Below are positions 1-64,000 of a stretch of DNA of 64,000 nucleotides, one piece after another. This DNA comes from a virus. Position numbers and translations under genes: made by a program. The notes beneath the pieces were generated by a model. The model was given only the letters and a program-made list of their open reading frames with translations, was not told where the DNA came from and ran no database searches. Numbering within the stretch: position 1 is the first letter of the stretch; every line of letters begins with the position of its first letter. The DNA lies in IMG/VR virus record IMGVR_UViG_3300021077_000115, positions 302,064-366,063 of that record; one strand, 5' to 3'.

Positions 1-926
1 GATTTCCTAAATGACAATGAATCAACAATACCACTTGGAAGTATGCTTCTATTGATATCTAGAATGTTTCCATAGATGTCAACAACTGTTCCAACAATTA
101 CTTCTGCTAAATAGTTTGGCTGATCCAAACTCAAACTCATCGTATCAGTACGGCTTCTCTTTCGTTGGAATGGTAATGGTTGAGAAAGATCTTGACCGGC
201 ATAAATCCTCTCTTCCGCTTCATCGTATGTATATCCAAAGCTATCGATGAATTCATAGTACATTTTCCTGCTTTCCGTTAGCGCTGGGTTTCGATTAGCC
301 ACAGCAGAAACGGATGGGAATGTACTTGGATCAAGACCAATTGGCGTGAGAGAGTTGTTGTATGTATGATCTGTTAGAGATGAGCCTGTGACATTTCTTG
401 TACTATCAGAATCTATATCTCGAAGAACTGTACCAGTTACTTCACGGTGTGCTTCTGTAAAGTGCATCTCATTAGCAAACCTAGAGCTCCATATGTCAAG
501 CATCGAATCTGCTTGAGTAAATGATGTTGAATCTCCTTGGACAACACCATCTTGTGGATCTACAATTAGACCAACATCATTTTGTACCAACGTAAGCCAA
601 CGTCCTGGACGAAACTTGGTTGTTGAAATACGACGAATACCATCAGAATCATATAAGCTGGTTGAGTCTGGTTGATCATAGCTAACGAATATCCATTCGT
701 TGCCTTGTCCCATAACCACAAAAATGTTTGTTCCCTTTGCTGGATAACCACAGGAAACCTCTCCTCTAGCACCCATCCATCCAACTGGAAGTTTTATGGG
801 TTGCAAAGTTGGAGAAGAAGCCAATGGCAATTTAACCATCGCAACTTTTCTTTGAATATCAAAACTTTGAATCACTCCACGAATAGGAATTCCGGGAATT
901 GATCCGATACGAGTGTTAGTTCCCAT
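1..926 (-). CDS. Virion/baseplate structural protein. The N-terminal ~308 codons lie in the window and the gene continues past position 1.
   Basis: The ATG at 926..924 overlaps the TAA of the upstream gene (TAATG). I translated the minus frame by hand and found no stop down to position 1 (MGTNTRIGSIPGIPIRGVIQSF...). It sits at the distal end of the tail gene block. Confidence 0.5.
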   Translation of the reverse strand, partial: MGTNTRIGSIPGIPIRGVIQSFDIQRKVAMVKLPLASSPTLQPIKLPVGWMGARGEVSCGYPAKGTNIFVVMGQGNEWIFVSYDQPDSTSLYDSDGIRRISTTKFRPGRWLTLVQNDVGLIVDPQDGVVQGDSTSFTQADSMLDIWSSRFANEMHFTEAHREVTGTVLRDIDSDSTRNVTGSSLTDHTYNNSLTPIGLDPSTFPSVSAVANRNPALTESRKMYYEFIDSFGYTYDEAEERIYAGQDLSQPLPFQRKRSRTDTMSLSLDQPNYLAEVIVGTVVDIYGNILDINRSILPSGIVDSLSFRK

Positions 927-3900
927 TATCCACCCCCAGCTGCATTACGAGCAGCTCCAGCGGCAGCAGCCGCAGTAGCAGCACTTGCCGAACTAGAAGA
1001 ACTTTGAACGGCACCAGCTGCACCACCAGCTCCCGCCCCAGCGCCAGAACTTGCAGCACCAGCAGCGCGAGCTATCGCAACCGAATCGTTAGACAAAACT
1101 GGTATCGGTTTTGAATCTATAAAAACATCAATGACTGTATTGGCTAAAAACAAACTAAAATTCTCTGGTGATAATGTTGAGACGCTACATGTTCTTGCAG
1201 CATAAATAGCCGCAGATGATGGTCCTTGAGTATTGGCAACAGGATCCGCTCCAGTATCAGGAAATACCTGAACTCTAGTTTGATTAGCAGGATCTGTAAA
1301 ATCTACTTGTTCAATTACAATATCGCTAGCGTTGAGTCCAAATGGCTTTGTCTTACCACTACTGCCAGTATTAAATTTCAAAGGACTCAATCCGCTAGAT
1401 GTGTCACCCTCTGGCGAGATAAGCCAATCCTTAACTGTGGTTGCAAATGTAAGCATATCACTATCAAATGAATTACCTGTTATATAATAAACTATCTTAA
1501 CAAAAGGCTTTTGATTTTGGAAAGCTTGTTGGTTTAGACTTCCACTAACATAAAGTAGAATATTACCTAAAATATTCTTGTTTCGTTCACCATAACGTCC
1601 ACTAAGTAAAACCTCCAAAGGATCTGAGTCTGGTGGCAATCTAGTATCATTGCCTTGAGGGGTTTGATATGTTGATATCGAAGAGACGAATGTAAGCGCC
1701 CCAAGTGATTTAGCAGACCCTAACATCTCAAATCTTTCACTGCGGTATTGATCGAAAAACCCCTTGGAACTATACAAAACCTTACCAACGATATCCAACA
1801 TTGTAGGAATATACTCTCCCGGGCTATGACCATAATTAAGCTCAAGAGTTGTTGATAGATTTCCATATGAAAATGAATGACTTACAGATTTTACATAGAA
1901 GAGCAGATTTCTATCCTCAATATAAACAACATCTCCCGGCTGATAATATTCATTATAGCCAACAATTCCAACGCTACCCTGCAGAATATTCTCACGAGCT
2001 TCTAGTAAAGCAGCAACGGCAAATGGAGCACATTGAATGTTTGGATCATTAAAGAATGGTGCTTCTATAGATTTCGGCGCTCGGAATCCATATTGATACC
2101 ACATATCATAATCAACGGCATAGGCAGAGGTTACCGCATTACCATCATTGGAAGTCTGCAATCCTCCAGGGGGATCTATAAAACCTTGCCCAAACAAACC
2201 ATTTACAGATACCATCGTGAATGGTGGTGGGTTTTCAGAAATTGTTAGGCTAACAATTCTATCGGCAGTAAGTATGAATCTCCGACCAGAGCCAGGGCCC
2301 AGGTCATCCTCATCTTCATACTCAATCATATGTTCTAGTATTTGAGGAATTTGAGTTTTACGATTTAGGAAAGGAGCAACAACCGCATTAACAACCTGAT
2401 CGTTCGAATTATTTGCCCCAAGGTCTGGCACAGCATTTACACTAATGCCCTCTTCCAAATTCTTAATGGCCCCCAAAGCTGACTTTAGTAACGATTGGCG
2501 CTGTGAAACAAACTGAGCTATTTGGGTTATTAGAGCAAGTTTACTGGTTTGACTTCTCTGCCCAATGCGCGAAAATTGAGGATCGGAAAATAATTGATCA
2601 AGCGTTGGTGGCTCTGTACCAGTCGCAATTTTAATCCTATTACGAATTACTTCTAATGTACTAGTCTGCAAATCAGGGCTTGGATTGAGCTGAGTAAAGA
2701 AAGCACTTACTTGGGTACTGGCCGTAAACTGTTTAGAATTCTTTACTTGAGTAGAGATTCTCTGTTGATAGCTAGATAAAGATATAAGTAATGAATGAGT
2801 TGGATCCTGATCTTCTGGGTTTGATTGCTGAGAGAATTGTAATAGGTTGGTTCCAGTACCTGTATTCGTCAGGAAGTTGAAACTTCCACCATTGGTCGAG
2901 TTTCCATTAATTAGGCTAACCATATCTTGATCCGTCAACGCTCCAAGTGCTATTGCGCGCAAACGAATATTATCTTCAACGACTTCAATTTGAGTCAACG
3001 TATCTTTCACCTGGTTGAAATATAGACTCTCCAAAAAGTCAGGAAAAACCTTGACGCCATTAGAGTCACGGTCTTTGAACATCTTGTAAAATACAGAGCT
3101 GGGAACTTTATTATAACCCGGTGGTCTTGTTATGATATGGCCCTGACTATTAGCGAAACATTCTAAGCTCAATAGTTTTTTAACCTGACCAATTTGTTCA
3201 CCAATATTGGAGTATTGGCTATTGAATAAATCTATCTTGTTGCCAATTTTTCTCTCAAAGGCCATGATGTCAAAGTTCTTATCATACTGATCATCTACAA
3301 TGAATAGATTCTTGTCCTGATTGGCTCTAACTTGCCAAAACCTACGAGCCGTCATTGCAAACAATCTCTGTCGTAATTGTAGAGCGTCCCTTTGTTTCTG
3401 AGATTGATTTTGGCCTGGATTAGAATCTGTGGCCAAAGGATCTGCATTTACATCATTACCAATAACCGTAATACCCACATCTGGATTATTTACCGAGATG
3501 GTATTCATAAAGTTAGTTTGAGCAGTTTGAATATTTGCTTTCAAAGCTTGAATTTTCTGAGCAAACACAACGCTATCTACAGAAGATGGCACTTTCGCAC
3601 CTTGGAACATATCATTCTGCTGATACAAAAGTAACTGGTCTTGTGTACGCGCCAGCTCATTCAATTGTTGAGTAAGATTTGAATTTTGCGTTGTGATATC
3701 CAGGCGTTGTTGAGCTATAAATTGTTCAGCTGCCTCATTGATAACCAATTGCTTGTGAGGCACAAAATTTCCCCAAACCAGATTGTTTCTCTCAATCTCG
3801 GCAAGTAAGCCTTGAATATATGTTGATGCCGCTGGAAGATTGTTCAAGCCATCACGAGCCCCTAATGAATTTCCATTTTCGATTGCGGCCTTCAAGAAGG

Positions 3901-6052
3901 TATCATAGTTATATGGAACGCCAGTTATCAAAAGAGATATAACATTCATTACATCTTGGCCAGCAAATGGCTTAGCTGTCAATAAAATTGCTCTTTCATG
4001 TTCGGTATTTGATAGGCGATTTGGACGTTGAGTGAATGTTAATGATTGGATTCCCTGCTTCCAGCGATATACTAATCCTTCTGGATCGTGTAATACACTA
4101 CGCCATGAGTCAAAAGAAATCTCCTTTGGAGCATGTGTATATAAAGTTTCTGTTGCTTGGTTTCCTTTGTTCGGTCCGCTTCTAAAAATAAGCATTCCGC
4201 TTTGAAGCAAATCCTTATTTTCCTTCAATAAAGGAGGAATATTTCCGTTTGATGGATTTGTAATTGCAGCTCCAGTAGCGGCATCAAAGCTTACATCAAA
4301 TGGAGTTAGAGGATCATAAATAGACGCATTGAACACATCAGAGGATGGCTTGAAATTAACCATGCTCTTATCAAAATATCCCGTATGATCTTCGCAAGTA
4401 AAGTTGATGTTCCACTTACCATCGCTCCAATTACCAGTAACACCCTGACCTCCCTTACCGACAAGACCAGAGAAAATACAAGGTCCAGTAGGTTGATTGG
4501 TGATATCTTGCCTGAACATGCGCCATAACCAACTCGGCATATCAGGACCAACTACGCTAAGCCTTTCAAGATCGTCATAGGAAGCTCCAACTGGAGCCGA
4601 CATTGAATTTATCGAACTGTTTATGTTCTTGATAATAGTATCAAATTTTTGAGTAATACTAATACCCAATTCATTTTGTTGCTTCTTGAAACCTCCGGGC
4701 ATCCTGGCATCTTCATCAGTCCTGCTTGTCATCCAAATCGTAATCGTATCCATTGGCTGGATGATATATTTGCCATTAAAGAACAAACGCATTCGGTTGC
4801 GCGCATAGTTTGTTTTCAGATTACGAGTCTTCATCTCACGCTGAGAGGTTTCGTGTTGGCTCAATTGTGTAAATATATCAGAAATGATCTGTTCAAACTT
4901 CTTACGCTCAGACGCTGTTAATTGATTATTTTGGCTGATATTTCCACTAGGATTTCCGGCCAAAAATTGTGGTTCAATAGTAACACTTCCAGTTGAAAAT
5001 ACATTAGCGGCAGACGAAAATACTTGACTGATATTTTTAGCGTTACCAATAGAAGATAAAAAGTTGTTTATTCCAGTAGAATATGTGAATAAAATCTCTG
5101 TTCCTTCATCATCTATGATTGCCCTAACGCGCTTTGATAGCACAGTGCCTGGGCTTATCTTGAATGTAATCTGACTGGCTAGACGACCCTGTCTTTCAAG
5201 GGCAAGATCTGATTTGAATTTATCAATCGTCTTCTGAAGCTCATTTTCAACAAATACATAATAGCTTCCTGTCCTCATCGGATTGGTAACATCTGTAATT
5301 GCTTGATCGATATCAGCTTCGGTAATGGTTAGTAAATTATAGGGGTCTTCAAGAGTAAGGCTAGCTTGACCACCACCCCACTCTGTAGAGACTGTGGTTT
5401 TGATTGAGGTAATATTAGTTAGCTCAAATGTTCCAGGCCCCTCTCCGACATCCTTCCCAAAGACGGCATCATAATCATTAGTAGTCCAATTACTAAATGC
5501 TCCTGGCTCAGAATATGAGATAACCTTTCGCAGCGTATCAATAGCTGCTTTTGTGGATGGGCTAAGCCCATTTGATCCTAATGCAGTAAACAGATCATTA
5601 CTAGAATCTATCAAGTCTAATAATGCTGGTGCTAAAAATGTGTTGAATCTTCCAGAATCAAATGTAAGCTGTTCAATCTTTGTTAGCTTTTCATATGCCG
5701 CTAAAATACGGCACTTATTCTGGAACAATCTTTTTGTTGCAGCTATTAATACTCTCTCTTTTTCTTCTAAGACATCTAGTTTTGAGTTATCTACCAAAGT
5801 AGAAAACATTCTCTTTTTAATTACTACATAAAAATCTGGCTGTTGAAATAGAACAGATCTTCTACGAGGCCTTATATCTCTAATAAATCCATCTTCGATA
5901 TAAGTGCGCTCAGCAGACTTATCGAATTTATTAGCATAATCACCTAAACGGCTGTAGGCACCACCAGATACCGTATCCAATGAATGAGAGGTATTTTCGC
6001 CAATTCCAAATTGATCATTAATAATACCGCCAAGGGAAGCTAAAAAACTCAT
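926..6052 (-). CDS. Very large (1708 aa) tail or baseplate structural protein with a Gly/Ala/Ser-rich C-terminal tract.
   Basis: Uninterrupted 5.1-kb ORF whose start abuts the previous gene. The C-terminus is ...AGAASSGAGAGAGGAAGAVQSSSSSASAATAAAAAGAARNAAGGG. It lies downstream of the tape measure gene. Confidence 0.6.
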   Translation of the reverse strand: MSFLASLGGIINDQFGIGENTSHSLDTVSGGAYSRLGDYANKFDKSAERTYIEDGFIRDIRPRRRSVLFQQPDFYVVIKKRMFSTLVDNSKLDVLEEKERVLIAATKRLFQNKCRILAAYEKLTKIEQLTFDSGRFNTFLAPALLDLIDSSNDLFTALGSNGLSPSTKAAIDTLRKVISYSEPGAFSNWTTNDYDAVFGKDVGEGPGTFELTNITSIKTTVSTEWGGGQASLTLEDPYNLLTITEADIDQAITDVTNPMRTGSYYVFVENELQKTIDKFKSDLALERQGRLASQITFKISPGTVLSKRVRAIIDDEGTEILFTYSTGINNFLSSIGNAKNISQVFSSAANVFSTGSVTIEPQFLAGNPSGNISQNNQLTASERKKFEQIISDIFTQLSQHETSQREMKTRNLKTNYARNRMRLFFNGKYIIQPMDTITIWMTSRTDEDARMPGGFKKQQNELGISITQKFDTIIKNINSSINSMSAPVGASYDDLERLSVVGPDMPSWLWRMFRQDITNQPTGPCIFSGLVGKGGQGVTGNWSDGKWNINFTCEDHTGYFDKSMVNFKPSSDVFNASIYDPLTPFDVSFDAATGAAITNPSNGNIPPLLKENKDLLQSGMLIFRSGPNKGNQATETLYTHAPKEISFDSWRSVLHDPEGLVYRWKQGIQSLTFTQRPNRLSNTEHERAILLTAKPFAGQDVMNVISLLITGVPYNYDTFLKAAIENGNSLGARDGLNNLPAASTYIQGLLAEIERNNLVWGNFVPHKQLVINEAAEQFIAQQRLDITTQNSNLTQQLNELARTQDQLLLYQQNDMFQGAKVPSSVDSVVFAQKIQALKANIQTAQTNFMNTISVNNPDVGITVIGNDVNADPLATDSNPGQNQSQKQRDALQLRQRLFAMTARRFWQVRANQDKNLFIVDDQYDKNFDIMAFERKIGNKIDLFNSQYSNIGEQIGQVKKLLSLECFANSQGHIITRPPGYNKVPSSVFYKMFKDRDSNGVKVFPDFLESLYFNQVKDTLTQIEVVEDNIRLRAIALGALTDQDMVSLINGNSTNGGSFNFLTNTGTGTNLLQFSQQSNPEDQDPTHSLLISLSSYQQRISTQVKNSKQFTASTQVSAFFTQLNPSPDLQTSTLEVIRNRIKIATGTEPPTLDQLFSDPQFSRIGQRSQTSKLALITQIAQFVSQRQSLLKSALGAIKNLEEGISVNAVPDLGANNSNDQVVNAVVAPFLNRKTQIPQILEHMIEYEDEDDLGPGSGRRFILTADRIVSLTISENPPPFTMVSVNGLFGQGFIDPPGGLQTSNDGNAVTSAYAVDYDMWYQYGFRAPKSIEAPFFNDPNIQCAPFAVAALLEARENILQGSVGIVGYNEYYQPGDVVYIEDRNLLFYVKSVSHSFSYGNLSTTLELNYGHSPGEYIPTMLDIVGKVLYSSKGFFDQYRSERFEMLGSAKSLGALTFVSSISTYQTPQGNDTRLPPDSDPLEVLLSGRYGERNKNILGNILLYVSGSLNQQAFQNQKPFVKIVYYITGNSFDSDMLTFATTVKDWLISPEGDTSSGLSPLKFNTGSSGKTKPFGLNASDIVIEQVDFTDPANQTRVQVFPDTGADPVANTQGPSSAAIYAARTCSVSTLSPENFSLFLANTVIDVFIDSKPIPVLSNDSVAIARAAGAASSGAGAGAGGAAGAVQSSSSSASAATAAAAAGAARNAAGGG

Positions 6053-6065
6053 AAATTACCATATA

Positions 6066-7022
6066 TCACAGTGGACGAGAACTCTGCAAAGCGCTGTCAA
6101 GAGAGCGTATCGAAGTGGTGAAGATTGCCTGTTGAGAAGGGCTAACACTTCTCTTTGGAGTTTGGGACATCAGTGTTGAAAAAGAATAAGGGGTACCAAA
6201 CGATGGATCTGAATTAGATGGGCCATTAACAGCGCTGCGATGCCAAGGCATGAAATTCAAACGAAGACCTCGCTTCTGCGTTACCGTAAACTCCAAGGTA
6301 TAATCAAATTGCCCAAGCTTATCAGCTGATTCATTGACTGTCATCGAAGTGAAATAACCTCGGAATACCCAGCCCGACCAATACATCTCAGTTTGAAAGG
6401 CAATAGACGCTAATGTTGGGCGTGGCTGCAAAGGATCTACATTTCCAGTTTTGATAACATTATTTACCTGACTGAACAGCGAATTAACACCAGATCCAAC
6501 AGCGTTTCCGATTCCACCGAGTAATGTTCCAGATCCTTTGATACCACTAAACACGCCGTTACTCAAAGATGCTTGGTCTTTAGCAGCCTCTGCAGCTAGA
6601 GCTATAGGATCAAATGCAACTTGTTCGTTGCGATAGATATCATAGATAACATTGATACCTTCTACGCCAGAAGAACCAGTTGTTCCAGAGATTGAAACCT
6701 TACCAAGTTCTTCTCCCCAATATTGAACCATGTATCCACCACGAGTTCTAATTGGTGCACCAATATGTTTTGTATCTGTATATTTGATACTTTGTGGATT
6801 GATATACATCTCCACGATACCAAGCTCTGGCAAAAACCAACGAACCATATTCCTGGTAGCATTGGCTAGACGATAGTTTGGAATTTGAGCTTGACGAATT
6901 TGGCTTCCACTCGGAGACGGAAGAGAAGCTAAACTGGGATCCGCAGAATTTCCGGCCACTGCACCTTGAGCTGTATGAAATGATTGGGAAGCTAGATCTG
7001 TAATTGAATCCAATATAGACAT
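6066..7022 (-). CDS. Tail or baseplate protein (318 aa).
   Basis: Start ATG is preceded by ggaAGGAGataaaATG, and its start region abuts the TAA of the tape measure gene. Confidence 0.55.
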   Translation of the reverse strand: MSILDSITDLASQSFHTAQGAVAGNSADPSLASLPSPSGSQIRQAQIPNYRLANATRNMVRWFLPELGIVEMYINPQSIKYTDTKHIGAPIRTRGGYMVQYWGEELGKVSISGTTGSSGVEGINVIYDIYRNEQVAFDPIALAAEAAKDQASLSNGVFSGIKGSGTLLGGIGNAVGSGVNSLFSQVNNVIKTGNVDPLQPRPTLASIAFQTEMYWSGWVFRGYFTSMTVNESADKLGQFDYTLEFTVTQKRGLRLNFMPWHRSAVNGPSNSDPSFGTPYSFSTLMSQTPKRSVSPSQQAIFTTSIRSLDSALQSSRPL

Positions 7023-7023
7023 T

Positions 7024-9096
7024 TTATCTCCTTCCGGTTGCTCGCTGTCTATTCAGCGCCTCATCTTCTTGTTGTATTTGAACCTTAATCATTTCATTGA
7101 ATACCTTATGGTCTCCTAAATCAATAGCTAGGTTTACATTCATATCCTTAAAACTATGCTCAACACCTGAGGGGTTTGTTGTTGCATTATCGCCAAGCGT
7201 TGGTACTGTCGGCAACGTTATCTTGTGTACATCTGGGAGAGATGGAAGACCAAGATCTGACCGATGTCCTGGGGCTATATTAGAAACTCCGGCTTCTGCC
7301 CCTGGAGGTGGCTGATGTATCATTGTATTCTGTGTCGGTGAGGTTGCAGCAGCGTGTTTGCCACCAGATAACATAGAAAAGAAATCGTTCTTAATGCCTT
7401 CTCCAGCCCCAGCCTTTACATTGAAAGCATTCCCCATCATCTCTCCCCAGTCTGGGTTTTGCTGTTGACTGCGTTCTTTACCATGGGAAAGCATCTCAAC
7501 TCCGGCATGCATTGCACCGCCTCTATTATCTCTAATACTAGAAAGCCCCATATTTTCAGCGATTGCTCCTAAGTACTTATCGACCTCTTTGAACTCAGTA
7601 TTATAAAACTTATCCTGTCTCAGACGAGCAACTTCCAATGTCTGATGAATTTTCATCATTGTAGTTTGCGTTTGCTCTTGAAGGCTAGCTCCCTTTCCAA
7701 GCTGTCTTTCTAGCGCCAATCCCTTTTCACCTTCAGCGGCACCTGGCTTCAACATATCCATTACACCAGTCTTCATGGCCTCTAAAATTCTATAAGCTTC
7801 CTCATCATTCTTAGCAATACCAGCAACACCAGTTAGATATTGCATTTGCTTATACAACTCTCCAGCAAGAGCCGGATTATCAACGGCATCTTTCCTGGTA
7901 AGAACTGGTCCTCCAAATTGGCTTTGCATTGCCGTCATTGTCTTCTTTACTACCTCATCCATGTGTCCAGTCGCAATAAGCTCATCAATTTGAAACTTAC
8001 CAGCCAAGCCACCAGGGCCTCCAGTAGCTCCTGATATAAAGGCCTTCTTGGCTGTATCCATTTTTTCTATACCTTCACCAACACTAGTAATTACTTCCTT
8101 CATAGCCTCTGGGCTAATCTTACTGTCTGCGAATGCCCTATCAAACGCATTTACAAAATTAGTAGTTGCATTGGTGTTGTCGCCTAACATCTTGAAGCTA
8201 CCAGCAATGTTTAATACTGTCTGATTGAAACTCTCCATTCGGAGCTTAGAATCACCAGCTTTGTCGTGCATGTATGCCAGTGCCTCAGTGGCATCTTTCT
8301 CACTAGTGCCAAGGCGCGTATACATATCAGCTACTTGTTTTGCTGCCTCTAGCTCATTCATTTTGGCAGCGGCTGCCATTTGTGACACTCTTACAGTTTG
8401 TTCAGTATCACTCAATGATCCCGGAATTGAAGAAAGGGCTTTATTCAATTCCATTATAGAAGCAACTGTGTGCCCAGTTTCAGAAGCCGCCTTGATAGAC
8501 ATGTTTACGTAGCCCATATAAGCTTCGCTCATATCTTTGAATCTTTCACCCGATTGATCGGTAACGTCAGCAGCTCGTCCTTGAGCTAGAGACATACTAA
8601 TCAATTCTCTTTCCAAGCTAATTACTCGATCTCTCCCTTCCAAAACAGCATTTGAAAAGTTCATTATCTTGGAGTTGCTTCCGAATATATTATTCAATAC
8701 TGGCGAAATACTCTTGAAGGCCGTTGTGATTTTTTCTCCAGCTTCTAAGCCAGATTCTCCCAACTTACCCATTCCAGTAATGTTTTTATCAATTACCCCA
8801 AGCAAATCAAAGGTTCCCTCCATTACCCCAAGCAAATCAAAGGTTCCCTCCTTTACTTTCTGCCCAACAGATGTAAGAGACGTAAAACTGCTGAATAAAT
8901 TTTGAGCGGCTTCTGCTAGCTGATGTATATGATCAGCGCCTTCTTTCCCTACATTTTTGAGTATGTCTGAAAATTTTACTGTAACTCCAGACAGGCCCTC
9001 GAATCTCTTGGCAAATTCACTCACAGCCTCCAAGGTCTTTCCCCCAAGAGCTTCAGCGAACTTTTTTAGATTCTCAAGAGAAATTGTTTCATCCAT
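7024..9096 (-). CDS. Putative tail tape measure protein (690 aa, alpha-helical, low complexity) carrying an in-frame 10-aa tandem duplication.
   Basis: It sits directly after the chaperone pair, which is the canonical position. The protein contains the duplicated peptide EGTFDLLGVM/EGTFDLLGVI. Its start is coupled to the previous stop as TAATG at 9094-9098. Confidence 0.5.
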   Translation of the reverse strand: MDETISLENLKKFAEALGGKTLEAVSEFAKRFEGLSGVTVKFSDILKNVGKEGADHIHQLAEAAQNLFSSFTSLTSVGQKVKEGTFDLLGVMEGTFDLLGVIDKNITGMGKLGESGLEAGEKITTAFKSISPVLNNIFGSNSKIMNFSNAVLEGRDRVISLERELISMSLAQGRAADVTDQSGERFKDMSEAYMGYVNMSIKAASETGHTVASIMELNKALSSIPGSLSDTEQTVRVSQMAAAAKMNELEAAKQVADMYTRLGTSEKDATEALAYMHDKAGDSKLRMESFNQTVLNIAGSFKMLGDNTNATTNFVNAFDRAFADSKISPEAMKEVITSVGEGIEKMDTAKKAFISGATGGPGGLAGKFQIDELIATGHMDEVVKKTMTAMQSQFGGPVLTRKDAVDNPALAGELYKQMQYLTGVAGIAKNDEEAYRILEAMKTGVMDMLKPGAAEGEKGLALERQLGKGASLQEQTQTTMMKIHQTLEVARLRQDKFYNTEFKEVDKYLGAIAENMGLSSIRDNRGGAMHAGVEMLSHGKERSQQQNPDWGEMMGNAFNVKAGAGEGIKNDFFSMLSGGKHAAATSPTQNTMIHQPPPGAEAGVSNIAPGHRSDLGLPSLPDVHKITLPTVPTLGDNATTNPSGVEHSFKDMNVNLAIDLGDHKVFNEMIKVQIQQEDEALNRQRATGRR
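8792..8851 (-). repeat. Exact 30-bp in-frame tandem duplication in the tape-measure-like gene.
   Basis: ATTACCCCAAGCAAATCAAAGGTTCCCTCC occurs twice back to back. It encodes EGTFDLLGVM/EGTFDLLGVI. Confidence 0.9.
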
Positions 9097-9500
9097 TAAC
9101 TAACCACCTTGCGCTTCTTGCGTTTTTTCTTCCCAACTTTATTGGACTCAAGAATTTGTTCACGAACCTTCTTGCTGGTTTCATCCAAATTCGTGGCCTG
9201 CACATTTGGATTCTCCTGACGGATCATTCCTTGAGCCATTTCAAGATTGGAGAAAGATCCAATAAGAATAGCCTGGTTTCTTAGCTTCTGAGCCTCTAGC
9301 TCTTGATCATGAAGCCAACTTTCATATAACCATACCTTTAAATATGCGTTAATATCCTCATAGAAAGGATCATCTGGCAACTTATGAAACAATTTCATTA
9401 GATATCTAATGAATTGATGCTCAGGTGTCCTGACCACTTTTGGAGATGGTTTCCGCCACCTCCTTCGCCTCTTCAACGGTCTTTGGAATATAACCGTCAT
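9096..9500 (-). CDS. Downstream (T-like) part of the tail assembly chaperone pair, probably expressed as a frameshift fusion; lysine-rich C-terminus.
   Basis: It overlaps the upstream ORF by 80 nt in another frame and has no SD of its own. It lies between the tube and tape-measure genes. Its DNA contains an A6 run (gggaagaaaaaacgcaag). Confidence 0.45.
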   Translation of the reverse strand: MTVIFQRPLKRRRRWRKPSPKVVRTPEHQFIRYLMKLFHKLPDDPFYEDINAYLKVWLYESWLHDQELEAQKLRNQAILIGSFSNLEMAQGMIRQENPNVQATNLDETSKKVREQILESNKVGKKKRKKRKVVS

Positions 9501-10080
9501 AGGTTTCTTGAGTTAAGGCTTCATAGTTGTTGAATAAATGGCTTATAAGCGCATGATCCATTTCATCAATCAGATCTTTACGAGCTAGTACTTGCTCCTC
9601 ATATGGAGAATTAGATGTACCAAGAATAATATCTATTGATTGATTATCTATCAAAAACAAAGAGTGCGACAGTGCTTCAACCCTAATTTTTGATAGGCTT
9701 GTTGGCGCGAATATCAATCGACCTTCCGAAGTTGTCAAACGCTCTGATTGTTCAACGACCTGAGCTAAGCAATTCTGCTCAAACGTCTTGAGCGTTCTCA
9801 AGCTGAAAACAACTGTGCCATTAGATGTGTCGATAGGAACATCTCTAGTCTTTCTCCCAAGTCCAGTAATAATATCTATACGACGCCTGGCATCACCAAG
9901 ACTCTTATTATCAATCTGTTCCTGATGCTCCTGGGCCTGCCTGCGTAATGTGCTGGCTAGCTCTGGAGTCATCTGAGCTGGTGGCGGCACTTGAGTTTCT
10001 TTGTCGTTTGAAACTACAAACCGCCTCTGTCCCGTTCCAGCGAAATTACTCTCACCAATTGTGCTGCTAATTCTACTCAT
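9421..10080 (-). CDS. Upstream (G-like) tail assembly chaperone.
   Basis: 219-aa ORF immediately after the tube gene. Its 3' end overlaps ORF 9096..9500. Confidence 0.5.
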   Translation of the reverse strand: MSRISSTIGESNFAGTGQRRFVVSNDKETQVPPPAQMTPELASTLRRQAQEHQEQIDNKSLGDARRRIDIITGLGRKTRDVPIDTSNGTVVFSLRTLKTFEQNCLAQVVEQSERLTTSEGRLIFAPTSLSKIRVEALSHSLFLIDNQSIDIILGTSNSPYEEQVLARKDLIDEMDHALISHLFNNYEALTQETYDGYIPKTVEEAKEVAETISKSGQDT

Positions 10081-10118
10081 AGATCACTCCTGTACAGCAC
10101 TATATATCAGGAATTTGA

Positions 10119-10769
10119 TTATGGAAGGATGTTATCAACCACATTAATCAAACCTGCTGCATCAAGAGAGCCACGGCGCTTTCCAAGATCTGTCTGCCTT
10201 TCAAATGCATCATTATCAATGATGGGAATCTGACGAGCATTTGGAGCAGGAACAACGTTCTGGCCTTGACCGAGATATGAATAAATATGCTCAGCTACCC
10301 AACCCATCGTTTCAGAAATAACATAATCAGAAACCTGATATGTAACTCCTAAGTTACGAATCCAAACATTCTTGATAACAGTGGTTATTACGTTATCTGA
10401 GCCATTGAATCCATCAGCATCGCTTTCGTCTGCTGCAAAAATATCCAGAATGACAATATCAAAAGGAATACGCTGAGAAGCGGCATGAATAAAGCCACGC
10501 GAAAATGCGGAAGCCATCCTCAAATTGTCGAATCTAACACGAGTGCAATCACCAGAAATATCAGTTGACTTCTGAGGAACTGAATCGATGTGGCCATCAG
10601 TTCCGACCTCATCTATCATATGAATGTTTCGGTCTTCCTTGTAGGATATGCTCTGGATAGCGCCGATTGGATTACCATCGACTTGAATAATGATCTCAGT
10701 TGAAACGCCCGTGCGGGTAACGTTACGACCTGCATCTGTAAGAATTGAACCAGTATGTGGATATACCAT
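10119..10769 (-). CDS. Putative tail tube protein (216 aa).
   Basis: It follows the sheath-like gene with a 14-nt gap, and its size and position are typical of a myovirus tube protein. Confidence 0.45.
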   Translation of the reverse strand: MVYPHTGSILTDAGRNVTRTGVSTEIIIQVDGNPIGAIQSISYKEDRNIHMIDEVGTDGHIDSVPQKSTDISGDCTRVRFDNLRMASAFSRGFIHAASQRIPFDIVILDIFAADESDADGFNGSDNVITTVIKNVWIRNLGVTYQVSDYVISETMGWVAEHIYSYLGQGQNVVPAPNARQIPIIDNDAFERQTDLGKRRGSLDAAGLINVVDNILP

Positions 10770-10783
10770 TTATCACCTTTAAT

Positions 10784-13249
10784 TTAGCTATTAAGCTTAC
10801 CAACGTTGATCAAAATATAAATCCAATTAGTTGGATATACTGGTTGAACAGCCACAGTAATATTCCACTGCCTTGGCTCTACTGAATCTCTATTTACAGT
10901 CAAACCTCCATAAGTAGTGATCAACCTCTGTTGAATGAAGGTTTGCATTAGAGACTGAGCAACAGCAAACAAAGTAGCTTTGAATGTTGGAGTCTCTGCT
11001 CGTCCAATGTATGGAGCGTAAGCTCTGCGCATAGAGAAGGAGATATAATCGCGAATAAATACAATGCTAATTTCCTCTTCAGTTGGCTCAAGAGAAGAAA
11101 CTGTCGTCTTGCCCCAGATTACATTACCACCACCCTGGACAGGAGTAAGTACAGTAATTCCAGAGTTTACGATATTTTCTACAACCAATGGAGAGAAAAG
11201 CTTGTTACGCAGAATACTAAATCCAACCAATCTCTTATTCGTAAGAGGTTCTTGAATTTGTGTATTACCAGAGAAATAACCTGCTACTGCCGCCGCAATA
11301 AAGAATCCGTCAATGAGAATGTTGTTTGCCCCAGCCTGAACGACAATCTGATCAGGATAGAAGTATACAACTCGGTACGAATCTCCAAATGCATCTGGAA
11401 CACTATAGTTAGCCAAATCCTCGGTATTTCCTACCAAAATATCCGCAACTGATGCGCCTTGAATACCTTCAAGAATACCGATGTCTTCAACTGCTGCAGG
11501 TTTATTACCAATTACATTATCCGGCGTAAGGCCCTGAATAGCGCCTATGAACAAAAGCCTTTCATGTTTATTGCGGATGTCGCTCTGTGTCTCAACATGC
11601 ACTTTTCCATTCTGGAAAATAGCACTAATCGTCTGGCTTGGTAGAGGCACAACCATATCGATATCGATTGCTTCCGCTGCTGTATAAGCTTCTAGCCATC
11701 CGGCATCATAAAAGTCAGCGTCCTTGGCATCTATTAAGGTGCAACGTAGCGACTGACCAAGGCTAAGTGCCATGTCTCTGGTCCAAAGGATTCGAGCACT
11801 AGATAATGATGAATCAACAACTTCGAACTGAATACCATTCTCACTAACAAATGGGGTGGCACGCTTGATTTTTAGCTGATCTTGAACAACTGCAACAATC
11901 TCAAATGTTCCATCGTTTCCATTTATAGAATCGAATATTACCACCGAGCGTGTAGCGGCAAGGTCTTCAAGGCCAAACGCAACGGTAGCACTTGATAGCT
12001 GAGCATAATAACCATCTACCAAGTAGCCATCGCTTACCAAAACACCATCAGCTCCTTCTTTTTGTACCGAAGACTCTTCGACAACCGTATAGGAATATGC
12101 AAAGTTATCCAAGAATGTAGCTGGATTTTCTGTGTAGAAAGGCTCCTTATTTGGAATAATTTGAGTCTCTAGCTTGGTAACTGGATCAGTTACAAAGAAA
12201 TGAATATCGTTATCAGAATCTGGGGTAACATTCAAAGGAAGAATGAATGTAACATCATCAACATCATTGAAGCCATCGGCTGATTTAACAAGATCATATG
12301 ATAAGCGTCTTGGAACTGAAGGCTTGGCTTGAATTGTATAGATGCCAGGAGTTCCGTTTGCCCATGCTAATTGAGCACCCAACGATACTCTATTGGTAAC
12401 CGATGGTTGTCCATGCTTTGCAATTACAGCATTCAAATCTGAGAAGAACTGTGGATCATTGAGTGATGCAAAAGAGATATAACGAGCAGTAAGATTATCT
12501 CCACTTACCAAAGTTCCGCTTTGAACTTCAACAACAAAGTTGTCTCCTTCAATGAACGGCGTAGCGCCTTCCGAGATTGAAAAACTCAAAACTCCATTAG
12601 AAATAAGTATTCCATTTGATTGCCAAGTGATTTGATTTCCGTAACCGTCTAGTAGAGTTCCGCTTACCGAACCACGAGCAATAAACTTTGCGTAACCATC
12701 GATTGGTTGTCCCATCGAATTTCGACGAACGCTTGAGCAACGAATCGTCCAAGTTTCTGGCGGGGCATTCACATCAACGAGCGTCAGATTTGAGATAGTT
12801 CCATTTCCAGAATTGCTTCCAGCCGCCAAATAGAACGAGCCTCCCTGATCTACTAATGAAGCACCCTGCAACAAAATCTCTCCAGTTGTTGGGTCTACCT
12901 CGGCATCATATCCGGGGAAGTTCCCATCAATGGTATGTTCAAACACCTTAAGTGTGATACCATTCTTGAAAAGCAAAGATCTGTTTTGAACAACTGGAGC
13001 TACGACAGTCTGCCCTTTCCCAAAAAGGAAGCGACGCCCATCAGAGCCTTTGGTTGTGGAATAAGTTGGGTCAAACCCATCGTTGCCCTTGCCATTAGCT
13101 GATCCAACAAGAACTTCTTCCGTTAAACCTTCACCAATAATAACTGGTATACGATTACCAACTGGTACGCTAACACCGGTCTGAATCGTTCTGGTTTCGG
13201 AATACGCACCAGGTACAACGCTAGAGGCTCCAGGTATGTCGGCTGCCAT
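10784..13249 (-). CDS. Putative contractile tail sheath protein (821 aa) carrying an inserted DGY-containing domain that is paralogous to a fibre-gene domain.
   Basis: The N-terminus (DIPGASSVVPGAYSETRTIQTGVSVPVGNRIPVIIGEG) resembles the PGVY-type sheath N-terminus. A strong SD (ATGAGGTGGTC) precedes the ATG. The internal segment LDGYGNQITWQSNGILISNGVLSFSISEGATPFIEGDNFVVEV is homologous to a segment of 22572..24665. Confidence 0.5.
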   Translation of the reverse strand: MAADIPGASSVVPGAYSETRTIQTGVSVPVGNRIPVIIGEGLTEEVLVGSANGKGNDGFDPTYSTTKGSDGRRFLFGKGQTVVAPVVQNRSLLFKNGITLKVFEHTIDGNFPGYDAEVDPTTGEILLQGASLVDQGGSFYLAAGSNSGNGTISNLTLVDVNAPPETWTIRCSSVRRNSMGQPIDGYAKFIARGSVSGTLLDGYGNQITWQSNGILISNGVLSFSISEGATPFIEGDNFVVEVQSGTLVSGDNLTARYISFASLNDPQFFSDLNAVIAKHGQPSVTNRVSLGAQLAWANGTPGIYTIQAKPSVPRRLSYDLVKSADGFNDVDDVTFILPLNVTPDSDNDIHFFVTDPVTKLETQIIPNKEPFYTENPATFLDNFAYSYTVVEESSVQKEGADGVLVSDGYLVDGYYAQLSSATVAFGLEDLAATRSVVIFDSINGNDGTFEIVAVVQDQLKIKRATPFVSENGIQFEVVDSSLSSARILWTRDMALSLGQSLRCTLIDAKDADFYDAGWLEAYTAAEAIDIDMVVPLPSQTISAIFQNGKVHVETQSDIRNKHERLLFIGAIQGLTPDNVIGNKPAAVEDIGILEGIQGASVADILVGNTEDLANYSVPDAFGDSYRVVYFYPDQIVVQAGANNILIDGFFIAAAVAGYFSGNTQIQEPLTNKRLVGFSILRNKLFSPLVVENIVNSGITVLTPVQGGGNVIWGKTTVSSLEPTEEEISIVFIRDYISFSMRRAYAPYIGRAETPTFKATLFAVAQSLMQTFIQQRLITTYGGLTVNRDSVEPRQWNITVAVQPVYPTNWIYILINVGKLNS

Positions 13250-13935
13250 TAGACCACCTCATGAATAAGTTTGTTTGTTTTGTTGTTGATACGCTTCATG
13301 CTAGCTCCCAAAATGATATTCTCTTTCGATCTGAGCGGTCTAAGATTCTCCAATCTCCATGCGTCTTTAAACCCAGGATCGGACTCGCAACTATATACAT
13401 GAGTAGCCATAGGTTTGATATGATCTAATTGCCAAGTCCAAGTATTTGAATCATTTTCGCCCCATGTTTTTGGATTGTAGTTGCCCCAATTGTTCCAATT
13501 CATCCAAGGTTCGAATTTTGATTCTAAATGCAATTTCAATTCCTCAATAGAATACGGCAAAAATGCCAGAGTATCTATAATCTTAGCGATGTTGCGGCTA
13601 GTGAGGGCATGCTTGATGCGCCTAGATACTCTTTTCTTCAACTTAATATGAACTTGATTTTCGTAATTTTCTCTATAAACCCTAACACGGTCTATATTTT
13701 TCATCTTCCAATTTTTCTTATAATCAGGATTTTCTTTGGTAAAATTTTTGGTTCTTTCTCTGGCCACGTCTGAGTTTTTTCTCTGAAAATCGCGACACTC
13801 TTCTCTCTCACAATCTATACATTTATTTCTAAAGTAAAGTGGTACTTTGTTCCTGCTTAGGCATTGCCGAAAATTTTTAGATATCAAGTCCTTTTTGACG
13901 CCACATTTGACGCATATTCTAAGTATATTCTCCAT
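13249..13935 (-). CDS. HNH homing endonuclease with an N-terminal Cys-rich zinc-finger region; free-standing.
   Basis: Contains CxxC...CIDCERE and the motif WTWQLDHIKP...RLENLRPLRSKENI. It is paralogous to 51108..51923. Its TAA overlaps the sheath ATG (TAATG), and its last codons supply the sheath SD. Confidence 0.75.
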   Translation of the reverse strand: MENILRICVKCGVKKDLISKNFRQCLSRNKVPLYFRNKCIDCEREECRDFQRKNSDVARERTKNFTKENPDYKKNWKMKNIDRVRVYRENYENQVHIKLKKRVSRRIKHALTSRNIAKIIDTLAFLPYSIEELKLHLESKFEPWMNWNNWGNYNPKTWGENDSNTWTWQLDHIKPMATHVYSCESDPGFKDAWRLENLRPLRSKENIILGASMKRINNKTNKLIHEVV

Positions 13936-13975
13936 ACAATCTCAGCTTTGCATTAAACTTATGCTCAGATATGCG

Positions 13976-14785
13976 TTACAAAGCCTCGATTTGATCCAGA
14001 ATCGATATGGACTCACTTATTGCAATATTGGGATTTGTAACGGTTTCAGATCCCCATGCCCTGAAATCTACGCAAAAATTGATACGCTCTACTATATTTT
14101 CTATTGGAATTAGGCGTCTCCACTCTGTACGAATATCCACGGTAATGGTTGCTTTGTAGAGTTTATCTTGTTGCCTATCTTCGCCTTCAGAAATTCCGCC
14201 AAGGGTTGGCTGCCCAGATTTCACTAACACACCGGCTTTTCTCAAACTATCAAATCTGATATCGGTAAAAAGCAGCATCACCATACTTACCAAATTATCC
14301 CTATCTAAAATATCTCGGCTTATTACATCAATTGAAATTGTGCCTTCCCATGCACCGGCAAGGTCAATATATTTTGGAATGAAGAATTCTTTAGCATTAC
14401 CGTAGCCATCAACTACGAGTTGCTTTTCATGTTCCACCACATCCCTATTTCTGTTTATTGAAATAGGAACGGATCTGGCCGAAATCATTTTTACCAGAAG
14501 AGCAGGGTAGAATATTGCATCGAACCTGAACGCCTCGCCGATGAAGATACGAGTGGTTTGTTCATCATTATTGAGTCCCGCCTCTAATGACAGATCTGTA
14601 TGATCAGGAACTTTTGGATAGCCCCACTCATCAGCTACATAATGAAACCAAGAATCCTTCGCAAACTCTTCCCGGAGCATCCCGATGATGAGTTCCTTAG
14701 GATAGGCCATCAGGGTGTTTTGAACAACATGATGGATCTGGTTCAGGTCATGCCTTACAAAGCTTCCAGTTCCCGGGGTGGTCAT
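13976..14785 (-). CDS. Structural protein (269 aa), possibly a baseplate component.
   Basis: ORF with an ATG start, lying between the 1691-aa gene and the HNH gene. Confidence 0.45.
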   Translation of the reverse strand: MTTPGTGSFVRHDLNQIHHVVQNTLMAYPKELIIGMLREEFAKDSWFHYVADEWGYPKVPDHTDLSLEAGLNNDEQTTRIFIGEAFRFDAIFYPALLVKMISARSVPISINRNRDVVEHEKQLVVDGYGNAKEFFIPKYIDLAGAWEGTISIDVISRDILDRDNLVSMVMLLFTDIRFDSLRKAGVLVKSGQPTLGGISEGEDRQQDKLYKATITVDIRTEWRRLIPIENIVERINFCVDFRAWGSETVTNPNIAISESISILDQIEAL

Positions 14786-14818
14786 ACCGAAATGCTGGAT
14801 TATGGCGATACGAATAAT

Positions 14819-17800
14819 TTAGCCAAAGAATGGTCTTGGCCTATAAATTGTGATATTTGCCCACTTTGGATTTGATACATATACATTACTTACAGTTATA
14901 AATCCAGTAGTTGTAGCCCCACCGACATATACATTGAGATCAAAAAAACCATCGGAAGCCATTACGTGATGTATTGGCATTATCACGGTATACGTACCAG
15001 GAGTAAGTGGAGACATACTATATGTCTCCACTGGTACGGAATTTTCCGACGCAGCTGCGCTCAAAAACAAATCGCCACCTGATGGTACGAAAACCCTTAG
15101 ATAAATTTCTGCAAAGATAGTATCGCCAGTCAAAAGACTTGTAGAATACTTAACATCATTTGATGATGTATCAGGTAGCGCTGTTGTTGGGATTGTTACC
15201 GGAGCCGTTGGGCTTTGATATGCAATTCTATTATTTCCAAAAGCTAAGCCATTGGTCGTAATTATATATTGGTCATCTATAACAAGATGACTGAAAGCAT
15301 TATCTCGCACCACGCTGTTTGGAGCATGAATCCAACCACCAAAACCAAGCGTGCCATTCTGATGCTCTAACGTATTTCCAACAACTACTGTAGGTTGCTC
15401 TGTTGCTATCGGGGGAGTAAAGAAATATATTCCCCAGCCATTTGTTGGAATATTCTTTATAACGTTACCAGTGATTGTGCCACCACAACCCCAAATTGTT
15501 AGGTTGTAATCGAATCCATCAATCTGGTTTCCTGAGCATACAACAGAACCACCATCATTACTAGTAATAATTAGGCCAATTGGCGTAAATGGATTTGGGG
15601 GGCCTGGAATCGGTATAAGCGACAAGAACATTCCTGTATAACCAAGAATGACAACATTTCCAGACACAACACTCTTGAATAATCCACTACTAGAAGTAGC
15701 ATCAGCCTTCAAGAAATATGCATGGTTGTTAGTTACAATATTCTCAACCGGGAACTCTGGTACATCTGTAACTCCAATGCCATATGTATATGGAGCCGCA
15801 AAGATATTTGCCGTTGCAGAAACGCCAGAATAAATAACCTCGGCTATATTATCCTGCACAAAGAATGATCCGCTCATAGCAACATTGAATGGACTTCCCT
15901 GAACCATCCATCCTATGTATCCGAACCTGTTATTTCGAATGGATACATTAGAAACCAAAGCTCTGCTGCGTTGAAGATACTGTCCAGCATTAAGGTTATC
16001 TGGAATCCATCTTGATGTGATAATCATTCCCTGTTGAGCATCAACAGTATTTCCTGATATTACAGTATCTATAAATAACTGACCATCATTAGCTGGGTCT
16101 GTTTCTGTATTTATAAAAGCAAGTGCCAAAGCAGTAGTCGAATTACCAAGGCCAACTGGCGTGCCACCAACAACAACAGTTCCACTATCAGAAAACCTAT
16201 TGTTTGTAAATTTTCCGTTAGCAAACTCAGACCCATTTCCATAAACAGCTATGAATGGAGGCCTTTTATTTGAATCTGCAAAGAAAACACAATTATCCAC
16301 TCCATAGTTATCAATGAATCCAAGATTGACCATATCTACCAATACAGCTCCCCAGTTTCCATCAGTGCCTGTCAGGCCAATCGCGCTGGTATTGAAGAAC
16401 TCATCAGGATATGTAGTCGCATAGCTAGAAAATGAAGCATCACGGTGTGGATGGTAATTTATAGTAGCTTCTTCAATTCTCCAATTACCACTCTTAAATG
16501 ATAGCCCTTTGGCGCTATTTATCTCGTATGTTCCACCTTTAAGTGTAACAAAATTATTGAAGGCTAGTTGCATCTCGGAATTGATCGTTACAGTTTTGAC
16601 CTTTACCTCAGCAACTCCATATTCATTCACCCAGTTCACCAAAGCCTGTGGAGTAATAAAGTTGGCATTGTATCCGGCAACTTGTTCCGTTGATGCCCAG
16701 GTGAAAGAACCGATATCCTGGTTGATGACATGTCTACGGGCATCAGTCACCAACAATGAAGAGAAGCCACCAGGATCTCCAATAGTTACCATGGCTTTAG
16801 CTATAATTGTAAGGTCTTTCCTAGTATCTACAATATTTCTAAATGACAGAGATTCCACAAAGTATAGGCTATTTACCTCAAAGAATTCTACACCGGTATC
16901 TTTTACAATGGCTTTTAGCTGTCCCGTTTCAGTCACGCAAATGAAGAACTCAACAACGTTAGTGATAGAAGATCTAACTTCTGGCAGTTTTACTTCTAGA
17001 GAATCAACCGGAACAAATGCGCCATTTACAAGCGCCATACCACCATTAAAGGTTAGCACGGAATTTGTAGCATCTGAAAATCCAAACGTAAAGCCTCTAA
17101 CAACACCATTGGTATGAAGATAACGCTCACCAGCCTCAATAAATTTGATAGCTGAATCTGTAAAGTTTTCCTCTGATAATGTACCAAATTCTCTCAAATC
17201 TGTAACAGACATGAAAGCTTGATCATTGTGACTTACACCGGCTATAACGAAGTATTCCTCATTCTCTATTAGACTACCGAATAGCTCAATGTACGTCCAT
17301 CCCAAGGATGGTATCGTGGTACCAGGATCAGCAACATCGTCTCTAAACTCAATATCAATGAAATTAACAAAGGTAACATCATAAAGTCTAATTATGGAAT
17401 TCTTCTTACCATTGACAACATTACCAATATTTGCGCCATTCAAATCGCTAAGGTATATAGTAAATTCACCAGTTGATGAGTTGTATCCAATAACGTTAAG
17501 TGTAATGTAATTGCGGAAATTAGAGCCGCCATAACCCTTCAACTTTGGTGAGACTCTTCGAATATTCCATCCGGAAAGACCAGCAACTCCAGTGCCTCCA
17601 ACACCACCAGATGCTGCACCTGGTATACCTGGCGTGTTAGTAATGCTATCACTCTTGGGAATTCTAGCGCGCTCAACAGAAACAGACTTACCAAGGTTAT
17701 TTATGAATACTTCATGATAGTGGTTGTATCCTAACGGATCGTCACCGACCATATTATTCAAATTGAAAAATACAGAATCATCTGAAAGATAAATCTTAAC

Positions 17801-19894
17801 AGGGCTAGGAATACTAGATAGTGTAGGATCCCCCGTTCCATGAACACCATTTATAACTGTAATGTCTGTTTCTCCAACACCACCACAAGTGAACGAAACA
17901 CTATCAATAATAAATCTTCCATATGCTGTAATATCTGGATTAGTAGGATCTATAGGTTGAACCACAATGGTTCTTCCAGCATTCAACCCCTCAGTTGCCA
18001 GATCTAATGGAATGGTATATTTTACTGCGTTTGGATAACCAGTTACATTACTAGCTGTGGCAACCCAATATCCATCACCTTCGGTAAATCTTGGCTTTGC
18101 CAAAGAGTCTCTACGATTTCCATTGACAAAAACATTACGCCCACTAACAGGCATAATGATTAGCGTTGAAAAGTTTGCTGCTGCATCAGCACTTGCAAAA
18201 GTACCAATATGGACCGGGGTTGCAAAACCAGCACGGTGTCCACCAAGGCCTAATGCGTCATTGCCATCAACCGCATCTCCTACAACATTTCTTACATATA
18301 TTCCTGGCACCAGTGATAGTGGCGGGGCGTATTGGCCAGAAATAATGCTAAAGGCAGCTCCTCCAATAGAATCCGCCAGCATAACACCAAACTCACCCTT
18401 GTAATTGAATGCAATAAAACGATAATTGTATCCGGCCTTTCTGAATTGTTTATTTGTCTCCTCAACAATGATATCAAGATTATATTTACCAGGAGTTGCT
18501 CCAGCATTTCCAGTAATATCGATAGGGGCCAAATTTACAAAAGAAGATGGATTTCCATTTGGATACAATCTAAGATACAACAAGTAATGAGTTGCATCTA
18601 TCTTATTAGCATCAAAACCAATACCAATAGCTACAGCTCCGCGCGGACTTCCTAAAATAACACTATCAACACGAAGGTCTGAAGATATACTGGTATCTGG
18701 GTGAGCACCGGCCGCTGCAACAACGCCCCAAGTATCAATATTGAAATTTGGGCGATCAATTCTAGCAGATCCAAAGTATCCGTCAGTCCCATCGGCTCTA
18801 AATAGATTTGTTGATGTGACTCTAACAGACCAAGAAGATCCTGGCACAAAATTAATGGACTTTATTGGAAGCATTGCCTCAACGCCAAAGCCGTAATTAA
18901 TCCTAACAATATCTCCAACTTTTACATTTGTAAATATATTATCAAAAGAGAAGCTTGTATTTGTTGGGATGAATGTTATAACATCATCTCCGTTTCCTAT
19001 GTTATCATTTGGAGCCAACTGACTAGGCTCTGCCAAATATGCCTGAACTTTTGTTACTGGCACAACATTTACTGTGTATCCATCAGACATCAAGTCTTGA
19101 ATTAGTGCCTTCCTAGAAATTCCATTTGAATTTAGAGTTGCCCGATCAACCCCAATAGATAGGGTTTCTTGATTATCAATGAAATCTAGAGCCTCTTGAA
19201 CATTTTGTGTGGTTACTGGAAGCTGCACGAATGTAGAGGCATCCACAGAAATAGCAGCTGCTGTATGAGCTAGAGCTGTAGCATTTTCGTGCCCAACCAA
19301 CTCATTATTTATCTCAAGCAATGCTTCGGCGACTTGCGTGGCTGGACGAAGATGATTGTTTCTATCTAATAAACCAGTCCACGAATAAGTATCCCTGGAA
19401 TCAACATGCACTGCATTTATGTCAATATGGCTAGCAACATGTCTCGCTTTAGTCAAATTATCTACGAGAAGTACGCCACCAGAAATATGAATTAGCAAAT
19501 TGCTGTTTTCTTCTGCTACAAGCTCTTGAACCAATGCAAGTTGAGACTCAGCCACTGTAATAGCCGAATGCAAATCTGTGGTGGAATAACTCAGGGCAAG
19601 CTTTGTCTCTTGAATTCCGGCATTTGACCCAACTTGATTATCGCTAATTGGAAGAGTAGCCAAACCAATAGCTTGCAAAGCCTCTGCTCTAGCATTGCCA
19701 TCAGGGCCAATTAGAACAGAAATACGATCATTCACGCTAGACTTCGATCCTTGCGGATTGATACCAAGCGTTTTCTCAATTGCAAAAACGGCATCTCTAA
19801 GTTGATTGATAGCCTGAGTACCAAACTCAGAGAGATTGTCATCAATCCTCAAAATTGTCGTATCATTATCTAATGAATTTGGATATCTTATCAT
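14819..19894 (-). CDS. Very large (1691 aa) tail fibre or baseplate structural protein.
   Basis: 5.1-kb ORF with several DGY motifs and beta-rich Gly/Asn/Thr-rich composition. Confidence 0.6.
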   Translation of the reverse strand: MIRYPNSLDNDTTILRIDDNLSEFGTQAINQLRDAVFAIEKTLGINPQGSKSSVNDRISVLIGPDGNARAEALQAIGLATLPISDNQVGSNAGIQETKLALSYSTTDLHSAITVAESQLALVQELVAEENSNLLIHISGGVLLVDNLTKARHVASHIDINAVHVDSRDTYSWTGLLDRNNHLRPATQVAEALLEINNELVGHENATALAHTAAAISVDASTFVQLPVTTQNVQEALDFIDNQETLSIGVDRATLNSNGISRKALIQDLMSDGYTVNVVPVTKVQAYLAEPSQLAPNDNIGNGDDVITFIPTNTSFSFDNIFTNVKVGDIVRINYGFGVEAMLPIKSINFVPGSSWSVRVTSTNLFRADGTDGYFGSARIDRPNFNIDTWGVVAAAGAHPDTSISSDLRVDSVILGSPRGAVAIGIGFDANKIDATHYLLYLRLYPNGNPSSFVNLAPIDITGNAGATPGKYNLDIIVEETNKQFRKAGYNYRFIAFNYKGEFGVMLADSIGGAAFSIISGQYAPPLSLVPGIYVRNVVGDAVDGNDALGLGGHRAGFATPVHIGTFASADAAANFSTLIIMPVSGRNVFVNGNRRDSLAKPRFTEGDGYWVATASNVTGYPNAVKYTIPLDLATEGLNAGRTIVVQPIDPTNPDITAYGRFIIDSVSFTCGGVGETDITVINGVHGTGDPTLSSIPSPVKIYLSDDSVFFNLNNMVGDDPLGYNHYHEVFINNLGKSVSVERARIPKSDSITNTPGIPGAASGGVGGTGVAGLSGWNIRRVSPKLKGYGGSNFRNYITLNVIGYNSSTGEFTIYLSDLNGANIGNVVNGKKNSIIRLYDVTFVNFIDIEFRDDVADPGTTIPSLGWTYIELFGSLIENEEYFVIAGVSHNDQAFMSVTDLREFGTLSEENFTDSAIKFIEAGERYLHTNGVVRGFTFGFSDATNSVLTFNGGMALVNGAFVPVDSLEVKLPEVRSSITNVVEFFICVTETGQLKAIVKDTGVEFFEVNSLYFVESLSFRNIVDTRKDLTIIAKAMVTIGDPGGFSSLLVTDARRHVINQDIGSFTWASTEQVAGYNANFITPQALVNWVNEYGVAEVKVKTVTINSEMQLAFNNFVTLKGGTYEINSAKGLSFKSGNWRIEEATINYHPHRDASFSSYATTYPDEFFNTSAIGLTGTDGNWGAVLVDMVNLGFIDNYGVDNCVFFADSNKRPPFIAVYGNGSEFANGKFTNNRFSDSGTVVVGGTPVGLGNSTTALALAFINTETDPANDGQLFIDTVISGNTVDAQQGMIITSRWIPDNLNAGQYLQRSRALVSNVSIRNNRFGYIGWMVQGSPFNVAMSGSFFVQDNIAEVIYSGVSATANIFAAPYTYGIGVTDVPEFPVENIVTNNHAYFLKADATSSSGLFKSVVSGNVVILGYTGMFLSLIPIPGPPNPFTPIGLIITSNDGGSVVCSGNQIDGFDYNLTIWGCGGTITGNVIKNIPTNGWGIYFFTPPIATEQPTVVVGNTLEHQNGTLGFGGWIHAPNSVVRDNAFSHLVIDDQYIITTNGLAFGNNRIAYQSPTAPVTIPTTALPDTSSNDVKYSTSLLTGDTIFAEIYLRVFVPSGGDLFLSAAASENSVPVETYSMSPLTPGTYTVIMPIHHVMASDGFFDLNVYVGGATTTGFITVSNVYVSNPKWANITIYRPRPFFG

Positions 19895-19905
19895 ATTCTT
19901 CTCAA

Positions 19906-21720
19906 TTATATTCGAATAAACTCAAAATCTCCCCAATTGTTATTACTAACAAACATTTGAGTAATAATACCTGAATCTGAAACTCCAGCAGATGCCCAAA
20001 CCTGCACACCAAATGCACCAGGTGATGACTGCGCTTGCCAATAAATAGGAATCGTAACATATTCAAGTGCAGTCGCTGCTATTTGAAGAGTAAAGTCAGC
20101 AACATCAACTGCATCTTCATAAACTCTAATATTAAGCAAAATAGTACCGGAGGTTACATTAACCTTGAAATATATATTTCCTCTAATAATATCACCAGTA
20201 AGTACACCTGCCCAAGCAACATTTACAAAATTAGCATCAGTATCTTGTATTTGTATATATCCACCAGTGTTACTCACGGTAAAATTAATTCCATTAGTCG
20301 GAAAACCTGATTGAGCCGCAACTGTTGGTTGTTGAATAACATTTCCGCCGGAAAGACGAGTTAGAATTGTATCTAATCCCTGCGAAAAAAGAACGCCGCC
20401 ATTAACAAATAAATAAACGCCAGACGGAGCTGTAACCGGAACAGCAGCGCTTTCTGTTATCTGCAGCGTACTACCAGCAAAACTAACTTTCCCAAGATTT
20501 GAGTTTATGTTTACGTTACCATCGCCACTAAGATTGACACTGAATCCAGCGTTCAAATTTAAGTCTCCACCAATTCCGGTATTGCTATTTTGAGCTTGAA
20601 TAGTTAATGGTTGACCAGTGGCTAATGAAACTTGAGTAGTATCTTGAGATATTGTTGGGGTAACATCATCTGCACTAAATATGACGTTAGATATGATATC
20701 ACCTAAAAATGATATCCCTCCACCAGGCGAACTATATATATAAACATTTCCAGCCACATTGGTGTTCGGGTTATACCCAGACTCTAGCCACAAATTACCA
20801 GGGCTTCCACCTGGGAAATGTGGTGCACCATTGATAATTGACTGAGCCCTAATAAACATATCAGTGGCAATTTCTACATCATGGTCCCCTTGCGATAATA
20901 GAGCCGGATAAGCCTTATCAAACATCAGGCCAGTAGCAATAACATCAACAATACCTGGATAGCTAGTTAGATATACATTTCCTTTTTGGCCATTAAGAGT
21001 ATCTCCAGATTCAAGAAATAAATTGCTAGGAGATCCAGAAGTATTCGTATTTCTCTGAGAAACGATGCGTAAATCGTTAGCTGCTCCTGAAGTGCTAATG
21101 TCGGCTTGTGTTATAACCGGATCAATAACAGAACTATTGAATTGTAAAATAGGCGAAGTCAAATCAATTGGAGCATCTCCACTTATCAAACGTAAAGTTC
21201 CCCAATTGGCCGATGTTGAAATATTAGTGCCAGAAGCCAGCCATAATTCACCACCAGTACCTGAGAAAACAGAGTCTAAATTACTTTGTGCTTGAATTAG
21301 AAAATATGGAGCCCCACCAGGATAATTAGCAGAATCTTGAGATATTAATGGATACGCAGCACTAGCATCAAATATCAAACCAGAATATCCTCCATCATAG
21401 CTTATCTTGAGAGGCGATGGCTCAATATCATTAGTAGTTGTGAACTCAATATCATTAGTAGTTGTGAACATCGGAATTGATCCGGGGTTCGTGTCGATAC
21501 TCCACGGTGTTCCAAGAGTCACAACATTTCCAAGCGTAATTAATAGGTTGTACAAATCAACCAACGCTTGTTGAACGTTTCCTGAATAAATCTCAGAGAT
21601 ATTGCTGGCTGGATGAATCCAATCCCCGCCGGTCACGTGGGCATTAAAGTCCTGCTTAGCCGTAGCGGAAAATCCAGCTTGAATAGTCCGATTAGAACCT
21701 ATGAATCTAGTCCTTGCCAT
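19906..21720 (-). CDS. Tail fibre protein (604 aa) carrying an in-frame 8-aa tandem duplication.
   Basis: The protein contains FTTTNDIE twice, arising from an exact 24-bp tandem repeat at 21421-21468. Composition is Ser/Gly/Asn-rich and fibre-like. Confidence 0.55.
   Translation of the reverse strand: MARTRFIGSNRTIQAGFSATAKQDFNAHVTGGDWIHPASNISEIYSGNVQQALVDLYNLLITLGNVVTLGTPWSIDTNPGSIPMFTTTNDIEFTTTNDIEPSPLKISYDGGYSGLIFDASAAYPLISQDSANYPGGAPYFLIQAQSNLDSVFSGTGGELWLASGTNISTSANWGTLRLISGDAPIDLTSPILQFNSSVIDPVITQADISTSGAANDLRIVSQRNTNTSGSPSNLFLESGDTLNGQKGNVYLTSYPGIVDVIATGLMFDKAYPALLSQGDHDVEIATDMFIRAQSIINGAPHFPGGSPGNLWLESGYNPNTNVAGNVYIYSSPGGGISFLGDIISNVIFSADDVTPTISQDTTQVSLATGQPLTIQAQNSNTGIGGDLNLNAGFSVNLSGDGNVNINSNLGKVSFAGSTLQITESAAVPVTAPSGVYLFVNGGVLFSQGLDTILTRLSGGNVIQQPTVAAQSGFPTNGINFTVSNTGGYIQIQDTDANFVNVAWAGVLTGDIIRGNIYFKVNVTSGTILLNIRVYEDAVDVADFTLQIAATALEYVTIPIYWQAQSSPGAFGVQVWASAGVSDSGIITQMFVSNNNWGDFEFIRI
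21421..21468 (-). repeat. Exact 24-bp in-frame tandem duplication in fibre gene 19906..21720.
   Basis: CTCAATATCATTAGTAGTTGTGAA occurs twice. It encodes FTTTNDIE twice. Confidence 0.9.
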
Positions 21721-21744
21721 ATTCTAATGCCCCAATATTGCGAG

Positions 21745-22557
21745 TTAAAGAATATCTTTGACAATATCAAATTTACGCCTCAAATACCTATCGGAATCTA
21801 TAATATCTGAATACAGCCAATTAGCAATCTGTCTGCATATGTTGTTTCCATTATATTGTAAAAGTGAAGTTCTCCATCCGTTCAAAGACTTTTCTAAACA
21901 TCTATCTGGTAAGCCTCCATACTCAACAAAGCAAGAATTCATTCCCCTTAAAAAATCTTCAGTACCTCTTGTAGAAAATACCATCTGCCCTTTGTGATTT
22001 GGTCTGGATTTAGCTTTGTGAATTGCCCAACATCCATCTCCGTCAAAATAACCACGACAAAAAGCAGATAACATATCTTGTTGTATATTTGGAAATTTTA
22101 GAATCTTTGTTTTCCTTGGTAAAATGCCAAACCTCTGTAAATCAACAACCATTTTTGGAGAACAAAAAGCAAATGAATAGCATACGGAATTTTCAGACTC
22201 AACACGTGTTAATTTGTGTTCTGATCCAAGGTCTTTTTTAAATAACCTTAAATGATCAATATCCTTTTCGGCTAATGCAAGCCTAACTTGATTCTTGAAA
22301 ACACACCCATCAGCAGCAATAAAACCAGCCCAATAACAAGATTTTAAAGTGTCATTTGAAAAGAAATCATGATTTACTGGCAGATTACCATGATTATTGG
22401 ACTTATAAACAATACCAAAACGCCTCATCATTGAGGATACAACGGCGTGTGAGGTATTATATTTTTCAGCTACTAACCTAAGAGAGCCTAATAATTCATA
22501 ATCATTCAACAAAGATATTTTGGTTATTTCTTGAGAATTTTCAAATCTAGCATTCAT
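21745..22557 (-). CDS. LAGLIDADG-family homing endonuclease, free-standing.
   Basis: Two LAGLIDADG-like motifs are present: WAGFIAADGCVF and RGYFDGDGCWAI. It sits between two fibre genes with 14- and 24-nt spacers and has no SD. Confidence 0.7.
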   Translation of the reverse strand: MNARFENSQEITKISLLNDYELLGSLRLVAEKYNTSHAVVSSMMRRFGIVYKSNNHGNLPVNHDFFSNDTLKSCYWAGFIAADGCVFKNQVRLALAEKDIDHLRLFKKDLGSEHKLTRVESENSVCYSFAFCSPKMVVDLQRFGILPRKTKILKFPNIQQDMLSAFCRGYFDGDGCWAIHKAKSRPNHKGQMVFSTRGTEDFLRGMNSCFVEYGGLPDRCLEKSLNGWRTSLLQYNGNNICRQIANWLYSDIIDSDRYLRRKFDIVKDIL

Positions 22558-22571
22558 AAAATAATACTGAA

Positions 22572-24665
22572 CTATTCCATGTTTGATAGTATTATTGTGT
22601 GCGAATGATTTAAAACGGTACCCACAATACCCGCCGAGATCGGGTGGTTGTGCCCACGATCTATACTTGTCATTTGATTTATTTGGGAAATATGCCTAAT
22701 CTTCTCATTAATGGTGATTCTATGCATATGGGCGGGTATGCCTCCAGGGCCCATTACCATTCCAATGGAAGTAAGAATCTCAGATGGAAGAGTACTAGTG
22801 TCACGAATTGAACGAACTTGATAAATAGGATCTGTCTTACGTACACGTACTGCGGTGAACTTCTGAGCACCTGACTCAAAAAGCATAGTCCTATTTCTAT
22901 CTACATCGATGATTTCATAACGCCATTCTTCAGTTCCATCTTGATTGAATCTGATTATAAAATCCCCATCCTTGACTGTTGGTGTCACCAACGTCCAACA
23001 ATTAGCAATATAGGTATTCTCAATACCTGCGTCTTCACGTTTGAAATCTTCCTTGGTTGGTCCAAAGCGAACCAAAATCTTGCCGTCACTTTCACGTGGA
23101 TTGAAATATTGTTCATATCCAGTTACCAAAGAAGTTCCATAAGTATCTATTCCGCGATACGTTGTATTTTCGCGTGTAGAGCTGGTATGCCGCGATTGCT
23201 TTCCTGACCATTGACGTCGAAACAAAACTACCCGCTCTCCAGTGACCTGAAGTAGATACTCCTCTCTCATATCCATGTGTTCTTGAACGCTCAACCCGCG
23301 TACGGACCCATCACATTCCGATCCATCGGCATACTCTCCACCAAAATAGGTTCCTACGCACTTTCCTGATAACCAATCTGGCAAGAATGTACGATCCCAA
23401 CCCGCTTGATCGTAGATTGGAAATCCGGCATTTGCAACATCTACAACATTGAGGTTGCCAGTTCCTGATAAGATATCTGTACGTTCCCGGAACCCATCTT
23501 TATTGGTTCTAGCATACTGCTCATCAAATCTGATGGTAACCATACCAATGGCCACATTAAGATCCTGCCAACCTTCCCAAAGGCGCACAAATGGATTGTC
23601 GTGATGATGTCGGTATCCGTCATATCCATCGATAGTATGCGGACGAGCACCGCTAGGGCCTCCATTAACCACATACCCATCAACATCCACTAGAAAGTAG
23701 TCCCCACGTTTGAATGGAATCGTTCCATTATTAATGGCAAAACTCAAAATACCATTAGAAACAATAACTCCATCAGGATTCCATATTACAGGATCTCCGT
23801 AGCCATCTAAAGCAGAGCCTGTTAGAGATCCAATCGCCCCAAACTTAGCATAGCCATCATTTTCAGAACCATCTAGCGAACAGAAAATCTTCCAATCTTG
23901 AATTATAGATTTTCCATCTATCAATTCCAAATTTGAAATATAGCCATTACCAACATTATTTCCAACACTATAACCATCTATATAAGATAGACTACTCAAA
24001 ATATCATCTGATAAATAACCACGTTGTAATCCAGATAGATTTGGGAAAATCAAATATTCTGGACAATGACAATGATGCTCACGACGTTCTGAGCAATGGC
24101 AATGATGTCCCTTATCGCAATGGTGCTCTTCTGAGCAATTGCATTTTGGCCTTAATGTTCCAACATCAACATGAGAATAGAATATTAGTTCGTGTCCAAT
24201 TTTGACAACTCCAATTGGCGGGAACCCGGCAACATCATTCAAATACATGATGTCATCGGTAGCTGTCATATTCTGAACCAAAACAGCTTCTGGGGCTATT
24301 TTAGATCCTGGATCGCCATCTAAGAGCTGATCGTATAGAAGCGTTCCGGATGCATATGCAGATCCCTTTACAGCAAAATAATAGGTTCTTCCAGGGCTAA
24401 ATGCATCAAAAATATTAAGGGACAGAAACTGATCTTTGGTATTCGGCCTAACTATTAGCTTTACGCCCTCATCATAAATCTTAGTCTGATTTGTAGACCA
24501 ATATATGTTGTAAAAAAGATCCCAATTACCAGGCTGCTTTTGCTGAATGTATTCCTTGTACCATTGAAGCGCAACAGTATACCCATCCCCACCACATACC
24601 ACTGTACGAACGCCATGGAGTGATGCGTCAAATGTACGCAGAAATACTGGAGGGTTGCATGCCAT
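22572..24665 (-). CDS. Tail fibre protein (697 aa) with a Cys/His cluster and C-terminal HxH motifs.
   Basis: Contains CNCSEEHHCDKGHHCHCSERREHHCHCPEY and a C-terminus ...RGHNHPISAGIVGTVLNHSHTI. It also carries the DGY domain paralogous to the sheath insertion. Confidence 0.6.
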   Translation of the reverse strand: MACNPPVFLRTFDASLHGVRTVVCGGDGYTVALQWYKEYIQQKQPGNWDLFYNIYWSTNQTKIYDEGVKLIVRPNTKDQFLSLNIFDAFSPGRTYYFAVKGSAYASGTLLYDQLLDGDPGSKIAPEAVLVQNMTATDDIMYLNDVAGFPPIGVVKIGHELIFYSHVDVGTLRPKCNCSEEHHCDKGHHCHCSERREHHCHCPEYLIFPNLSGLQRGYLSDDILSSLSYIDGYSVGNNVGNGYISNLELIDGKSIIQDWKIFCSLDGSENDGYAKFGAIGSLTGSALDGYGDPVIWNPDGVIVSNGILSFAINNGTIPFKRGDYFLVDVDGYVVNGGPSGARPHTIDGYDGYRHHHDNPFVRLWEGWQDLNVAIGMVTIRFDEQYARTNKDGFRERTDILSGTGNLNVVDVANAGFPIYDQAGWDRTFLPDWLSGKCVGTYFGGEYADGSECDGSVRGLSVQEHMDMREEYLLQVTGERVVLFRRQWSGKQSRHTSSTRENTTYRGIDTYGTSLVTGYEQYFNPRESDGKILVRFGPTKEDFKREDAGIENTYIANCWTLVTPTVKDGDFIIRFNQDGTEEWRYEIIDVDRNRTMLFESGAQKFTAVRVRKTDPIYQVRSIRDTSTLPSEILTSIGMVMGPGGIPAHMHRITINEKIRHISQINQMTSIDRGHNHPISAGIVGTVLNHSHTIILSNME

Positions 24666-24679
24666 AATTACATGCTGGA

Positions 24680-25327
24680 TTATCCTACAACATTAATATC
24701 AACGTTGAATAGGCTCGCTAATTCCAGCAGTTTTTCACGTCTCTCATCTCTTTTTTTATCATCATCTTTATCACGTGTATGATGATCGAGCACCTGATCT
24801 ACGTACTCCTCTGCCTCATCATCGCTTTTGGTATCAGAAATGTACTTAGTCTGATTGCGAAATCCTTCTTGTTCGGTAGGATTATCAAGATAATTATCGT
24901 CAGTTGAACCAGGAGTTGCCTTGCTACCAGTAGTTTGCTGGCAAACATGAGTCATCTCATGCGGAAGATAATGATCATTTTCCTTCATCTTTTCATCGAT
25001 ATGAAGCCTTTCATGTGCAAGGTAATTATCATCATCTCCGCCGGTAAACAGGTCAACGTTCAAATAGATGACACCATGATCTGTACGCGCCGAAACTGGA
25101 ATTTTGGCAACACAAATTGGCCACAAATCAAGCTCTTCTCTCTTGATATCATACTCCTTAAGCATGTCTTTGACTACATCGCTGTCAAAAACTCGCTTCT
25201 TGAGCTTATCAATAACAGGGGCCAGCTTCTTGTGTGGAAGGCCTTTGGTTACAATCTCTTCCGGCATAATAAAGTGCGGGAATATGCAGGGATTATTCCT
25301 GGATGAAATCCTCGTAGAAACTATCAC
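24680..25327 (-). CDS. Putative zinc metallohydrolase with two adjacent HExxH motifs and an acidic C-terminus.
   Basis: Contains NYLAHERLHIDEKMKENDHYLPHEMTHVCQQ, i.e. HERLH and HEMTH. The spacing recalls SprT/DUF45-type HExxH domains. Confidence 0.4.
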   Translation of the reverse strand: MIVSTRISSRNNPCIFPHFIMPEEIVTKGLPHKKLAPVIDKLKKRVFDSDVVKDMLKEYDIKREELDLWPICVAKIPVSARTDHGVIYLNVDLFTGGDDDNYLAHERLHIDEKMKENDHYLPHEMTHVCQQTTGSKATPGSTDDNYLDNPTEQEGFRNQTKYISDTKSDDEAEEYVDQVLDHHTRDKDDDKKRDERREKLLELASLFNVDINVVG

Positions 25328-25724
25328 TCTGCTTCAGATTACTTACCTGGGAATCCCAATTGTTCCATAATTCACGGGCAAGATTGGTAAAGTCATAAAA
25401 GTTTAAAACTCCAGGATTATAGCTAATGCCATTATCAGATATAGCTGGCCCTGGAATTTTGCTAGCTACCTCAGATGCTTTCTTGGCCAGCAACACATAA
25501 GCCGCATAAGTTACCAAGATGTCTGAAAGTTGGGCTACATTCTCCTCGTCTTCATCAAAAGAAAAATATGTTATAGCTGGTACCATATTGAACGCGCTCA
25601 GCGCTAATTGAAGAGCCAACCTAACATCATTGGTGTTGGTTTCATCACTATCAAGCCCAATACGAAATTTAACTACCTCTACAAGATTATCTAAAACTGA
25701 CATGCGAACCTCCAATGGGTTCAT
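25293..25724 (-). CDS. Hypothetical protein (143 aa).
   Basis: ORF with an ATG start in the co-oriented gene string. Confidence 0.45.
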   Translation of the reverse strand: MNPLEVRMSVLDNLVEVVKFRIGLDSDETNTNDVRLALQLALSAFNMVPAITYFSFDEDEENVAQLSDILVTYAAYVLLAKKASEVASKIPGPAISDNGISYNPGVLNFYDFTNLARELWNNWDSQVSNLKQSDSFYEDFIQE

Positions 25725-25727
25725 ATA

Positions 25728-26027
25728 TCAGCCTGGCGGCGGAGGTGGAGGCGGAGGTACATCTAGAGCATTTACAATTGGCATTAGCTTTGCCGGCAAG
25801 GTTCCCTTAAGTAATAAGGTTGTGCCTTGCAGTATCAACCATGGATCTCCTGGTAGAGCGCCACGAATTACCTTGAGAAACCCTCCCAGTTTAGGATGCT
25901 TAAGAACCCAAGTATCCAGTTGACTTCGATGTCCTAATAGTAGATTGCAAATATACAGTGAAATGATCGCAATCCAAACATAATGAACTGTAATAAATGT
26001 AATTATCTGCTGCATATAAATATGCAC
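25728..26027 (-). CDS. Possible small membrane protein with one N-terminal TM helix and a C-terminal poly-Pro tail. Start is uncertain (GTG at 26027 or ATG at 26015).
   Basis: Hydrophobic stretch IITFITVHYVWIAIISLYICNLLL and a C-terminus [11 protein letters not shown]. It occupies an otherwise empty 300-bp gap between genes. No clear SD. Confidence 0.3.
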   Translation of the reverse strand: MHIYMQQIITFITVHYVWIAIISLYICNLLLGHRSQLDTWVLKHPKLGGFLKVIRGALPGDPWLILQGTTLLLKGTLPAKLMPIVNALDVPPPPPPPPG

Positions 26028-26035
26028 TGATATTA

Positions 26036-26947
26036 TTAGAATATTTGACGTTCGCGGAGATGGCGTAAACGGCGCACTTGAGGACTTGCACCACCAACGA
26101 ATGATAGGGTTCCAAGACCGAGGGGTGAGGGTTTCATGTTGTGCTTAATCAACTTACATTTTTCGTACCAAGCATCCATTTCACTTTTGTACTGAGTATT
26201 CAAAAGCTCTGCCTGTTGTGGTGGTGTAAATCCAATACCATTATCATTGATAGTGAACTCTCTACCACGCTCAATCAGAGCCTGGGCACCTAAAGCCAAA
26301 TACAACGATCCTTGAACCAAAATGTCATGGAATTGCTCAATAATTGGAGTATCATCCCAAGTGAATAGGGTAAAATGAGGTATCTCGTTGAACATGGTAA
26401 GAGATTCGCAGATAAAGGCTACCAATTCATCAACTGTAAATACATCGCAATCCTTGTAAATTGGATTGCCATGCTCATCCATTCTACGCGCCTTGCCACG
26501 AGCCTTGAGCCTTGCCCTTAGTGATTTCACTACATTGTTGATGTTACAGATGGCAATTTGACTAAAATTAAAGCCTGGGTCATCTCCTAGTTTATGTAAC
26601 CCATCAGTATTGAGTCCTGGAAGCTGGGAGTTGAATGTAGTGAATGTATATTCACCAAGTATATTATATTCCTGATAGAGGCCACTCCAAGCATCTCTCC
26701 AAGTTCCAACTGGGGGATAAAGACCAACACAGTAATTGAATTGATATGTACCTACACCAATTCTCATGACGCCAGAACTGGTTGGACCAACAGCAACGCC
26801 ACCACTAGGCTGAATAACCGTGACAGTTGGAAAGCTGTCCAAGTCAACAGGAGATCCATCAATAGCGAATTTAGCCGCAAGAGCTACAATGTCATTTGGT
26901 TGTATAATCTCTGAGCGAGGAAGAGTGGCCATACTTCTATGCGCCAT
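26036..26947 (-). CDS. Hypothetical structural or assembly protein (303 aa). Its central segment is duplicated in 32211..32594.
   Basis: DVFTVDELVAFICESLTMFNEIPHFTLFTWDDTPIIEQFHD here aligns with DVYTTDQLVEFANQALSRFNSILPFTNFAWDDTAFLEKHYSD in the other ORF. Confidence 0.5.
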   Translation of the reverse strand: MAHRSMATLPRSEIIQPNDIVALAAKFAIDGSPVDLDSFPTVTVIQPSGGVAVGPTSSGVMRIGVGTYQFNYCVGLYPPVGTWRDAWSGLYQEYNILGEYTFTTFNSQLPGLNTDGLHKLGDDPGFNFSQIAICNINNVVKSLRARLKARGKARRMDEHGNPIYKDCDVFTVDELVAFICESLTMFNEIPHFTLFTWDDTPIIEQFHDILVQGSLYLALGAQALIERGREFTINDNGIGFTPPQQAELLNTQYKSEMDAWYEKCKLIKHNMKPSPLGLGTLSFVGGASPQVRRLRHLRERQIF

Positions 26948-26968
26948 TAAGCGAAGAACTTTGCGTCT

Positions 26969-29900
26969 TCAATACAGCGAGCTAAGTCCAGTATATAGTT
27001 CGGTTGCTTCGCCAAGCACATCAGCTTGTGTTGGAGTTTTAATCATCAATCGTCGTACAGACATATCTCCAGTTGATTGGCCACCAAAATGTCCAGCATT
27101 TATATATAAACGATCTACGCCAATTAAAGTACCTCCGAAATCATTCACTATAGATGTTCCTGATGGATCAATTTTCCAACAATGAGTGCCATCAGCAGCA
27201 TAAACAGCATATTGTAGGGTAGTGTCTGCTACAATTGTATTTCCTATAACAGTTTCAACGCTGCCTCCTTGGCCATAACGGATAGCTAATAGAGTAGTAC
27301 CGCTTTGCGCCAACGTAAAGCTCTGAGCAATACCAGAATCAATCTGGCCTAAATAAATTGTATTCCCAGCTTCTGTAACACCAGTCCACCACATAATACC
27401 AATTATAAATGGTGGTGTACTGCTTCCGCCATATACTCCCCAATGATAGCCATCAATCAAACTAAGAATCTTACCAGGAGCCATTGTAGCTATGCGTCGG
27501 CCTCCAACAGGATCTGTTGTCATTTGAGGTGTGCTAGTAGCAGTAAGCACCGCAGTGCCCTCACGACTTGCCCATGATGTAATCGTGGTACCAGTCAATG
27601 ATACCCCATGTTCCATATCCCAATAACCACCAGTACTCCACGTTCCACGTTGTGGCAGATCCGGTTCAATGATAGCAAGTCGTGCTGATTGTTGATGCCT
27701 GACACGCCAAGCCTCTCGACCAATTTCAACACATTGAGGTGCTGAATAATGTATCTGCCACAGCGTGCGATCTCCACCATCCAATCGCGTTAGATATGTA
27801 CCAGGAACTGTTGCGGCAACCTGATCTTGTGCTGCGCGTACTGCATCAGAACTCATGTATGTCACAGTTGGTGTTGTGGTATTCGGGCCTAACCATTCAT
27901 TCAGACGATGAATTCCGAATTGAATATTCGCACCATATAATCCACGAATCCACGAAATAAGGGCAGTCAAATCTGCGGCATAGGTAGCGGCAAGTGTACC
28001 AATTGTATTTGCCTCTGCTTCTCCCTGGATCCATAGAGCGTCCGTGAACTCATATAGACTAGTACCAAGTGCAGCGAGTGCACCGGCCACAGTAGCCGGC
28101 AAATATACATAATCTGCACCGCTTGGCAACCAAGAAGTAATGGGTGTGCCGCCATGCCCACAATTAATTACAATAGCAGGAATATTATTTTTAACTGCCT
28201 CTGCCTGCCAACCTGTTCGTATGCCGGAGCCACTAGGGCCTGAAATTGGATCTGTATCCCATCCAGTCGTTGTAAGATATCCGCCATTGTCTCCTAGATA
28301 AAATGCATATCCAGGACGAGCTAGTATACCATTACCAACTAGTGTATTAGCGCCTGCCTTGATTGATACCGCGTTACTCTGACCAAAAACCAATGTAATT
28401 GGCCATTGTGTAGGTAAGTAAGCCATTGCACGCAACTCAGTACATGATACAGTTAATTGTGGAACTGTCCACGCTGATCCGAAATGCTCTGCCAAATTTT
28501 CAACAACTGATCTTGCATTACCACCAAACAGCGTTCTGCTCGTGAAAGTTGCCGTAGTTGATGTGGCCATCACTCCACCAGCCGCCAAAGTTCCATCAAT
28601 ATATAAGGAGACTGAACTTGGGCCCGCAACAAGCTGCAGACATACCGGGACTGGTGCAACTGGTTGGGTTGTTAATTGAGTGACAGTGGCTCCGGCATCA
28701 TTGGTTCGAGTGATAGACCAGACTCCAGTTGGATCGACACTCACTGCAAGACGGCTTGTCGTGCCATTGAGTGAGTATACCTGTCGCGCAGTACTAGTTG
28801 GGCTATGCTCTCGAACCCAAATACACATTTCGATTGTAGCTAATGTACAAGATGGTATTGAGTAGGTTAGAGCACATGAATTACCATATCCTTCAACAAG
28901 TGCCGAATGACCAAACCAAATATCAGGTGAGAGTACAGGGCAGTAGCCATCAGTCCCCTGGGCCAGGATTAAATCAGTACTACCACGAGCAGGAGTAATA
29001 TAGGATACTTTATCTTGTTGTAAATGCACATTAGATACTGTAATTACTGGGCCAGTTAGAGGAAATCTAGATGCGCCTCTGGTGCCTATATCACACAACT
29101 GCCCTTCAGCAACATTAACTGGAATAAGATTCGTTTCATAAATAACGTCAATCCATCCATCAGTTCTCGCACTAAAGCTGTATCCATTATGATATCCAGA
29201 TGGAGTTGTTAATTCATAAATTGTATAAGAAGTATCGCTACTTGGATATCTTAAACTTTGCAATGAAGGCAATTCAATAAATTGTGTAGATGAAAATTCA
29301 AAAAATAGATGTTTTGCGTCGTATTCAGCTCCCGGTAAATACGAGAATGTAGCCCGTATCCAGCCAACGCTAGCTAGATTTCCCGGAGCAAGTCTAGCAA
29401 GACGACTACTGGTACCTGATTCAGTCAATGCAGATGCACGCGGAATTCCATCTTTATCAAATAAACTATTGACCGCAGTAAGCCCAGTCAATGTCCACGT
29501 GCCAGCAACTGGATTATTTCCAGACAGCGGCTTAATCTGAACCGTCTGCGTCTGAGAAAAATCAAAGAGCGTTGATGTGTACTCAGCTAGAGTGGCAATG
29601 GGCGGTGGGCCTTGCCATTCTGCCTCTGTTGCACTTATAGCAGTCAAAACTTGCCCAGGAGTTGGTGCCGCTGAGGCAGATATAGAAACTACCGTAGTAG
29701 CAGTCTGTAATCCAGTAGCGTATTGAGCCACACCAATTGGTGTATGTACATGAGACGCATTAGTATTATCCTGTAGATATAGAGTTACAACGGTTGTGCC
29801 GCTTCCGCCAATTTTTATAGCTTTATATTTGATTACCAATCTATCTGTTGATGTTACAGGGAACATTCCTTCGAACGGATTTGAATTATATAAAGTAGAC

Positions 29901-30472
29901 GTATTACCAGTAATAATTGGTGTTGTTGTAGAAAATAAATAAGTATCGATATTACTAAGGTTACGAGAATATCCATCAATTTCTACAACTACATATCCAT
30001 CATTATTATCGACGCTTATAAAAGTATCAAATGCCCATTCTCCCTGTTGCACAAAAGGCTCTCCAATTGGTACTTCTGAAACGAACGTACCAAGGACTAC
30101 CGTTTGTCCAGAAGATATTGGTGACTTTAGAGTAATTTCAGAGCCAGGAGTATATTGACTAGTTGGAGTTAGCTGATAACCATCAGGCAACGCATACCCA
30201 TCAAGATAGAATACCTCTCCTGCTGCAATGCTTGGAACTGGTGTCTGCCATTGAGCAGATGTGCCATTTATAGCCGTTACAACTTGTCCAACGGTTGGCG
30301 CTGTCGCTGAAGAAACCGAAACTACGGTAGATGATGTTCTGATTCCGGAGGAAATCCGATCATTTGAAAGGCGAGAGTCGTTTTGTGAAACATAACCATC
30401 CGACATACTATCAAGTTTGGCGCTATCTTCAACGGTCATGAATCCAAAATCATCAGTGAATTTCTTTAACAT
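26969..30472 (-). CDS. Long tail fibre protein (1167 aa) with an internal ~40-aa protein repeat and an N-terminal anchor domain shared with the broken tailspike.
   Basis: The N-terminus FTDDFGFMTVEDSAKLDSMSDGYVSQNDS aligns with 41547..41873. The internal repeat is TSSTVVSVSSATAPTVGQVVTAI... versus TATTVVSISASAAPTPGQVLTAI.... Confidence 0.6.
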   Translation of the reverse strand: MLKKFTDDFGFMTVEDSAKLDSMSDGYVSQNDSRLSNDRISSGIRTSSTVVSVSSATAPTVGQVVTAINGTSAQWQTPVPSIAAGEVFYLDGYALPDGYQLTPTSQYTPGSEITLKSPISSGQTVVLGTFVSEVPIGEPFVQQGEWAFDTFISVDNNDGYVVVEIDGYSRNLSNIDTYLFSTTTPIITGNTSTLYNSNPFEGMFPVTSTDRLVIKYKAIKIGGSGTTVVTLYLQDNTNASHVHTPIGVAQYATGLQTATTVVSISASAAPTPGQVLTAISATEAEWQGPPPIATLAEYTSTLFDFSQTQTVQIKPLSGNNPVAGTWTLTGLTAVNSLFDKDGIPRASALTESGTSSRLARLAPGNLASVGWIRATFSYLPGAEYDAKHLFFEFSSTQFIELPSLQSLRYPSSDTSYTIYELTTPSGYHNGYSFSARTDGWIDVIYETNLIPVNVAEGQLCDIGTRGASRFPLTGPVITVSNVHLQQDKVSYITPARGSTDLILAQGTDGYCPVLSPDIWFGHSALVEGYGNSCALTYSIPSCTLATIEMCIWVREHSPTSTARQVYSLNGTTSRLAVSVDPTGVWSITRTNDAGATVTQLTTQPVAPVPVCLQLVAGPSSVSLYIDGTLAAGGVMATSTTATFTSRTLFGGNARSVVENLAEHFGSAWTVPQLTVSCTELRAMAYLPTQWPITLVFGQSNAVSIKAGANTLVGNGILARPGYAFYLGDNGGYLTTTGWDTDPISGPSGSGIRTGWQAEAVKNNIPAIVINCGHGGTPITSWLPSGADYVYLPATVAGALAALGTSLYEFTDALWIQGEAEANTIGTLAATYAADLTALISWIRGLYGANIQFGIHRLNEWLGPNTTTPTVTYMSSDAVRAAQDQVAATVPGTYLTRLDGGDRTLWQIHYSAPQCVEIGREAWRVRHQQSARLAIIEPDLPQRGTWSTGGYWDMEHGVSLTGTTITSWASREGTAVLTATSTPQMTTDPVGGRRIATMAPGKILSLIDGYHWGVYGGSSTPPFIIGIMWWTGVTEAGNTIYLGQIDSGIAQSFTLAQSGTTLLAIRYGQGGSVETVIGNTIVADTTLQYAVYAADGTHCWKIDPSGTSIVNDFGGTLIGVDRLYINAGHFGGQSTGDMSVRRLMIKTPTQADVLGEATELYTGLSSLY

Positions 30473-30483
30473 GTTTATCCTAT

Positions 30484-31389
30484 TTAGACGGGACTAACCG
30501 AAGTAACACCAAATGGCCTTGATGCATTGATTGCATATGTTTCCCATTTGAATTTATATTCATTAAATGAGCTTTGTCCGCTGTTCCATGTCCAAGCAAT
30601 AATAGATTCATCGTATGAACTTGTACTCGCAAAAGCAAATTGTGTTGTTGTCTGAGATCCAGGGACAATGGTTATTTCACCAATAGAACCAATAGAGGTC
30701 TCTCGGCTAAATGTGATTACAGCATCCTCTGGTAACCCTCCGGGAGGAGTTACTAACACGTAACCGTCAACCAGCGTGGCATATCCAAAACCAACATCAC
30801 TGCGTACTTCAACATCCTTTTCTGTCCAAGAAACAGAAGCTATGTATGTTCCAATCGCTGGGACACCATTAGGTATACACAGCCCATGTATATATAATCC
30901 TGTGCCTATTCGAGTCATTAGCCTTGGATAATGAACGGCCTTTGAAAGGTCTGGAAATATTACTTGCTGAACAACTGGAACATAATATCCATCATTTGGC
31001 CCACGATGATTAACGTGAAAACAATCGTGATGATGACGGCGATGATGGTCATGACAATGATAACCATCAAAACAACTATCATGATCAAAATGATTATGAT
31101 AGTTGTGGTTATTCCACCATCTGTGCCATTCGTGACGATCTGTGGTGTGTCTTACACATGCCGTCCATAAATGATGGTGATGATGATGGTTAGAATATCC
31201 ATCATATCCATCTGGATAGTATCCATCCGGTGGATCTGAATAATATCCGTCTGGCAGAAGATAGCCATAGCCATCTAGCCAATTTCCATAGCCGTCCAAA
31301 TCAGCAGGGTATCCGTTACTATCTAGCACTTGAACTATCAAACGAACCGTCTGTCCAGTATTAGCAAATATGTAATTTACAGAACCCAT
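30484..31389 (-). CDS. His-rich tail fibre protein with DGY repeats and a roughly 70-aa tract containing about 25 His residues.
   Basis: Contains LDGYGNWLDGYGYLLPDGYYSDPPDGYYPDGYDGYSNHHHHHHLWTACVRHTTDRHEWHRWWNNHNYHNHFDHDSCFDGYHCHDHHRRHHHDCFHVNHRGP. Confidence 0.55.
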   Translation of the reverse strand: MGSVNYIFANTGQTVRLIVQVLDSNGYPADLDGYGNWLDGYGYLLPDGYYSDPPDGYYPDGYDGYSNHHHHHHLWTACVRHTTDRHEWHRWWNNHNYHNHFDHDSCFDGYHCHDHHRRHHHDCFHVNHRGPNDGYYVPVVQQVIFPDLSKAVHYPRLMTRIGTGLYIHGLCIPNGVPAIGTYIASVSWTEKDVEVRSDVGFGYATLVDGYVLVTPPGGLPEDAVITFSRETSIGSIGEITIVPGSQTTTQFAFASTSSYDESIIAWTWNSGQSSFNEYKFKWETYAINASRPFGVTSVSPV

Positions 31390-31403
31390 GCCTATATGCC
31401 CGG

Positions 31404-31970
31404 TTATTCGTCGTCAATATTTTTCTTGAAAATAGGATCTACGGCCAAAATCGGAGCACGATCTGCCGCATCCATATCTGCATTTTCTGCGGCAAAATCT
31501 TCAGCAGACCCCTCATCCATATCCAAATCAGGAAACTCAACTTGTTCAATCTCTGGTGGTTTCCTAACAGTACGAGTTGAACCCATATCCAAAACATGAG
31601 CCACTTCAATCTTCTTGGTAAATATCTGGGGCGCTACAGACCTAATCTTGATATGCTGTCCTTTCTTGTAAATTGAACCGCTTTGAATGCTATCATCAAT
31701 CTGCTTTTTTGTGATATTATACATGGATAAGCCATTTTTCTTTTTAGCAAGCAAATTTAAGCTTTGCCCACGGCGAACTGTAATGGCTAGATCACTAATT
31801 GTAATATCTTGAAAACGATTTATATTCGTAACCCAAAGCTCTTCCGGCTTGGCTAGAGGATAAAACCTTTCCTGCAATCTCTGGCTACTACTTTTCAACT
31901 TTATCCTCAGATACAATGGCACAATCGCAGACGGTTGTGCTGTCAGCTTCGCTGACAACAGATACTTCAA
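31404..31970 (-). CDS. Hypothetical protein. The listed start overlaps the csp gene by 83 nt, so the true start is probably internal.
   Basis: ORF from the track. A candidate TTG start exists at about 31877. Confidence 0.4.
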   Translation of the reverse strand: MKYLLSAKLTAQPSAIVPLYLRIKLKSSSQRLQERFYPLAKPEELWVTNINRFQDITISDLAITVRRGQSLNLLAKKKNGLSMYNITKKQIDDSIQSGSIYKKGQHIKIRSVAPQIFTKKIEVAHVLDMGSTRTVRKPPEIEQVEFPDLDMDEGSAEDFAAENADMDAADRAPILAVDPIFKKNIDDE

Positions 31971-32166
31971 TCGCCTTTGGTTGCTTTCGATTATTCAAAC
32001 CAACAGAGAATATGACCTCTTGACCTTTCTTCAAAGTCTTGAAACCTTCGGTGATAATGTCAGACCAATGTATAAATAAATCGGCTTCATCTACTCTGGA
32101 GATAAATCCGTAACCAAGCTTGGCATCAAACCAAACAACCTTTCCAACATACTTTTCTTCTTGCAT
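31888..32166 (-). CDS. csp: Cold-shock domain protein of the CspA family (92 aa).
   Basis: GKVVWFDAKLGYGFISR matches the RNP1-containing CSD signature (GxVKWFNxxKGFGFI), and the size is 92 aa. Confidence 0.8.
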   Translation of the reverse strand: MQEEKYVGKVVWFDAKLGYGFISRVDEADLFIHWSDIITEGFKTLKKGQEVIFSVGLNNRKQPKAIEVSVVSEADSTTVCDCAIVSEDKVEK

Positions 32167-32210
32167 AATCTTCCTCTTAGCAGGTATAACCTGCGGCTTT
32201 CAGAATTATG

Positions 32211-32594
32211 CTAATATATTGCCTTCTTTTTGAGACCAATCTTAATTTCCAAAATCTCTCGCATTAGCAGACATGCAGCAAATTCTGCCAAATCACTATA
32301 ATGTTTCTCAAGAAAAGCCGTATCGTCCCATGCGAAATTGGTAAAGGGCAGAATAGAATTGAATCTAGAAAGTGCTTGATTGGCAAATTCCACCAATTGG
32401 TCTGTTGTATACACGTCATATTCACGATGACATGTATCTAGTCTCAATTTAATCAGCTTCAGAACAATATTGATATTGTTAATGGCTACTTGACTATAAT
32501 CATCAATCATATTAATCCACCCGAACCATTCCCTTATGTTGATCAATGGCTTCTTGATATCCGGTATCTGGTGGCAAAACACCAACGCCATCAA
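32211..32594 (-). CDS. Truncated paralogue of the central region of 26036..26947. The true start is probably the ATG at 32510 (MIDDYSQ...).
   Basis: Homology as described for 26036..26947. The sequence TAAtATG at 32508-32514 couples the internal ATG to the upstream stop. Confidence 0.45.
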   Translation of the reverse strand: MMALVFCHQIPDIKKPLINIREWFGWINMIDDYSQVAINNINIVLKLIKLRLDTCHREYDVYTTDQLVEFANQALSRFNSILPFTNFAWDDTAFLEKHYSDLAEFAACLLMREILEIKIGLKKKAIY

Positions 32595-32805
32595 CTACCA
32601 AACCACCTACACAACCAATGGTCTTATGAATTTCTGCTATTCCCAGGGCAGCGATTTGATGACGCTCAAGATCAGACTTCGCTCCCTTAGCTGCATTCTG
32701 AAACTTCTCAAGAAGCTTCCTTACTTTATCTTCGCAGCCTTGCTGACGCGCCAACTGCAAAATGATTCTGATAGTCTCTCGCTCTGATTGAATTCTTCTT
32801 GTCAT
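32512..32805 (-). CDS. Hypothetical small protein (97 aa).
   Basis: ORF coupled to the HNH stop by ATGA. Confidence 0.4.
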   Translation of the reverse strand: MTRRIQSERETIRIILQLARQQGCEDKVRKLLEKFQNAAKGAKSDLERHQIAALGIAEIHKTIGCVGGLVVDGVGVLPPDTGYQEAIDQHKGMVRVD

Positions 32806-33260
32806 AAAAATACCTTCATTGATTCAGCTTTGGATTTGAAAGGAGGGTTGGCCAAACCAGGGATATTGCTTTTACCATTCTCTTCATATACCAATGTACG
32901 TTTATATGGCAATTTAGTAGATGGAAAAATTCCAATGATCTTGATCTGCGGAGGGGCTGCGTGAATTAGATTATGACAATTACTACAGATGATTGCGATA
33001 TTCATCTCGTGATTGCTAGTATCCGGGTCCGTCCGCTCTACAATATGATGCTTGTGAAGAACAGCTGTATTATTCTCTTCACATATCTCACATACACTAG
33101 GAACCAGCCTTACTTTCTTACGCCTTCCCATATTATGTGAATATATCAGGCTTTGGACAATATTTAACGATGGCCTGAGCTGCAACTCTAGCCTCTCTAT
33201 CTCCGTAATCTCCCCATTGGGAAATTCGAATATTGTCCTGAGAACTTCCACCATAACCAA
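32802..33260 (-). CDS. Compact HNH endonuclease. The true start is probably the ATG at about 33131 (MGRRKKVRL...), giving about 109 aa.
   Basis: Contains CEICEENNTAVLHKHHIVERTD...NHEMNIAIICSNCHNLIH, i.e. a CxxC...HH...N...CxxC HNH core. The listed start overlaps the cysteine desulfurase gene by 128 nt. Confidence 0.65.
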   Translation of the reverse strand: MVMVEVLRTIFEFPNGEITEIERLELQLRPSLNIVQSLIYSHNMGRRKKVRLVPSVCEICEENNTAVLHKHHIVERTDPDTSNHEMNIAIICSNCHNLIHAAPPQIKIIGIFPSTKLPYKRTLVYEENGKSNIPGLANPPFKSKAESMKVFL

Positions 33261-34221
33261 GCGCCGTCATGATTGGATTCGTATTTGAGTGCAAAGATCC
33301 ACAAGCAGAACCAAGGCCCACAAATATTCCTTCAGCTTCCAATTGAGCCATTACATGTGGACCCATCTTTTTCCCGATGTTCAAGAAAGTAGCATGTGGA
33401 ACTCTAGTTGAATTCTCGCCAATTATTTCAATACCAATTGAACTTACTGCTGATTCAATTATAGAGCGAAATGTCAATGCCCTATGATATCTTGGCTGTA
33501 ATGTCTTGATAGCTTCTTCTAATGCCACAGAAGCGGCTATAATCATTCCAGCATCAGGTGTTCCTGGCCGATCAAAGTAATATCTACTTCCAGTCCCAAA
33601 TTCTCTCCACCATTTATTATCTCTTATATATAAGAAACCAACATTTACAGGACCACCAAATTTATGAGCCCCAAATGCAGCTATCATCAAATTTGGTATA
33701 CTAGAAACATTAACTGGAATCTTACCAAGTGATTGGCTCATATCACAAAAGAATGGAACCTTAATGTTCTCTATATCTTGTATTGTGCCAGTTTCATTCT
33801 GTACATGAATACATATAAAAGCAGACTTTTCAGGAGGTGTAAATGTACAAGCTACAATTCCGTCTTTATTTACAAATAAATCATTGTTACCAAAGAGTTC
33901 TCTAGCTTTTATTGCCACTGATTTATGTTCGATTGTAGAACAGTATACATTCTTGAAATTCTGTTCGCGTAGAAGTTCCAGGCCCCATTCGCAGGCTTGA
34001 GTGCAGGACGAAGTAAATATGATTTGATTGGGATTTTCTGCGCCGATCAATTTGGCAATTTTGGTTCTAGCTGCCTCAATTTCAGAAGCTGCTTGCCGTC
34101 CTGGCATTGAAATTGACATAGCATGGCCATGTCCCCCAATGGACTTATTGAAGTTTATGTATGCTTCAAGAGCTTTTGGATGAAGTGGAATATGAGCATT
34201 CGAGTCAAGAAATAATTGCAT
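33133..34221 (-). CDS. PLP-dependent cysteine desulfurase of the class-V aminotransferase family (NifS/IscS/DndA-like).
   Basis: AAFGAHKFGGPVNVGF carries the PLP-lysine HK motif. GLGSACGS resembles the SxxxS/active-Cys loop. Length is about 360 aa and the N-terminus is class-V aminotransferase-like. Confidence 0.75.
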   Translation of the reverse strand: MQLFLDSNAHIPLHPKALEAYINFNKSIGGHGHAMSISMPGRQAASEIEAARTKIAKLIGAENPNQIIFTSSCTQACEWGLELLREQNFKNVYCSTIEHKSVAIKARELFGNNDLFVNKDGIVACTFTPPEKSAFICIHVQNETGTIQDIENIKVPFFCDMSQSLGKIPVNVSSIPNLMIAAFGAHKFGGPVNVGFLYIRDNKWWREFGTGSRYYFDRPGTPDAGMIIAASVALEEAIKTLQPRYHRALTFRSIIESAVSSIGIEIIGENSTRVPHATFLNIGKKMGPHVMAQLEAEGIFVGLGSACGSLHSNTNPIMTALGYGGSSQDNIRISQWGDYGDREARVAAQAIVKYCPKPDIFT

Positions 34222-34241
34222 TAATAGTCTATATATCCCGA

Positions 34242-34754
34242 TTATACGGTGACTTCTTGAATCATTATGCTGGCATGTTCATTAACGGTAGCAACTGGAC
34301 GACATTGAGCTGTATTGGTTGCCGTTCTCCATTGAAGAAGAATGGTATGCGCTCCTGCAGCTAATCCTGTTTTCCTATATACAATAGAAGCCACATTTGG
34401 TTGATTTGCTGCCGATGGACGAAGACCCGCTCCACGAACAGCAGCAGCATCAATATTAAGTTGTATATCCATATTTATATTAGGATTTGTATTACTAATA
34501 CTTGCAGAAACTTCAATAAGTAAAACAGATCCTGCCGAAATAGTAATGGATTGAGTAAGTAACGTAACAAAAGCAGCTGAGCCTGTTGTTGTATTTGTGG
34601 CTTGTTCAGTAAATGTGCTTTGAAGTAATGTAGCTAATTGGATGGGAGTTTTAAATTCCCAACCGTCATTGGTAGCATTGCGTTTTAATATAGCATTAGC
34701 CACCCCTGCAGGTACGACCTCTGTATTAGTACAATAAAGAGCATGATCTGACAT
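34242..34754 (-). CDS. Short fibre-like protein (170 aa) sharing an N-terminal domain with 34809..36437.
   Basis: VPAGVANAILKRNATNDGWEFKTP aligns with FPVNVGRGILRRNTTNDGWEQKSP. Confidence 0.5.
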   Translation of the reverse strand: MSDHALYCTNTEVVPAGVANAILKRNATNDGWEFKTPIQLATLLQSTFTEQATNTTTGSAAFVTLLTQSITISAGSVLLIEVSASISNTNPNINMDIQLNIDAAAVRGAGLRPSAANQPNVASIVYRKTGLAAGAHTILLQWRTATNTAQCRPVATVNEHASIMIQEVTV

Positions 34755-34808
34755 AATTTACCTTGTAAAGTTTAATTTATTGCTGAAGATTAATTTTTCT
34801 CGACTATA

Positions 34809-36437
34809 TTATGGAGCAATAACTACACTTCCTTGGGCTCTCCAAGCAATCGTAGTACCTACCACACCGGTAACGTTGATATTGACTGCCGTGCCAGTGA
34901 TGGTGAATGTTGCATCTACTGTAAAACCAGTATCAGCCACAGTAGCTTCTACTTTAGTTGTTCCAACCTGAGTTACAGTTCCACCAGCTCTTCGGAAACC
35001 ACCGAAAAGTTTGAATGATCCAGAAGCAGTACCATCTGATTTTCTAGCAGTAATCAAGACACTCAAAGTAACCGCATGCAAATCTGAGGGGGTATAAGCA
35101 GTTATATCAAATGGAGTAGCATTCGTGGTTGTGGTAGTTACATTAAATGTATCTCCGGCGATATTATCCAACTTGGCTTTATCGGTAGAGATCATGAATC
35201 CATTAACACTCTGCGTAACCGCTGCGTGAATGGTTCCACCACCTCTGGTGCCGTGTTGAGCATCAGTAGCTAGAATGCCAACCTGAATGTCATCTGGATT
35301 GATGATAATAGATCCATCGGCATTAGCCACGGCATTGAGGGTGATATTACCACTTAGGGTACCACCACCAGTGAGACCTGACCCGGCTCCAACTGTTGTA
35401 GTTGTTGGTACGGCACTAGCTGGCAAACCTGAAAGCTTTGTGAACTCAGCTGATGACATAAATCCGTTATTGGATCCATCGGCTAGATTGTGAGCCAAAC
35501 CACCTTGGCTTCCAGCCGGTTGTTGCCCATGGCTATGAACATGAGCTGCGTCTGAGAATCTTCCTGTTGTCCCTGCCGCATCAGTAGTTCCTACATCTTG
35601 AACATCAGAAAGCAAACCAGGAACAACACCACTAGCTGCCGCCGTTGATGAAACTTTCCCCAAACCAAAAGCTATTGGAACTGTAGCTAAAGTACCTACA
35701 ATTGCTACATATAATGAAACATTTGTTAGAGATGTTGTTGGAGTAAACGAAACAGGAAATCCATCTGATGTTCTTCTGTAATAGAACCACAATCTCCATT
35801 TTAGATTAGCTCCAAGATCAGATCTATAGCTAAGAACTCCATAAACTTCCTGAGCATCCTGTCCAACAGGTATCGGACTAAGTACATCTGAGACCTGAGC
35901 TAAAGTACCATCAGATGTAGCAACTTGAACTGTAACACCATGCTGACCTGGAAAATCAGTTGGATTGTAAGGTTGGGTTATGGCTGGAGTAGATCCAAGT
36001 CCACCTTGTCCAGTTCCGGTTCCTGTTTCAGCTGCAGCACTAGCAAAAGAAGGCGCAACGACCCCAAGAATACCTGAACCAGCAATTGATCCGCCCGGAG
36101 ATTGACCAACAAATAGAGCGTCTGCAAGTGATAGTGGTTCACTAGTTCCAGTGGTTTGAGTTTCAGTGATTAGTGTGTAAGCCGCACGAAGTACCGAACT
36201 AACACCAACACTATCGGCATAAGAAGTAGTGGCCGCATCAGATGATCCTGGGCTTGGCGAAGCAACATTAACAATCTTCTGGCCATTAATATCAATGCTT
36301 GAAGCAGCATCATTAAGAATGGTTTCTGGAGACTTCTGTTCCCAGCCATCATTGGTAGTATTGCGCCTTAAAATTCCACGTCCGACATTGACTGGAAATT
36401 CCTCTTTACCTGGACCATATTGTGCAAAACTAGACAT
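34809..36437 (-). CDS. Tail fibre protein (542 aa), Gly/Thr/Ala/Ser-rich.
   Basis: Shares the N-terminal domain described above. Composition is beta-rich and low-complexity. Confidence 0.55.
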   Translation of the reverse strand: MSSFAQYGPGKEEFPVNVGRGILRRNTTNDGWEQKSPETILNDAASSIDINGQKIVNVASPSPGSSDAATTSYADSVGVSSVLRAAYTLITETQTTGTSEPLSLADALFVGQSPGGSIAGSGILGVVAPSFASAAAETGTGTGQGGLGSTPAITQPYNPTDFPGQHGVTVQVATSDGTLAQVSDVLSPIPVGQDAQEVYGVLSYRSDLGANLKWRLWFYYRRTSDGFPVSFTPTTSLTNVSLYVAIVGTLATVPIAFGLGKVSSTAAASGVVPGLLSDVQDVGTTDAAGTTGRFSDAAHVHSHGQQPAGSQGGLAHNLADGSNNGFMSSAEFTKLSGLPASAVPTTTTVGAGSGLTGGGTLSGNITLNAVANADGSIIINPDDIQVGILATDAQHGTRGGGTIHAAVTQSVNGFMISTDKAKLDNIAGDTFNVTTTTTNATPFDITAYTPSDLHAVTLSVLITARKSDGTASGSFKLFGGFRRAGGTVTQVGTTKVEATVADTGFTVDATFTITGTAVNINVTGVVGTTIAWRAQGSVVIAP

Positions 36438-36448
36438 TTGATACTCCT

Positions 36449-38400
<1,952 letters not shown>

Positions 38401-38790
38401 TTACGTTCCTATATGCCAAATATGAACGTCTACAGTACCAATACCAGCAAAATATATCTCATTCTCTCCTCTTGGTCCAAAGTCAAGAGTTTGCCCAGAG
38501 CTAATACGCCCATGGATATTGTAACCAGAGAAAGAATATATTACGTCTGTTCCGCTAACACCAACCAACATTATTCTACGAGCCCCGCGAAAAGCTGTAC
38601 GAACTTGAGGTGTTATTGGGAAAAGCGGATAGTAACCGTCATAGCCATCATAAGGTGTTCCTATCGGCGCAACATATCCATCACCCCATGTACCACTTGT
38701 TACAGATGTGTTTGTACTTACGACCTTAAAAAAATTGTAATCCTTTCCTGTATTAACTGGCTTGCCCATTATAACCTCAAATACATACAA
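38401..38790 (-). CDS. Small DGY-rich fibre-associated protein. The probable true start is the ATG at 38769, preceded by GAGGT.
   Basis: Contains GDGYVAPIGTPYDGYDGYYPL. The SD reads tttGAGGTtataATG. Confidence 0.45.
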   Translation of the reverse strand: MYVFEVIMGKPVNTGKDYNFFKVVSTNTSVTSGTWGDGYVAPIGTPYDGYDGYYPLFPITPQVRTAFRGARRIMLVGVSGTDVIYSFSGYNIHGRISSGQTLDFGPRGENEIYFAGIGTVDVHIWHIGT

Positions 38791-38851
38791 AAATATACCA
38801 TTGAGCCTTCTAAAACTTAAATATCAAGCTAGAACATCCATATCTATTATA

Positions 38852-39685
38852 TCATGGCAAGCTCTGCCAAATTATATAGACAGTTACAGCTCCAGTTGTC
38901 GGAGAATTAGTTTCTGTTACATTTGCGAATATCGCCTGAGATGCTGGGTATATCGCTTCAAATCCAGTTGACTGAGACATATCACTGCCTAATGATGTTA
39001 GCGCAAATCCGCCAACAATAGATCCTACCGCTACAGATGGTATTATTGTTTGAGAAACAACTATTTGCTGCCCACCAGAAGTGGAGCCTATACTAATCGC
39101 TGAGCTAGGACTACCGCCACCAGTAATTGCTGTCTTCACTCTCAAATCAATTGATATCAATTTCCATCGACCGGAACCAGATGGACTAGAAGTCCTAGTA
39201 TCAATAAGAGTATTGGCAGTAGTTGTAAGATCAATATCAAAAGAAACAGCTATATATGGAGATGGAGCCGCTTGACCAAGACGAGTATCTATTCTTGCAA
39301 TATGTTCGCCAATATATCCGTCTATCGGAGGTGCATAGTTAACTGGTAAATATGATAGCTCTATAAAGTATCCATCAACAGGATCACTTCCACCAGCCTC
39401 ATGGGTGCTTGCGTGTGTTGCTGGTGTTCTTGAATTTACATAACCTATCGTCGCATAACCATCGATAGCTAAAAGAATTTCATTATCCACAGCCTCTACC
39501 ATTTCCAGGGCGGCTGAATACCCATCCAATACAGCTCCTAGGCCATCAAGTTTAACCTTATCTGCGGCTGACATTTCTCCATTAGCTAATTGAGAAGAAA
39601 GAAGACTTGGATCTTTGTAATTTATTGTACCCATAAAACCCCTCGCACATGCTGGCGTAGCCGCTGGTTTATCAACAACATACAA
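38852..39685 (-). CDS. Tail fibre protein (277 aa) carrying the same conserved module as the collagen-like fibre.
   Basis: HEAGGSDPVDGYFIELSYLPVNYAPPIDGYIGEHIARIDTRLG aligns with [43 protein letters not shown]. The listed start is TTG. Confidence 0.55.
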   Translation of the reverse strand: MYVVDKPAATPACARGFMGTINYKDPSLLSSQLANGEMSAADKVKLDGLGAVLDGYSAALEMVEAVDNEILLAIDGYATIGYVNSRTPATHASTHEAGGSDPVDGYFIELSYLPVNYAPPIDGYIGEHIARIDTRLGQAAPSPYIAVSFDIDLTTTANTLIDTRTSSPSGSGRWKLISIDLRVKTAITGGGSPSSAISIGSTSGGQQIVVSQTIIPSVAVGSIVGGFALTSLGSDMSQSTGFEAIYPASQAIFANVTETNSPTTGAVTVYIIWQSLP

Positions 39686-39705
39686 AAATATCCGTTGCGC
39701 TTCAT

Positions 39706-41873
39706 TTATTGAGCATAGATGCTGTATACATCATTATTTCCTGATTCAGCCACAAGCGATACAGCATTGAGTCCAGTAAGTGATAGGTTTGAAATTACGA
39801 AGGAAGCTCCATTGCCTGTATATGACAAGGTGTTATCAGCTGTAGCCATCCAGATTGTGGCTACATTTGTGGCCATATCTGGTGCAAGCATGACACAATC
39901 TACAGAACCATCAGCATTAACCGTTGCATAGCCTGAAGCCCCACCAACAACTGTACCTAAGGCACCGGTGATCAGGTTGAAGTTGGCAAATCCAGAGCCT
40001 CCACCTACTGCTAAAGCCACCCAATTTCTACCGGTTGGCTTGATACGCACTCGGAAGACAACTGGTCCTCTCACATAACCTGGTATTGTACCAACCACAG
40101 TAGATATATCATGACCGCCAGTGCTATTATCCTCTACCAGTGTTGTGTTGTTCCAAGAAGCGACTCCTGCATCAATAAGGAATGAAAGAGTGCCTGTCAC
40201 AGCCATTGTGCTTGCTACAAGCGAATAGCTTGGTATTCCATGAGCCGAGCCACCAGGAGCCGTTCTCGCCAAAGATACAGAGCTATTAGGGGTAGTCCAA
40301 GGCGCTGGAAAGAATACTGGCGTTGTTCCGTTTAGCGTGACCGAACCACTATTAGTGTAGCGGAACTGTGTTCCCGCCGGATTTGGTGGCGTTACTAAAT
40401 TAACTTTACCGTATGTAACAATATTTCCTGAACCTATAGAGTTAATATTTTCAGGCACAGCTAACTGTCCTCTAACGTTTCTGATGTCTAAACTGTGGCC
40501 CGACACTCCAGTAGTAACCAAGGTAGTTGAACTATCCACAATTAATGCATCGACAATATTATCTTTGCTGATACAAGCATCACCATAGATGATACCTGCT
40601 GAGATTCCGGACACAAGCAACTTCCCAAAGTGGTTTCTGTTGCACCCAAGAGTTCCATTTGCACCCAAGACTACGAGCGCTGTAACTAGACCTGGAGTTT
40701 GTGCACTCGCATTCAAGTCTGAGATATCATTATCACAGAAATCAGAGCCAGTCCAAAACACGCCTGCAGTACCAATTACATTGACAGCCTTGAGTCCGCG
40801 AATCGTATTTCGATGGCACCCACACTCATCTGCTGGGATATCAATATTGATCGAAGTTGCGATAAATGGTCCACAGCAGTTCTCACCAGTGGCCCCATCA
40901 ATAGTTGAATCTCAAGTAGTATTTAACCATACCGTGTATCCAATATTCTCACTCTTGACATTGCGAACAACAGCACCACGTTGCCCTTCGATAGCAAACC
41001 CAGAACGATTCGAATCAGTGCCATCCAACCCTATCGTAATAACATTATCAACCAAGTTATCTCTACCACTAATATCAAAGCCAACTAGTGAGGTACTGGA
41101 TGTTCCTGCTGTTTGCTGGATAATTCCAGGACCAATTACTGAGCATCTCCAAACAGAGATCAACTCAATGAATCGATTGTCCGCATAGGAACCATCAAAA
41201 GCACATAAAATTTTGGCATTATTCAACTTTACATTGAAATTGATTACTGGTGAATATTTATAAATGTTACTTGCAGGTATGGAGAACAATACAGGGGCAT
41301 CCAAATTGACAGTTGTGCCAACAACCGATATTGCCTGAAACGAGACCCGTGCACCTTTGTTCGTACTGATCCAAAAATAATCTCCAGCTACCAATGGTGT
41401 ACCAGACCATGTAACTGTGAGACTATTAACTCTAGCCGCAGTAGCTCCAATAGATCCTATTGTGGCGGGAGTTCCTGGGTTGGCTACAATCGGGCAAGTT
41501 CCAAGACCAAAAGTAGTAGTTGTAATTATCGTATTTCCATTAAGATCTAGCGTAATATTAGAACGATATTTCCATTAAGATCTAGCGTAATATTAGAACG
41601 AGCAGCGATAATGGTGTGATTACAAATATAAGGAAGTGTAGATTTTCTCAACTTTACGGTAGATCCATAAGGTGCCGCTTGTACAATTGTATTGATTGCA
41701 GACCAGTCATCTGTTGTCGAACCATCAATTGGAGGCCCAGCCCAAACGATTACGGAATCATTTCTAGAAACATAACCATCTGATATGTTATTAAGCTTGA
41801 TGCTATCTTCCGCTTGAAAGAAACCAAAAGATTCTTCCTTCACATGTCCCGGGAATTTCTGGAATTTAGACAA
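39706..41873 (-). pseudogene. Disrupted tailspike or tail-fibre gene (about 710 codons if repaired) with an N-terminal anchor domain and a beta-helix-like body. It is broken by a 35-bp tandem duplication (frameshift) and an in-frame TGA.
   Basis: Three co-directional ORFs span it: 41547..41873, 40912..41394 and 39706..40761. The first two differ in frame by +2, which equals 35 mod 3. The last two are in the same frame and are separated only by TGA at 40912-40914. The N-terminus matches the 1167-aa fibre. Confidence 0.55.
41532..41601 (-). repeat. Exact 35-bp tandem duplication (2 copies) inside the tailspike gene, causing a +2 frameshift.
   Basis: TATTTCCATTAAGATCTAGCGTAATATTAGAACGA occurs at 41532-41566 and again at 41567-41601. 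Confidence 0.9.
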
Positions 41874-41943
41874 GTTAACCTCAAATATTTAGCTCCATAT
41901 ATTTACTTACAACAATGATATGCAAAAATATTCGTTGCATAAA

Positions 41944-41975
41944 CAAAAAGCCCCGGTTTGCACCGAGGCTCTCTG
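41944..41975 (-). terminator. Rho-independent terminator immediately downstream of the putative major capsid gene.
   Basis: On the minus strand: GCCTCGG-tgcaaa-CCGGGGC followed by TTTTTGTTT. One G.U wobble, extendable to about 10 bp. Confidence 0.6.
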
Positions 41976-42002
41976 TATTCATTTTGAACTAACTAGCTAG
42001 CA

Positions 42003-43049
42003 TTATCCGACGATTGTTGACTTGCGAGAAGCAGCAACGGCGCGTGGGTTCACGATACCGATACCAATCTCTTCCGACACAACCCATCCTAGTTTTAACT
42101 GTTTTGGTTCATCAGCTGGGATAACTTCGATGTCCTGACGGATTGGAAGCACACCAACGAACTCTGGGTCAGAGGCACCGTAGACTGTTCCTGGTGGAAC
42201 GATCTTCGAAACCATAATGTCAGCGCCCCAGATGTGAGCATACAGACCTGTCTGAAGAATCTCACGCTGCGTAACTGGATCAATTTCACCAGCCGAGGTT
42301 CCGGAAGATGCCCAGTTAAGGATGTCCGTAAACTCATTGATGTTCATGAAGTACTTCGTTGTTACAAGGTCCCAACGATCAATCTGAACCTTGATCTCAA
42401 CCAAGTCTCTCTTCAACAGACCGCTGTCTGTGATGTCCTGCAACGTGTTTTCAACACTCGATGCTGCGTCGATAGCCGCAAAGATGTTTGCATCTTCTTG
42501 AGCCATCAATTCTTGACGGGCCTTTTGAACGGCACGGTCAATAACGTTGAATCGACGACGACGAACCTCAGAGATACGAACTGTTGGGTTCGAATAAAGC
42601 TCGAACGTTGGCACAACGATACGATCACCGAACACACGAGACTCACCACCGGTACCATTGCTGGAAATGACGGTAGCTGCTACGTCAATATCACGCTCAT
42701 ACTTCGGGTCAACGCCTTGTGGAAGAGGATCAACCACCAACAGACGACGGGCAATTCCCTGATAATCCAAGTTACGACGAATTGGGTTCGCCATAGCCTG
42801 AGCAAGAGCAAGCTTTCCTTCCTGTGTCATAATCGCACGAGCAATAAGCTCATCGCGCTTTTCGTCATTCAAACCTGGTTGGCCCGAAAGAGCCATATTT
42901 GAAGGCTGGCCCTCTTCGAGGATCGCAGCGTACTTAACTAGCGTATTCAATGCATCCTTTACGGATGTGGCATTCATACCACCACGGGTATCAAATAAAG
43001 ACATATATAATCTCCTAATGTTTGTTTGTAAGCTGCCAAAATCCATCAA
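42003..43049 (-). CDS. Putative major capsid protein (348 aa). The track start is TTG at 43049 and ATG is the second codon (43046..43044).
   Basis: A GC-rich hairpin lies upstream and a strong intrinsic terminator downstream, consistent with a highly expressed gene. Size and composition fit a small HK97-fold coat protein, and it follows a decoration-like gene (lambda-like D/E order). No diagnostic motif was recognised. Confidence 0.45.
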   Translation of the reverse strand: MMDFGSLQTNIRRLYMSLFDTRGGMNATSVKDALNTLVKYAAILEEGQPSNMALSGQPGLNDEKRDELIARAIMTQEGKLALAQAMANPIRRNLDYQGIARRLLVVDPLPQGVDPKYERDIDVAATVISSNGTGGESRVFGDRIVVPTFELYSNPTVRISEVRRRRFNVIDRAVQKARQELMAQEDANIFAAIDAASSVENTLQDITDSGLLKRDLVEIKVQIDRWDLVTTKYFMNINEFTDILNWASSGTSAGEIDPVTQREILQTGLYAHIWGADIMVSKIVPPGTVYGASDPEFVGVLPIRQDIEVIPADEPKQLKLGWVVSEEIGIGIVNPRAVAASRKSTIVG

Positions 43050-43063
43050 CAGCTAGCGGAAGA

Positions 43064-43084
43064 GGAGGGGAATTCCACCCCTCC
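43064..43084 (-). promoter_or_regulatory. Perfect 7-bp stem-loop, 14 nt upstream of the putative capsid gene start.
   Basis: GGAGGGG-(7 nt)-CCCCTCC. The 5' arm is SD-like. There is no canonical SD adjacent to the start codon. Confidence 0.4.
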
Positions 43085-43103
43085 AAATCCATATATCGAT
43101 CAA

Positions 43104-43802
43104 TTATGTAAGCGGAGGCGAGAAGTAGAACAGAGCACGGAATGCTCCACCACTTGGGTTCAGGATTGTTCCTGATGGGCTCAAGGCAGCCGTTACCAAT
43201 GTGACCGGGGTTGTTACCAAGCTTCCACCCTTATAAGATTCGAAGTTCAAGAACCTTCCGACAATTGCATAACCATCAGAGTCAAAGTTCACCGAAGCGT
43301 TAGGTGTCAACAGACCAGCAGCCGTTGCGTACAACGGAGCACCAATCTTGAGGCTTGAGTTAGTTGGTACCAAGCCCGTGAGGACCGTGGTGTCAACTGC
43401 ATCCAAAGTCACAGCGTATGTACCTGGCTTGTCCCACAGAGTGACCTTGCCAGAAGCGTATGCCGTGTGTGGGCCCAAGTTAACTGCTGGAGCCTGTCCC
43501 AGACCATATGAATACTGTCCGGCGATTCCACCAATTAATGAACCAAACAAAGTTCCATATCCAAAGATACCTTCGTCAACCAACATAAGAGGACGATCAC
43601 CAGGAACCAAAACCGTAGTAACAACTGGTCGAGATGTTCCTACGTATCCGTCCTGATTCACATCAGCAGCTGCTTTATCAGCAGTGCGTGATACACCCTT
43701 AATCGTCGCGACTTCTCCACCCTTTAGGGTGATATAGATACCATCTGCGCCGTCAAATTGTCCTAGCGGTTGAATGCCAGGCTGAACAAGTTCTAATGCC
43801 AT
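43104..43802 (-). CDS. Putative head decoration or Ig-like surface protein (232 aa).
   Basis: A weak SD (aggaaataattATG) precedes the ATG. It lies immediately upstream of the putative major capsid gene in the same operon. Contains DGY motifs (NQDGYVGTS, DSDGYAIVG). Confidence 0.4.
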   Translation of the reverse strand: MALELVQPGIQPLGQFDGADGIYITLKGGEVATIKGVSRTADKAAADVNQDGYVGTSRPVVTTVLVPGDRPLMLVDEGIFGYGTLFGSLIGGIAGQYSYGLGQAPAVNLGPHTAYASGKVTLWDKPGTYAVTLDAVDTTVLTGLVPTNSSLKIGAPLYATAAGLLTPNASVNFDSDGYAIVGRFLNFESYKGGSLVTTPVTLVTAALSPSGTILNPSGGAFRALFYFSPPLT

Positions 43803-43867
43803 AATTATTTCCTATTTGCACCACTTCTTTGGTGCGCCATGCGTCTTACATCTTTAGGTCTTACTTA

Positions 43868-43905
43868 AGTCGGTTTATGGGAACCGAGACACCATAGTCT
43901 CGATT
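43868..43905 (-). promoter_or_regulatory. Two overlapping, mutually exclusive 6-bp hairpins in a 164-bp intergenic region upstream of the decoration-like and capsid genes.
   Basis: TCGGTT-tatggg-AACCGA at 43870-43887 and CGAGAC-accata-GTCTCG at 43885-43902 share 43885-43887. This is the largest non-coding gap in the operon. Confidence 0.35.
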
Positions 43906-43966
43906 TATAAGGTATCGAGCAACCTCTATAATAAATGCAACTGTAGTAGTAGATGAGAAATTATTT

Positions 43967-44476
43967 TTATACATTTTCTATCAAATTCGTCAGCTGCTTC
44001 ATACGCTCATCAATACTCATAGTTTTTGGCTGTTTTTCAGGGATTTTTGGAACACTTTTTTTACCAGAAGAAGGTATTTTTCTAGGTGTGGTACTGCCCT
44101 CGGTGCCCTGATTTTGATTACCCGTTGGGCTCCACTCATCAGAATTTGCGTCATCTTGTGAAATGAACATACTGTTCATTGGTGTTCCGCTAAGGCGATT
44201 AGGGTCGCTTGGATCACCAAGGTCATCAAGATTAGCTTGGCCAAACTTTGATAGTAGTGTGAGTGCGGCATCCACATCAGATATGGATGCATTTGGATTT
44301 AGCTGTCCATTGCGCCAAATCATTCCCCTTACAGATGGAACGCTTGCTGCAATTAGATTGTCGAGTCCCCTCATGACTCTGCGAAACTTCAAATCAGAAT
44401 CAATAGCAATGCTAGGAGATTTACTGTGTAAGTATCTCTTCCAGTCTTCTATTGTGTTCTGAGATCTCTCATCCAT
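43967..44476 (-). CDS. Hypothetical protein (169 aa).
   Basis: ORF overlapping the start of the next gene by 8 nt. Confidence 0.45.
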   Translation of the reverse strand: MDERSQNTIEDWKRYLHSKSPSIAIDSDLKFRRVMRGLDNLIAASVPSVRGMIWRNGQLNPNASISDVDAALTLLSKFGQANLDDLGDPSDPNRLSGTPMNSMFISQDDANSDEWSPTGNQNQGTEGSTTPRKIPSSGKKSVPKIPEKQPKTMSIDERMKQLTNLIENV

Positions 44477-45734
44477 TTAATCCTAAATTAGCAAGCAATT
44501 CGTTATTAAGATCACCCATCGATGGCTTTTGTGGGGTTGGCTGATTTGAGGCAATTTGAGCGTTAGTATTCGTCGGCTTTGGTTGCGCTTCTTTCGATGC
44601 GGCCTGAGCTAATGTCTCATGAATTTCTGGAGTCTTTTCTTTGGCGACATCAATAGCGCCTTGGAACTTTACAAGCTCTTGATCAATCGCCCCCAACAAA
44701 CCTCCACTTGTGCTCTCTTGCTTTCCAGGGGCAAATTGCTTGATGGTAGAAAATACATCGGCTTTACCTTCAAGGGCATAGATAAGTGTCTCTTCTGGAG
44801 TATCTGTGAATGAACGTGTAAGAGCGTGCAGCTTTGCTGACCAGGAACCTCTTTCCTCGGTATCTTCACTAGCCATAATACGAATCGCACTAGCCCATCC
44901 TTTGATAGCTCCTTTGATTTTGGCCAATTGATTCATGTAATTTGTAACTATTTGATGAGCGGCTTCAGCCTTCTTCTTTTCATCTTCTTGCTGAGCGGCA
45001 GAAATTGATTCATCAACAGAATGAATTGGAACAAGTTGAGTCTTTACATTGTATACTTGCTTTGCCATATTCATTGCATTAATCATATCTCTTCTGATTG
45101 GAGCTGCATAGGCTCGATCAGATAATGGATTAAGTGCAGTTATTACCTTCTGAGCATTTTGATAAACGTCCTCAGCTGGAGGAGCTCCCGAGAAGAAATA
45201 ATAACCCAGCCCCAATACTGCTGCCGCTATGCCGGCTACTGCTAAAGGGGCAATTGCCTCCTTTTTCATCTGGCGCTCTTCCAAACGCTGAGCACAAGAA
45301 TCAGCAAGTACCATCAACTTCTCTTCTTCTTGACTGTCAAGCGTAAACGCTGACCTTATCAAAGAATCTAAAAGTTCTTTTTTTGCCGCAACATATCGCC
45401 TTTGTGTCAGTTGCCCATTCGGCATCTTCAACGCAATATAGGCCATCATGTCCTGATGCTGTTGTTCATTTTCAACAACAGAATTCATTGCATCATAAGC
45501 ACGACCAACTGTAGCTGTTTCTGGATGAGCAAATTCAACAATGTTCTTTTTCTTTTCCGGCTCTGGCTCGATGTTGTATAGCAAACGAATAGCATCGTCG
45601 GAAAGTGAGTCATAACTTCGCGGCAAAGTGCCAGATTGGCCATCCTCTTCGGCCACCGAAATTAGCCCTTGAGCAACGGCTATCTTTTCAAATTCATCCC
45701 AAATATCATGGCTCATATTATTTTCTCCCTTCAT
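44469..45734 (-). CDS. Hypothetical protein (421 aa) with one predicted TM helix.
   Basis: Hydrophobic segment IAPLAVAGIAAAVLGLGYYFF. Start and stop overlaps link it to its neighbours. Confidence 0.5.
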   Translation of the reverse strand: MKGENNMSHDIWDEFEKIAVAQGLISVAEEDGQSGTLPRSYDSLSDDAIRLLYNIEPEPEKKKNIVEFAHPETATVGRAYDAMNSVVENEQQHQDMMAYIALKMPNGQLTQRRYVAAKKELLDSLIRSAFTLDSQEEEKLMVLADSCAQRLEERQMKKEAIAPLAVAGIAAAVLGLGYYFFSGAPPAEDVYQNAQKVITALNPLSDRAYAAPIRRDMINAMNMAKQVYNVKTQLVPIHSVDESISAAQQEDEKKKAEAAHQIVTNYMNQLAKIKGAIKGWASAIRIMASEDTEERGSWSAKLHALTRSFTDTPEETLIYALEGKADVFSTIKQFAPGKQESTSGGLLGAIDQELVKFQGAIDVAKEKTPEIHETLAQAASKEAQPKPTNTNAQIASNQPTPQKPSMGDLNNELLANLGLNG

Positions 45735-46791
45735 TCACGGATTTGAAAACATCATCAATGAACAGCTTCACAACCTCATCCCTTGATTTGTAGGGATCTG
45801 GAATAACCACTTCAAGTTGCCCAGGTTTCCAGTCCTCTGTTATTTCACGGACGGCATTCCAAAAAGAAGGTGTATTCAATATAATGCTTTTATATTGGTC
45901 TAGACTTGGATATGACTGCAATGCCCATTTCAAAAGCATTTCGTGAGGTTGCTGTCCATTTAGTTCTTCAACCCACATGTCACCTGGTTTTGTTTTGTAA
46001 ACATAAGAATTCACACCAGTAGGAGCTGGCGTCTGAGAACTACTAACCTGAGGTGCAGATGCTGCTGGTGTAATAGATCCTTGTCCAACTTCACCTGGCT
46101 TCTTTGAAAATGCTGAGGTAGCAACTCCAGCTACCGCAAGCAAACCAGCAGATAGAAGTATCGTTTTCAAGAACCACGACAGCAAGCCAACAATTATATT
46201 GCCCCTTCGTCTCGCACTAAATAGATTAAGTAAACCCTTCAATGGATTAAGCCAACCGCCTTCTGCACGATTGCGCTCAAGATATGAATTACTTTTACCT
46301 ATTGCTTCTTTGGTAAGTTGGCCTTTATTCCTCATCGCTCGTAATGGATAGAAAAGGTCATCAGCTTCGCCCTCTTCTGGCTGAGGTTCTGTTGAAGAGG
46401 TCTCTGAAGCTTCAGGTATGGCGGCTTGAGCTGCATTATTAATCTGCTCAGCGGTTACTGGTTTACCAGCCTCGATATCCGGCAAAATGGCATTCTTAAT
46501 TTTCTCGTAGATTGCTGTAAGATCATATCCAAAATGCTCTGCTATAGCAACCAAAGCGCCTAGTAAGGGATGAATACCAAAAAACAATGCTGGGGCTAAA
46601 AGATCTACAATCTTTCTTGGAGTGCTATAGTTTCCACCTACCAACGAAGAAACTTCATTACCAATACTTGGCAGAATAGCCGCTAGATCAAAAGCGTACT
46701 TCTCAAACCGATTGTCATTAAATTCAGCAAGAACCTGAAACGTTTCTTCAAGCAGAATTGTATCGGATACATACTGAATATCACCATTCAT
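45718..46791 (-). CDS. Hypothetical membrane-anchored protein (357 aa).
   Basis: TM segment IIVGLLSWFLKTILLSAGLLAVAGVATSAF. Translationally coupled to the next gene. Confidence 0.5.
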   Translation of the reverse strand: MNGDIQYVSDTILLEETFQVLAEFNDNRFEKYAFDLAAILPSIGNEVSSLVGGNYSTPRKIVDLLAPALFFGIHPLLGALVAIAEHFGYDLTAIYEKIKNAILPDIEAGKPVTAEQINNAAQAAIPEASETSSTEPQPEEGEADDLFYPLRAMRNKGQLTKEAIGKSNSYLERNRAEGGWLNPLKGLLNLFSARRRGNIIVGLLSWFLKTILLSAGLLAVAGVATSAFSKKPGEVGQGSITPAASAPQVSSSQTPAPTGVNSYVYKTKPGDMWVEELNGQQPHEMLLKWALQSYPSLDQYKSIILNTPSFWNAVREITEDWKPGQLEVVIPDPYKSRDEVVKLFIDDVFKSVNEGRK

Positions 46792-48593
46792 TATTGTCCT
46801 TTTCTAGCCCTTTCCATTCTTTCTTTATACTCTCTTCCCCAAACGCCAAGCAGACCCCTAATCTTATCTTCCCACTTACCAAGAAAATCATGCTGCTTTT
46901 CAAGGGTTGATTGAAGTTCATTATACTTTTGCTCCAGCAATCTATCATCATGCTTACCGCGCTCTTTCCAATCATTAAACTGATTGATTGCAGTAGTGCT
47001 CCACTCATTATAGATGTCCCTCAATGAGTCCCTAACCGCCGCTGCCCATGGCCCAAAATTCGCATATTTTTCAGCATCATTAGTACCAGCTACATTACTT
47101 AGAGCTATTTGTTCCCATCCACCAAATGACCAATCCTTAATATTTAGTTGTGGTAACAAACCTCCAATAGTCAAATCAGAAACAGATTTGCTTTGTCTGC
47201 TAGGAAAGTTCTGCATGATGATAAAATTACCAAGAGGTGGCCCTTGATTTGTTCTACCATAAGTATGTCCACTACTACCCTCACCTTCGCCCTCATCGCG
47301 TCGCTGATGAGCTTTACCAGTAGTTCCACCAGCTCCAGTGCCATGCAAAAGTTCCCTAATCATCTTCCTGGTTACAACTGGAACTTTTGGATTACCACTA
47401 GCTTTGATAGCTTTTATTAGATCGTTCTTTATATCATTCCAAGCATTGGATATACTTTCCATTTGTTGGGCATAAAACTTACCAAGTTGAGCATCATATT
47501 TATTTGCAATCTTACCTTTCCTATCTGGTCGTGGACTTGGCAAAGATCCTGGCTTTCCAGCGGTTCCATTCCACGCCCCATATAGTGCATCAAATTCTGC
47601 GTTTGCTCTTTGCAAAAACCATTTGATACTATCTTCAATAACACTCAGGCAGTGTGAATCAGAAGATTGAGCAGGGGCAACTGGAGCGGCCACGACTGGA
47701 GCAGCGTCTTGTCCTAATCGGAAAATAGTTCTATCCAAAATCTCACTTGCCAATTTTCCGAAATAATCATCTAATGCCGCAGTAGCTGGAGCTTTAGCGG
47801 GAGCTAGTTTAGGAGCAGGCTGAGGTTCGGAATCTAATGGATTACAAGGGAAGTGAGGTTTCAGCCCACTCATAAAATCAAAGAAGCTTAGAAGATCTGC
47901 TAAATCTCCCATTGTTACTGGATGACGTCCCCAACCAACACCAAACGGATCTGATAAACCAGAATCTGGAAGAGATGGATCAATAACATCAACAACAATC
48001 ATTCCAGATCCCTCGGCAACAGATTCAACAGATGTTTGAATGCCAAGCGCACCGAATATTCTTGAGATGTTGTTTATGTTCTCACGAGCCTTCTCAATCA
48101 ACTCTGCATCTTTCATTGATTGATATGGAATCGTACCAGTGCCTTCAGAAATTATTACGTCCTTGATGTTTAGCTGGGTCACCAAAGTCTTAATTGCAAC
48201 AAGTGCATCATGGGTATTCTTTCCCCATACACCATCGGCAGCTGCTGCACGCGATGAAGCCGACGATCCTGTTCTGGCAAAATGCACAGCCTGATCTGTA
48301 ATGAGCTTAGCAGTCACCTTGGTATTTGGATCTTGTTGCTGTAAAGTGATAACAACTGATTGAGCAACATCTGGTTTACTTAGCTGAGTTCCTAAATCAA
48401 CCATTAGGTTTTGCATTGTAGCAACTGTGCCATCAACATCTTTGTTGGTTGATTTAACGCCACCGGCAGGGGCTCCTCCACCACTAGGTGCGGCTCCGCC
48501 ATGTCCACCAGGAATATGAGCCTTTCCTGTAACGCCACCACCGCCGACGCCAACCCAAGAGGCTACGTCCTGCCCAGCAAACTTAGAAGTCAT
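46791..48593 (-). CDS. Hypothetical virion protein (600 aa) with a Gly-rich N-terminus.
   Basis: N-terminus GVGGGGVTGKAHIPGGHGGAAPSGGGAPAGG. Coupled to the next gene. Confidence 0.5.
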   Translation of the reverse strand: MTSKFAGQDVASWVGVGGGGVTGKAHIPGGHGGAAPSGGGAPAGGVKSTNKDVDGTVATMQNLMVDLGTQLSKPDVAQSVVITLQQQDPNTKVTAKLITDQAVHFARTGSSASSRAAAADGVWGKNTHDALVAIKTLVTQLNIKDVIISEGTGTIPYQSMKDAELIEKARENINNISRIFGALGIQTSVESVAEGSGMIVVDVIDPSLPDSGLSDPFGVGWGRHPVTMGDLADLLSFFDFMSGLKPHFPCNPLDSEPQPAPKLAPAKAPATAALDDYFGKLASEILDRTIFRLGQDAAPVVAAPVAPAQSSDSHCLSVIEDSIKWFLQRANAEFDALYGAWNGTAGKPGSLPSPRPDRKGKIANKYDAQLGKFYAQQMESISNAWNDIKNDLIKAIKASGNPKVPVVTRKMIRELLHGTGAGGTTGKAHQRRDEGEGEGSSGHTYGRTNQGPPLGNFIIMQNFPSRQSKSVSDLTIGGLLPQLNIKDWSFGGWEQIALSNVAGTNDAEKYANFGPWAAAVRDSLRDIYNEWSTTAINQFNDWKERGKHDDRLLEQKYNELQSTLEKQHDFLGKWEDKIRGLLGVWGREYKERMERARKGQ

Positions 48594-50332
48594 TATTTTC
48601 TCCCTTTGGCAGATTCTACAATTTTTCTCACACTGGACAAGAATATGTTCTTGTTAGGAGCATCAATGCCCATATCAGAAAGAGCCTCTTGAAGTTCAAC
48701 CCATGGCTTGTTCTGATACTCATCAATAATTTCTTTGAGTTGTTGTATCTTGTTAGAAATATTCACTGCTTTCTTAGCCACGTCTATATCTTCGCTTTGT
48801 GTTTGTTCGCCCCAATATGTAGATGCCGCTTCAAGCTGTGATGTATCCATAGTAAATGGCTGAAGCTGATCTGAGCTCGCCATAGACTTGTATTGATCCG
48901 AAATGGAGGTTCTTATACCATTTACCCAATTAACTATCTGATCAATAAGACCGGCATTCACTGCTCTCATTTGGCTGAATGTTGGTTCCTTGCTAAACTT
49001 AGCTAAAGCATCACTAATATCTTTTCCAATTCTAATCAATTGCCTCAGCGCAGTACTTACATCAGTTAGCCTGTCACCAGTCTTGATAGCATTCAACTCG
49101 GTATACAATCTTTCAGGAAGACTTCTCATTACTGTTTGAGCTTTCACAATCGTATCGTTGTTTTCTCCAAAAGCAGATACATATACAGCTCTAACCTGTT
49201 GGGCTAGCCATTGACAAGCGGCCCAAGCATTATCATTATTTGTAGCAAACTGAATTCCGCCAGCAAAAATGTAGGATGAATCGTTGTTAGGATTCATATA
49301 AGTAGATTCAAAAACCTGGCCAATACCAATGGCAGTAGATATCTTGCGAAGTGTATCTACTTGTGCCGTTGGAATAAGAGCATGAGCATTTTGTAGTTTT
49401 GTATATAGCGCTTCTGCAGTAACAGCTGGAACTTCGCCTTGCGTCAAAACACCTTCTGCGACAGCAACCTGTGCTACATTATTCCAAGAAGTAATGCTTC
49501 TTGGATTAACCTGAATGCCAGCTAAACGAGCAAAATAAATATATGCCACTTGTTGCTCTGTGCCTGCCGGATCTGTAAGAATAAATGCGTCTAAAGACGG
49601 AGCGCTCTTTCTGGCAGTGTCAAACTCTTCTAATGTGGTTTGGACATTTGCAAGAATAGCCCTTCTTGTCTTCGGAGTTTCTCTACTTACAGTTGATGTT
49701 ATTGGCGATATGCTTTGCTGGGGAGCTGCCTCTGAGGCAGCTGGTCCTCCTTGAGGCGCTCCTCCTTGGGAAGATGTATAATATCCTGGCGCTCCGCCCT
49801 CTTGCGCAACCTTATTAATCATCGAGGCCAATGTGGCCAATCGATTCATAGCCTGCTTTCCTGTAGGCTCCTTACGAGTTACAGCAAGAATTTTATCAGC
49901 GATACTCTGCATCGTTTCAAATGTTCCAAGATCTCCAGAACCCTCAATGAGATTCACGTCTCCATCGCGATGCGCAAAGTTAATCAAATCTTTATTTGTC
50001 TCTTGAGTAACATTATAAAATGCATTTTCTGCTTGCTTGAACATAACCAGCTTTTTTTCAAGATCTTCAGCTTGAACAATAAGACCTTTTCGTCTCATTG
50101 CATAAGCTAAGCGGGCGACATCAACAATGAGATCTTCAGAGGGAGAAGCATCAACTTCTTGATTGATGATTCTGGTTTGTTCAACCTCTTGGGCTGCAAG
50201 CTTAATTAGCTCGGAATCTGTGGGTTTGAAAAATCCCTTCTTCACAGCCTGACGCTCAAGTTCGCGGTATACTTCAGACTGATATAGATTATCTGTATAT
50301 TTTGAAAGCGTCATATTAATCCTCAAGGTCAA
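48593..50332 (-). CDS. Hypothetical protein (579 aa).
   Basis: ORF with stop-start couplings on both sides. Confidence 0.5.
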   Translation of the reverse strand: MTLRINMTLSKYTDNLYQSEVYRELERQAVKKGFFKPTDSELIKLAAQEVEQTRIINQEVDASPSEDLIVDVARLAYAMRRKGLIVQAEDLEKKLVMFKQAENAFYNVTQETNKDLINFAHRDGDVNLIEGSGDLGTFETMQSIADKILAVTRKEPTGKQAMNRLATLASMINKVAQEGGAPGYYTSSQGGAPQGGPAASEAAPQQSISPITSTVSRETPKTRRAILANVQTTLEEFDTARKSAPSLDAFILTDPAGTEQQVAYIYFARLAGIQVNPRSITSWNNVAQVAVAEGVLTQGEVPAVTAEALYTKLQNAHALIPTAQVDTLRKISTAIGIGQVFESTYMNPNNDSSYIFAGGIQFATNNDNAWAACQWLAQQVRAVYVSAFGENNDTIVKAQTVMRSLPERLYTELNAIKTGDRLTDVSTALRQLIRIGKDISDALAKFSKEPTFSQMRAVNAGLIDQIVNWVNGIRTSISDQYKSMASSDQLQPFTMDTSQLEAASTYWGEQTQSEDIDVAKKAVNISNKIQQLKEIIDEYQNKPWVELQEALSDMGIDAPNKNIFLSSVRKIVESAKGRK

Positions 50333-50648
50333 GCAGTGCTAAGCCATTCAAAAAGTTTGGATCTACCTTATCTTTCAGCTCTGGGTGTTGCTTTATTGCA
50401 TCCGCCGCCTTTTTGAGATATGCTTTCAACGCGGGGTCACTGGCAACCTTCTCGCGAAAAGCTTCAATATCAGCCATCACTTGGTTCTCATGATCGATAG
50501 CAGCGGTAACAGCATTCACCTTCTGAAGTTGCTCTCGCGCAAGCTCAGCTTGAGAATAGTTTCTCCACACTTCCGAGCTATTCATCACTCGTCTAGTCTG
50601 GTCATCGTCGAAAAAATCCTTCCAAACCTGATCGTTCATGTAAAACAC
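50316..50648 (-). CDS. Hypothetical protein (110 aa).
   Basis: ORF with SD AAAGGTG 8 nt upstream. Confidence 0.45.
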   Translation of the reverse strand: MFYMNDQVWKDFFDDDQTRRVMNSSEVWRNYSQAELAREQLQKVNAVTAAIDHENQVMADIEAFREKVASDPALKAYLKKAADAIKQHPELKDKVDPNFLNGLALLDLED

Positions 50649-50703
50649 CTTTAAATATGGCTATGGCAAACCTATTGGTATGCTTAGTTAGTGATAGTTT
50701 TCC

Positions 50704-51105
50704 TCAAAGCCACAAAATCTGCATGTAGTTCTTTTTAGAACCAGCCGGAGTAATAACCTTGGCCAATAAAAGAGCGCCCTCAAATGGTTGCCTACTGCTC
50801 AAAACACCATATTCATTACAGTATAGAGAGCTTCCAACTTTGATATCACTTTCCCTATCAAATCTATTCAAATCTACAATCATTCTTTGGGGATATACAT
50901 TTGCCATCTGCCTAAAATCTACAACATTACCACCAAAACAACGATTTCCTACCAATCCAAATGGAGCGCTTCCATCACATAAATCTATTACTAAATTATC
51001 TTTGTATTCAACAATACTAACAACATGACCCGGAGAAACGCTAACCCCTGGTTTTACGGGAAAGTGTATAGGATCTACGAATAAAGACTCGATAAGTTTG
51101 AACAT
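50704..51105 (-). CDS. Small paralogue (133 aa) of 51895..52590.
   Basis: Shared motif DGSAPFGLVG versus DGRAPFGIID, and shared C-termini ...ILWL versus ...FVWL. Confidence 0.5.
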   Translation of the reverse strand: MFKLIESLFVDPIHFPVKPGVSVSPGHVVSIVEYKDNLVIDLCDGSAPFGLVGNRCFGGNVVDFRQMANVYPQRMIVDLNRFDRESDIKVGSSLYCNEYGVLSSRQPFEGALLLAKVITPAGSKKNYMQILWL

Positions 51106-51107
51106 TG

Positions 51108-51923
51108 CTAAACCCCTGACGCTCTTTTTTGAGTCTCATCTGCTAGGGATACCGGCTTATTGCCCTTTTTGATATTGGCAATCGTTTCAAGCGGGCGAAG
51201 ATTCTCTAGAGCCCATAGCTTTTGAAAGTTCTCGCAATCAAGTGAATCAAAGGTAAGTTTGCTTTTAGGGATTATATGATCTATCTGCCAGGTAAGTTTG
51301 CTTTTATCATAAACGCCATAATTATCCCAATTCATCCATGTCTCCCACAAAGATTCGATGTGAGATTTCAATTCCGCTGCAGTATACGGTAATCGTTTGA
51401 ATATTTCTTTTTCAAGACTTTTGCTAACATGAAATGGTTTAGTGGCCAGAATAGATCTTCTTATATAGGCCGACACATTCATACTCAATCTATAAACAGG
51501 CTCAAGCCTTCGTTTGGAATAATACACCTTATGTGATTTCTTGATTACATCAGCATTATTAATAACCCAATTCTTGTAACTTTCTCCTTGACAAATTTTA
51601 CACCAGCTATAAACTCCAAGATTTGAACAGTTGGTTTTATGATATTGATCAATTGTTTTATATTGATTGCAATTGCTGCAAATTTTTCCATCAAGCTTTG
51701 GCTTTGCTCTCTTTTTTAGAGTTTGGTAATGCTGTTTTTGTTTGATTAAGATGATACTTCTATTCTCGGCATGATACTGATTATGGCATATTTTACATTG
51801 AGCCGACATACCATCAGACATAGACTTGTTTTTGTAAAATTCGCTTAAAGACTTAACCTCCTTGCATTTACAGCATTTCTTATCCATAAACACTCTATAA
51901 CCAAACGAATTCCAAAGTGCCAA
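51108..51923 (-). CDS. HNH homing endonuclease with an N-terminal multi-Cys zinc-finger region, inserted between two paralogous genes.
   Basis: Contains CCKCKE...CKIC..., then WQIDHIIPKSK...LENLRPLETIANIKKGNK. It is a paralogue of 13249..13935. Its 5' end overlaps the upstream gene by 29 nt. Confidence 0.75.
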   Translation of the reverse strand: MALWNSFGYRVFMDKKCCKCKEVKSLSEFYKNKSMSDGMSAQCKICHNQYHAENRSIILIKQKQHYQTLKKRAKPKLDGKICSNCNQYKTIDQYHKTNCSNLGVYSWCKICQGESYKNWVINNADVIKKSHKVYYSKRRLEPVYRLSMNVSAYIRRSILATKPFHVSKSLEKEIFKRLPYTAAELKSHIESLWETWMNWDNYGVYDKSKLTWQIDHIIPKSKLTFDSLDCENFQKLWALENLRPLETIANIKKGNKPVSLADETQKRASGV

Positions 51924-52590
51924 AGGCAGCCGTTGGTGGCCCGGTCACCATCGCTACTCCAGGATAATCTTCATTTGGTTGTGATGTGGTTAATTTTCCA
52001 TTTTCAGATACAAATAATATAGAATTCAATGGATAACGCTGATTTGTCTCATACATATCGCATTGGAAAATTCCTCGTTGGAACCATACAGTAACATGGC
52101 CACTTCCAAGCGTAGAGTCATCACCAGATACGTTTGGAATTTGATATGTGTAGCTAACAATGGTACGAATCGAATCCGGAATACCATCTCCATCAAAATC
52201 GAAGTTGAGCACTGTTCCGGCCGGGAATAGAACAACACCATTGCGGGCAATAAGTGCTACATCGACTGGTGATGTAATAAAGCTAGACGGAATGATGTTT
52301 GGATTGCGAAGTTCCCATTTCAAATCAACCGTAGTAACTAATTGGCCACCCTCTTCAACTGCTGACAAAACCGGAACAATTACTTCTTCATCAATTGATG
52401 GGGCTGTAAAGGCTCTGGTTTTGAAATCATCAATAATACCAAATGGCGCTCTGCCATCACTTACACCACAGACTAAGTTATTTCCACGTAAATAAAGCTG
52501 GGCAATCATTCCTGGTTCAAACTCAGCTACTGGATCAACTGGATATGATACTGGTATAGCATTTCCTATTTGTACAATCTTTAAACTCAT
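51895..52590 (-). CDS. Paralogue (231 aa) of 50704..51105, with a strong SD.
   Basis: SD reads gcAAGGAGAGGtATG. It lies immediately after a conserved terminator hairpin. Confidence 0.5.
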   Translation of the reverse strand: MSLKIVQIGNAIPVSYPVDPVAEFEPGMIAQLYLRGNNLVCGVSDGRAPFGIIDDFKTRAFTAPSIDEEVIVPVLSAVEEGGQLVTTVDLKWELRNPNIIPSSFITSPVDVALIARNGVVLFPAGTVLNFDFDGDGIPDSIRTIVSYTYQIPNVSGDDSTLGSGHVTVWFQRGIFQCDMYETNQRYPLNSILFVSENGKLTTSQPNEDYPGVAMVTGPPTAAFGTLEFVWL

Positions 52591-52621
52591 ACCTCTCCTT
52601 GCGAACTATAACAGTATATAT

Positions 52622-52652
52622 AACAAAGCCCCGGCAATACCGAGGCTCTGTA
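52622..52652 (-). terminator. Rho-independent terminator, a sequence paralogue of the one at 41944..41975.
   Basis: On the minus strand: AGAGCCTCGG-tattg-CCGGGGCTTTGTT. The same arms and flanks recur (AACAAAGCCCCGG...CCGAGGCTCTGTA on the plus strand), followed by the SD of the next gene. Confidence 0.6.
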
Positions 52653-52675
52653 CTGAAGAAAATATCTTCAAATTA

Positions 52676-53308
52676 TTATGTCATCAATCCACTGAGTTGC
52701 TGTACGGCAGCTGGGTTTTGAACCTGCTTGCCAATTTCTCCAACAATACGTGGCCAATTCGCTGCAAATGCCCAATCTTCTCCGTGTCCACCATTCTTTA
52801 CATAACTAACAAAATTCTGTGTATCTTCTGGGAGAGGGCCCTTTCCATATTGACCAAAAAGCCAATTTGCAAACTGAGGAGCATTGGCTAGTCTTGGATT
52901 TTCAGCCGCATTCTGGAACTTGAAAATATTGAAGTCGTCAACCTTTTCCATTACTGGAGCATTACCAACATCGCCATCATCAGCTTTTGCTTTATCTGCG
53001 TTTGGATGAAATGGTGTTACTGGTTTTGGTTCCTTCTTGAGCAATCCTATCATTCCAAATTCTTTAGGATCTAGTTTGCCCTTATCTGGCACTGTTGATT
53101 TTGGCGCTTCTTGTGCAATCTTCAAAATGGCACTGTAAGAAGCAGCCGCTGCAGCTTTTGCGATATCTTCCCAAGTTGGAGAAGTCTTAAAGCTTCTGCC
53201 CGCAACCTTCCAAACTGGTGGGTTGAGAATTGCATTATATGTAGCCAAAGCCGCTGCTTGTGCAGCTTTCTTGGCGATCTGTTCTTTACGTGTCATTATT
53301 TCCTCCAA
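52676..53308 (-). CDS. Hypothetical protein (210 aa).
   Basis: ORF followed by the terminator hairpin at 52628-52646. Confidence 0.45.
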   Translation of the reverse strand: MEEIMTRKEQIAKKAAQAAALATYNAILNPPVWKVAGRSFKTSPTWEDIAKAAAAASYSAILKIAQEAPKSTVPDKGKLDPKEFGMIGLLKKEPKPVTPFHPNADKAKADDGDVGNAPVMEKVDDFNIFKFQNAAENPRLANAPQFANWLFGQYGKGPLPEDTQNFVSYVKNGGHGEDWAFAANWPRIVGEIGKQVQNPAAVQQLSGLMT

Positions 53309-53313
53309 TATAT

Positions 53314-53688
53314 TTAGTCAGTGTCAAGTCCTAAAAACTTAAAAACATTCTCGGCTTCCTTCTTATTTGTTTTATCAAAGAAATTCTCACAATTTTTTCG
53401 ATAATCAGGATCCGAATAAAAGCGCATTACATGAGCCTTTTGATTGAATTCTGGTAAAAATTCAACATCAGATGTACTATCTGCTAACGATATCATTACT
53501 GCAGTTACTTCTTCTGCACGAGCTGTTCTACCAACTCTTTCGAAACTTTCAGCCGCATTATTCAGCGCCTGCATTGCTGCAAAAACTAACTGATCATATT
53601 GCTGAGACTCTTCTAAAAGAGCTTCCTGTTGGGCATTTTGCATACCCTCAAAAAGCTCCTCTGCGCAAGATCCTTGCTTGAAAATCAT
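53314..53688 (-). CDS. Hypothetical protein (124 aa).
   Basis: ORF coupled to the upstream gene by ATGA. Confidence 0.4.
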   Translation of the reverse strand: MIFKQGSCAEELFEGMQNAQQEALLEESQQYDQLVFAAMQALNNAAESFERVGRTARAEEVTAVMISLADSTSDVEFLPEFNQKAHVMRFYSDPDYRKNCENFFDKTNKKEAENVFKFLGLDTD

Positions 53689-53900
53689 ATTGATACCTCT
53701 ATAGTACTTTCATCAATAGTTTGTGCTCTTTTGATAATTGCGTCAACAGCAGCACATTGAAGTGTCATACCGGCATTTTCAAGCAAGTTACGAGCTTTAA
53801 GAAGAGAGGATATGGCCTCATCTGCTCCGAGAGATTTCTTAAGATCTCTACTGAGAAAAAAGGCCATATCTTGTTCTATTTTTGTGGTGAAATTTTTCAT
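53685..53900 (-). CDS. Hypothetical small protein (71 aa).
   Basis: ORF in the coupled string. Confidence 0.35.
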   Translation of the reverse strand: MKNFTTKIEQDMAFFLSRDLKKSLGADEAISSLLKARNLLENAGMTLQCAAVDAIIKRAQTIDESTIEVSI

Positions 53901-53907
53901 GTTACCT

Positions 53908-54198
53908 TTATGGGGTCCTTACACCAAGTGATTCCAGAAGTGATACCATAGATGCCTTCTTCTTTTTCTTATCTTTATCAGAAATATCAATACTTGGATA
54001 CTTACTATGTACGGCCCTCTTTACGGCACTTTGTAGTTCTTTCAACGAACCACTCCACCATGGCGGGGCTGACGTATATTGGTGAGATCTGGCAAGAGCA
54101 TTTCGAGCACGGCCAATAGTATCAATAGGAAAGTGATCTTTATCATCCTTTACTTTTGGATGCTTATCACCAAATATGGCAGCCGGCTTATTACGCAC
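53908..54198 (-). CDS. Hypothetical small basic protein (96 aa).
   Basis: ORF containing ...HFPIDTIGRARNALARSHQ... and a KKKKK tract. Confidence 0.4.
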   Translation of the reverse strand: MRNKPAAIFGDKHPKVKDDKDHFPIDTIGRARNALARSHQYTSAPPWWSGSLKELQSAVKRAVHSKYPSIDISDKDKKKKKASMVSLLESLGVRTP

Positions 54199-54230
54199 CT
54201 TAGCTTTTGGATCTTTATCTCCAGCTGCCT

Positions 54231-55286
54231 TTATGCTAAAAAACCTTTAGCCAACTCCTCTGCTAACTTCTGTAAAGATGTTTTCTTGCTCGCAACACTA
54301 CGAGTCAATTCATCAAGATTAGGCTCTTCTGCCTCTGCATTGCCATCCTCTCCGATACCCTCAACCAATGATTCAATATCTGGATCATCAAGATCAAGCT
54401 CACCTTCACTAGCACCTTCAGCTTCAGCAGGCTGATCAAGAATAGACCAATCACCTTCGCCCTCAGCAGGCTCTTCAAGTTCTTGCATCAATTTCTCGAA
54501 CTCTTTGTTGTCATCTGAATCTTCGGCCATACCCATATCGCCGCAATCAGCATCGCCGCAATCAATAACTTCGGAGGCATCATCGGACGCTTTTTTGGTA
54601 GTCTTCTTTTTGTCGTCCTTCTTGTCGTCTTTGCCCTTTGGCTTGGCCTTATCGTCTTTCTTGTCGTCCTTCTTCTTCAACCAAGGAGGTAGCCCTTTGG
54701 CATCATTCTTGTCGCCTTTTTTAGCATCTTCCTTTTTCTTGGCATCTTCCTTCTTTTTTTCGGCGGCCTTCTTCTCTTCTTCCTTCTTCTTGGCTGCGGC
54801 TTCTTCCTTCTTGTCTTTGCCCTTGCCTTTTTCTTCCTTCTTCTTGGCAGCGGTTTTTACAAGGTTATCAAGAGCTAACAATGTGAGAGCTGATGCCTTA
54901 GAGAGTCCTGCCTCGTCCAAAATTTCGGAAGCGTTGCACAAACTCTTAATACAAGATTCGTACTTGGTCATAGCCTTCTTTTTTGCAGCTTTGGCCTTAG
55001 CCTTCTCTTTCTCGGCCTTCTCCTTTGCCTTCTCTTTTTCAGCTTTGGCCTTGGCCTTTTCCTTGTCAGCCTTTGCCTTCTCTTTTTCAGCTTCGGCCTT
55101 AGCCTTCGCCTTTTCTTTGGCAGCCTTTTCCTTATCGTCTTCTTTCTTTGCAGCCATCTTTGTGAATTGTGGTTCTGCCTTTGTGAAAATAGACTGATAT
55201 ACTGGGCTGGCCATAATACCATTCATCTCTGTAGCAATATCAAATTTAGACATATTTACCTCATTATGGATGGGCGGGGCCTTCAA
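54231..55286 (-). CDS. Highly charged K/E/A-rich low-complexity protein with an acidic C-terminus; a scaffold-like or internal-protein candidate. The probable true start is the ATG at 55251 (MSKFDIATEM...).
   Basis: Contains (KEKAKAKAE)n-like tracts and ...DCGDADCGDMGMAEDSDD...GEGD.... The TTG start at 55286 would read through a GC hairpin. A GAGG SD precedes the ATG at 55251. Confidence 0.5.
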   Translation of the reverse strand: MKAPPIHNEVNMSKFDIATEMNGIMASPVYQSIFTKAEPQFTKMAAKKEDDKEKAAKEKAKAKAEAEKEKAKADKEKAKAKAEKEKAKEKAEKEKAKAKAAKKKAMTKYESCIKSLCNASEILDEAGLSKASALTLLALDNLVKTAAKKKEEKGKGKDKKEEAAAKKKEEEKKAAEKKKEDAKKKEDAKKGDKNDAKGLPPWLKKKDDKKDDKAKPKGKDDKKDDKKKTTKKASDDASEVIDCGDADCGDMGMAEDSDDNKEFEKLMQELEEPAEGEGDWSILDQPAEAEGASEGELDLDDPDIESLVEGIGEDGNAEAEEPNLDELTRSVASKKTSLQKLAEELAKGFLA

Positions 55287-55294
55287 CCCCGCCC
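55272..55294 (-). promoter_or_regulatory. Perfect 8-bp GC stem-loop in the 19-nt gap between the protease/scaffold-like gene and the K/E-rich gene.
   Basis: GGGCGGGG-ccttcaa-CCCCGCCC in a 40% GC genome, with no U-tract. It lies just 5' of the GAGG SD and ATG at 55251. Confidence 0.45.
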
Positions 55295-55305
55295 GGCCCA
55301 GAAAA

Positions 55306-58300
55306 TTAGAACTTCAAACCTTTTGACTCAAAGTAGTTATCAAAGAAACTCTTGATATCTTGCTCGCCTTCTTGTGCAACCTTGGCCATTGGTAGAATTA
55401 CTTCGCCTGAACTTAGAAGACCAACCATAGGAATGGAAGCCTGCTTGTTCATAGATGGTTGTCGTGCCAAAATATTCTTGATGCTCTCAAATCCCGCGTC
55501 ATTCCACTTCATAATGTCGTTGACTTGTGAATCAAGCTGACCCTCAGTAATCATGCCTTTAGCAATCATTTGATGGGCAACTTCATAAGCTCTCTTGATA
55601 CGTCCCTTGTAAGACTCAACTTCCTCAGCTTGCTTGGCTTTGGCATGTTCCTGTGTCAACTTGGTTGCGAAATCTTTACTTTCTGTATCGCCCTGACCAA
55701 ACAGTTCCTTCCAATATTTAACTGCTTCCGCGTCAACACCATGGGAAACCAACTTATCAACATCATCAGCCTTCATCTTGCCTTCTGCAACTAGAGCCTG
55801 AATCATCTCAGCTTGCTTACGTACACGAGGTGGCATATTGGCCAACTCAAGCATGTAGCTTTGAATATCCTTTGGCACATGGAATTCAGCACCTGGAACA
55901 TTTGGCTTTACATCCAAGTTACCGGCGTCAACTGCACTAACACTGCCACCTGGATGCGCATCGTTAGACAATTCATTAAACCCAAGCAAGCCCTTTTCAG
56001 CTAGCTTTATACGTGCCTGGGCACGCCCTTCTTTAGTTGATAGTTCCAAAGTTCCTCCTGCTGTTACTGTTACCTCTCCTAGTTGCTGAGTTGTTCCATC
56101 TGGAGTCTTCAACGACAACTTGGCATCTGCCTTATCCGAAGCTCCCTTGCCCTTGATGTTAGCTAACCAGCTATCGAATGTACCTCCGTCTTCCGCCGCA
56201 CCTTCATCAGCACATGGCAATTCACCAGTTGCTGCGTCTGCAGACTCTTCTTCAGCTCCATCCTTTGCATCGGCGCATTCTTCATCTTCTGCTCCGTCTT
56301 TTGCATCAGCGGCATCAGCACATTCCTCGGTTCCGTCAGCTGCATCTGCAGTCTCTTCGGTTTCTTCTTCCGAAGCGAAAATTGCGTCAAGAAGATCTTT
56401 TTCTGGATCTTTCTGTGAAGCGCGCTTCTCCAACTCAGCAGTTCCGTAAGCATACTTAACAACAGCCTCCATCAACTTACCAGCATCAACCAACATGGCC
56501 TTTGCATCTTTGACTGCCGAAATTGTTAGTGCGTTCAGATATTCACGCTGCTCTTCGGTCATAGAAGCATAAGTTTCCTTATAGACCCTCTTTGCTGTGT
56601 TGATTTCACGCATGTGCTTCGCCAAAGAAGTAATCGTCTCATCGACGCCCTCTTGCAACATACCATTCACGCGCTTACGCATTGACTGAAGTTGAGACGC
56701 GGTCTTTGGCCCTTCCGAGAACTCTGCATCACCTGCAGGCTCAACGTCTGGCATAGCATCTGCATCTTCAGAAACAGCACCACTGACCTTGTCACGAAGA
56801 TCACTAAGTTTGCCACCCATCTCATCAAACAAAGACTGAAGGTCATCGACGATTTCATCAGTATTCCCGCCCTTTCCGCCAACATTCTTTGGTGGCTCAA
56901 GTGGAGGAAGATCTGCGCCGCCTGCAGCACCATCGACTGGAGGAGCTGGAGGAGCAGCTGGAGCTGCTTGTGCGTTCTTTAATAGAGCGTCTGCTGTAGC
57001 CTGAAAGCCCTCGGTCTGAATGCGATTCAGCAATGACTTACCAAAACGCTCAGTAGCAACGGCGTCATAAAGAGACTCTGAATTACCCTTGGTAATTTGA
57101 TCAACAGAGGCGCGAAGAATTGCTTTATCATTAGCATAAACGACCCAGCTCGAAGCTGACTTATTGACACGGCCATCAGGAAGAGCAACCTTCTCAAAAC
57201 GAGCCTTCACCAACGAAGCACGAAGCAACTTCTCCTTCTCTTTCTCGTCGTCATCATAAAGACCTTCGACATCGCCAACGCCTGGGAATGGTTTTTCACC
57301 AACCATTTGCTTATCAAGCATACGGTCTTTCTCATTCAAAGGATCCTTTGAATATTGAACTTTACCTGGCTTTGGCTCTTCTGTGCCTAGGTAATATCCC
57401 TTGCTCTGCAGTTGTTCCTTTGCCTTCTTAAGAGCGGCTTCGCGGAACAATGCGCGCTCGTGCTCATCAGCTAAACGCTGAAGTTCTTTCTTTACCTTCT
57501 CGTCACCTGGGTACATACCCTCTTCGTCACCTGTGTTTGGGAAAGGAGCCGGACCATGTAAATTCTTGTCCATCAATCTCGCCTTCTCATTCAAAGGATC
57601 CTTTGAATATTGAGCCTGTCCCGGCTTTGGTTCTTCTGTACCTTGAAAATATGCATTCTTCTTTGTCATGGTTGGTTCCTCATTATTAGATACTACTCTA
57701 AGTAAATTCTCCTGTAGGCTAGCCAGTTTCGTCTGCGCTCCCAAAATTGCTCTCTGTAACTCTGAGGCGTAAGTTGGGAAAGCCTCAGGCGGATTTATCT
57801 GAGTCGATGGTTCTGCACCAGATTCTTCCATCGACCAGCTAGAGCGAGTTGGGCCAACCGCATCGCTCTCATCACTTTCATCAAAGTCATTGGCCATAGA
57901 TTCGATCTTGCCCATCAGACTTTGAAGGTCTTTCTGAATAGATGTCAAATCTTGCCTAGACAAACCTTTCTTTACTTCCAAATAATCTGAAAGTAACCCG
58001 GCAGCCTTAGCAATATCACTGGCAATAATATGCTTAACCTTGGCTTTTGGGTCTGCTCCGGAAACAACTAATGACAGTTCAATCGGAGTCAAATCTAGGT
58101 TGATTTCACCGTAGCAGCTCTTGTTCTTCATATGTTGGCAGAAATCTTTTTCAGTTCTGGCGACTCTGTGGCAGTCGGAACATACAGCTCGCCCTACGGC
58201 TGTACCCATCGAAACATTGTTGGCAACCCCTGTCTTAACCTTATCGGCCAAGTCACCATAATTTTTCGCATCAAGAGCACAAAGAGCAATTACTCTCTTT

Positions 58301-58767
58301 CTACGGTCATCATATACGGTGTCAACAATAACGCCTCGAATCTTATCAACCGACTGTGATTGATGATCGAGGCATAATGGACGACCGACCCAATTTTTAT
58401 ATGCTACTTTCAACTCTGCTTCTGGAAAGATGTCTCGGTTATTATTCCGATAAGGCATAAGGGTTTTTTCATTACAAACCCACTTTACACCGCCTTCCTT
58501 AGTAGATTCCCAAGCAGCTTCGACATCTTTTCCTTGTGATGTCTTCTTTGGGGTTCCATCATCATTAATGCAAGCTGCCTCAGCGGCATGCATCATCACG
58601 CAAGTAAAATATAAGAAGTCTTTTGCTTTTGGAGCGATAACCTTCAACTCTTGAGCAAACTTGTACATGCGGTTTTCAATATCCAAATCCATATCATCTG
58701 CCAATTTCTCAATTGGCTTGATATCCTCTGGTCTGATGAAAACCGATTCTCCTAGTTTAATAAGCAT
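55306..58767 (-). CDS. Large (1153 aa) protein with an N-terminal putative prohead-protease-like domain (carrying a Cys4 cluster), followed by a long acidic coiled or scaffold-like region with roughly 70-aa tandem repeats.
   Basis: The N-terminus contains ...RPLCLDHQ... and ...GVANNVSMGTAVGRAVCSDCHRVARTEKDFCQHMKNKSC.... Repeats are YFQGTEEPKPGQAQYSKDPLNEKARLMDKNLHGPAPFP... and YYLGTEEPKPGKVQYSKDPLNEKDRMLDKQMVGEKPFP.... The C-terminus is D/E/A-rich. The protease assignment is tentative. Confidence 0.45.
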   Translation of the reverse strand: MLIKLGESVFIRPEDIKPIEKLADDMDLDIENRMYKFAQELKVIAPKAKDFLYFTCVMMHAAEAACINDDGTPKKTSQGKDVEAAWESTKEGGVKWVCNEKTLMPYRNNNRDIFPEAELKVAYKNWVGRPLCLDHQSQSVDKIRGVIVDTVYDDRRKRVIALCALDAKNYGDLADKVKTGVANNVSMGTAVGRAVCSDCHRVARTEKDFCQHMKNKSCYGEINLDLTPIELSLVVSGADPKAKVKHIIASDIAKAAGLLSDYLEVKKGLSRQDLTSIQKDLQSLMGKIESMANDFDESDESDAVGPTRSSWSMEESGAEPSTQINPPEAFPTYASELQRAILGAQTKLASLQENLLRVVSNNEEPTMTKKNAYFQGTEEPKPGQAQYSKDPLNEKARLMDKNLHGPAPFPNTGDEEGMYPGDEKVKKELQRLADEHERALFREAALKKAKEQLQSKGYYLGTEEPKPGKVQYSKDPLNEKDRMLDKQMVGEKPFPGVGDVEGLYDDDEKEKEKLLRASLVKARFEKVALPDGRVNKSASSWVVYANDKAILRASVDQITKGNSESLYDAVATERFGKSLLNRIQTEGFQATADALLKNAQAAPAAPPAPPVDGAAGGADLPPLEPPKNVGGKGGNTDEIVDDLQSLFDEMGGKLSDLRDKVSGAVSEDADAMPDVEPAGDAEFSEGPKTASQLQSMRKRVNGMLQEGVDETITSLAKHMREINTAKRVYKETYASMTEEQREYLNALTISAVKDAKAMLVDAGKLMEAVVKYAYGTAELEKRASQKDPEKDLLDAIFASEEETEETADAADGTEECADAADAKDGAEDEECADAKDGAEEESADAATGELPCADEGAAEDGGTFDSWLANIKGKGASDKADAKLSLKTPDGTTQQLGEVTVTAGGTLELSTKEGRAQARIKLAEKGLLGFNELSNDAHPGGSVSAVDAGNLDVKPNVPGAEFHVPKDIQSYMLELANMPPRVRKQAEMIQALVAEGKMKADDVDKLVSHGVDAEAVKYWKELFGQGDTESKDFATKLTQEHAKAKQAEEVESYKGRIKRAYEVAHQMIAKGMITEGQLDSQVNDIMKWNDAGFESIKNILARQPSMNKQASIPMVGLLSSGEVILPMAKVAQEGEQDIKSFFDNYFESKGLKF

Positions 58768-58934
58768 TAGCTCTCCATTGAATTTTTATCTTTAACTCCA
58801 GACTCTTTTGCAGAAATGCGTTCTTGCGCTTTCTCTAAGGCTGTAGCTAAAGCAGATTTGCGTTCGGTATCATCCTCAATTTCGTAAGGATCAACAACGC
58901 TAATAATTTCTGCATCGCCAGTTTTTACTAACAT
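58767..58934 (-). CDS. Unlisted small acidic ORF (55 aa), found by manual translation.
   Basis: Translation MLVKTGDAEIISVVDPYEIEDDTERKSALATALEKAQERISAKESGVKDKNSMES. GGAG lies 9 nt upstream. Its stop overlaps the next ATG (TAATG), and it fills the only gap in this gene string. Confidence 0.3.
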   Translation of the reverse strand: MLVKTGDAEIISVVDPYEIEDDTERKSALATALEKAQERISAKESGVKDKNSMES

Positions 58935-58946
58935 ACCAATCTCCAA

Positions 58947-59570
58947 TTAGCTCTCTTGCAAAGCTTTCTGCCTTTCCTTGAAGAGCTGAACGACCAACGG
59001 GACTCGTTCCTCAATGGGCTCACTATCACCGTCCGAAATATCCTTTGCCCAATTCTTTGCCAAAATATTACTGTCTATGTGCTCCAAAATACGATCTCTA
59101 ATCAACTGCTCAATTTGATTCATCTGCTTCTTGAGCGAGTCAATCGTCGAAATCAAGTGATCTCGGAACTCGGAACTATTAAGATTCGAGAATATTGACA
59201 CAAAAGTATCAACATATTTATCTAATTCTCTAATAGCTCCAATAAATGATTCCATTATCTCTTCGGTAGCGGTATCCGTGCTGAAAGAATTCATCAAGGC
59301 CACACACTTATAAGCCTTCTTTACTATTTTCCTGAACTTCAATTTCACCTGGTCACGGTATTCCCTGAAAGTTTTTCTGTAATCTGTAACCATCTCCATA
59401 TCAATATTTTGATGCTTCTGGAATGGAACATAGATTAGATCAAGATAATCTTTTGTATCTTGTAACCCCGAGATAAGCTGCTCAAAATATTCCTCTGCCT
59501 TTTCCGCAACCCTCTTTTCAGATTCCGGAACACCAAAATGCATTTGAATAGAGTAAGCTTTTCGATACAT
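58947..59570 (-). CDS. Hypothetical protein (207 aa).
   Basis: ORF with an ATG start. Confidence 0.45.
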   Translation of the reverse strand: MYRKAYSIQMHFGVPESEKRVAEKAEEYFEQLISGLQDTKDYLDLIYVPFQKHQNIDMEMVTDYRKTFREYRDQVKLKFRKIVKKAYKCVALMNSFSTDTATEEIMESFIGAIRELDKYVDTFVSIFSNLNSSEFRDHLISTIDSLKKQMNQIEQLIRDRILEHIDSNILAKNWAKDISDGDSEPIEERVPLVVQLFKERQKALQES

Positions 59571-59602
59571 TATTTATTAATCCTATATCACAGTATTACC
59601 AT

Positions 59603-60703
59603 TTATACCTGTCCAGGTCCCGAATATGGCAGCTGAACAATGCCAGCCGCGCCATCCGGCATTCCACCTACTCCGGCTCCACTTCCTGGATATACAAATG
59701 TATAATCTGTAGAATTATCCCTAAGACCAACTTCAACAACATCACCAATTCCGGCAACATCATTTACATCATCTTCTTCTTGTATATCTACTAAAACATC
59801 AGGGTCAATTACCAAATATTGATTATATCTGAGAATAGCCACATCAATATCTTTGGTAAGAATATCATGTATTAAAGTATCTGTAATAGGTTTATCAAAT
59901 TTCTCAAAAATAGCTGATGAATCTAGATTGGCAGAAAACATTTTACCAGAAGAGTCTTTTTGTTTTTTATTAGCCGCCTCCATTGAGGTGCACCAATAAT
60001 TGCCTGGTTTGAGCAAATCTGAAGCCTTACATCTAATGTAAATGCGAACATATGCATTCTTATTCAAGGAAGCTATTTTCGCAATTCTACTAAGCTGACT
60101 GAACTCTATATCTGTGCCAGGCGGCAGATTGAAATTAACCGGCCTCGTAATAGTCATGTCATTAACAGCCGGATTTTGCGGAGAGAATGAATTCGTCTCC
60201 CGTGTCAGAGACACCGCATCGATAGCATTGCTTTTATCGTCTTCCAATTCATTAGCAAATTGCTTGACGGCATCATAATAGCTTCGCGTAACCTTTGGAG
60301 GTAGGTATGCACCCATTCCGAATTCAGCTGCCTCTTTGAGAGCTTTCTCAACTGGCCATCCTGTGTAGATACGATACATCGCCACACTCATTCCAGTTCG
60401 ATCCTTGCCATGAAGGCAATGAATGTATGTAGGCCCATCATGCGTGAGGGTTGGAATGATTCTTTTCTTTAAGGCGGCTACCTTTGGATCGCTTCCATCG
60501 CCCAAGCCCCAAATAATATGCTTGAGCCCAAGCTCTTCACAAATCGAATCTATATTGTGTCCACACTCATCATCCAAACTAACAATCTTATTTATTCCCA
60601 ATCCCTTGAGAAAAATCAAATCATGAGCAGACGGACATCCTCCTCTGTATAAATTCTTGGATACTTGTGAAAATCTAGCTGGCATCTTCATCCTTGAAAT
60701 CAA
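59603..60703 (-). CDS. Protein tyrosine/dual-specificity phosphatase of the CX5R type (Siw14/PFA-DSP-like N-terminal domain) plus a ~200-aa C-terminal extension. The probable start is the ATG at 60691 or 60685.
   Basis: YIHCLHGKDRTGMSVAMY is the HCxxGxxR(S/T)G P-loop. The upstream NLYRGGCP motif is typical of the Y_phosphatase2/Siw14 family. The SD AAGGATGA precedes the internal ATG. Confidence 0.7.
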   Translation of the reverse strand: MISRMKMPARFSQVSKNLYRGGCPSAHDLIFLKGLGINKIVSLDDECGHNIDSICEELGLKHIIWGLGDGSDPKVAALKKRIIPTLTHDGPTYIHCLHGKDRTGMSVAMYRIYTGWPVEKALKEAAEFGMGAYLPPKVTRSYYDAVKQFANELEDDKSNAIDAVSLTRETNSFSPQNPAVNDMTITRPVNFNLPPGTDIEFSQLSRIAKIASLNKNAYVRIYIRCKASDLLKPGNYWCTSMEAANKKQKDSSGKMFSANLDSSAIFEKFDKPITDTLIHDILTKDIDVAILRYNQYLVIDPDVLVDIQEEDDVNDVAGIGDVVEVGLRDNSTDYTFVYPGSGAGVGGMPDGAAGIVQLPYSGPGQV

Positions 60704-60983
60704 TTGCTTTTATAGCAACCATCAAGGCAATTTCAGCCGGCTCATCTACATCCTCATTTAAAGCTCTATCAAATGCTACCTTAAATGCCTTTTGAAACTT
60801 CAATCGCCGATCATCATCGCCTTTTCGTAGCTTTCTCATTACATAACTATAGCTCAGATCTGCCCTTGGATTTTCTGTATCAGTTATCGCAGCATAAGCA
60901 AAAAGAGCATCCTTCGTTAGCTCGGACTCGCCAAGCAACCTCAAATCTTTGCAAATGGATGCTAATTCACTGGCTATGCTCAT
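60675..60983 (-). CDS. Hypothetical protein (102 aa).
   Basis: ORF. Confidence 0.4.
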   Translation of the reverse strand: MSIASELASICKDLRLLGESELTKDALFAYAAITDTENPRADLSYSYVMRKLRKGDDDRRLKFQKAFKVAFDRALNEDVDEPAEIALMVAIKAIDFKDEDAS

Positions 60984-60985
60984 TA

Positions 60986-61423
60986 TTAAATTCCCTTACT
61001 CTTAATCTTCTTCACCCTACCTTTGAAGCAATTCATAACATCAACTCCATCTAATGGAGACACCAAATAAACATTGTAGGAATTGAATAATATAACTGTC
61101 TTGAATTTCCTAATAGGTGTTTCTACTTCGCATTCTATGGCGAAAACCTCGCCTCTTCCCCAAAGAACTTTACCTTCAACAAATAGATTGTTGGATATCT
61201 CGAAATCAGCATAATTGGTAGTTCCGCCAGATTCTCCCCAGTAAACCTGAATAGTTTTACCTTTGTAGAAATGGCCAACTGCCTCTGCTAAAGAAGTGAT
61301 GTGTGAATATTTAGCTTCATCAGATTCATAAACATTTTCTGCGGCATAGATATTTGAACCATCTTCCGCAATATTGATTATGTCATTTTTGTTGTTTTCA
61401 TCACTCATCTTATTCTCCAACAA
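60986..61423 (-). CDS. Hypothetical protein (145 aa).
   Basis: ORF. Confidence 0.4.
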   Translation of the reverse strand: MLENKMSDENNKNDIINIAEDGSNIYAAENVYESDEAKYSHITSLAEAVGHFYKGKTIQVYWGESGGTTNYADFEISNNLFVEGKVLWGRGEVFAIECEVETPIRKFKTVILFNSYNVYLVSPLDGVDVMNCFKGRVKKIKSKGI

Positions 61424-62760
61424 TCAAAGGCAACCTTCCTAAAACTTTTGTCTAGAACTTCAGATTCAATTACCTCTAGTTCCGAAATGCCGGGAACAAC
61501 CTCAACGTCAATTCCCATTTTAGTGAGATTCAAAAACTCATCAGCTAGATACTTAGATATGCCAAAAATTGCAGGTAGGGAAGCCATCTTGCTTCCATAA
61601 ACTTCCACTTGCACTTCTATATCATCATCTTGGTGTCTTACCGAGCACGTAGCATCAATTTCTTGCCTCAACGCACTGGCTAATACTCGCGCAAATTGAG
61701 CTTTGTAATCAAAAGTTTGCCCATTGACTTTGATCAATGCCTGGGTTTTGGGCAGTGCCTTTTTTAGTAGAGCTCTTTTGACAATTCTTGTAATTGGTCC
61801 ATCAGACGCAACTGTTGGCTCTGGCTCTGCTGGTACTGGTTTTGGCTCCACAATAGGCTCAGACGGAGGTTTGTAATTTTTGAGACTATTCGATGGATCA
61901 GTAGAGAGCCAAACTCCTAACATAGATAATTGATCCCTTTTAGGAATTCTAGTGCCTAAATCTGTTAGGATAACCTTATCAATAGGAATTAGAATCTCAT
62001 TAGTCCCTGTAGGAAATGCTACAGGCGGCAAATGCAATTCAACTCTCATTTCATTCGAATATCTATTTTTTACCTGTTCAGAAACTGGAGAGAAGTTCAC
62101 CACTTCCAACATTGAATCATTTAGGATGGAAAACTTAAGGTTCTCCAAAAATTGATTATAGTATGGAGCCATATAATCAAGCATACTGGCATCAAACAAA
62201 CGCCCTAGATTTCGCCATATAGTTTCTTTGACATTGGTACTTATAGAAATGTTTTCTGGGCCATATTTTCGATACCAAGAAAACATAGATATTGGTTGGT
62301 TGATTCGCCTGCCAATTGGAACTTCAGACCTAAACTCTTCTGGTAACTGTTCCCATAGCTTCTGAACTAAGGTCTTATCTTTATGATAATCCTTCGCTAC
62401 CCAACGAAGATTCTTGCCAGCTAAGGTATTTCCGCCTTTACCAACATATTCCTCTTGATGTTCCAACATTGCATCTCGAAGCGTCTCAATTTTTCTGACA
62501 CTATCAGAAAGCAAAGATGGAAGTACTTCAGAAGTAATACGGTCAACAGCTTCAGCATCCTGACTTCTAACAGCCTCATCTAATCTCTTGAATGTTCGTT
62601 CAACTGGTTCTCTAAGGGCTTTGAGTGCTTTTCTGTTTTTTCGAGTAGCAAACCAATCCTTAACTTTTTGAACGACTCCAGCAATTTTAACTAGATCTCC
62701 AGTATTCGCCTGTAGCTCTAAAGCTGCATATCGCAATATCTGAAGATCTTCGTTCTCCAT
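61405..62760 (-). CDS. Hypothetical protein (451 aa).
   Basis: ORF coupled to the upstream gene (ATG/TAA overlap at 62760). Confidence 0.45.
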   Translation of the reverse strand: MENEDLQILRYAALELQANTGDLVKIAGVVQKVKDWFATRKNRKALKALREPVERTFKRLDEAVRSQDAEAVDRITSEVLPSLLSDSVRKIETLRDAMLEHQEEYVGKGGNTLAGKNLRWVAKDYHKDKTLVQKLWEQLPEEFRSEVPIGRRINQPISMFSWYRKYGPENISISTNVKETIWRNLGRLFDASMLDYMAPYYNQFLENLKFSILNDSMLEVVNFSPVSEQVKNRYSNEMRVELHLPPVAFPTGTNEILIPIDKVILTDLGTRIPKRDQLSMLGVWLSTDPSNSLKNYKPPSEPIVEPKPVPAEPEPTVASDGPITRIVKRALLKKALPKTQALIKVNGQTFDYKAQFARVLASALRQEIDATCSVRHQDDDIEVQVEVYGSKMASLPAIFGISKYLADEFLNLTKMGIDVEVVPGISELEVIESEVLDKSFRKVAFDCWRIR

Positions 62761-63980
62761 TATTTGACTTCCTTTCCATCGACCATAACTTTTGGAGTGC
62801 CAACGTACCGGAGGTACTGTTCTGGATTTTTGTATCCACGATTAAATGCTTCAGCAACTCTCTCTTTTGAAAAGCGAGGAAGATCTTGTACTACATCATA
62901 AATACAAACATCTATGGCTTGCCCTCTAATACGGTCCAAATCAACAGCTGTTTTCAGCAAACTAATGCTGCGCTGCTCATCACCAAGCTGATCACAGAGC
63001 TCAGATGCTTGGGCCAATAGAGCAGTGCCAATACCAACATGACCATTCAATATCGCTGTCCTGGCATTAGCGATCATATCATTTACATCCTTGGCTGCTT
63101 TCTGACTTGGAGGATTACCAGAAAGGATTGGTCCCGCTGATGGCACTGGTGGCGGTGTAGGTGGCACCGGTGAAGTTGGAGCAGCTGCTGGCGGGGTTAT
63201 TTGAGGCTGAGATACTTCGGCAGGTTTAGCAGGCTCAGCTGGAAAGTTGGCTATATACATACGCTTCAGATGCTCTTTTTCATTACCTAGCTTCTTTTGA
63301 TATTCTCTAGCAAGTCGCACATACTCCATGATATTTCTACGATTGTCATCCAATACAGCAAATGCCTGATCGATTAGAGCGTATGTGCTTTCAGCAATGG
63401 CCATTGCTTCTCGCGCCGCATTTTGTTGCTTGCCTTGTATATTTTTGAAAATCTTATCGAAAAGAACTCCCTCTAATTCTTTTTTGGTAGGTATTTTTTC
63501 CTGAAGCCATTGGGTAACGCCAGCTTCAATAATCAATTCTGGGTCTGGTGAAGCTGCTACTCGTGGAACTTTTCGAACACCAAGCTGTTCTTCAAGCTGT
63601 TGTCTCTCAAAATCATCCATCGTATTTTGAGAAAACTCAGAATATATTTCACTACCGATAGTATCCAACTCATCTATCTGATCAATGAAAACGCCATTAA
63701 CAGAATCTAAAATAGAATTGGCATATTGGAAAACTCTTAAGAAATCACGATTCTTCATTGCCATTCGAGCTTGATGTAACTGATCGCGCAAGCTAGGCTT
63801 CAATCTCGTAATATTATCACGCATCGCCTTATCAACGGCATCTACAGCTGCAATTAACCTGCGATATTTGCTGGAGGACATCTGCCGAATCCATTCCATT
63901 GGATTTAGGGATCTCCCAAGCATCTTAGTTACAGATCTCTTTTGAGCTTCTTTTTCAAAGTTATTCATGTAGCGCTCCAA
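62760..63980 (-). CDS. Hypothetical protein (406 aa) with a Pro-rich linker. The listed start is TTG, and an ATG lies at 63968.
   Basis: ORF containing PAEPAKPAEVSQPQITPPAAAPTSPVPPTPPPVPSAGP. Confidence 0.45.
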   Translation of the reverse strand: MERYMNNFEKEAQKRSVTKMLGRSLNPMEWIRQMSSSKYRRLIAAVDAVDKAMRDNITRLKPSLRDQLHQARMAMKNRDFLRVFQYANSILDSVNGVFIDQIDELDTIGSEIYSEFSQNTMDDFERQQLEEQLGVRKVPRVAASPDPELIIEAGVTQWLQEKIPTKKELEGVLFDKIFKNIQGKQQNAAREAMAIAESTYALIDQAFAVLDDNRRNIMEYVRLAREYQKKLGNEKEHLKRMYIANFPAEPAKPAEVSQPQITPPAAAPTSPVPPTPPPVPSAGPILSGNPPSQKAAKDVNDMIANARTAILNGHVGIGTALLAQASELCDQLGDEQRSISLLKTAVDLDRIRGQAIDVCIYDVVQDLPRFSKERVAEAFNRGYKNPEQYLRYVGTPKVMVDGKEVK

Positions 63981-64000
63981 CTATAAGAAGCCAAAATATG

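Follow-up and report, generated by a model that had tools for sequence, protein, structure and literature searches.

An uncultured clade of jumbo myophages has a strong excess of the tripeptide Asp-Gly-Tyr in its tail, fibre and baseplate proteins

The tail module in the 64,000-nucleotide stretch of phage DNA analysed here (the window) raises the question why a single tripeptide, Asp-Gly-Tyr (DGY), should recur in so many of its proteins. DGY occurs 45 times in 13 ORFs of the minus strand, which carries all long ORFs of the window, and every copy lies inside 9421..43802 (10,899 aa), where 2.13 copies are expected from composition, a 21-fold excess. An earlier note on this DNA had estimated some 40 copies, a 25-fold excess and at least twelve proteins, which agrees within rounding, and had asked for a count against shuffled proteomes of related phages; in 2000 per-protein shuffles of the present sequences the mean was 2.15 (sd 1.46) and the maximum 9. 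The remaining 9,341 aa of the window contain no copy (1.1 expected). In a ranking of tripeptides DGY comes first by far (Poisson 6e-43), followed by HHH with 6 occurrences versus 0.1 expected, and the other five orders of the same three residues occur 1-6 times apiece. Once the 45 copies are subtracted, DG (60 versus 60.7 expected) and GY (35 versus 35.8) are at expectation, so the tripeptide itself is the unit. This excess, which amounts to about 15-20 times chance over the tail, fibre and baseplate proteins and a single capsid-adjacent one, is real and undescribed.

The earlier note placed the selection on the peptide and not on a DNA word, and the nucleotide pattern agrees. GAYGGNTAY is found 45 times in the coding frame; the region has one further copy in another frame, and the plus strand has none. 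The codons used at DGY are mixed and match the general usage of the same genes. In-frame, one-strand occurrence and mixed codons rule out a DNA-level word such as a restriction, uptake or packaging signal. The carrier proteins, together with the domains and tracts discussed below, are as follows.

9421..10080, minus strand: unannotated protein of 219 aa directly downstream of the putative tube gene, identified by position only; 1 DGY (aa 195)
10784..13249, minus strand: tail sheath of 821 aa (PHROG tail sheath); 4 DGY (aa 184, 201, 407, 412)
12491..12820, minus strand: sheath accessory beta-domain (aa 144-253; DSSP on the model) that has a pair of DGY corners at a spacing of 17 residues (DGYAKFIARGSVSGTLLDGYG)
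13976..14785, minus strand: tail-module protein of 269 aa, identified by position only; 1 DGY (aa 126)
14819..19894, minus strand: unannotated tail or baseplate protein of 1691 aa, identified by position only; 3 DGY (aa 271, 371, 607)
22572..24665, minus strand: baseplate or spike-like protein of 697 aa with a Cys/His tract and C-terminal HxH motifs; 7 DGY
23649..23963, minus strand: paralogue of the sheath accessory domain (aa 235-339 of the preceding protein); DGY at 270, 287 and 329
26969..30472, minus strand: fibre or spike of 1167 aa with SASA esterase (Pfam, E = 3.2e-7) and ConA/LamG-like (Laminin_G_3, weak) domains; 7 DGY including an N-terminal SDGYVS
30484..31389, minus strand: protein of 301 aa; 9 DGY
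31195..31296, minus strand: tandem or near-tandem tract with 6 DGY in 34 aa, followed by a His/Cys-rich indel
36449..37090, minus strand: fibre-module protein of 213 aa; 1 DGY (aa 62)
37042..38391, minus strand: collagen-like tail fibre of 449 aa (PHROG tail fibre, E = 3e-27); 2 DGY
38401..38790, minus strand: small fibre-associated protein of 129 aa; 3 DGY, with a tract at 38632-38682
38852..39685, minus strand: fibre protein of 277 aa; 4 DGY
41547..41873, minus strand: N-terminal fibre fragment with the SDGYVS anchor; 1 DGY
43104..43802, minus strand: protein of 232 aa adjoining the major capsid gene, called decoration-like from its position alone; 2 DGY

The strings quoted earlier are indeed present (DGYGNWLDGYGYLLPDGYYSDPPDGYYPDGYDGY at 31195-31296, DGYVAPIGTPYDGYDGY at 38632-38682), as are the four copies in 38852..39685 and the SDGYVS N-terminal anchors in 26969-30472 and 41547-41873.

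The DGY excess is a trait of an uncultured jumbo myophage clade. The tail, fibre and capsid-adjacent families of this clade hold 579 copies versus 39.3 expected, rank 1 of 3,740 tripeptides. The excess is still 14-16-fold among highly divergent representatives, and with increasing relatedness it rises gradually from 1.7-fold in the most distant relatives to 12-fold and to 21-fold in the present phage. It is found in the orthologues of the sheath (175 versus 11.5 expected), of 9421..10080 (15 versus 1.0), of 14819..19894 (210 versus 14.9) and of 22572..24665 (29 versus 1.4), in the family of 13976..14785 (52 versus 4.0), and in 75 orthologues of the capsid-adjacent protein 43104..43802 (102 versus 3.4). 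Conservation of single sites varies. Counting the window itself, the site of 9421..10080 reads DGY in 14 of 51 aligned sequences (13 of 50 orthologues) and that of 13976..14785 in 45 of 57 (44 of 56 orthologues); D51-G52-Y53 of the capsid-adjacent protein is invariant in 48 homologues; searches with this last protein in Pfam, PHROG, NCBIfam and the PDB gave no match. No DGY occurs in the major capsid protein (3.3 expected), the tube (2.4) or four conserved head-side proteins (about 7).

One ordinary explanation, which the earlier note held would settle the matter, is the amplification of one Ig-like domain family. Anchored flank scoring gave four clear paralogous segment pairs and left 28 of the 45 sites as singletons, and an all-against-all hhalign comparison of 17 families recovered the same four pairs and His/Cys tracts, and nothing else. 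A single amplified domain family is ruled out by this limited flank and profile homology, and the motif does stand in otherwise unrelated domains, as had been proposed. The sheath accessory domain matches aa 235-339 of 22572-24665 with an hhalign probability of 99.3%, and the N-terminus of the collagen-like fibre, which has both its copies in an HxxxHxxGGxDP-x-DGY segment there, is paralogous to 38852-39685. Across 363-383 non-redundant contexts there is no flank consensus around DGY.

Where the motif sits in the chain can be read from the models. The sheath model (AF2, pLDDT 84; Foldseek matches to the phi812, phiCD508 and T4 sheaths) has its DGY in accessory domains only, the conserved core (aa 500 onward) having none. 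The structural check of turn placement covers five sites, those in confident AF2 regions, and in 5 of 5 a strand-to-strand loop holds the Asp-Gly or, between DGY407 and DGY412, the LVDG; the Tyr often begins the next strand. In the 301-aa protein, for example, confident only at aa 200-270, D208 and G209 are coil and Y210 opens the next strand. Coil Asp-Gly with a conserved Gly, as in a tight turn or helix C-cap, is thus what these five sites display, and the beta-turn put forward earlier fits, the Gly being usually kept in orthologues without DGY. In the fibres of relatives DGY brackets helical segments and short strands (e.g. AL-DGY-ATKAYV-DGY-AASI), with spacing peaks at 9, 17 and 27/29. Two copies in 38852..39685 likewise flank an 18-residue helical-type segment (L-DGY-SAALEMVEAVDNEILLAI-DGY-A), and its relatives have up to 12-15 copies bracketing such segments.

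The tandem tracts are predicted to be disordered. That of 31195..31296 (pLDDT 20-40) is kept in 12 homologues with variable copy number, and site 371 of 14819..19894 shows a (DGY)1-4 length polymorphism among relatives, reaching NL-DGY-DGY-DGY-DGY-ARIDR in one of them (L039). Although (DGY)n fits the Gly-X-Y register, a collagen triple helix is ruled out: the window has at most 2 consecutive units, spacing 3 is seen in 16 of 448 successive pairs family-wide, and the true collagen repeat of 37042-38391 is without DGY.

One rival reading is a backbone idiom, in which DGY would be the clade's preferred tight turn or helix stop (alpha-L Gly, Asx cap), without side-chain function and multiplied as small beta-domains and fibre segments were duplicated and shuffled. 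Besides its placement at turns and junctions and the four paralogous pairs, this reading is favoured by the strong phylogenetic inheritance of individual sites, by a mild excess in T4 structural proteins (3.6-fold), which suggests that part of the effect may be general to beta-rich virion proteins, and by the use of DGY-type turns in Kelch-like blades of unrelated contigs. We nevertheless regard it as possible but doubtful. The flanks of 28 of 45 sites lack similarity and no hidden common domain was found; the sheath copies occupy some 19 homologous alignment columns, and the 10 in which two or more sequences have DGY account for at least 29 gains or losses; and outgroup phages carrying the same genes have other residues in place of DGY.

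Over 50 DGY columns in 7 families we counted DGY 522, DGx 112, xGx 90 and xGY 12 times. With xGx and DGx as the common alternatives and xGY so rare, the Gly turn is older than the motif and Tyr is favoured only after Asp-Gly; Asp and Tyr are selected together. An idiom of the backbone predicts enrichment of NGY, DGF, DGV and DGI, but these are enriched about twofold at most or not at all: the family-wide ratios are 8.8 for DGY, 2.3 for DGF, 1.02 for DGV and 0.83 for both NGY and DGI, and EGY is not enriched. Thus the equivalent turn sequences (NG-aromatic, DG-Phe, DG-Val, DG-Ile) do not behave like DGY, and Phe takes the place of the Tyr in 0 of 112 cases. The Tyr hydroxyl therefore seems to be required. 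Selection seems to act on the displayed side chains, and not on the backbone turn alone, to judge from the coupling of Asp and Tyr, the lack of Phe and the recurrent gain of the motif at turns that were already there. Asp-Gly tight turns (type I'/Asx-turn) and Schellman C-caps resemble DGY in reversing the chain before a hydrophobic or aromatic residue, and in the Gly that is retained in orthologues without the motif. Generic turns, however, accept Asn-Gly and any hydrophobic follower, whereas here only D-G-Y is enriched (15-21-fold), Tyr is never Phe, and the excess is limited to one clade and one gene module.

Could the side chains serve a metal? Asp and Tyr, with a nearby His, might act as ligands of Ca2+ or Fe, either at the virion surface or along fibre axes. 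Two window proteins do have DGY tracts next to His-rich runs (DGYDGYSNHHHHHH, DGYDGYRHHH), the C-terminus of 22572-24665 has HxH motifs, and a few DGY of unrelated giant ORFs lie in dockerin-like DxNxDG loops. We scored EF-hand-like ligands with the DGY Asp as position 5 (D/N/S at 1 and 3, hydrophobic at 8, acidic at 12); at 363 non-redundant sites the score equals the compositional expectation and none reaches 4/4, so that a Ca2+ loop of the EF-hand or dockerin type, proposed in the earlier note as Ca binding, is rejected as a general explanation. Its more general suggestion of metal binding, in a His-linked form, fares no better, since at least three His within 15 residues are found at 3 of 821 DGY versus 56 of 6,814 other Tyr, which is not above other Tyr, and His adjacency is confined to the two window proteins. 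A metal site is in our view highly improbable. HxH metal-binding motifs are known to recur in phage fibre and spike proteins (T4 gp37 and P2 gpV types). Like DGY they are very short and recur in unrelated proteins, and both are present in the window; HxH lines the trimer axis and binds Fe or Zn, whereas DGY has no association with His or Ca ligands and occurs also in non-fibrous domains.

Our preferred reading, to which we tentatively assign a probability of roughly 0.35, is that DGY is a generic contact-forming corner displaying Asp and the Tyr hydroxyl. It would be a self-contained three-residue chain reversal, in which Asp-Gly makes the tight turn or ends a helix and the Tyr usually opens the next structural element. 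The clade would repeatedly have installed it in outward-facing virion parts only (sheath accessory domains, baseplate and fibre proteins, the capsid-adjacent protein), mostly at existing Gly turns, hairpin tips, junctions of helical fibre segments and in short tandem tracts. Once the virion is assembled, Tyr-tipped turns may hold adjacent chains or domains together, and in the outermost domains the corners could give weak multivalent contacts to a polysaccharide-rich host surface.

In engineered binding loops no residue is more prone to make contacts than Tyr, and hydrogen-bond rings of Asp and Tyr (the YxD motif) stabilise the stalks of trimeric adhesins. That short motif punctuates the segmented coiled-coil fibres of trimeric autotransporter adhesins much as DGY brackets helical segments and short ATKxYV strands in the relatives' fibres; yet residue order and spacing differ, there is no sequence homology, and DGY is also found in beta-sandwich accessory domains and in the capsid-adjacent protein. 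Judged by the identity of its carriers, DGY would be surface-exposed, and sheath accessory domains sit away from the tube contact (PMC9230969), in line with an outward placement of the sheath copies. The presence of glycan-directed domains in the same module (the SASA esterase and the weak ConA/LamG-like match) also favours the contact role. Ig-like accessory and decoration domains (Hoc-type; sheath accessory, PMC9230969) occupy the same places on the virion and have been proposed to mediate weak phage adhesion, the same logic of many weak contacts, but there the unit is a domain family and here it is a tripeptide spread over unrelated folds. Against the contact role, a tripeptide cannot form a binding site alone, the gradual rise in density and the mild under-representation elsewhere do not obviously follow from it, and the disordered tandem tracts and the excess in T4 also count against it.

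That under-representation bears on another reading, in which an enzyme of the clade or of the host would recognise D-G-Y on exposed virion turns and modify the hydroxyl of the Tyr, for example by glycosylation, phosphorylation or nucleotidylation. Sites would accumulate if a greater extent of modification is an advantage. In the other proteins of the clade DGY occurs 6 times versus 29.5 expected (0.2-fold, 29th lowest of 4,549 tripeptides), versus 0.93-0.95-fold in control non-structural regions of T4 and phage G, but with a dipeptide-aware null and strict de-replication this depletion outside the tail module loses significance (4 versus 5.7, P = 0.33). A context-free short motif with an apparently obligatory acceptor hydroxyl, as expressed in the missing flank consensus, the strict D-Y coupling and the zero Phe, is compatible with a sequon without proving one. 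The sites in loops and in tracts of varying copy number and the gradual climb in density within the clade agree with it as well.

Minimal sequons include N-x-S/T, the bacterial D/E-x-N-x-S/T and, in Bacteroidota, D-[ST]-[AILVMT]. In the bacterial N-glycosylation sequon, D/E-X-N-X-S/T, an acidic residue stands two positions upstream of the acceptor, as in DGY. Bacterial S-layer arrays are an established case of Tyr-linked glycans (PMC2943079). These and the minimal sequons share with DGY a context-free unit of 3-5 residues, an acidic residue shortly upstream of the acceptor (hydroxyl or amide), exposed turns of surface proteins and accumulating numbers. In DGY, by contrast, the acceptor would be a Tyr; and while the S-layer modification is co-secretional, the assembly of phage virions is cytoplasmic. 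A candidate modifying enzyme was not found within the 64-kb window and the literature gave no precedent for a D-G-Y sequon. Recognition by such an enzyme is unlikely in our judgement, and we hold it quite unlikely that D-G-Y is specifically a minimal sequon for covalent Tyr modification (e.g. O-glycosylation) that accumulates on sheath, fibres and capsid surface. The Tyr phosphatase-like gene to which the earlier note drew attention is real (Pfam Y_phosphatase2, E = 2.5e-14), but it is not co-conserved with the DGY trait: it has 2 close relatives in IMG/VR, where the same method found 168 for the sheath and 213 for the capsid, so that no link to the clade-wide trait is shown.

Few short motifs recur in phage tail proteins that are otherwise unrelated, and the known ones, such as HxH, had a specific chemistry. 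In a large clade that is widespread in the environment, no tripeptide of the tail, fibre and baseplate proteins is as over-represented as DGY, with some 380 independent sequence contexts and a 15-fold excess. As a contact or adhesion element, it would offer a simple sequence marker by which the outward virion surfaces of uncultured phages could be told; as a modification sequon, it would stand for a new kind of virion modification, whose accumulation may be likened to that of the glycan-shield sequons of eukaryotic viruses.

The genomes of the clade measure 200-480 kb, and in the present phage the fibre gene of 41547..41873 has been split by a 35-nt tandem duplication.

The window, from a myovirus-like phage, forms a head-tail module in which all long ORFs are on the minus strand. 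Counted in selected non-overlapping ORFs, the tripeptide Asp-Gly-Tyr (DGY) was found 45 times across 13 ORFs, all inside 9421-43802, and 0 times in the other 9,341 aa of the window. The composition-based expectation for 9421-43802 is 2.13 copies, and 2000 per-protein shuffles gave 2.15 ± 1.46 copies with a maximum of 9. No other tripeptide comes close to DGY in over-representation (Poisson 6e-43). The earlier note's counts and quoted examples proved correct on recount and translation. A local composition artefact is ruled out: the remaining five orders of D, G and Y have 1-6 copies each, and without the 45 DGY the dipeptides are at expectation (DG 60 vs 60.7 expected, GY 35 vs 35.8 expected; NG is not enriched). 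A DNA word is equally ruled out, since GAYGGNTAY is tied to frame and strand: 45 matches are in the coding frame, a single match in the region is in another frame, and the opposite strand has none; the codon choice in DGY is that of the carrier genes overall. Because DG and GY fall to expectation once DGY is removed, and the motif is in frame with mixed codons, the tripeptide itself is the selected unit, at the level of the peptide, as the earlier note had proposed. No description of a DGY motif or repeat in phages was found in the literature. The signal is genuine and strong and seems not to have been described before: a short motif of turn or recognition type that recurs across phage tail proteins.

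The following family matches were obtained in the module:

10784-13249, minus strand, tail sheath (PHROG sheath family match at the C-terminus; AF2 pLDDT 84)
26969-30472, minus strand, SASA carbohydrate-esterase domain protein that also matches ConA/LamG-like domains weakly
37042-38391, minus strand, collagen-like tail fibre (family match)
42003-43049, minus strand, major capsid protein (phrog_2522, E = 2e-76)

Foldseek matches of the sheath include the sheaths of phi812, phiCD508, T4 and Mu. Most other carriers have no Pfam, PHROG, NCBIfam or PDB family match, and their presumed roles follow from their place in the tail/fibre module. Solved-structure relatives were found neither for the 232-aa capsid-adjacent protein 43104-43802 (searched as a single sequence and as a 48-sequence profile), nor for the 277-aa fibre protein 38852-39685 and a DGY-rich relative fibre. 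Among deposited phages none is closely related at the DNA level; the nearest cultured sheaths (Bacillus phage G, Eggerthella LE2-3) share 27-29% identity in a match limited to the C-terminal core. Since identical or related proteins are present on metagenomic contigs of 200-480 kb, the phage belongs to an uncultured jumbo-phage clade.

The DGY excess extends to the relatives of the window.

Observed and expected DGY counts, or their ratio, in related loci, protein families and control regions
77 loci around sheath homologues: 523 observed, 59 expected
Sheath family: 175 observed, 11.5 expected
Family of the 1691-aa tail/baseplate protein (14819-19894): 210 observed, 14.9 expected
13976-14785 family: 52 observed, 4.0 expected
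Family of the 697-aa baseplate/spike-like protein (22572-24665): 29 observed, 1.4 expected
Capsid-adjacent 43104-43802 family: 102 observed, 3.4 expected
Capsid-gene loci, unassigned ORFs without window orthologue: 217 observed, 26.6 expected
Tube: 0 observed, 2.4 expected
Major capsid protein: 0 observed, 3.3 expected
Four conserved head-side proteins of unknown function: 0 observed, about 7 expected
1708-aa protein family: 1 observed, 9.0 expected
Control, Bacillus phage G tail region: 1.55-fold
Control, phage G non-structural region: 0.95-fold
Control, T4 structural region: 3.6-fold
Control, T4 non-structural region: 0.93-fold

DGY density is a graded trait of the clade. The excess drops as the sheath diverges, from 12.4-fold at a sheath identity of at least 75%, through 11.3-, 8.2- and 8.3-fold, to 4.1-fold at 39-44% and 1.7-fold at 38% or less. 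With gene classes set by position and annotation alone (DGY was not used), the motif is confined to the tail/fibre/capsid-adjacent module, where 579 copies were counted vs 39.3 expected (rank 1 of 3,740 tripeptides), an enrichment that is steady at 14-16-fold among mutually divergent representatives. All other genes of the clade have 6 vs 29.5 expected, the 29th lowest of 4,549 tripeptides. This depletion is 4 vs 9.3 (P = 0.045) in the divergent representatives and 4 vs 5.7 (P = 0.33) under strict de-replication with a dipeptide-aware null; given the latter value it is not robust, and we take it as suggestive. In the T4 locus (75-125 kb) the mild excess in structural proteins amounts to 10 vs 2.8; annotated genes account for 6 of the 10 (gp7, gp8, gp12, gp18, gp27 and UvsW, the last non-structural). 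There may be a modest preference for DGY in beta-rich virion proteins generally.

The carriers do not share one amplified domain. When flanks were scored anchored on DGY, with random positions in the same proteins as null, four clear paralogous pairs and a few low-complexity DGY/His-tract clusters emerged, and 28 of the 45 sites were singletons. Profile-profile comparison (hhalign) of the alignments of 17 tail-module families linked the sheath (aa 144-253) to 22572-24665 (aa 235-339), 37042-38391 (aa 2-69) to 38852-39685 (aa 70-137), 26969-30472 (aa 7-33) to 41547-41873 (aa 14-40), and the His/Cys tract of 22572-24665 to that of the 301-aa protein 30484-31389. One further N-terminal match is unrelated and joins two DGY-free proteins; beyond these five there were no other links. 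With so many singletons and so few links, the sites cannot be assigned to a single Ig-like domain family, and the "otherwise unrelated domains" of the earlier note are borne out.

In the confident regions of the AF2 models DGY lies in loops between strands, which fits the beta-turn suggested earlier. In the sheath, I-D-G-Y-A (183-187) and D-G-Y-G-N (201-205) form inter-strand loops and DGY407 is at a strand end; in the loop L-V-D-G that precedes Y414, the tyrosine opens the next strand. Likewise, the model of the 301-aa protein is confident in one part only, and there D208-G209 is a two-residue loop and Y210 opens a strand. In these models DGY thus sits at chain reversals. Its positions probably face outward. 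The sheath copies all precede residue 500, in accessory domains; minimal sheaths (about 350 aa) align to the sheath core only. Such accessory domains are placed away from the tube-contacting core, with suggested roles in adhesion or stability (PMC9230969). The fibres of relatives carry up to 15 DGY in 622 aa, with helical segments and short strands bracketed by the motif, e.g. AL-DGY-ATTAEVQAETNRAVAVEQTILTAL-DGY-GVPQSL-DGY. Family-wide, the spacing from one DGY to the next peaks at 3-4, 7, 9, 17, 27/29 and 42. The 1691-aa protein has one site with 1-4 tandem copies depending on the phage. In the 301-aa protein the tandem tract is conserved with variable copy number; it is modelled at pLDDT 20-40, so that the model gives no information on it.

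A backbone idiom alone, spread via module shuffling, would account for the location of DGY; it leaves both the residue specificity and the gains at homologous columns unaccounted for, and we consider it doubtful. At 50 alignment columns with DGY in at least two sequences, from seven orthologue families, the Gly-containing states were DGY 522, DGx 112, xGx 90 and xGY 12 (odds ratio 35). By these counts the Gly turn is usually older than the motif, with Tyr preferred only where Asp-Gly is already present. After DG, Tyr is replaced by L, V, A or T, and by Phe in 0 of 112 cases; Y-to-F is a one-base change and normally the commonest exchange of Tyr. Family-wide, NGY (0.83), EGY (0.73), DGV (1.0) and DGI (0.83) are not enriched, and DGF is enriched just 2.3-fold. 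Asp and Tyr are thus coupled with Phe excluded, and the pair of Asp carboxylate and Tyr hydroxyl is probably the selected feature. On a sheath tree built from the DGY-free core, ten DGY columns required at least 29 gains or losses, a count that recombination may inflate and that is far below that of random labels; the sites are therefore mostly inherited, with recurrent gain and loss. As judged from these alignments, DGY arose again and again at Gly turns that were already there.

DGY stands on its own as an in-frame tripeptide: the 865 family-wide sites reduce to 363-383 non-redundant flank contexts without consensus, and the flanks (hydrophobic residues just 1.2-fold at -1, charged residues 0.6-0.7-fold at ±1-2) equal those of generic DG sites. 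Such a context-free motif would suit a sequon for modification of Tyr, as would the need for a hydroxyl, the tandem tracts, the density gradient and the possible avoidance of DGY elsewhere. We nevertheless regard a sequon as unlikely. No candidate enzyme was identified in the 64-kb window, and no consensus for Tyr-glycosylation sites was found in the literature. The Tyr phosphatase-like gene of the earlier note (59603-60703) encodes a 366-aa protein that starts with a genuine Y_phosphatase2 (PTP-like) domain at its N-terminus, followed by an uncharacterised C-terminal part of about 240 aa. A link with DGY is not supported: the gene has just two close relatives, where the same method gave 168 for the sheath and 213 for the capsid protein, and it is thus a recent accessory gene, not a core gene of the clade.

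Our preferred reading, to which we give a probability of about one in three, is that DGY is a corner that forms contacts. Turns with Tyr at the tip would clasp adjacent chains and domains, and in the outermost domains they would give weak multivalent contacts to a polysaccharide-rich host surface. The earlier interpretation is partly supported: it holds for peptide-level selection, unrelated carriers and turn location; binding of metal or Ca is not borne out as a general role. An EF-hand or dockerin Ca loop is ruled out by a ligand-position score equal to composition, and a general His-linked metal site by the proportion of sites with at least three His within 15 residues (3 of 821 DGY sites vs 56 of 6,814 other Tyr). 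A metal site is very improbable and would at most concern the two His-tract proteins; a collagen-like helix applies at most to a few tandem tracts.

The His/Cys-rich tracts (HHHHHH; CFDGYHCHDHHRRHHHDCFH; CNCSEEHHCDKGHHCHCSERREHHCHCPEY), at 31000-31194 (30484-31389 aa 66-130) and about 24021-24110 (22572-24665 aa 186-215), look like metal-binding inserts in sequence; the tract, linked between the two proteins by hhalign, is an indel present in only some homologues. The C-terminal end of 22572-24665 has three HxH motifs. Oddly located amid the fibre genes are a NifS-like class-V aminotransferase/cysteine desulfurase (33133-34221, Pfam E = 3.6e-28) and a cold-shock-domain protein (31888-32166), with a homologue in just 2 of 80 capsid-side loci; they are possibly relevant to the Cys/His tracts.

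Few loci on viral contigs have tandem (DGY)n (45, of which 29 are in frame), and some in-frame loci are on unrelated low-GC contigs with LamG-like ORFs of 2,000-3,400 aa that are themselves DGY-rich. On five such IMG/VR contigs (L177, L199, L195, L197 and L162; GC 0.34-0.42) no homologue of a window protein could be detected; their LamG-like ORFs contain (DGY)3-5 tracts, the contigs are DGY-rich overall (e.g. 22 vs 0.9 and 19 vs 1.05), and dockerin-like DLNxDGxID loops are followed by AIDGY. Their DGY trait may have an independent origin. In cellular genomes (DGY)n is an ordinary 9-nt simple repeat, found for the most part in short frames or in the acidic linkers of high-GC actinomycetes; it is therefore uninformative about host or function.

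Two genes interrupt the tail module, HNH-like (13249-13935; homologues in only 12 of 77 related loci) and LAGLIDADG-like (21745-22557; only 4 of 77), a sparse distribution that fits mobile homing endonucleases. Within a minus-strand fibre gene, 35 nt are perfectly duplicated in tandem (41532-41601, 2.0 copies, 100% identity); as 35 nt is no whole number of codons, the anchor ORF 41547-41873 is frameshifted from its continuation 40912-41394, and the split may reflect a pseudogene, on/off variation or a variant of the assembly. The compositionally distinct stretch 55306-58767 (GC 0.45-0.475, AT skew down to -0.23) encodes an acidic Ala/Glu/Lys-rich protein of 1153 aa with two near-identical internal repeats (…YxGTEEPKPGxxQYSKDPLNEK…); it matched no family and may be a fusion of scaffold or protease type. 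Finally, 25728-26027 is a small hydrophobic ORF of 99 aa with a C-terminal PPPPPPPPG, and PPP ranks next in enrichment among tripeptides that occur at least 8 times in the region.

Follow-up and report, generated by a model that had tools for sequence, protein, structure and literature searches.

Nearly all sulfur that is trafficked in biology enters through cysteine desulfurases, and the route of the sulfur is normally read from the partner genes that adjoin the desulfurase. The locus studied here raises the question of what such an enzyme does in a giant phage, where its gene lies among fibre-like genes. The window, i.e. the whole stretch of 64,000 nucleotides that was analysed, belongs to a phage genome of roughly 450 kb. 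Its cassette consists, in this order and entirely on the minus strand, of the genes for the desulfurase, an HNH endonuclease, w97, a 99-aa open reading frame, a cold-shock-domain protein (CSD) and w150 (Table 1). The packing is tight: from the desulfurase onward the genes meet first at TAAtATG, then at ATGA and again at TAAtATG, and the next three spacers measure 44, 10 and 14 nt. The start of w97 overlaps the stop of the HNH gene (ATGA), and in loci without HNH it overlaps the stop of the desulfurase. No coding-strand terminator was found inside the cassette block. The reading frame of w150 had been left undescribed in the original prediction; it is a real, conserved gene.

Table 1. Features of the desulfurase cassette and its surroundings (positions are those of the window)
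Feature	Position	Strand	Length	Remarks
Desulfurase 'AT5', type I (IscS/NifS-like), PLP	33133-34221	-	362 aa	Pfam PF00266, PDB alignment, 49 homologues
HNH endonuclease, small	32802-33131	-	109 aa	Pfam HNH 23.7 bits; PHROG 144
w97, helical	32512-32805	-	97 aa	40 homologues, none with a Pfam domain
Partial paralogue of the 26036-26947 product	32211-32510	-	99 aa	Starts MIDDYSQ; lineage-specific insert
CspA-family cold-shock-domain protein (CSD)	31888-32166	-	92 aa	Pfam CSD E 1.9e-19
w150	31404-31877	-	157 aa	TTG start; identical with P0121; kept across relatives as a gene
GATATATA, extended -10-like motif	34230-34237	-		8 nt 5' of the desulfurase ATG
GATATATT, own motif of the HNH gene	33140-33147			8 nt 5' of the HNH ATG
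Four fibre-like genes	34242-38391	-	170, 542, 213 and 449 aa	Last one collagen-like
'EYSFNG' gene, conserved	38401-38790			Upstream of the desulfurase, beyond the four fibre-like genes
w301, conserved downstream gene	30484-31389	-		Expanded in the window by a His-rich/DGY insert
Fibre-like protein with SASA esterase domain	26969-30472	-	1167 aa	Window-specific; separates w301 from w303
w303, conserved downstream gene	26036-26947	-	303 aa	

The identification of a PLP-dependent cysteine desulfurase in the original prediction was borne out. The protein passed the cut-off of Pfam Aminotran_5 (PF00266) with 99 versus 21.5 bits (E 3.6e-28) and aligned over its full length with solved type-I enzymes. 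The best PDB match was 1ecx (3.9e-26), and in Pfam, NCBIfam and PDB type-I enzymes were the only ones matched over the full length. Matches to SufS-type enzymes covered the N-terminal half only and ended near residue 200. The HK lysine motif and the SACGS loop pointed out earlier are present as GAHKF, in which K187 aligns with the PLP lysine in SAHKF of 1ecx, and as GLGSACGS, in which the catalytic C307 lies within the long type-I loop; H99 and R332 were also aligned to type-I enzymes. The catalytic set of H99, D160, Q163, H186-K187, C307 and R332 was invariant in 49 homologues with 45-84% identity, and the same residues were retained in relatives of 33-35% identity. Strict conservation in the desulfurase family applies to His, Lys, Cys and Arg, and its sole known inactive paralogue binds PMP, not PLP (PMC8918507). 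Judged by its residues, the product of 33133-34221 is a catalytically complete type-I cysteine desulfurase and apparently active.

In the HMM search for a subfamily NifS was the best NCBIfam match and the type-I matches were of full length, but the score of 132.7 bits was below the NifS cut-off of 530.75. Likewise, IscS (89-93 bits versus cut-offs of 304-643), DndA (95.2 versus 480) and SufS (54.2 versus 475) scored below their thresholds, so that only the general Pfam cut-off was passed. The scores are far under every curated subfamily cut-off, and the partner specificity of the enzyme is not readable from homology. The desulfurase of the window and its relatives define, at the least, a phage-specific desulfurase subfamily. 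Full-length homology at about 25-29% identity connects it to the NifS-like protein of Thermotoga maritima (1ecx), Hydrogenimonas NifS (5zsp) and E. coli IscS (1p3w/3lvj), with which it has the PLP lysine, the catalytic cysteine on a long loop and the conserved His, Asp, Gln and Arg in common; the persulfide chemistry is expected to be alike. The phage enzyme is shorter than E. coli IscS (362 versus 404 aa), its C-terminus lacking about 40 residues. In contrast to NifS and IscS it is not located beside IscU, NifU or another known acceptor but beside w97, CSD and w150, and it is found essentially only on giant-phage contigs.

The conservation of the cassette was analysed among desulfurase homologues. 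There were 866, and the best 120 of these all had at least 45% identity and resided on contigs of up to 454,833 bp. Gene order was compared in about 26 non-identical loci, the most distant of which had 33-35% identity, on contigs of up to 455 kb. The order desulfurase, w97, CSD, w150, with or without HNH in second place, was present in every related locus with enough downstream sequence. Neither changed flanks nor inserted genes disrupted it, and in L037/L041 w150 is inverted but still adjacent. In the simplest relatives (L035, L042 and L043) the cassette is positioned 3' of the major capsid gene, either immediately or with one small gene in between; in L042/L043 it directly follows the capsid-like gene and has other downstream genes than elsewhere. 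L096 has a gene of the poly(A)-polymerase/CCA-enzyme family and an HD-domain gene upstream as well as two inserted genes of about 770 aa, and the cassette order is kept. Cellular-type desulfurase homologues (at most 31% identity) never occurred with the cassette neighbours, and a search of a genome set in which each bacterial or archaeal species is represented once yielded nothing above about 29% identity except two phage-like contigs. In the related locus L003 the desulfurase was 54%, w303 65% and CSD 74% identical, i.e. the divergence of the cassette was similar to that of neighbouring core genes. Because the same three small genes always follow it, the desulfurase belongs to what these phages inherit and is not a recent add-on.

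The clade that carries the cassette comprises uncultured giant phages of roughly 400-460 kb. Judged by the major capsid protein, their nearest cultured relative is Bacillus phage G, with 53% identity. Two loci, L145 on a 446-kb and L151 on a 406-kb contig, contained w97-CSD-w150 without a desulfurase at that position. Thus the desulfurase is dispensable or relocated there, and the three small genes have a role that is independent of the enzyme. Taken together, the desulfurase is a long-resident, vertically inherited gene of this clade and heads a fixed string of desulfurase, w97, CSD and w150. A search of a literature library found no paper describing this cassette. Among viral auxiliary metabolic genes, cysteine desulfurases are known from earlier reports, e.g. 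in phages of Patescibacteriota, where they are likewise phage-borne and assumed to serve the cofactor and tRNA sulfur needs of host or phage (PMC12911398). In contrast to a sporadic pick-up, the gene in the window is conserved clade-wide, its partner genes are fixed, and the motif upstream of it is conserved too.

That motif is [TG]ATATA[TA]. Of 26 non-identical loci, 10 have it at -20 to -12 ahead of the desulfurase, compared with 9 of 305 other genes; before the HNH gene the frequency was 7 of 19. GATATAT may be a promoter that belongs to the cassette itself, with a very short leader or none.

The setting among fibre genes was as first described. The neighbours include a collagen-repeat protein (37042-38391) and the SASA esterase protein, and the PHROG tail-fibre matches are due to collagen repeats. 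Immediately upstream of the desulfurase an EYSFNG-family gene is located in L030, L033, L035 and L041; in the window the four fibre-like genes are inserted between the two. On the downstream side, w301 is 111-127 aa long in relatives, several of which (e.g. L028, L030 and L038) have w303 directly after w301 without the 1167-aa gene. Hence the notion of an 'accessory island' had to be reversed: the cassette order is fixed in about 26 loci, and it is the fibre-like genes that vary. The cassette is the stable backbone, whereas the flanking fibre-like genes are lineage-specific and movable.

The HNH gene directly follows the desulfurase, as had been noted. Its true start is the ATG at 33131 (MGRRKK..., 109 aa) and not that of a 152-aa reading frame overlapping the desulfurase. 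The Pfam HNH match exceeded the cut-off of 21.4 bits, and CEIC...HKHH...N...CSNCH is seen in the sequence. The zinc motif CxxC...CxxC is accompanied by a conserved C-terminal extension, and a nuclease function is predicted. Most loci contain the gene, yet it is missing from seven cassette lineages (L013, L037, L040-L043 and L096) and reduced to 52 aa in L011/L026. HNH is an optional insert at the junction of desulfurase and w97. In this respect it resembles the free-standing HNH-type homing endonucleases of phages: it is small, sits at the junction of two conserved genes, has its own promoter-like motif, is present or absent by lineage and decayed in one, and other endonuclease genes enter the same junction. 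Unlike those, it has a degree of conservation close to that of its neighbours, with 46-85% identity in most loci and 38% in L012. Because of this conservation and that of the C-terminal extension the HNH protein may be domesticated. Homing endonucleases (LAGLIDADG, HNH_3 and GIY-YIG) are common in the genomes of this phage clade.

The 99-aa reading frame was rightly recognised as a truncated copy of the 26036-26947 product. It corresponds to residues 127-212 of the 303-aa protein (36% identity over 86 aa, E 1e-16). At full length it exists solely in the close relatives L004/L010/L019, L009 and L015, with a 72-aa fragment in L038. HNH and the paralogue, which had been counted among the parts of the block, are secondary insertions at cassette junctions and not conserved cassette components.

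The remaining small genes are the constant ones. The CspA-family assignment of the CSD was confirmed by Pfam (69.7 bits versus a cut-off of 27) and by the RNP1/RNP2-like motifs LGYGFI and LFIHWSDI. In NCBIfam it was CspE/CspD-like, with scores under the equivalog cut-offs for CspA, CspE and CspD, so it is a member of the CspA family outside any named orthologue group. It was found in every related cassette. The AF2 model of w97 has three helices and a hairpin (pLDDT 68). There was no PDB sequence match and no fold match, and none of 40 homologues had a Pfam domain. Cys65 of w97 is invariant in close relatives and lost in distant ones. For w150 neither homology to a known family nor a fold match was detected. 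The protein has a small beta-rich N-terminal domain with a W-I-T-N...S-x-N-L-L...G-S motif and a disordered, acidic tail with the conserved C-terminal peptide FAAENADMDxADRAPxLAVDP; its family comprises 297 clusters at 50% identity. No universally conserved cysteine was present among the homologues compared of either w97 or w150, and neither protein was similar to the TusA sequence used for comparison.

Where would the sulfur go? The absence of partner enzymes from the window, which the original prediction had remarked on, was corroborated by a Pfam/NCBIfam search. IscU, NifU, SufE, TusA, ThiI, MnmA, DndC and SspD were not found in the 64-kb window, nor did they figure in the listed Pfam hits of the genes called in the ±10 kb around the desulfurase in seven relatives. 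The same applied, in the window and among these hits, to an Fe-S scaffold or acceptor (IscU, NifU, SufE or SufU) beside the desulfurase. As to a tRNA thiolation relay, no PP-loop family was found in the window. Because neither an acceptor nor a thiolation enzyme was seen in the window or among the ±10 kb hits of the seven relatives, any destination of the sulfur is a guess. By analogy with IscS and NifS, PLP on Lys187 would accept L-cysteine, and Cys307 on its long flexible loop would take the sulfur as an enzyme-bound persulfide with release of alanine. During infection the persulfide sulfur would pass to acceptors, either of the host or from other parts of the phage genome, and would serve to assemble Fe-S clusters and/or to thiolate tRNA. 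The likeliest direct binding partner would be w97, whose translation is coupled to that of the desulfurase. Most likely, the desulfurase is a phage-specific sulfur-mobilising auxiliary enzyme. We consider it probable that this reading holds as a whole, namely that a working type-I desulfurase has been vertically inherited as an auxiliary sulfur donor of giant phages. A generic donor role leaves the constant linkage to CSD and two orphan proteins unexplained.

A distinctly less likely explanation is that desulfurase, w97, CSD and w150 together make up a dedicated sulfur-transfer system, so far undescribed, whose target is nucleic acid, be it phage or host RNA/tRNA or single-stranded DNA. CSD and perhaps the beta-domain of w150 would then bind the nucleic acid and w97 would tether the desulfurase. 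All phage-type desulfurases seen are linked to the three genes, and three different genomic contexts, an inversion and several insertions have not broken this linkage. Wherever HNH is absent, translation of w97 is coupled to that of the desulfurase, CSD has a nucleic-acid-binding fold, and the L096 cassette adjoins the poly(A)-polymerase/CCA-enzyme-family gene. On the other hand, the cassette has no PP-loop ATP-pyrophosphatase or other activating enzyme, w97 and w150 lack a universally conserved cysteine for a persulfide relay and were given no function by homology or fold match, and L145 and L151 have kept w97-CSD-w150 although they lack the desulfurase there. Furthermore, part of the linkage may be plain inheritance, because most of the clade shares the surrounding synteny as well. 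It is equally doubtful that a previously undescribed four-protein system of giant phages couples the desulfurase via two orphan proteins and CSD to RNA or single-stranded DNA, for thio-modification or a sulfur-dependent step of head maturation, without known PP-loop or Dnd/Ssp machinery. The location of the cassette after the major capsid gene in L035, L042 and L043 recalls family 2A encapsulins (NCBIfam NF041166), in which a shell with the fold of phage capsids carries cysteine desulfurase cargo, the shell gene being next to the desulfurase gene. The desulfurase, perhaps together with w150, whose conserved C-terminal peptide on a disordered acidic tail might serve for targeting, could be loaded into the capsid or act on it. 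However, encapsulin cargo of family 2A is SufS-type with a long N-terminal targeting domain, while the phage enzyme lacks that domain and extends beyond NifS at neither terminus. As the encapsulin-cargo model scored 21.7 bits versus a cut-off of 800, the phage capsid protein matches no encapsulin family in Pfam and the L096 cassette does not adjoin head genes, a function as capsid cargo appears improbable.

Phosphorothioation of phage DNA with a DndA/SspA-type donor and HNH as the nickase, one of the uses originally proposed, received no support. DndA and SspA belong to the same superfamily and show weak matches to the phage enzyme (PDB 3vax 1.5e-11 and 6m4j 1.8e-12; 95 bits for the DndA model), and an HNH gene adjoins the desulfurase. 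Yet the NifS and IscS models match as well or better, and the gene is not accompanied by DndBCDE or SspBCD: no DndCDE- or SspBCD-like Pfam family, i.e. no PP-loop protein of the DndC/SspD type or ATPase of the DndD/SspC type, was seen in the window or among the ±10 kb Pfam hits of the seven relatives. With HNH optional, missing in seven lineages and truncated in another, this is very unlikely. Slimmer still are the chances of a recently acquired mobile island with HNH as its mobility gene, although the block contains that gene, lies among variable fibre-like genes and belongs to genomes rich in LAGLIDADG, HNH_3 and GIY-YIG endonucleases. The cassette holds the same position across relatives of 33-88% identity and diverges about as much as neighbouring core genes. 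Its GC content is 0.39 in the two 1-kb intervals that span most of the block and 0.41 in a third compared with 0.40-0.44 in the adjoining sequence; no flanking or terminal repeats were found around it, and no close cellular donor appeared in the one-genome-per-species set. Because of the fixed position in about 26 non-identical loci and the lack of a GC shift and of repeats, we concluded that the cassette is not a mobile island. Just as remote is the suggestion that the enzyme supplies sulfur or metal sites of neighbouring fibre proteins. His/Cys-rich stretches do occur in the products of 30484-31389 and 22572-24665, but the counterparts in relatives (111-127 aa and about 530-552 aa) are without these inserts, and such relatives keep the desulfurase.

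Thus we favor the view that the cassette provides giant phages with an auxiliary sulfur donor. An apparently intact desulfurase is fixed throughout the clade beside three small genes, with the canonical acceptors not nearby, and the orphan families w97 and w150 are concrete targets. If the four genes do not cooperate, the desulfurase would be one more auxiliary metabolic gene, albeit an unusually old and stable one; if they work together, they would constitute a new sulfur-relay route in viruses.

All genes of the 64-kb window lie on the minus strand. From 34300 to 31380 (-), a reading of this strand and the gene calls on the near-identical contig L015 gave six close-packed genes, i.e. a desulfurase gene, an HNH gene, w97, a 99-aa ORF, a gene for a cold-shock-domain (CSD) protein and w150; w97 and w150 are small conserved genes without known family. 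A single base separates the desulfurase stop from the HNH start, and the HNH stop and the w97 start overlap in ATGA. From 25 to 39.9 kb the coding strand showed no terminator-like site, and the whole window contained neither an Rfam match nor a tRNA gene.

Genes of the cassette region and other window features referred to in the text
Feature	Coordinates	Strand	Length	Remark
LAGLIDADG-type protein gene	21745-22557	-	270 aa	
Fibre-like gene	22572-24665	-		DGY-bearing
143-aa protein gene	25293-25724	-	143 aa	~90-aa domain
w303	26036-26947	-	303 aa	~90-aa domain
Fibre-like gene	26969-30472	-		DGY-bearing
w301 (fibre-like)	30484-31389	-	301 aa	DGY-bearing
w150	31877-31404	-	157 aa	TTG start; identical to protein P0121
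CSD protein gene	32166-31888	-	92 aa	
99-aa ORF	32510-32211	-	99 aa	~90-aa domain
w97	32805-32512	-	97 aa	
HNH	33131-32802	-	109 aa	
Desulfurase	34221-33133	-	362 aa	
Four fibre-like genes	34242-38391	-		
Fibre-like gene	36449-37090	-		DGY-bearing
Fibre-like gene	37042-38391	-		DGY-bearing
EYSFNG gene	38401-38790	-	~100 aa	
Major capsid protein gene	42003-43049	-		
Prohead-protease-like gene	55306-58767	-	1153 aa	domain at ~108-250

The desulfurase matched Aminotran_5 in Pfam (E 3.6e-28) and, in addition, PHROG 12787, a family of unknown function. Among the curated NCBI families NifS was the top match with 132.7 bits, followed by epsilon-NifS (113), DndA (95) and IscS (89-93), and the match to SufS-type models was confined to the N-terminal half. 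Of the solved structures, type-I desulfurases matched best over residues 1-334 (1ecx 3.9e-26; IscS ~1e-20), while SspA and DndA gave much weaker matches. Alignment to the structures identified H99 as the catalytic His, D160/Q163 as the PLP-binding Asp/Gln, H186-K187 as including the Schiff-base Lys and C307 as the persulfide Cys; R332 sits in a conserved RIS motif. These residues were invariant in an alignment of 49 homologues with 45-84% identity, and the catalytic residues were retained even at 33-35% identity. A review lists Lys, Arg, His and Cys as strictly conserved in the family and describes an inactive paralogue with PMP in place of PLP (PMC8918507). We conclude from the sequence that the window protein is a selected, catalytically complete type-I cysteine desulfurase, which confirms the observation on which the original prediction was built. 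Every score was far under the family cut-offs of 304-643 bits, and the enzyme falls in no named subfamily.

A search for homologues yielded 866 proteins at E <=1e-5. The best 120 were all at least 45% identical and were located on metagenomic contigs of up to 454,833 bp. Synteny was assessed by gene maps around six homologues, by tblastn and blastp of the window proteins on fetched loci and by an iterative profile search on 79 IMG/VR loci. The order desulfurase-[HNH]-w97-CSD-w150, in which HNH is optional, was present in every locus with enough downstream sequence and with a desulfurase at least 35% identical to that of the window, i.e. in about 26 non-identical loci. The cassette was usually followed by a gene of about 112 aa, which corresponds to the core of w301, and by a 300-aa gene, which is w303 in the window. 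The desulfurase has diverged about as much as its neighbours, as judged from locus L003 with identities to the window of 54% (desulfurase), 54% (w97), 74% (CSD), 45% (w150) and 65% (w303). The GC content of the region was unremarkable and no meaningful flanking repeats were found at the borders. The fixed order, the GC content and the lack of repeats contradict the view of an accessory island within a tail-fibre block.

When bacteria and archaea were searched with one genome for each species, nothing exceeded about 29% identity save two contigs binned into MAGs, one of 2.8 kb and one of 171 kb, the latter phage-like. A DNA-level search of GenBank phages with the region yielded no close relatives, and GenBank phage proteins, those of phage G included, contained no homologue of w150 or w303. 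Nor was a homologue of the desulfurase found in these records or in phage G, save for matches of at most 30% identity, mostly in unannotated records, which may be host-derived. The desulfurase represents a divergent, clade-wide, phage-only subfamily with fixed orphan neighbours. A literature search found no report describing the cassette or a desulfurase in giant phages; desulfurase auxiliary genes of viruses have been reported (PMC12911398).

In its major capsid protein the window shares 53% identity with gp27 of Bacillus phage G (497 kb), the nearest cultured phage by capsid, and related contigs reach 446-463 kb. Therefore the window derives from an uncultured giant-phage clade that is distant kin of phage G. 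Long contigs of this clade, complete or nearly so, include ena:ERZ27256727:k141_1871243 (446 kb), jgi 3300044712 Ga0453684_0000070 (455 kb), IMGVR_UViG_3300028029_000006 (409 kb) and IMGVR_UViG_3300005326_000040 (338 kb). In the 48 kb around the head genes of phage G solely capsid and protease were in common with the window, and the cassette was absent. The prohead-protease-like domain of the 1153-aa protein is 36% identical to gp19 of phage G; head maturation proteases are usually smaller than this protein.

Comparison of the loci separated a core from inserts and flanks. HNH was missing from L013, L037, L040-L043 and L096, and in L011/L026 it was cut down to a 52-aa ORF; in the loci without HNH, w97 abuts or overlaps the desulfurase stop. 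Other genes have been inserted at the same junction; they code for endonucleases of the HNH_3 type and for proteins of 277-290, 154 and 117 aa. A protein of 250-290 aa with the motifs ...DGTDI(V/L)TG(E/D)PAS... and AWPE..EGGA lies between desulfurase and HNH in L029 (8077-8910), L038 (8079-8951) and L155 (7803-8558); the copy scanned, that of L029, had no Pfam match. The 99-aa ORF proved to be a partial paralogue of the 303-aa protein (36% over 86 aa, E 1e-16), as the original prediction of a truncated copy had it, and full-length copies were confined to close relatives. Both share a domain of about 90 aa (DELVAF...FN.IPHFT.F.WDD...) with the 143-aa protein. The LAGLIDADG-type gene has copies at differing positions in L001, L004, L006, L011 and L012. 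Further endonucleases, of the HNH_3 and GIY-YIG types, and an intein-containing gene are present in related genomes, and the activity of homing endonucleases in the clade appears to be very high.

Upstream, four fibre-like genes part the desulfurase of the window from a conserved gene of about 100 aa, named EYSFNG, which directly precedes the desulfurase in L030, L033, L035 and L041. On the downstream side, two features were specific to the lineage of the window: a SASA-esterase gene of 1167 aa, and the enlargement of the 112-aa gene by His-rich/DGY sequence. This comparison inverts the original picture, with the cassette as the backbone and the fibre-like genes as accessories.

Several features of the flanks were recorded besides. 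The EYSFNG protein (EYSFNGNT(L/I)HG...IWFR...V.AW; in the window, L013, L029, L030, L031, L033, L035, L041 and L145) is usually encoded between capsid gene and cassette; it matched no Pfam family and is possibly a component of the head. In L004, L012/L029, L013, L033 and L038 a gene for a patatin-like phospholipase of 297-332 aa immediately precedes the desulfurase; the window lacks it at this place. The fibre-like proteins are rich in the tripeptide DGY, e.g. LDGYGNWLDGYGYLLPDGYYSDPPDGYYPDGYDGY. The 301-aa protein (HHHHHH...) and the 697-aa protein (CNCSEEHHCDKGHHCHCSERREHHCHCPE) also contain inserts rich in His or His/Cys. These are missing from the versions of relatives with 111-127 aa and about 530-552 aa, and may be lineage-specific metal-binding modules.

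The string of four genes was kept in three differing contexts, which speaks for a functional unit. In L042/L043 the cassette comes right after a capsid-like gene and is followed by unrelated genes. In L096 a gene of the poly(A)-polymerase/CCA-enzyme family, an HD-domain gene, GNATs and a DNA methylase lie upstream, and two genes of about 770 aa are inserted ahead of w150. In L037/L041 w150 is inverted with adjacency retained, and w150 is likewise on the strand opposite the CSD gene in L141, L145, L151 and L156. Cellular-type desulfurase homologues (<=31% identity) never had w97, CSD or w150 as neighbours, and the phage-type desulfurase was never seen without them. When w150 was sought by its motif FWITNISK, written as a degenerate DNA pattern, six further cassettes were retrieved along with 15 chance matches. 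Two of the six speak against an obligate unit, as they had no desulfurase at the expected place despite ample flank, i.e. L145 (IMGVR_UViG_3300036715_004471, 446-kb contig; EYSFNG-HNH-w97-CSD) and L151 (IMGVR_UViG_3300044797_000098, 406-kb contig; w97-CSD), each with the inverted w150. Because these loci keep w97, CSD and w150 with no desulfurase at that place, the three genes have a role for which the enzyme is not needed. The HNH of L145 shares 58-62% identity with the HNH proteins of L014, L031 and L035, and the genes of L145 are about as similar to the desulfurase-bearing relatives as these are among themselves, which suggests that the desulfurase was lost rather than primitively absent.

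The motif GATATATA is located 8 nt before the desulfurase ATG (34237-34230, -) and recurs at the same spacing before the HNH ATG (33147-33140, -). Many relatives have TGATATAT at this place, which resembles an extended -10 element, and (T)GATATAT occupies equivalent positions in L006, L009, L012-L014, L024, L032, L035, L042, L043 and L096. In the 26 non-identical loci [TG]ATATA[TA] occurred at -20 to -12 before 10 of 26 desulfurase genes, 7 of 19 HNH genes and 9 of 305 other genes, an approximately tenfold enrichment. We infer that the cassette may be transcribed from a promoter of its own, with a leader that is very short or missing; if this is real, the proposed co-transcription with virion genes is not established.

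Neither w97 nor w150 resembled a known protein. None of 40 w97 homologues had a Pfam domain, and Pfam scans of every member of both families gave no consistent match. Profile searches of the PDB returned nothing beyond designed helical repeats and noise, no structural neighbour was found, and hhalign against sequences of ISD11, IscX and TusA showed no similarity. The AF2 model of w97 has three helices and a hairpin at pLDDT 68. Its Cys65 is invariant in 26 close homologues; L012, L014, L042, L043, L096, L145 and L151 have Ile or Phe in its place or have lost it. Since Cys65 is not kept in distant relatives, w97 was dropped as a persulfide carrier. The w150 model is a small beta-rich domain, confident with pLDDT >90 at residues 11-85, and has a predicted disordered, acidic tail bearing a conserved peptide; there is no conserved cysteine. 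A w150 profile search of 1.84 billion representative proteins gave 297 proteins (clusters at 50% identity). The 150 listed of these were all 88-186 aa long and had no domain fusions.

When the other 52 ORFs of the window were scanned with Pfam, the matches were tyrosine-phosphatase families (Y_phosphatase2 2.5e-14, also Tc-R-P and Y_phosphatase3), LAGLIDADG, SASA, a second HNH and Latrotoxin_C (2.3e-4) and nothing more, which bears out that partner enzymes are absent from the window. Beyond its low end follow three further large genes without Pfam match. For seven relatives, the Pfam families on record for genes up to 10 kb to either side of the desulfurase included patatin, a helicase of the PIF1 type, homing endonucleases, an intein and, weakly, a sulfotransferase; no sulfur-relay or thiolation enzyme was among these families.

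Taken together, a phage-specific auxiliary cysteine desulfurase is the best-supported reading, and we consider it probable. Sulfur would pass from the Cys307 persulfide to acceptors that are encoded at other places and serve Fe-S assembly and/or tRNA thiolation, and HNH would be a resident homing-type insert. In the main rival reading the four genes constitute a new sulfur system directed at nucleic acid. The conserved string with its CSD gene is consistent with this, the two cassettes without desulfurase and the rejection of w97 as a carrier are less so, and we regard it as unlikely. Far less probable is phosphorothioation, given a DndA score below that of NifS. An encapsulin-like capsid cargo, suggested by cassettes close to capsid genes, is likewise improbable with the quite different surroundings of L096. 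A mobile island would agree with the HNH gene inside the block and is very improbable in view of the constant order and the borders without repeats. Supply of metal sites in the fibres would fit the His-rich expansion next to the cassette; this expansion is specific to one lineage while the cassette is clade-wide, and we give the idea scant credence.

The original prediction stands as an observation, and its interpretation is partly supported. The chemistry of the enzyme is ordinary, and the unexplained part is its conserved partnership together with the missing acceptor.

Follow-up and report, generated by a model that had tools for sequence, protein, structure and literature searches.

Frameshifted virion genes are already known, and the inactivation of such a gene is in itself an ordinary event. 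In the prophage ST64B, a simple frame-breaking mutation in a tail assembly gene, conserved between isolates, inactivates a virion gene (PMC7067206). The tailspike locus described here, which lies in a 64,000-nucleotide stretch of phage DNA that was analysed as a whole (the window), resembles ST64B in that a simple mutation that breaks the frame appears to have cost a virion gene its function. It differs from ST64B in two respects: the lesion consists of a 35-bp duplication plus a nonsense codon, and the gene is one of several fibre genes in an apparently complete lytic-type jumbo phage that is probably still viable. A second point of comparison is provided by phages with phase-variable receptor-binding proteins that switch via hypermutable simple-sequence tracts, such as the polyG tracts reported for Campylobacter phages. 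As in such genes, a frame-breaking change in repeat length could in principle revert at our locus; unlike them, it has no homopolymer or short-unit tract but a single two-copy 35-bp duplication together with a second, independent stop, and there is no evidence of switching. Finally, the closest relatives at the level of the fold are the KflA lyase of coliphage K5A (2x3h), the HK620 tailspike (2vji), phi29 gp12 (3gq7) and capsule depolymerases of Klebsiella and Acinetobacter phages. Compared with these beta-helix proteins, sequence identity is only 10-15%, the likeness is that of a predicted fold, and the copy studied here is disrupted.

The locus consists of three open reading frames (41547-41873, 40912-41394 and 39706-40761), all on the minus strand, and the breaks between them were described accurately in the first-pass annotation. 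Tandem Repeats Finder reports one array at the first break, with a period of 35, 2.0 copies and 100% matches; the copies at 41567-41601 and 41532-41566 do not differ from each other, neither flank extends the repeat, and no microhomology was seen by eye at its borders. An arithmetic estimate (~64000 x 4^-35) puts the number of perfect 35-bp tandem copies expected in 64 kb at a negligible value, and such a copy cannot be due to chance. The first two start codons are 479 nt apart (41873-41394), i.e. 2 mod 3, and 35 is also 2 mod 3, so that the duplication gives exactly the observed frame offset. When one repeat copy is deleted in silico, a frame of 2133 nt results, and its sole internal stop is the TGA at 40912-40914. 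This codon is all that separates the second from the third reading frame, which share the same phase, and 50 sense codons lie between it and GTG 40761. The duplication falls into the block S-N-I-T-L-D-L-N-G-N-T-I that is conserved in a 14-sequence alignment of the family, and it creates the junction peptide ...LDLNGNIVLILR. In the column of the TGA, the homologues have Y, W, C or H, with W in two of them, and a change from TGG to TGA would be the simplest origin of the stop. The listed reading frames are shorter than the fragments to which they belong: the middle frame is open from 41574, and 40912-41394 is the portion past its first TTG; 39706-40761 is likewise the 3' fragment past its first GTG; and the 5' fragment was called by JGI as a 98-aa product from GTG 41843. 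Relative to the intact homologues the reading frame is broken, as in a pseudogene. The features of the locus are compiled in Table 1.

Table 1. Features of the broken tailspike gene and its upstream region (window coordinates).
Feature	Position	Strand	Description
Intrinsic-terminator-like hairpin + U-run	41940..41976	-	After the major head protein gene; -24.5 kcal/mol, z -6.6
Promoter-like motif ATATTTTTGCATAT	41918..41931	-	Upstream of the tailspike gene; 4 matches vs 0.43 expected, 0/100 shuffles reached 4
5' fragment	41547..41873	-	Start TTG 41873; native codons 1-102, then 6 out-of-frame codons (IVLILR), TAG 41547-41549
N-terminal motif FGFxxxEDSxKLxxxSDGYVSxNDS	41748..41834	-	Residues 14-42; common to the N-terminus of the 1167-aa fibre (26969-30472)
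Tandem duplication	41532..41601		+35 nt frameshift within the conserved SNITLDLNGNTI motif, first beta-helix rungs
Middle fragment	40915..41531	-	Native codons 103-309, beta-helix rungs; frame shifted 2 nt relative to the 5' fragment
In-frame TGA	40912..40914	-	Codon 310 of the repaired gene, mid beta-helix
3' fragment	39706..40911	-	Codons 311-710 + TAA 39706-39708; remaining beta-helix + C-terminal beta-sandwich-like region (~residues 490-710)

The repaired protein of 710 aa has intact relatives. Three metagenome homologues are 40-51% identical to it over 94% of its length, and when 1.84 billion cluster representatives were searched exhaustively, 15 proteins scored below 1e-30, nine of them full-length (678-933 aa). 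The only fragments identical to the window were its own three pieces (P0015, P0009 and P0007), and no intact 710-aa allele was present among the 1.84 billion representatives. No further members were found by a profile search with alignment A1 in a word-indexed database, and no confirmed relatives when related loci were sought with A1 in IMG/VR and the GTDB genome collection. Likewise, neither the region nor the repaired protein matched any of 50,697 phage records (megablast, tblastn), the repaired protein matched no PDB sequence, and together with P0001-P0003 it gave nothing significant with Pfam, including the pectate-lyase/beta-helix models, or with the tailspike families of PHROG. AlphaFold, supplied with the 14-sequence alignment, returned a model (pLDDT 86, pTM 0.82) with disordered residues 1-39 (pLDDT < 50), a long series of short strands and, towards the C-terminus, a part rich in beta structure, and tailspikes and depolymerases top the list of a Foldseek comparison with viral models. 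The model thus supports a right-handed parallel beta-helix (pectin-lyase-like) body with a confident tailspike/depolymerase fold, which bears out the beta-helix-like body that had been proposed from the sequence. The proposed homology to tailspikes holds for the fold but not for curated sequence families (Pfam, PHROG, PDB sequences); as no sequence family was matched, membership among the tailspikes is a matter of fold. Judged from this fold, the intact protein was probably a receptor-binding, polysaccharide-degrading tailspike. It belongs to an undescribed, small family of beta-helix tailspikes that is found only in metagenomes and comprises about ten intact members with exchangeable N-termini. 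The C-terminal ~120-150 aa (residues ~540-690, window ~39770-40250) have weak matches (E 1e-9 to 1e-3) to more than 60 otherwise unrelated proteins; in ten of these that were scanned, no Pfam model covers this stretch, which has the appearance of a beta-rich (binding?) module that is uncharacterised and has been shuffled widely.

The N-terminus shares a motif of 27-29 residues with the 1167-aa fibre of the same phage (17/29 residues identical, pairwise E 2e-7). This motif is disordered in the model, and the homologues, all encoded by smaller, unrelated phages, have N-termini that are not related to it. We regard the motif as a putative phage-specific attachment peptide, and the differing N-termini are consistent with module exchange, the usual modular pattern of receptor-binding proteins. 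The first-pass annotation had assigned to the locus the N-terminal anchor domain of the 1167-aa fibre; what remains of this is the short shared motif, since the likeness is confined to these 27-29 residues and does not extend to a whole domain. The occurrence of FGF..EDS.KL...SDGYVS.NDS in both the fibre and the broken tailspike may reflect a common docking peptide. In the fibre itself (26969-30472, minus strand), a weak ConA-like lectin domain accompanies a sialate-O-acetylesterase-like SGNH domain (PF03629/SASA, E 3e-7).

The window is a phage virion module in which every large open reading frame is on the minus strand, and the tailspike is encoded within this tailed-phage module. Directly upstream (42003-43049) lies the gene for the major head protein (phrog_2522, E 2e-76). 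Its best relative is the counterpart from Bacillus phage G (53% identity), which points to a distant phage-G-like jumbo phage. Together with the GH25/PG_binding lysins encoded beside the homologue P0002, this relationship makes Bacillota the probable hosts. The genes downstream encode a 277-aa protein, then a collagen-repeat fibre (37042-38391) and, at a greater distance, the 1167-aa esterase fibre. Several features of this neighbourhood deserve mention. The listed TTG start of the 277-aa frame (38852-39685) overlaps a promoter-like motif; translation probably begins at ATG 39634 instead, preceded by a GAGGGG Shine-Dalgarno sequence, and Logan calls a 260-aa product. The 277-aa protein and the collagen-like fibre share the block 'HxxGGxDPxDGY...Y.PPI...IGEHIA.ID'. 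At 33133-34221 (minus strand), a gene amid the tail-fibre module codes for a class-V aminotransferase / cysteine-desulfurase-like protein (PF00266, E 3.6e-28); this is an unusual spot for a metabolic-type enzyme. Residues 108-216 of a 1153-aa protein (55306-58767, minus strand), far above the usual size of a prohead protease, match the head-maturation-protease families phrog_18299 and phrog_2774, and the neighbouring frame 54231-55286 contains degenerate 27-54-bp repeats.

In our view, it is highly probable that the locus is a recently pseudogenised, dispensable tailspike gene in an uncultivated, distantly phage-G-like jumbo phage with several fibres. The ancestral protein of about 710 aa would have begun with a short attachment peptide specific to this phage, continued as a right-handed parallel beta-helix and ended in a beta-rich domain at the C-terminus. 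The gene would then have suffered two null mutations, each independent of the other: (i) the 35-bp duplication after codon 102, causing a frameshift and termination six codons on, and (ii) the nonsense TGA at codon 310. With its own promoter-like motif and ribosome-binding site, the gene would now yield only an N-terminal stub of about 108 aa, and the 600 codons downstream would be left without translation signals. Other fibre genes, among them those of the 1167-aa esterase fibre and the collagen-like fibre, would presumably make the loss tolerable, for instance once the host surface glycan has changed. Loss of function, dispensability, recency and the polysaccharide-degrading activity of the tailspike are what we infer from the sequence and the model. 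That the gene was inactivated by the duplication and the in-frame TGA, as had been claimed, is supported by the intact full-length homologues and the confident beta-helix fold.

The sequence of the broken copy also gives an indication of the age of the event. Of 103 columns without variation among five intact homologues, it has kept 92 (89%), and intact members scored in the same way keep 75-89%. There is no further stop in the 710 repaired codons, and neither extra changes at conserved sites nor additional stops indicate relaxed constraint. The conserved columns and the lack of further stops mean that the inactivation is recent, or that the gene is still occasionally used. Of the possibilities raised at the outset, a decaying receptor-binding gene thus fits best, although this decay would be at its very start (89% of the family-invariant columns are kept). 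Two other short tandem duplications occur in intact minus-strand reading frames of the window, one of 24 bp (x2.0, 100%, 21421-21469, in 19906-21720) and one of 30 bp (x2.2, 97%, 8792-8856, in 7024-9096). Both are multiples of three and in frame. Apparently, short tandem duplications arise repeatedly in this genome, and the one that is out of frame would be the only one to have destroyed a gene.

A gene that is still used and can be switched would likewise be expected to have its 710 codons and its promoter-like motif so well preserved. Tandem duplications are intrinsically unstable, and it can be imagined that the repeat collapses to one copy by replication slippage or unequal recombination and that tRNA-Trp reads through the UGA at a low level, so that a few full-length tailspikes are made as a bet-hedging device for host range. 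The complete identity of the two repeat copies, the perfect preservation of the remaining gene and its promoter-like motif, and the W in two homologues at the TGA column would all fit such a reversible off-switch. Moreover, the k=31 assembly graph discussed below is alike for a pure duplication and for a mix of one- and two-copy genomes, and is thus compatible with it. However, two independent lesions would both have to be overcome, and the TGA is followed by G, with no known readthrough context or structure. None of the homologues in the 14-sequence alignment A3 is split or has a repeat or a stop at the sites of the lesions, which gives no sign of a selected mechanism. The intact 710-aa allele missing from the 1.84 billion representatives speaks against switching as well, and the in-frame position of the other short tandem duplications simply fits random mutation. 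We therefore regard a reversible off-switch as unlikely; if it were true, this giant phage would keep a silent spare receptor-binding gene.

Another idea is that the pieces themselves are functional, either because the stub of about 108 aa fills the attachment site on the virion or because the downstream fragments are internally initiated and form a split tailspike. All fragments are still open, and the stub retains the motif in common with the 1167-aa fibre as well as expression signals of its own: TTG 41873 is preceded by a GAGG-type Shine-Dalgarno sequence 8 nt upstream, and the promoter-like motif of the tailspike gene recurs before the next three genes of the fibre module (39678-39691, 38783-38796 and 37011-37024, minus strand). 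Its conserved form upstream of these four consecutive genes, (CAAYGR)ATATTTTTGYATRT, is probably a phage-specific (late?) promoter; a scan of 38700-42200 for the sigma-70 consensus detected no site at the three motif copies in this range. The terminator-like hairpin behind the head protein gene indicates that the tailspike gene is a separate transcription unit. For the downstream pieces, no such signals exist: neither a Shine-Dalgarno sequence nor an ATG was found for the second and third frames (TTG 41394, GTG 40761), and 153 nt separate the stop codon of the stub from the first start-like codon of the middle piece. TTG 41394 and GTG 40761 are no more than the first start-like codons to follow a stop, which makes the pieces fragments rather than genes. 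A -1 programmed frameshift was considered as well: between the opening of the middle frame at 41574 and the stop of the first piece at 41547-41549, the two frames overlap by 28 nt, and this candidate was rejected because the overlap contains no X_XXY_YYZ slippery heptamer. Without translation signals downstream and without recoding, at most the N-terminal stub would be made. Furthermore, both breaks fall inside the continuous beta-helix (rungs at about residues 102 and 310 of the model) and not at domain borders, and no homologue is split. Functional pieces are thus very unlikely.

Artefacts classically take the form of short tandem duplications or single-base errors, and an error of assembly or sequencing at one or both sites, with the real gene intact, had been proposed from the beginning. 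Three lines of evidence contradict this. First, an exact look-up of the neighbouring proteins, P0007 and P0015 located the same phage in other public assemblies. The JGI contig Ga0495438_0000722 (L001) from another sample, 3300046484, matches the window from 50792 to 33104 with zero gaps and one mismatch at 49548, that is, outside the locus; the duplication as well as the TGA are present in it, and the pieces called by JGI are the same ones, of 98, 160 and 351 aa. Second, among the Logan k=31 contigs of run SRR13557794 (L002, L005), one ends at 41572 and another, of 118 kb, begins at 41561. Simulated k=31 unitigs break exactly at 41572 and 41561 if two copies are present, and show no break in 23.7 kb if there is only one. 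The duplication in these reads is deduced from the contig ends; since the ends coincide with the predicted branch points, k-mers across the junction must be present in the reads of SRR13557794, independently of the assembler. Finally, the Logan contig L005, which is 100% identical, includes the TGA, and the same 351-aa product is encoded on another Logan contig (50-200 kb). Both lesions are hence present in the DNA and are not assembly errors, and an artefact has even less probability than functional pieces. The datasets that contain this phage are near-identical (0-1 mismatch over 17 kb) and may come from related samples, so that calling the lesions fixed in the population would be a statement about few lineages. 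A search of IMG/VR with an exact DNA pattern beside the duplication gave no match, and no single-copy allele was retrieved; another such pattern had no match in the JGI metagenome collection, a weak negative as this collection evidently does not include sample 3300046484. No papers that mention the run and sample accessions were found.

The recoding of stop codons is known in some large uncultivated phages, and a TGA that aligns with W, Y, C or H of the homologues would suit a code in which it specifies an amino acid in late genes and the duplication is the sole lesion, but this is hardly credible, as TGA terminates 8 of the 42 large open reading frames in the window with normal spacing to the next gene, an in-frame TGA is needed to explain a gene only in this single case in 64 kb, and the window contains no tRNA genes and hence no suppressor tRNA. 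With an ordinary stop, no slippery site, no split homologue and no tRNA in the window, the slippage- or readthrough-controlled tailspike that the first-pass annotation had also envisaged finds no support.

The interpretation as a recently lost tailspike gene has consequences mainly for annotation. The public 'hypothetical proteins' of 98, 160 and 351 aa are pieces of a single dead gene, and they should not be counted as genes or as representatives of families. On the methodological side, the ends of k=31 Logan contigs can provide read-level evidence for a short tandem duplication even if the reads themselves are not at hand. While the current understanding of phage biology is unchanged by this finding, it documents a small metagenome-only family of beta-helix tailspikes that has no Pfam or PHROG model, and it provides a dated snapshot of the loss of a receptor-binding gene in a phage-G-like jumbo phage.
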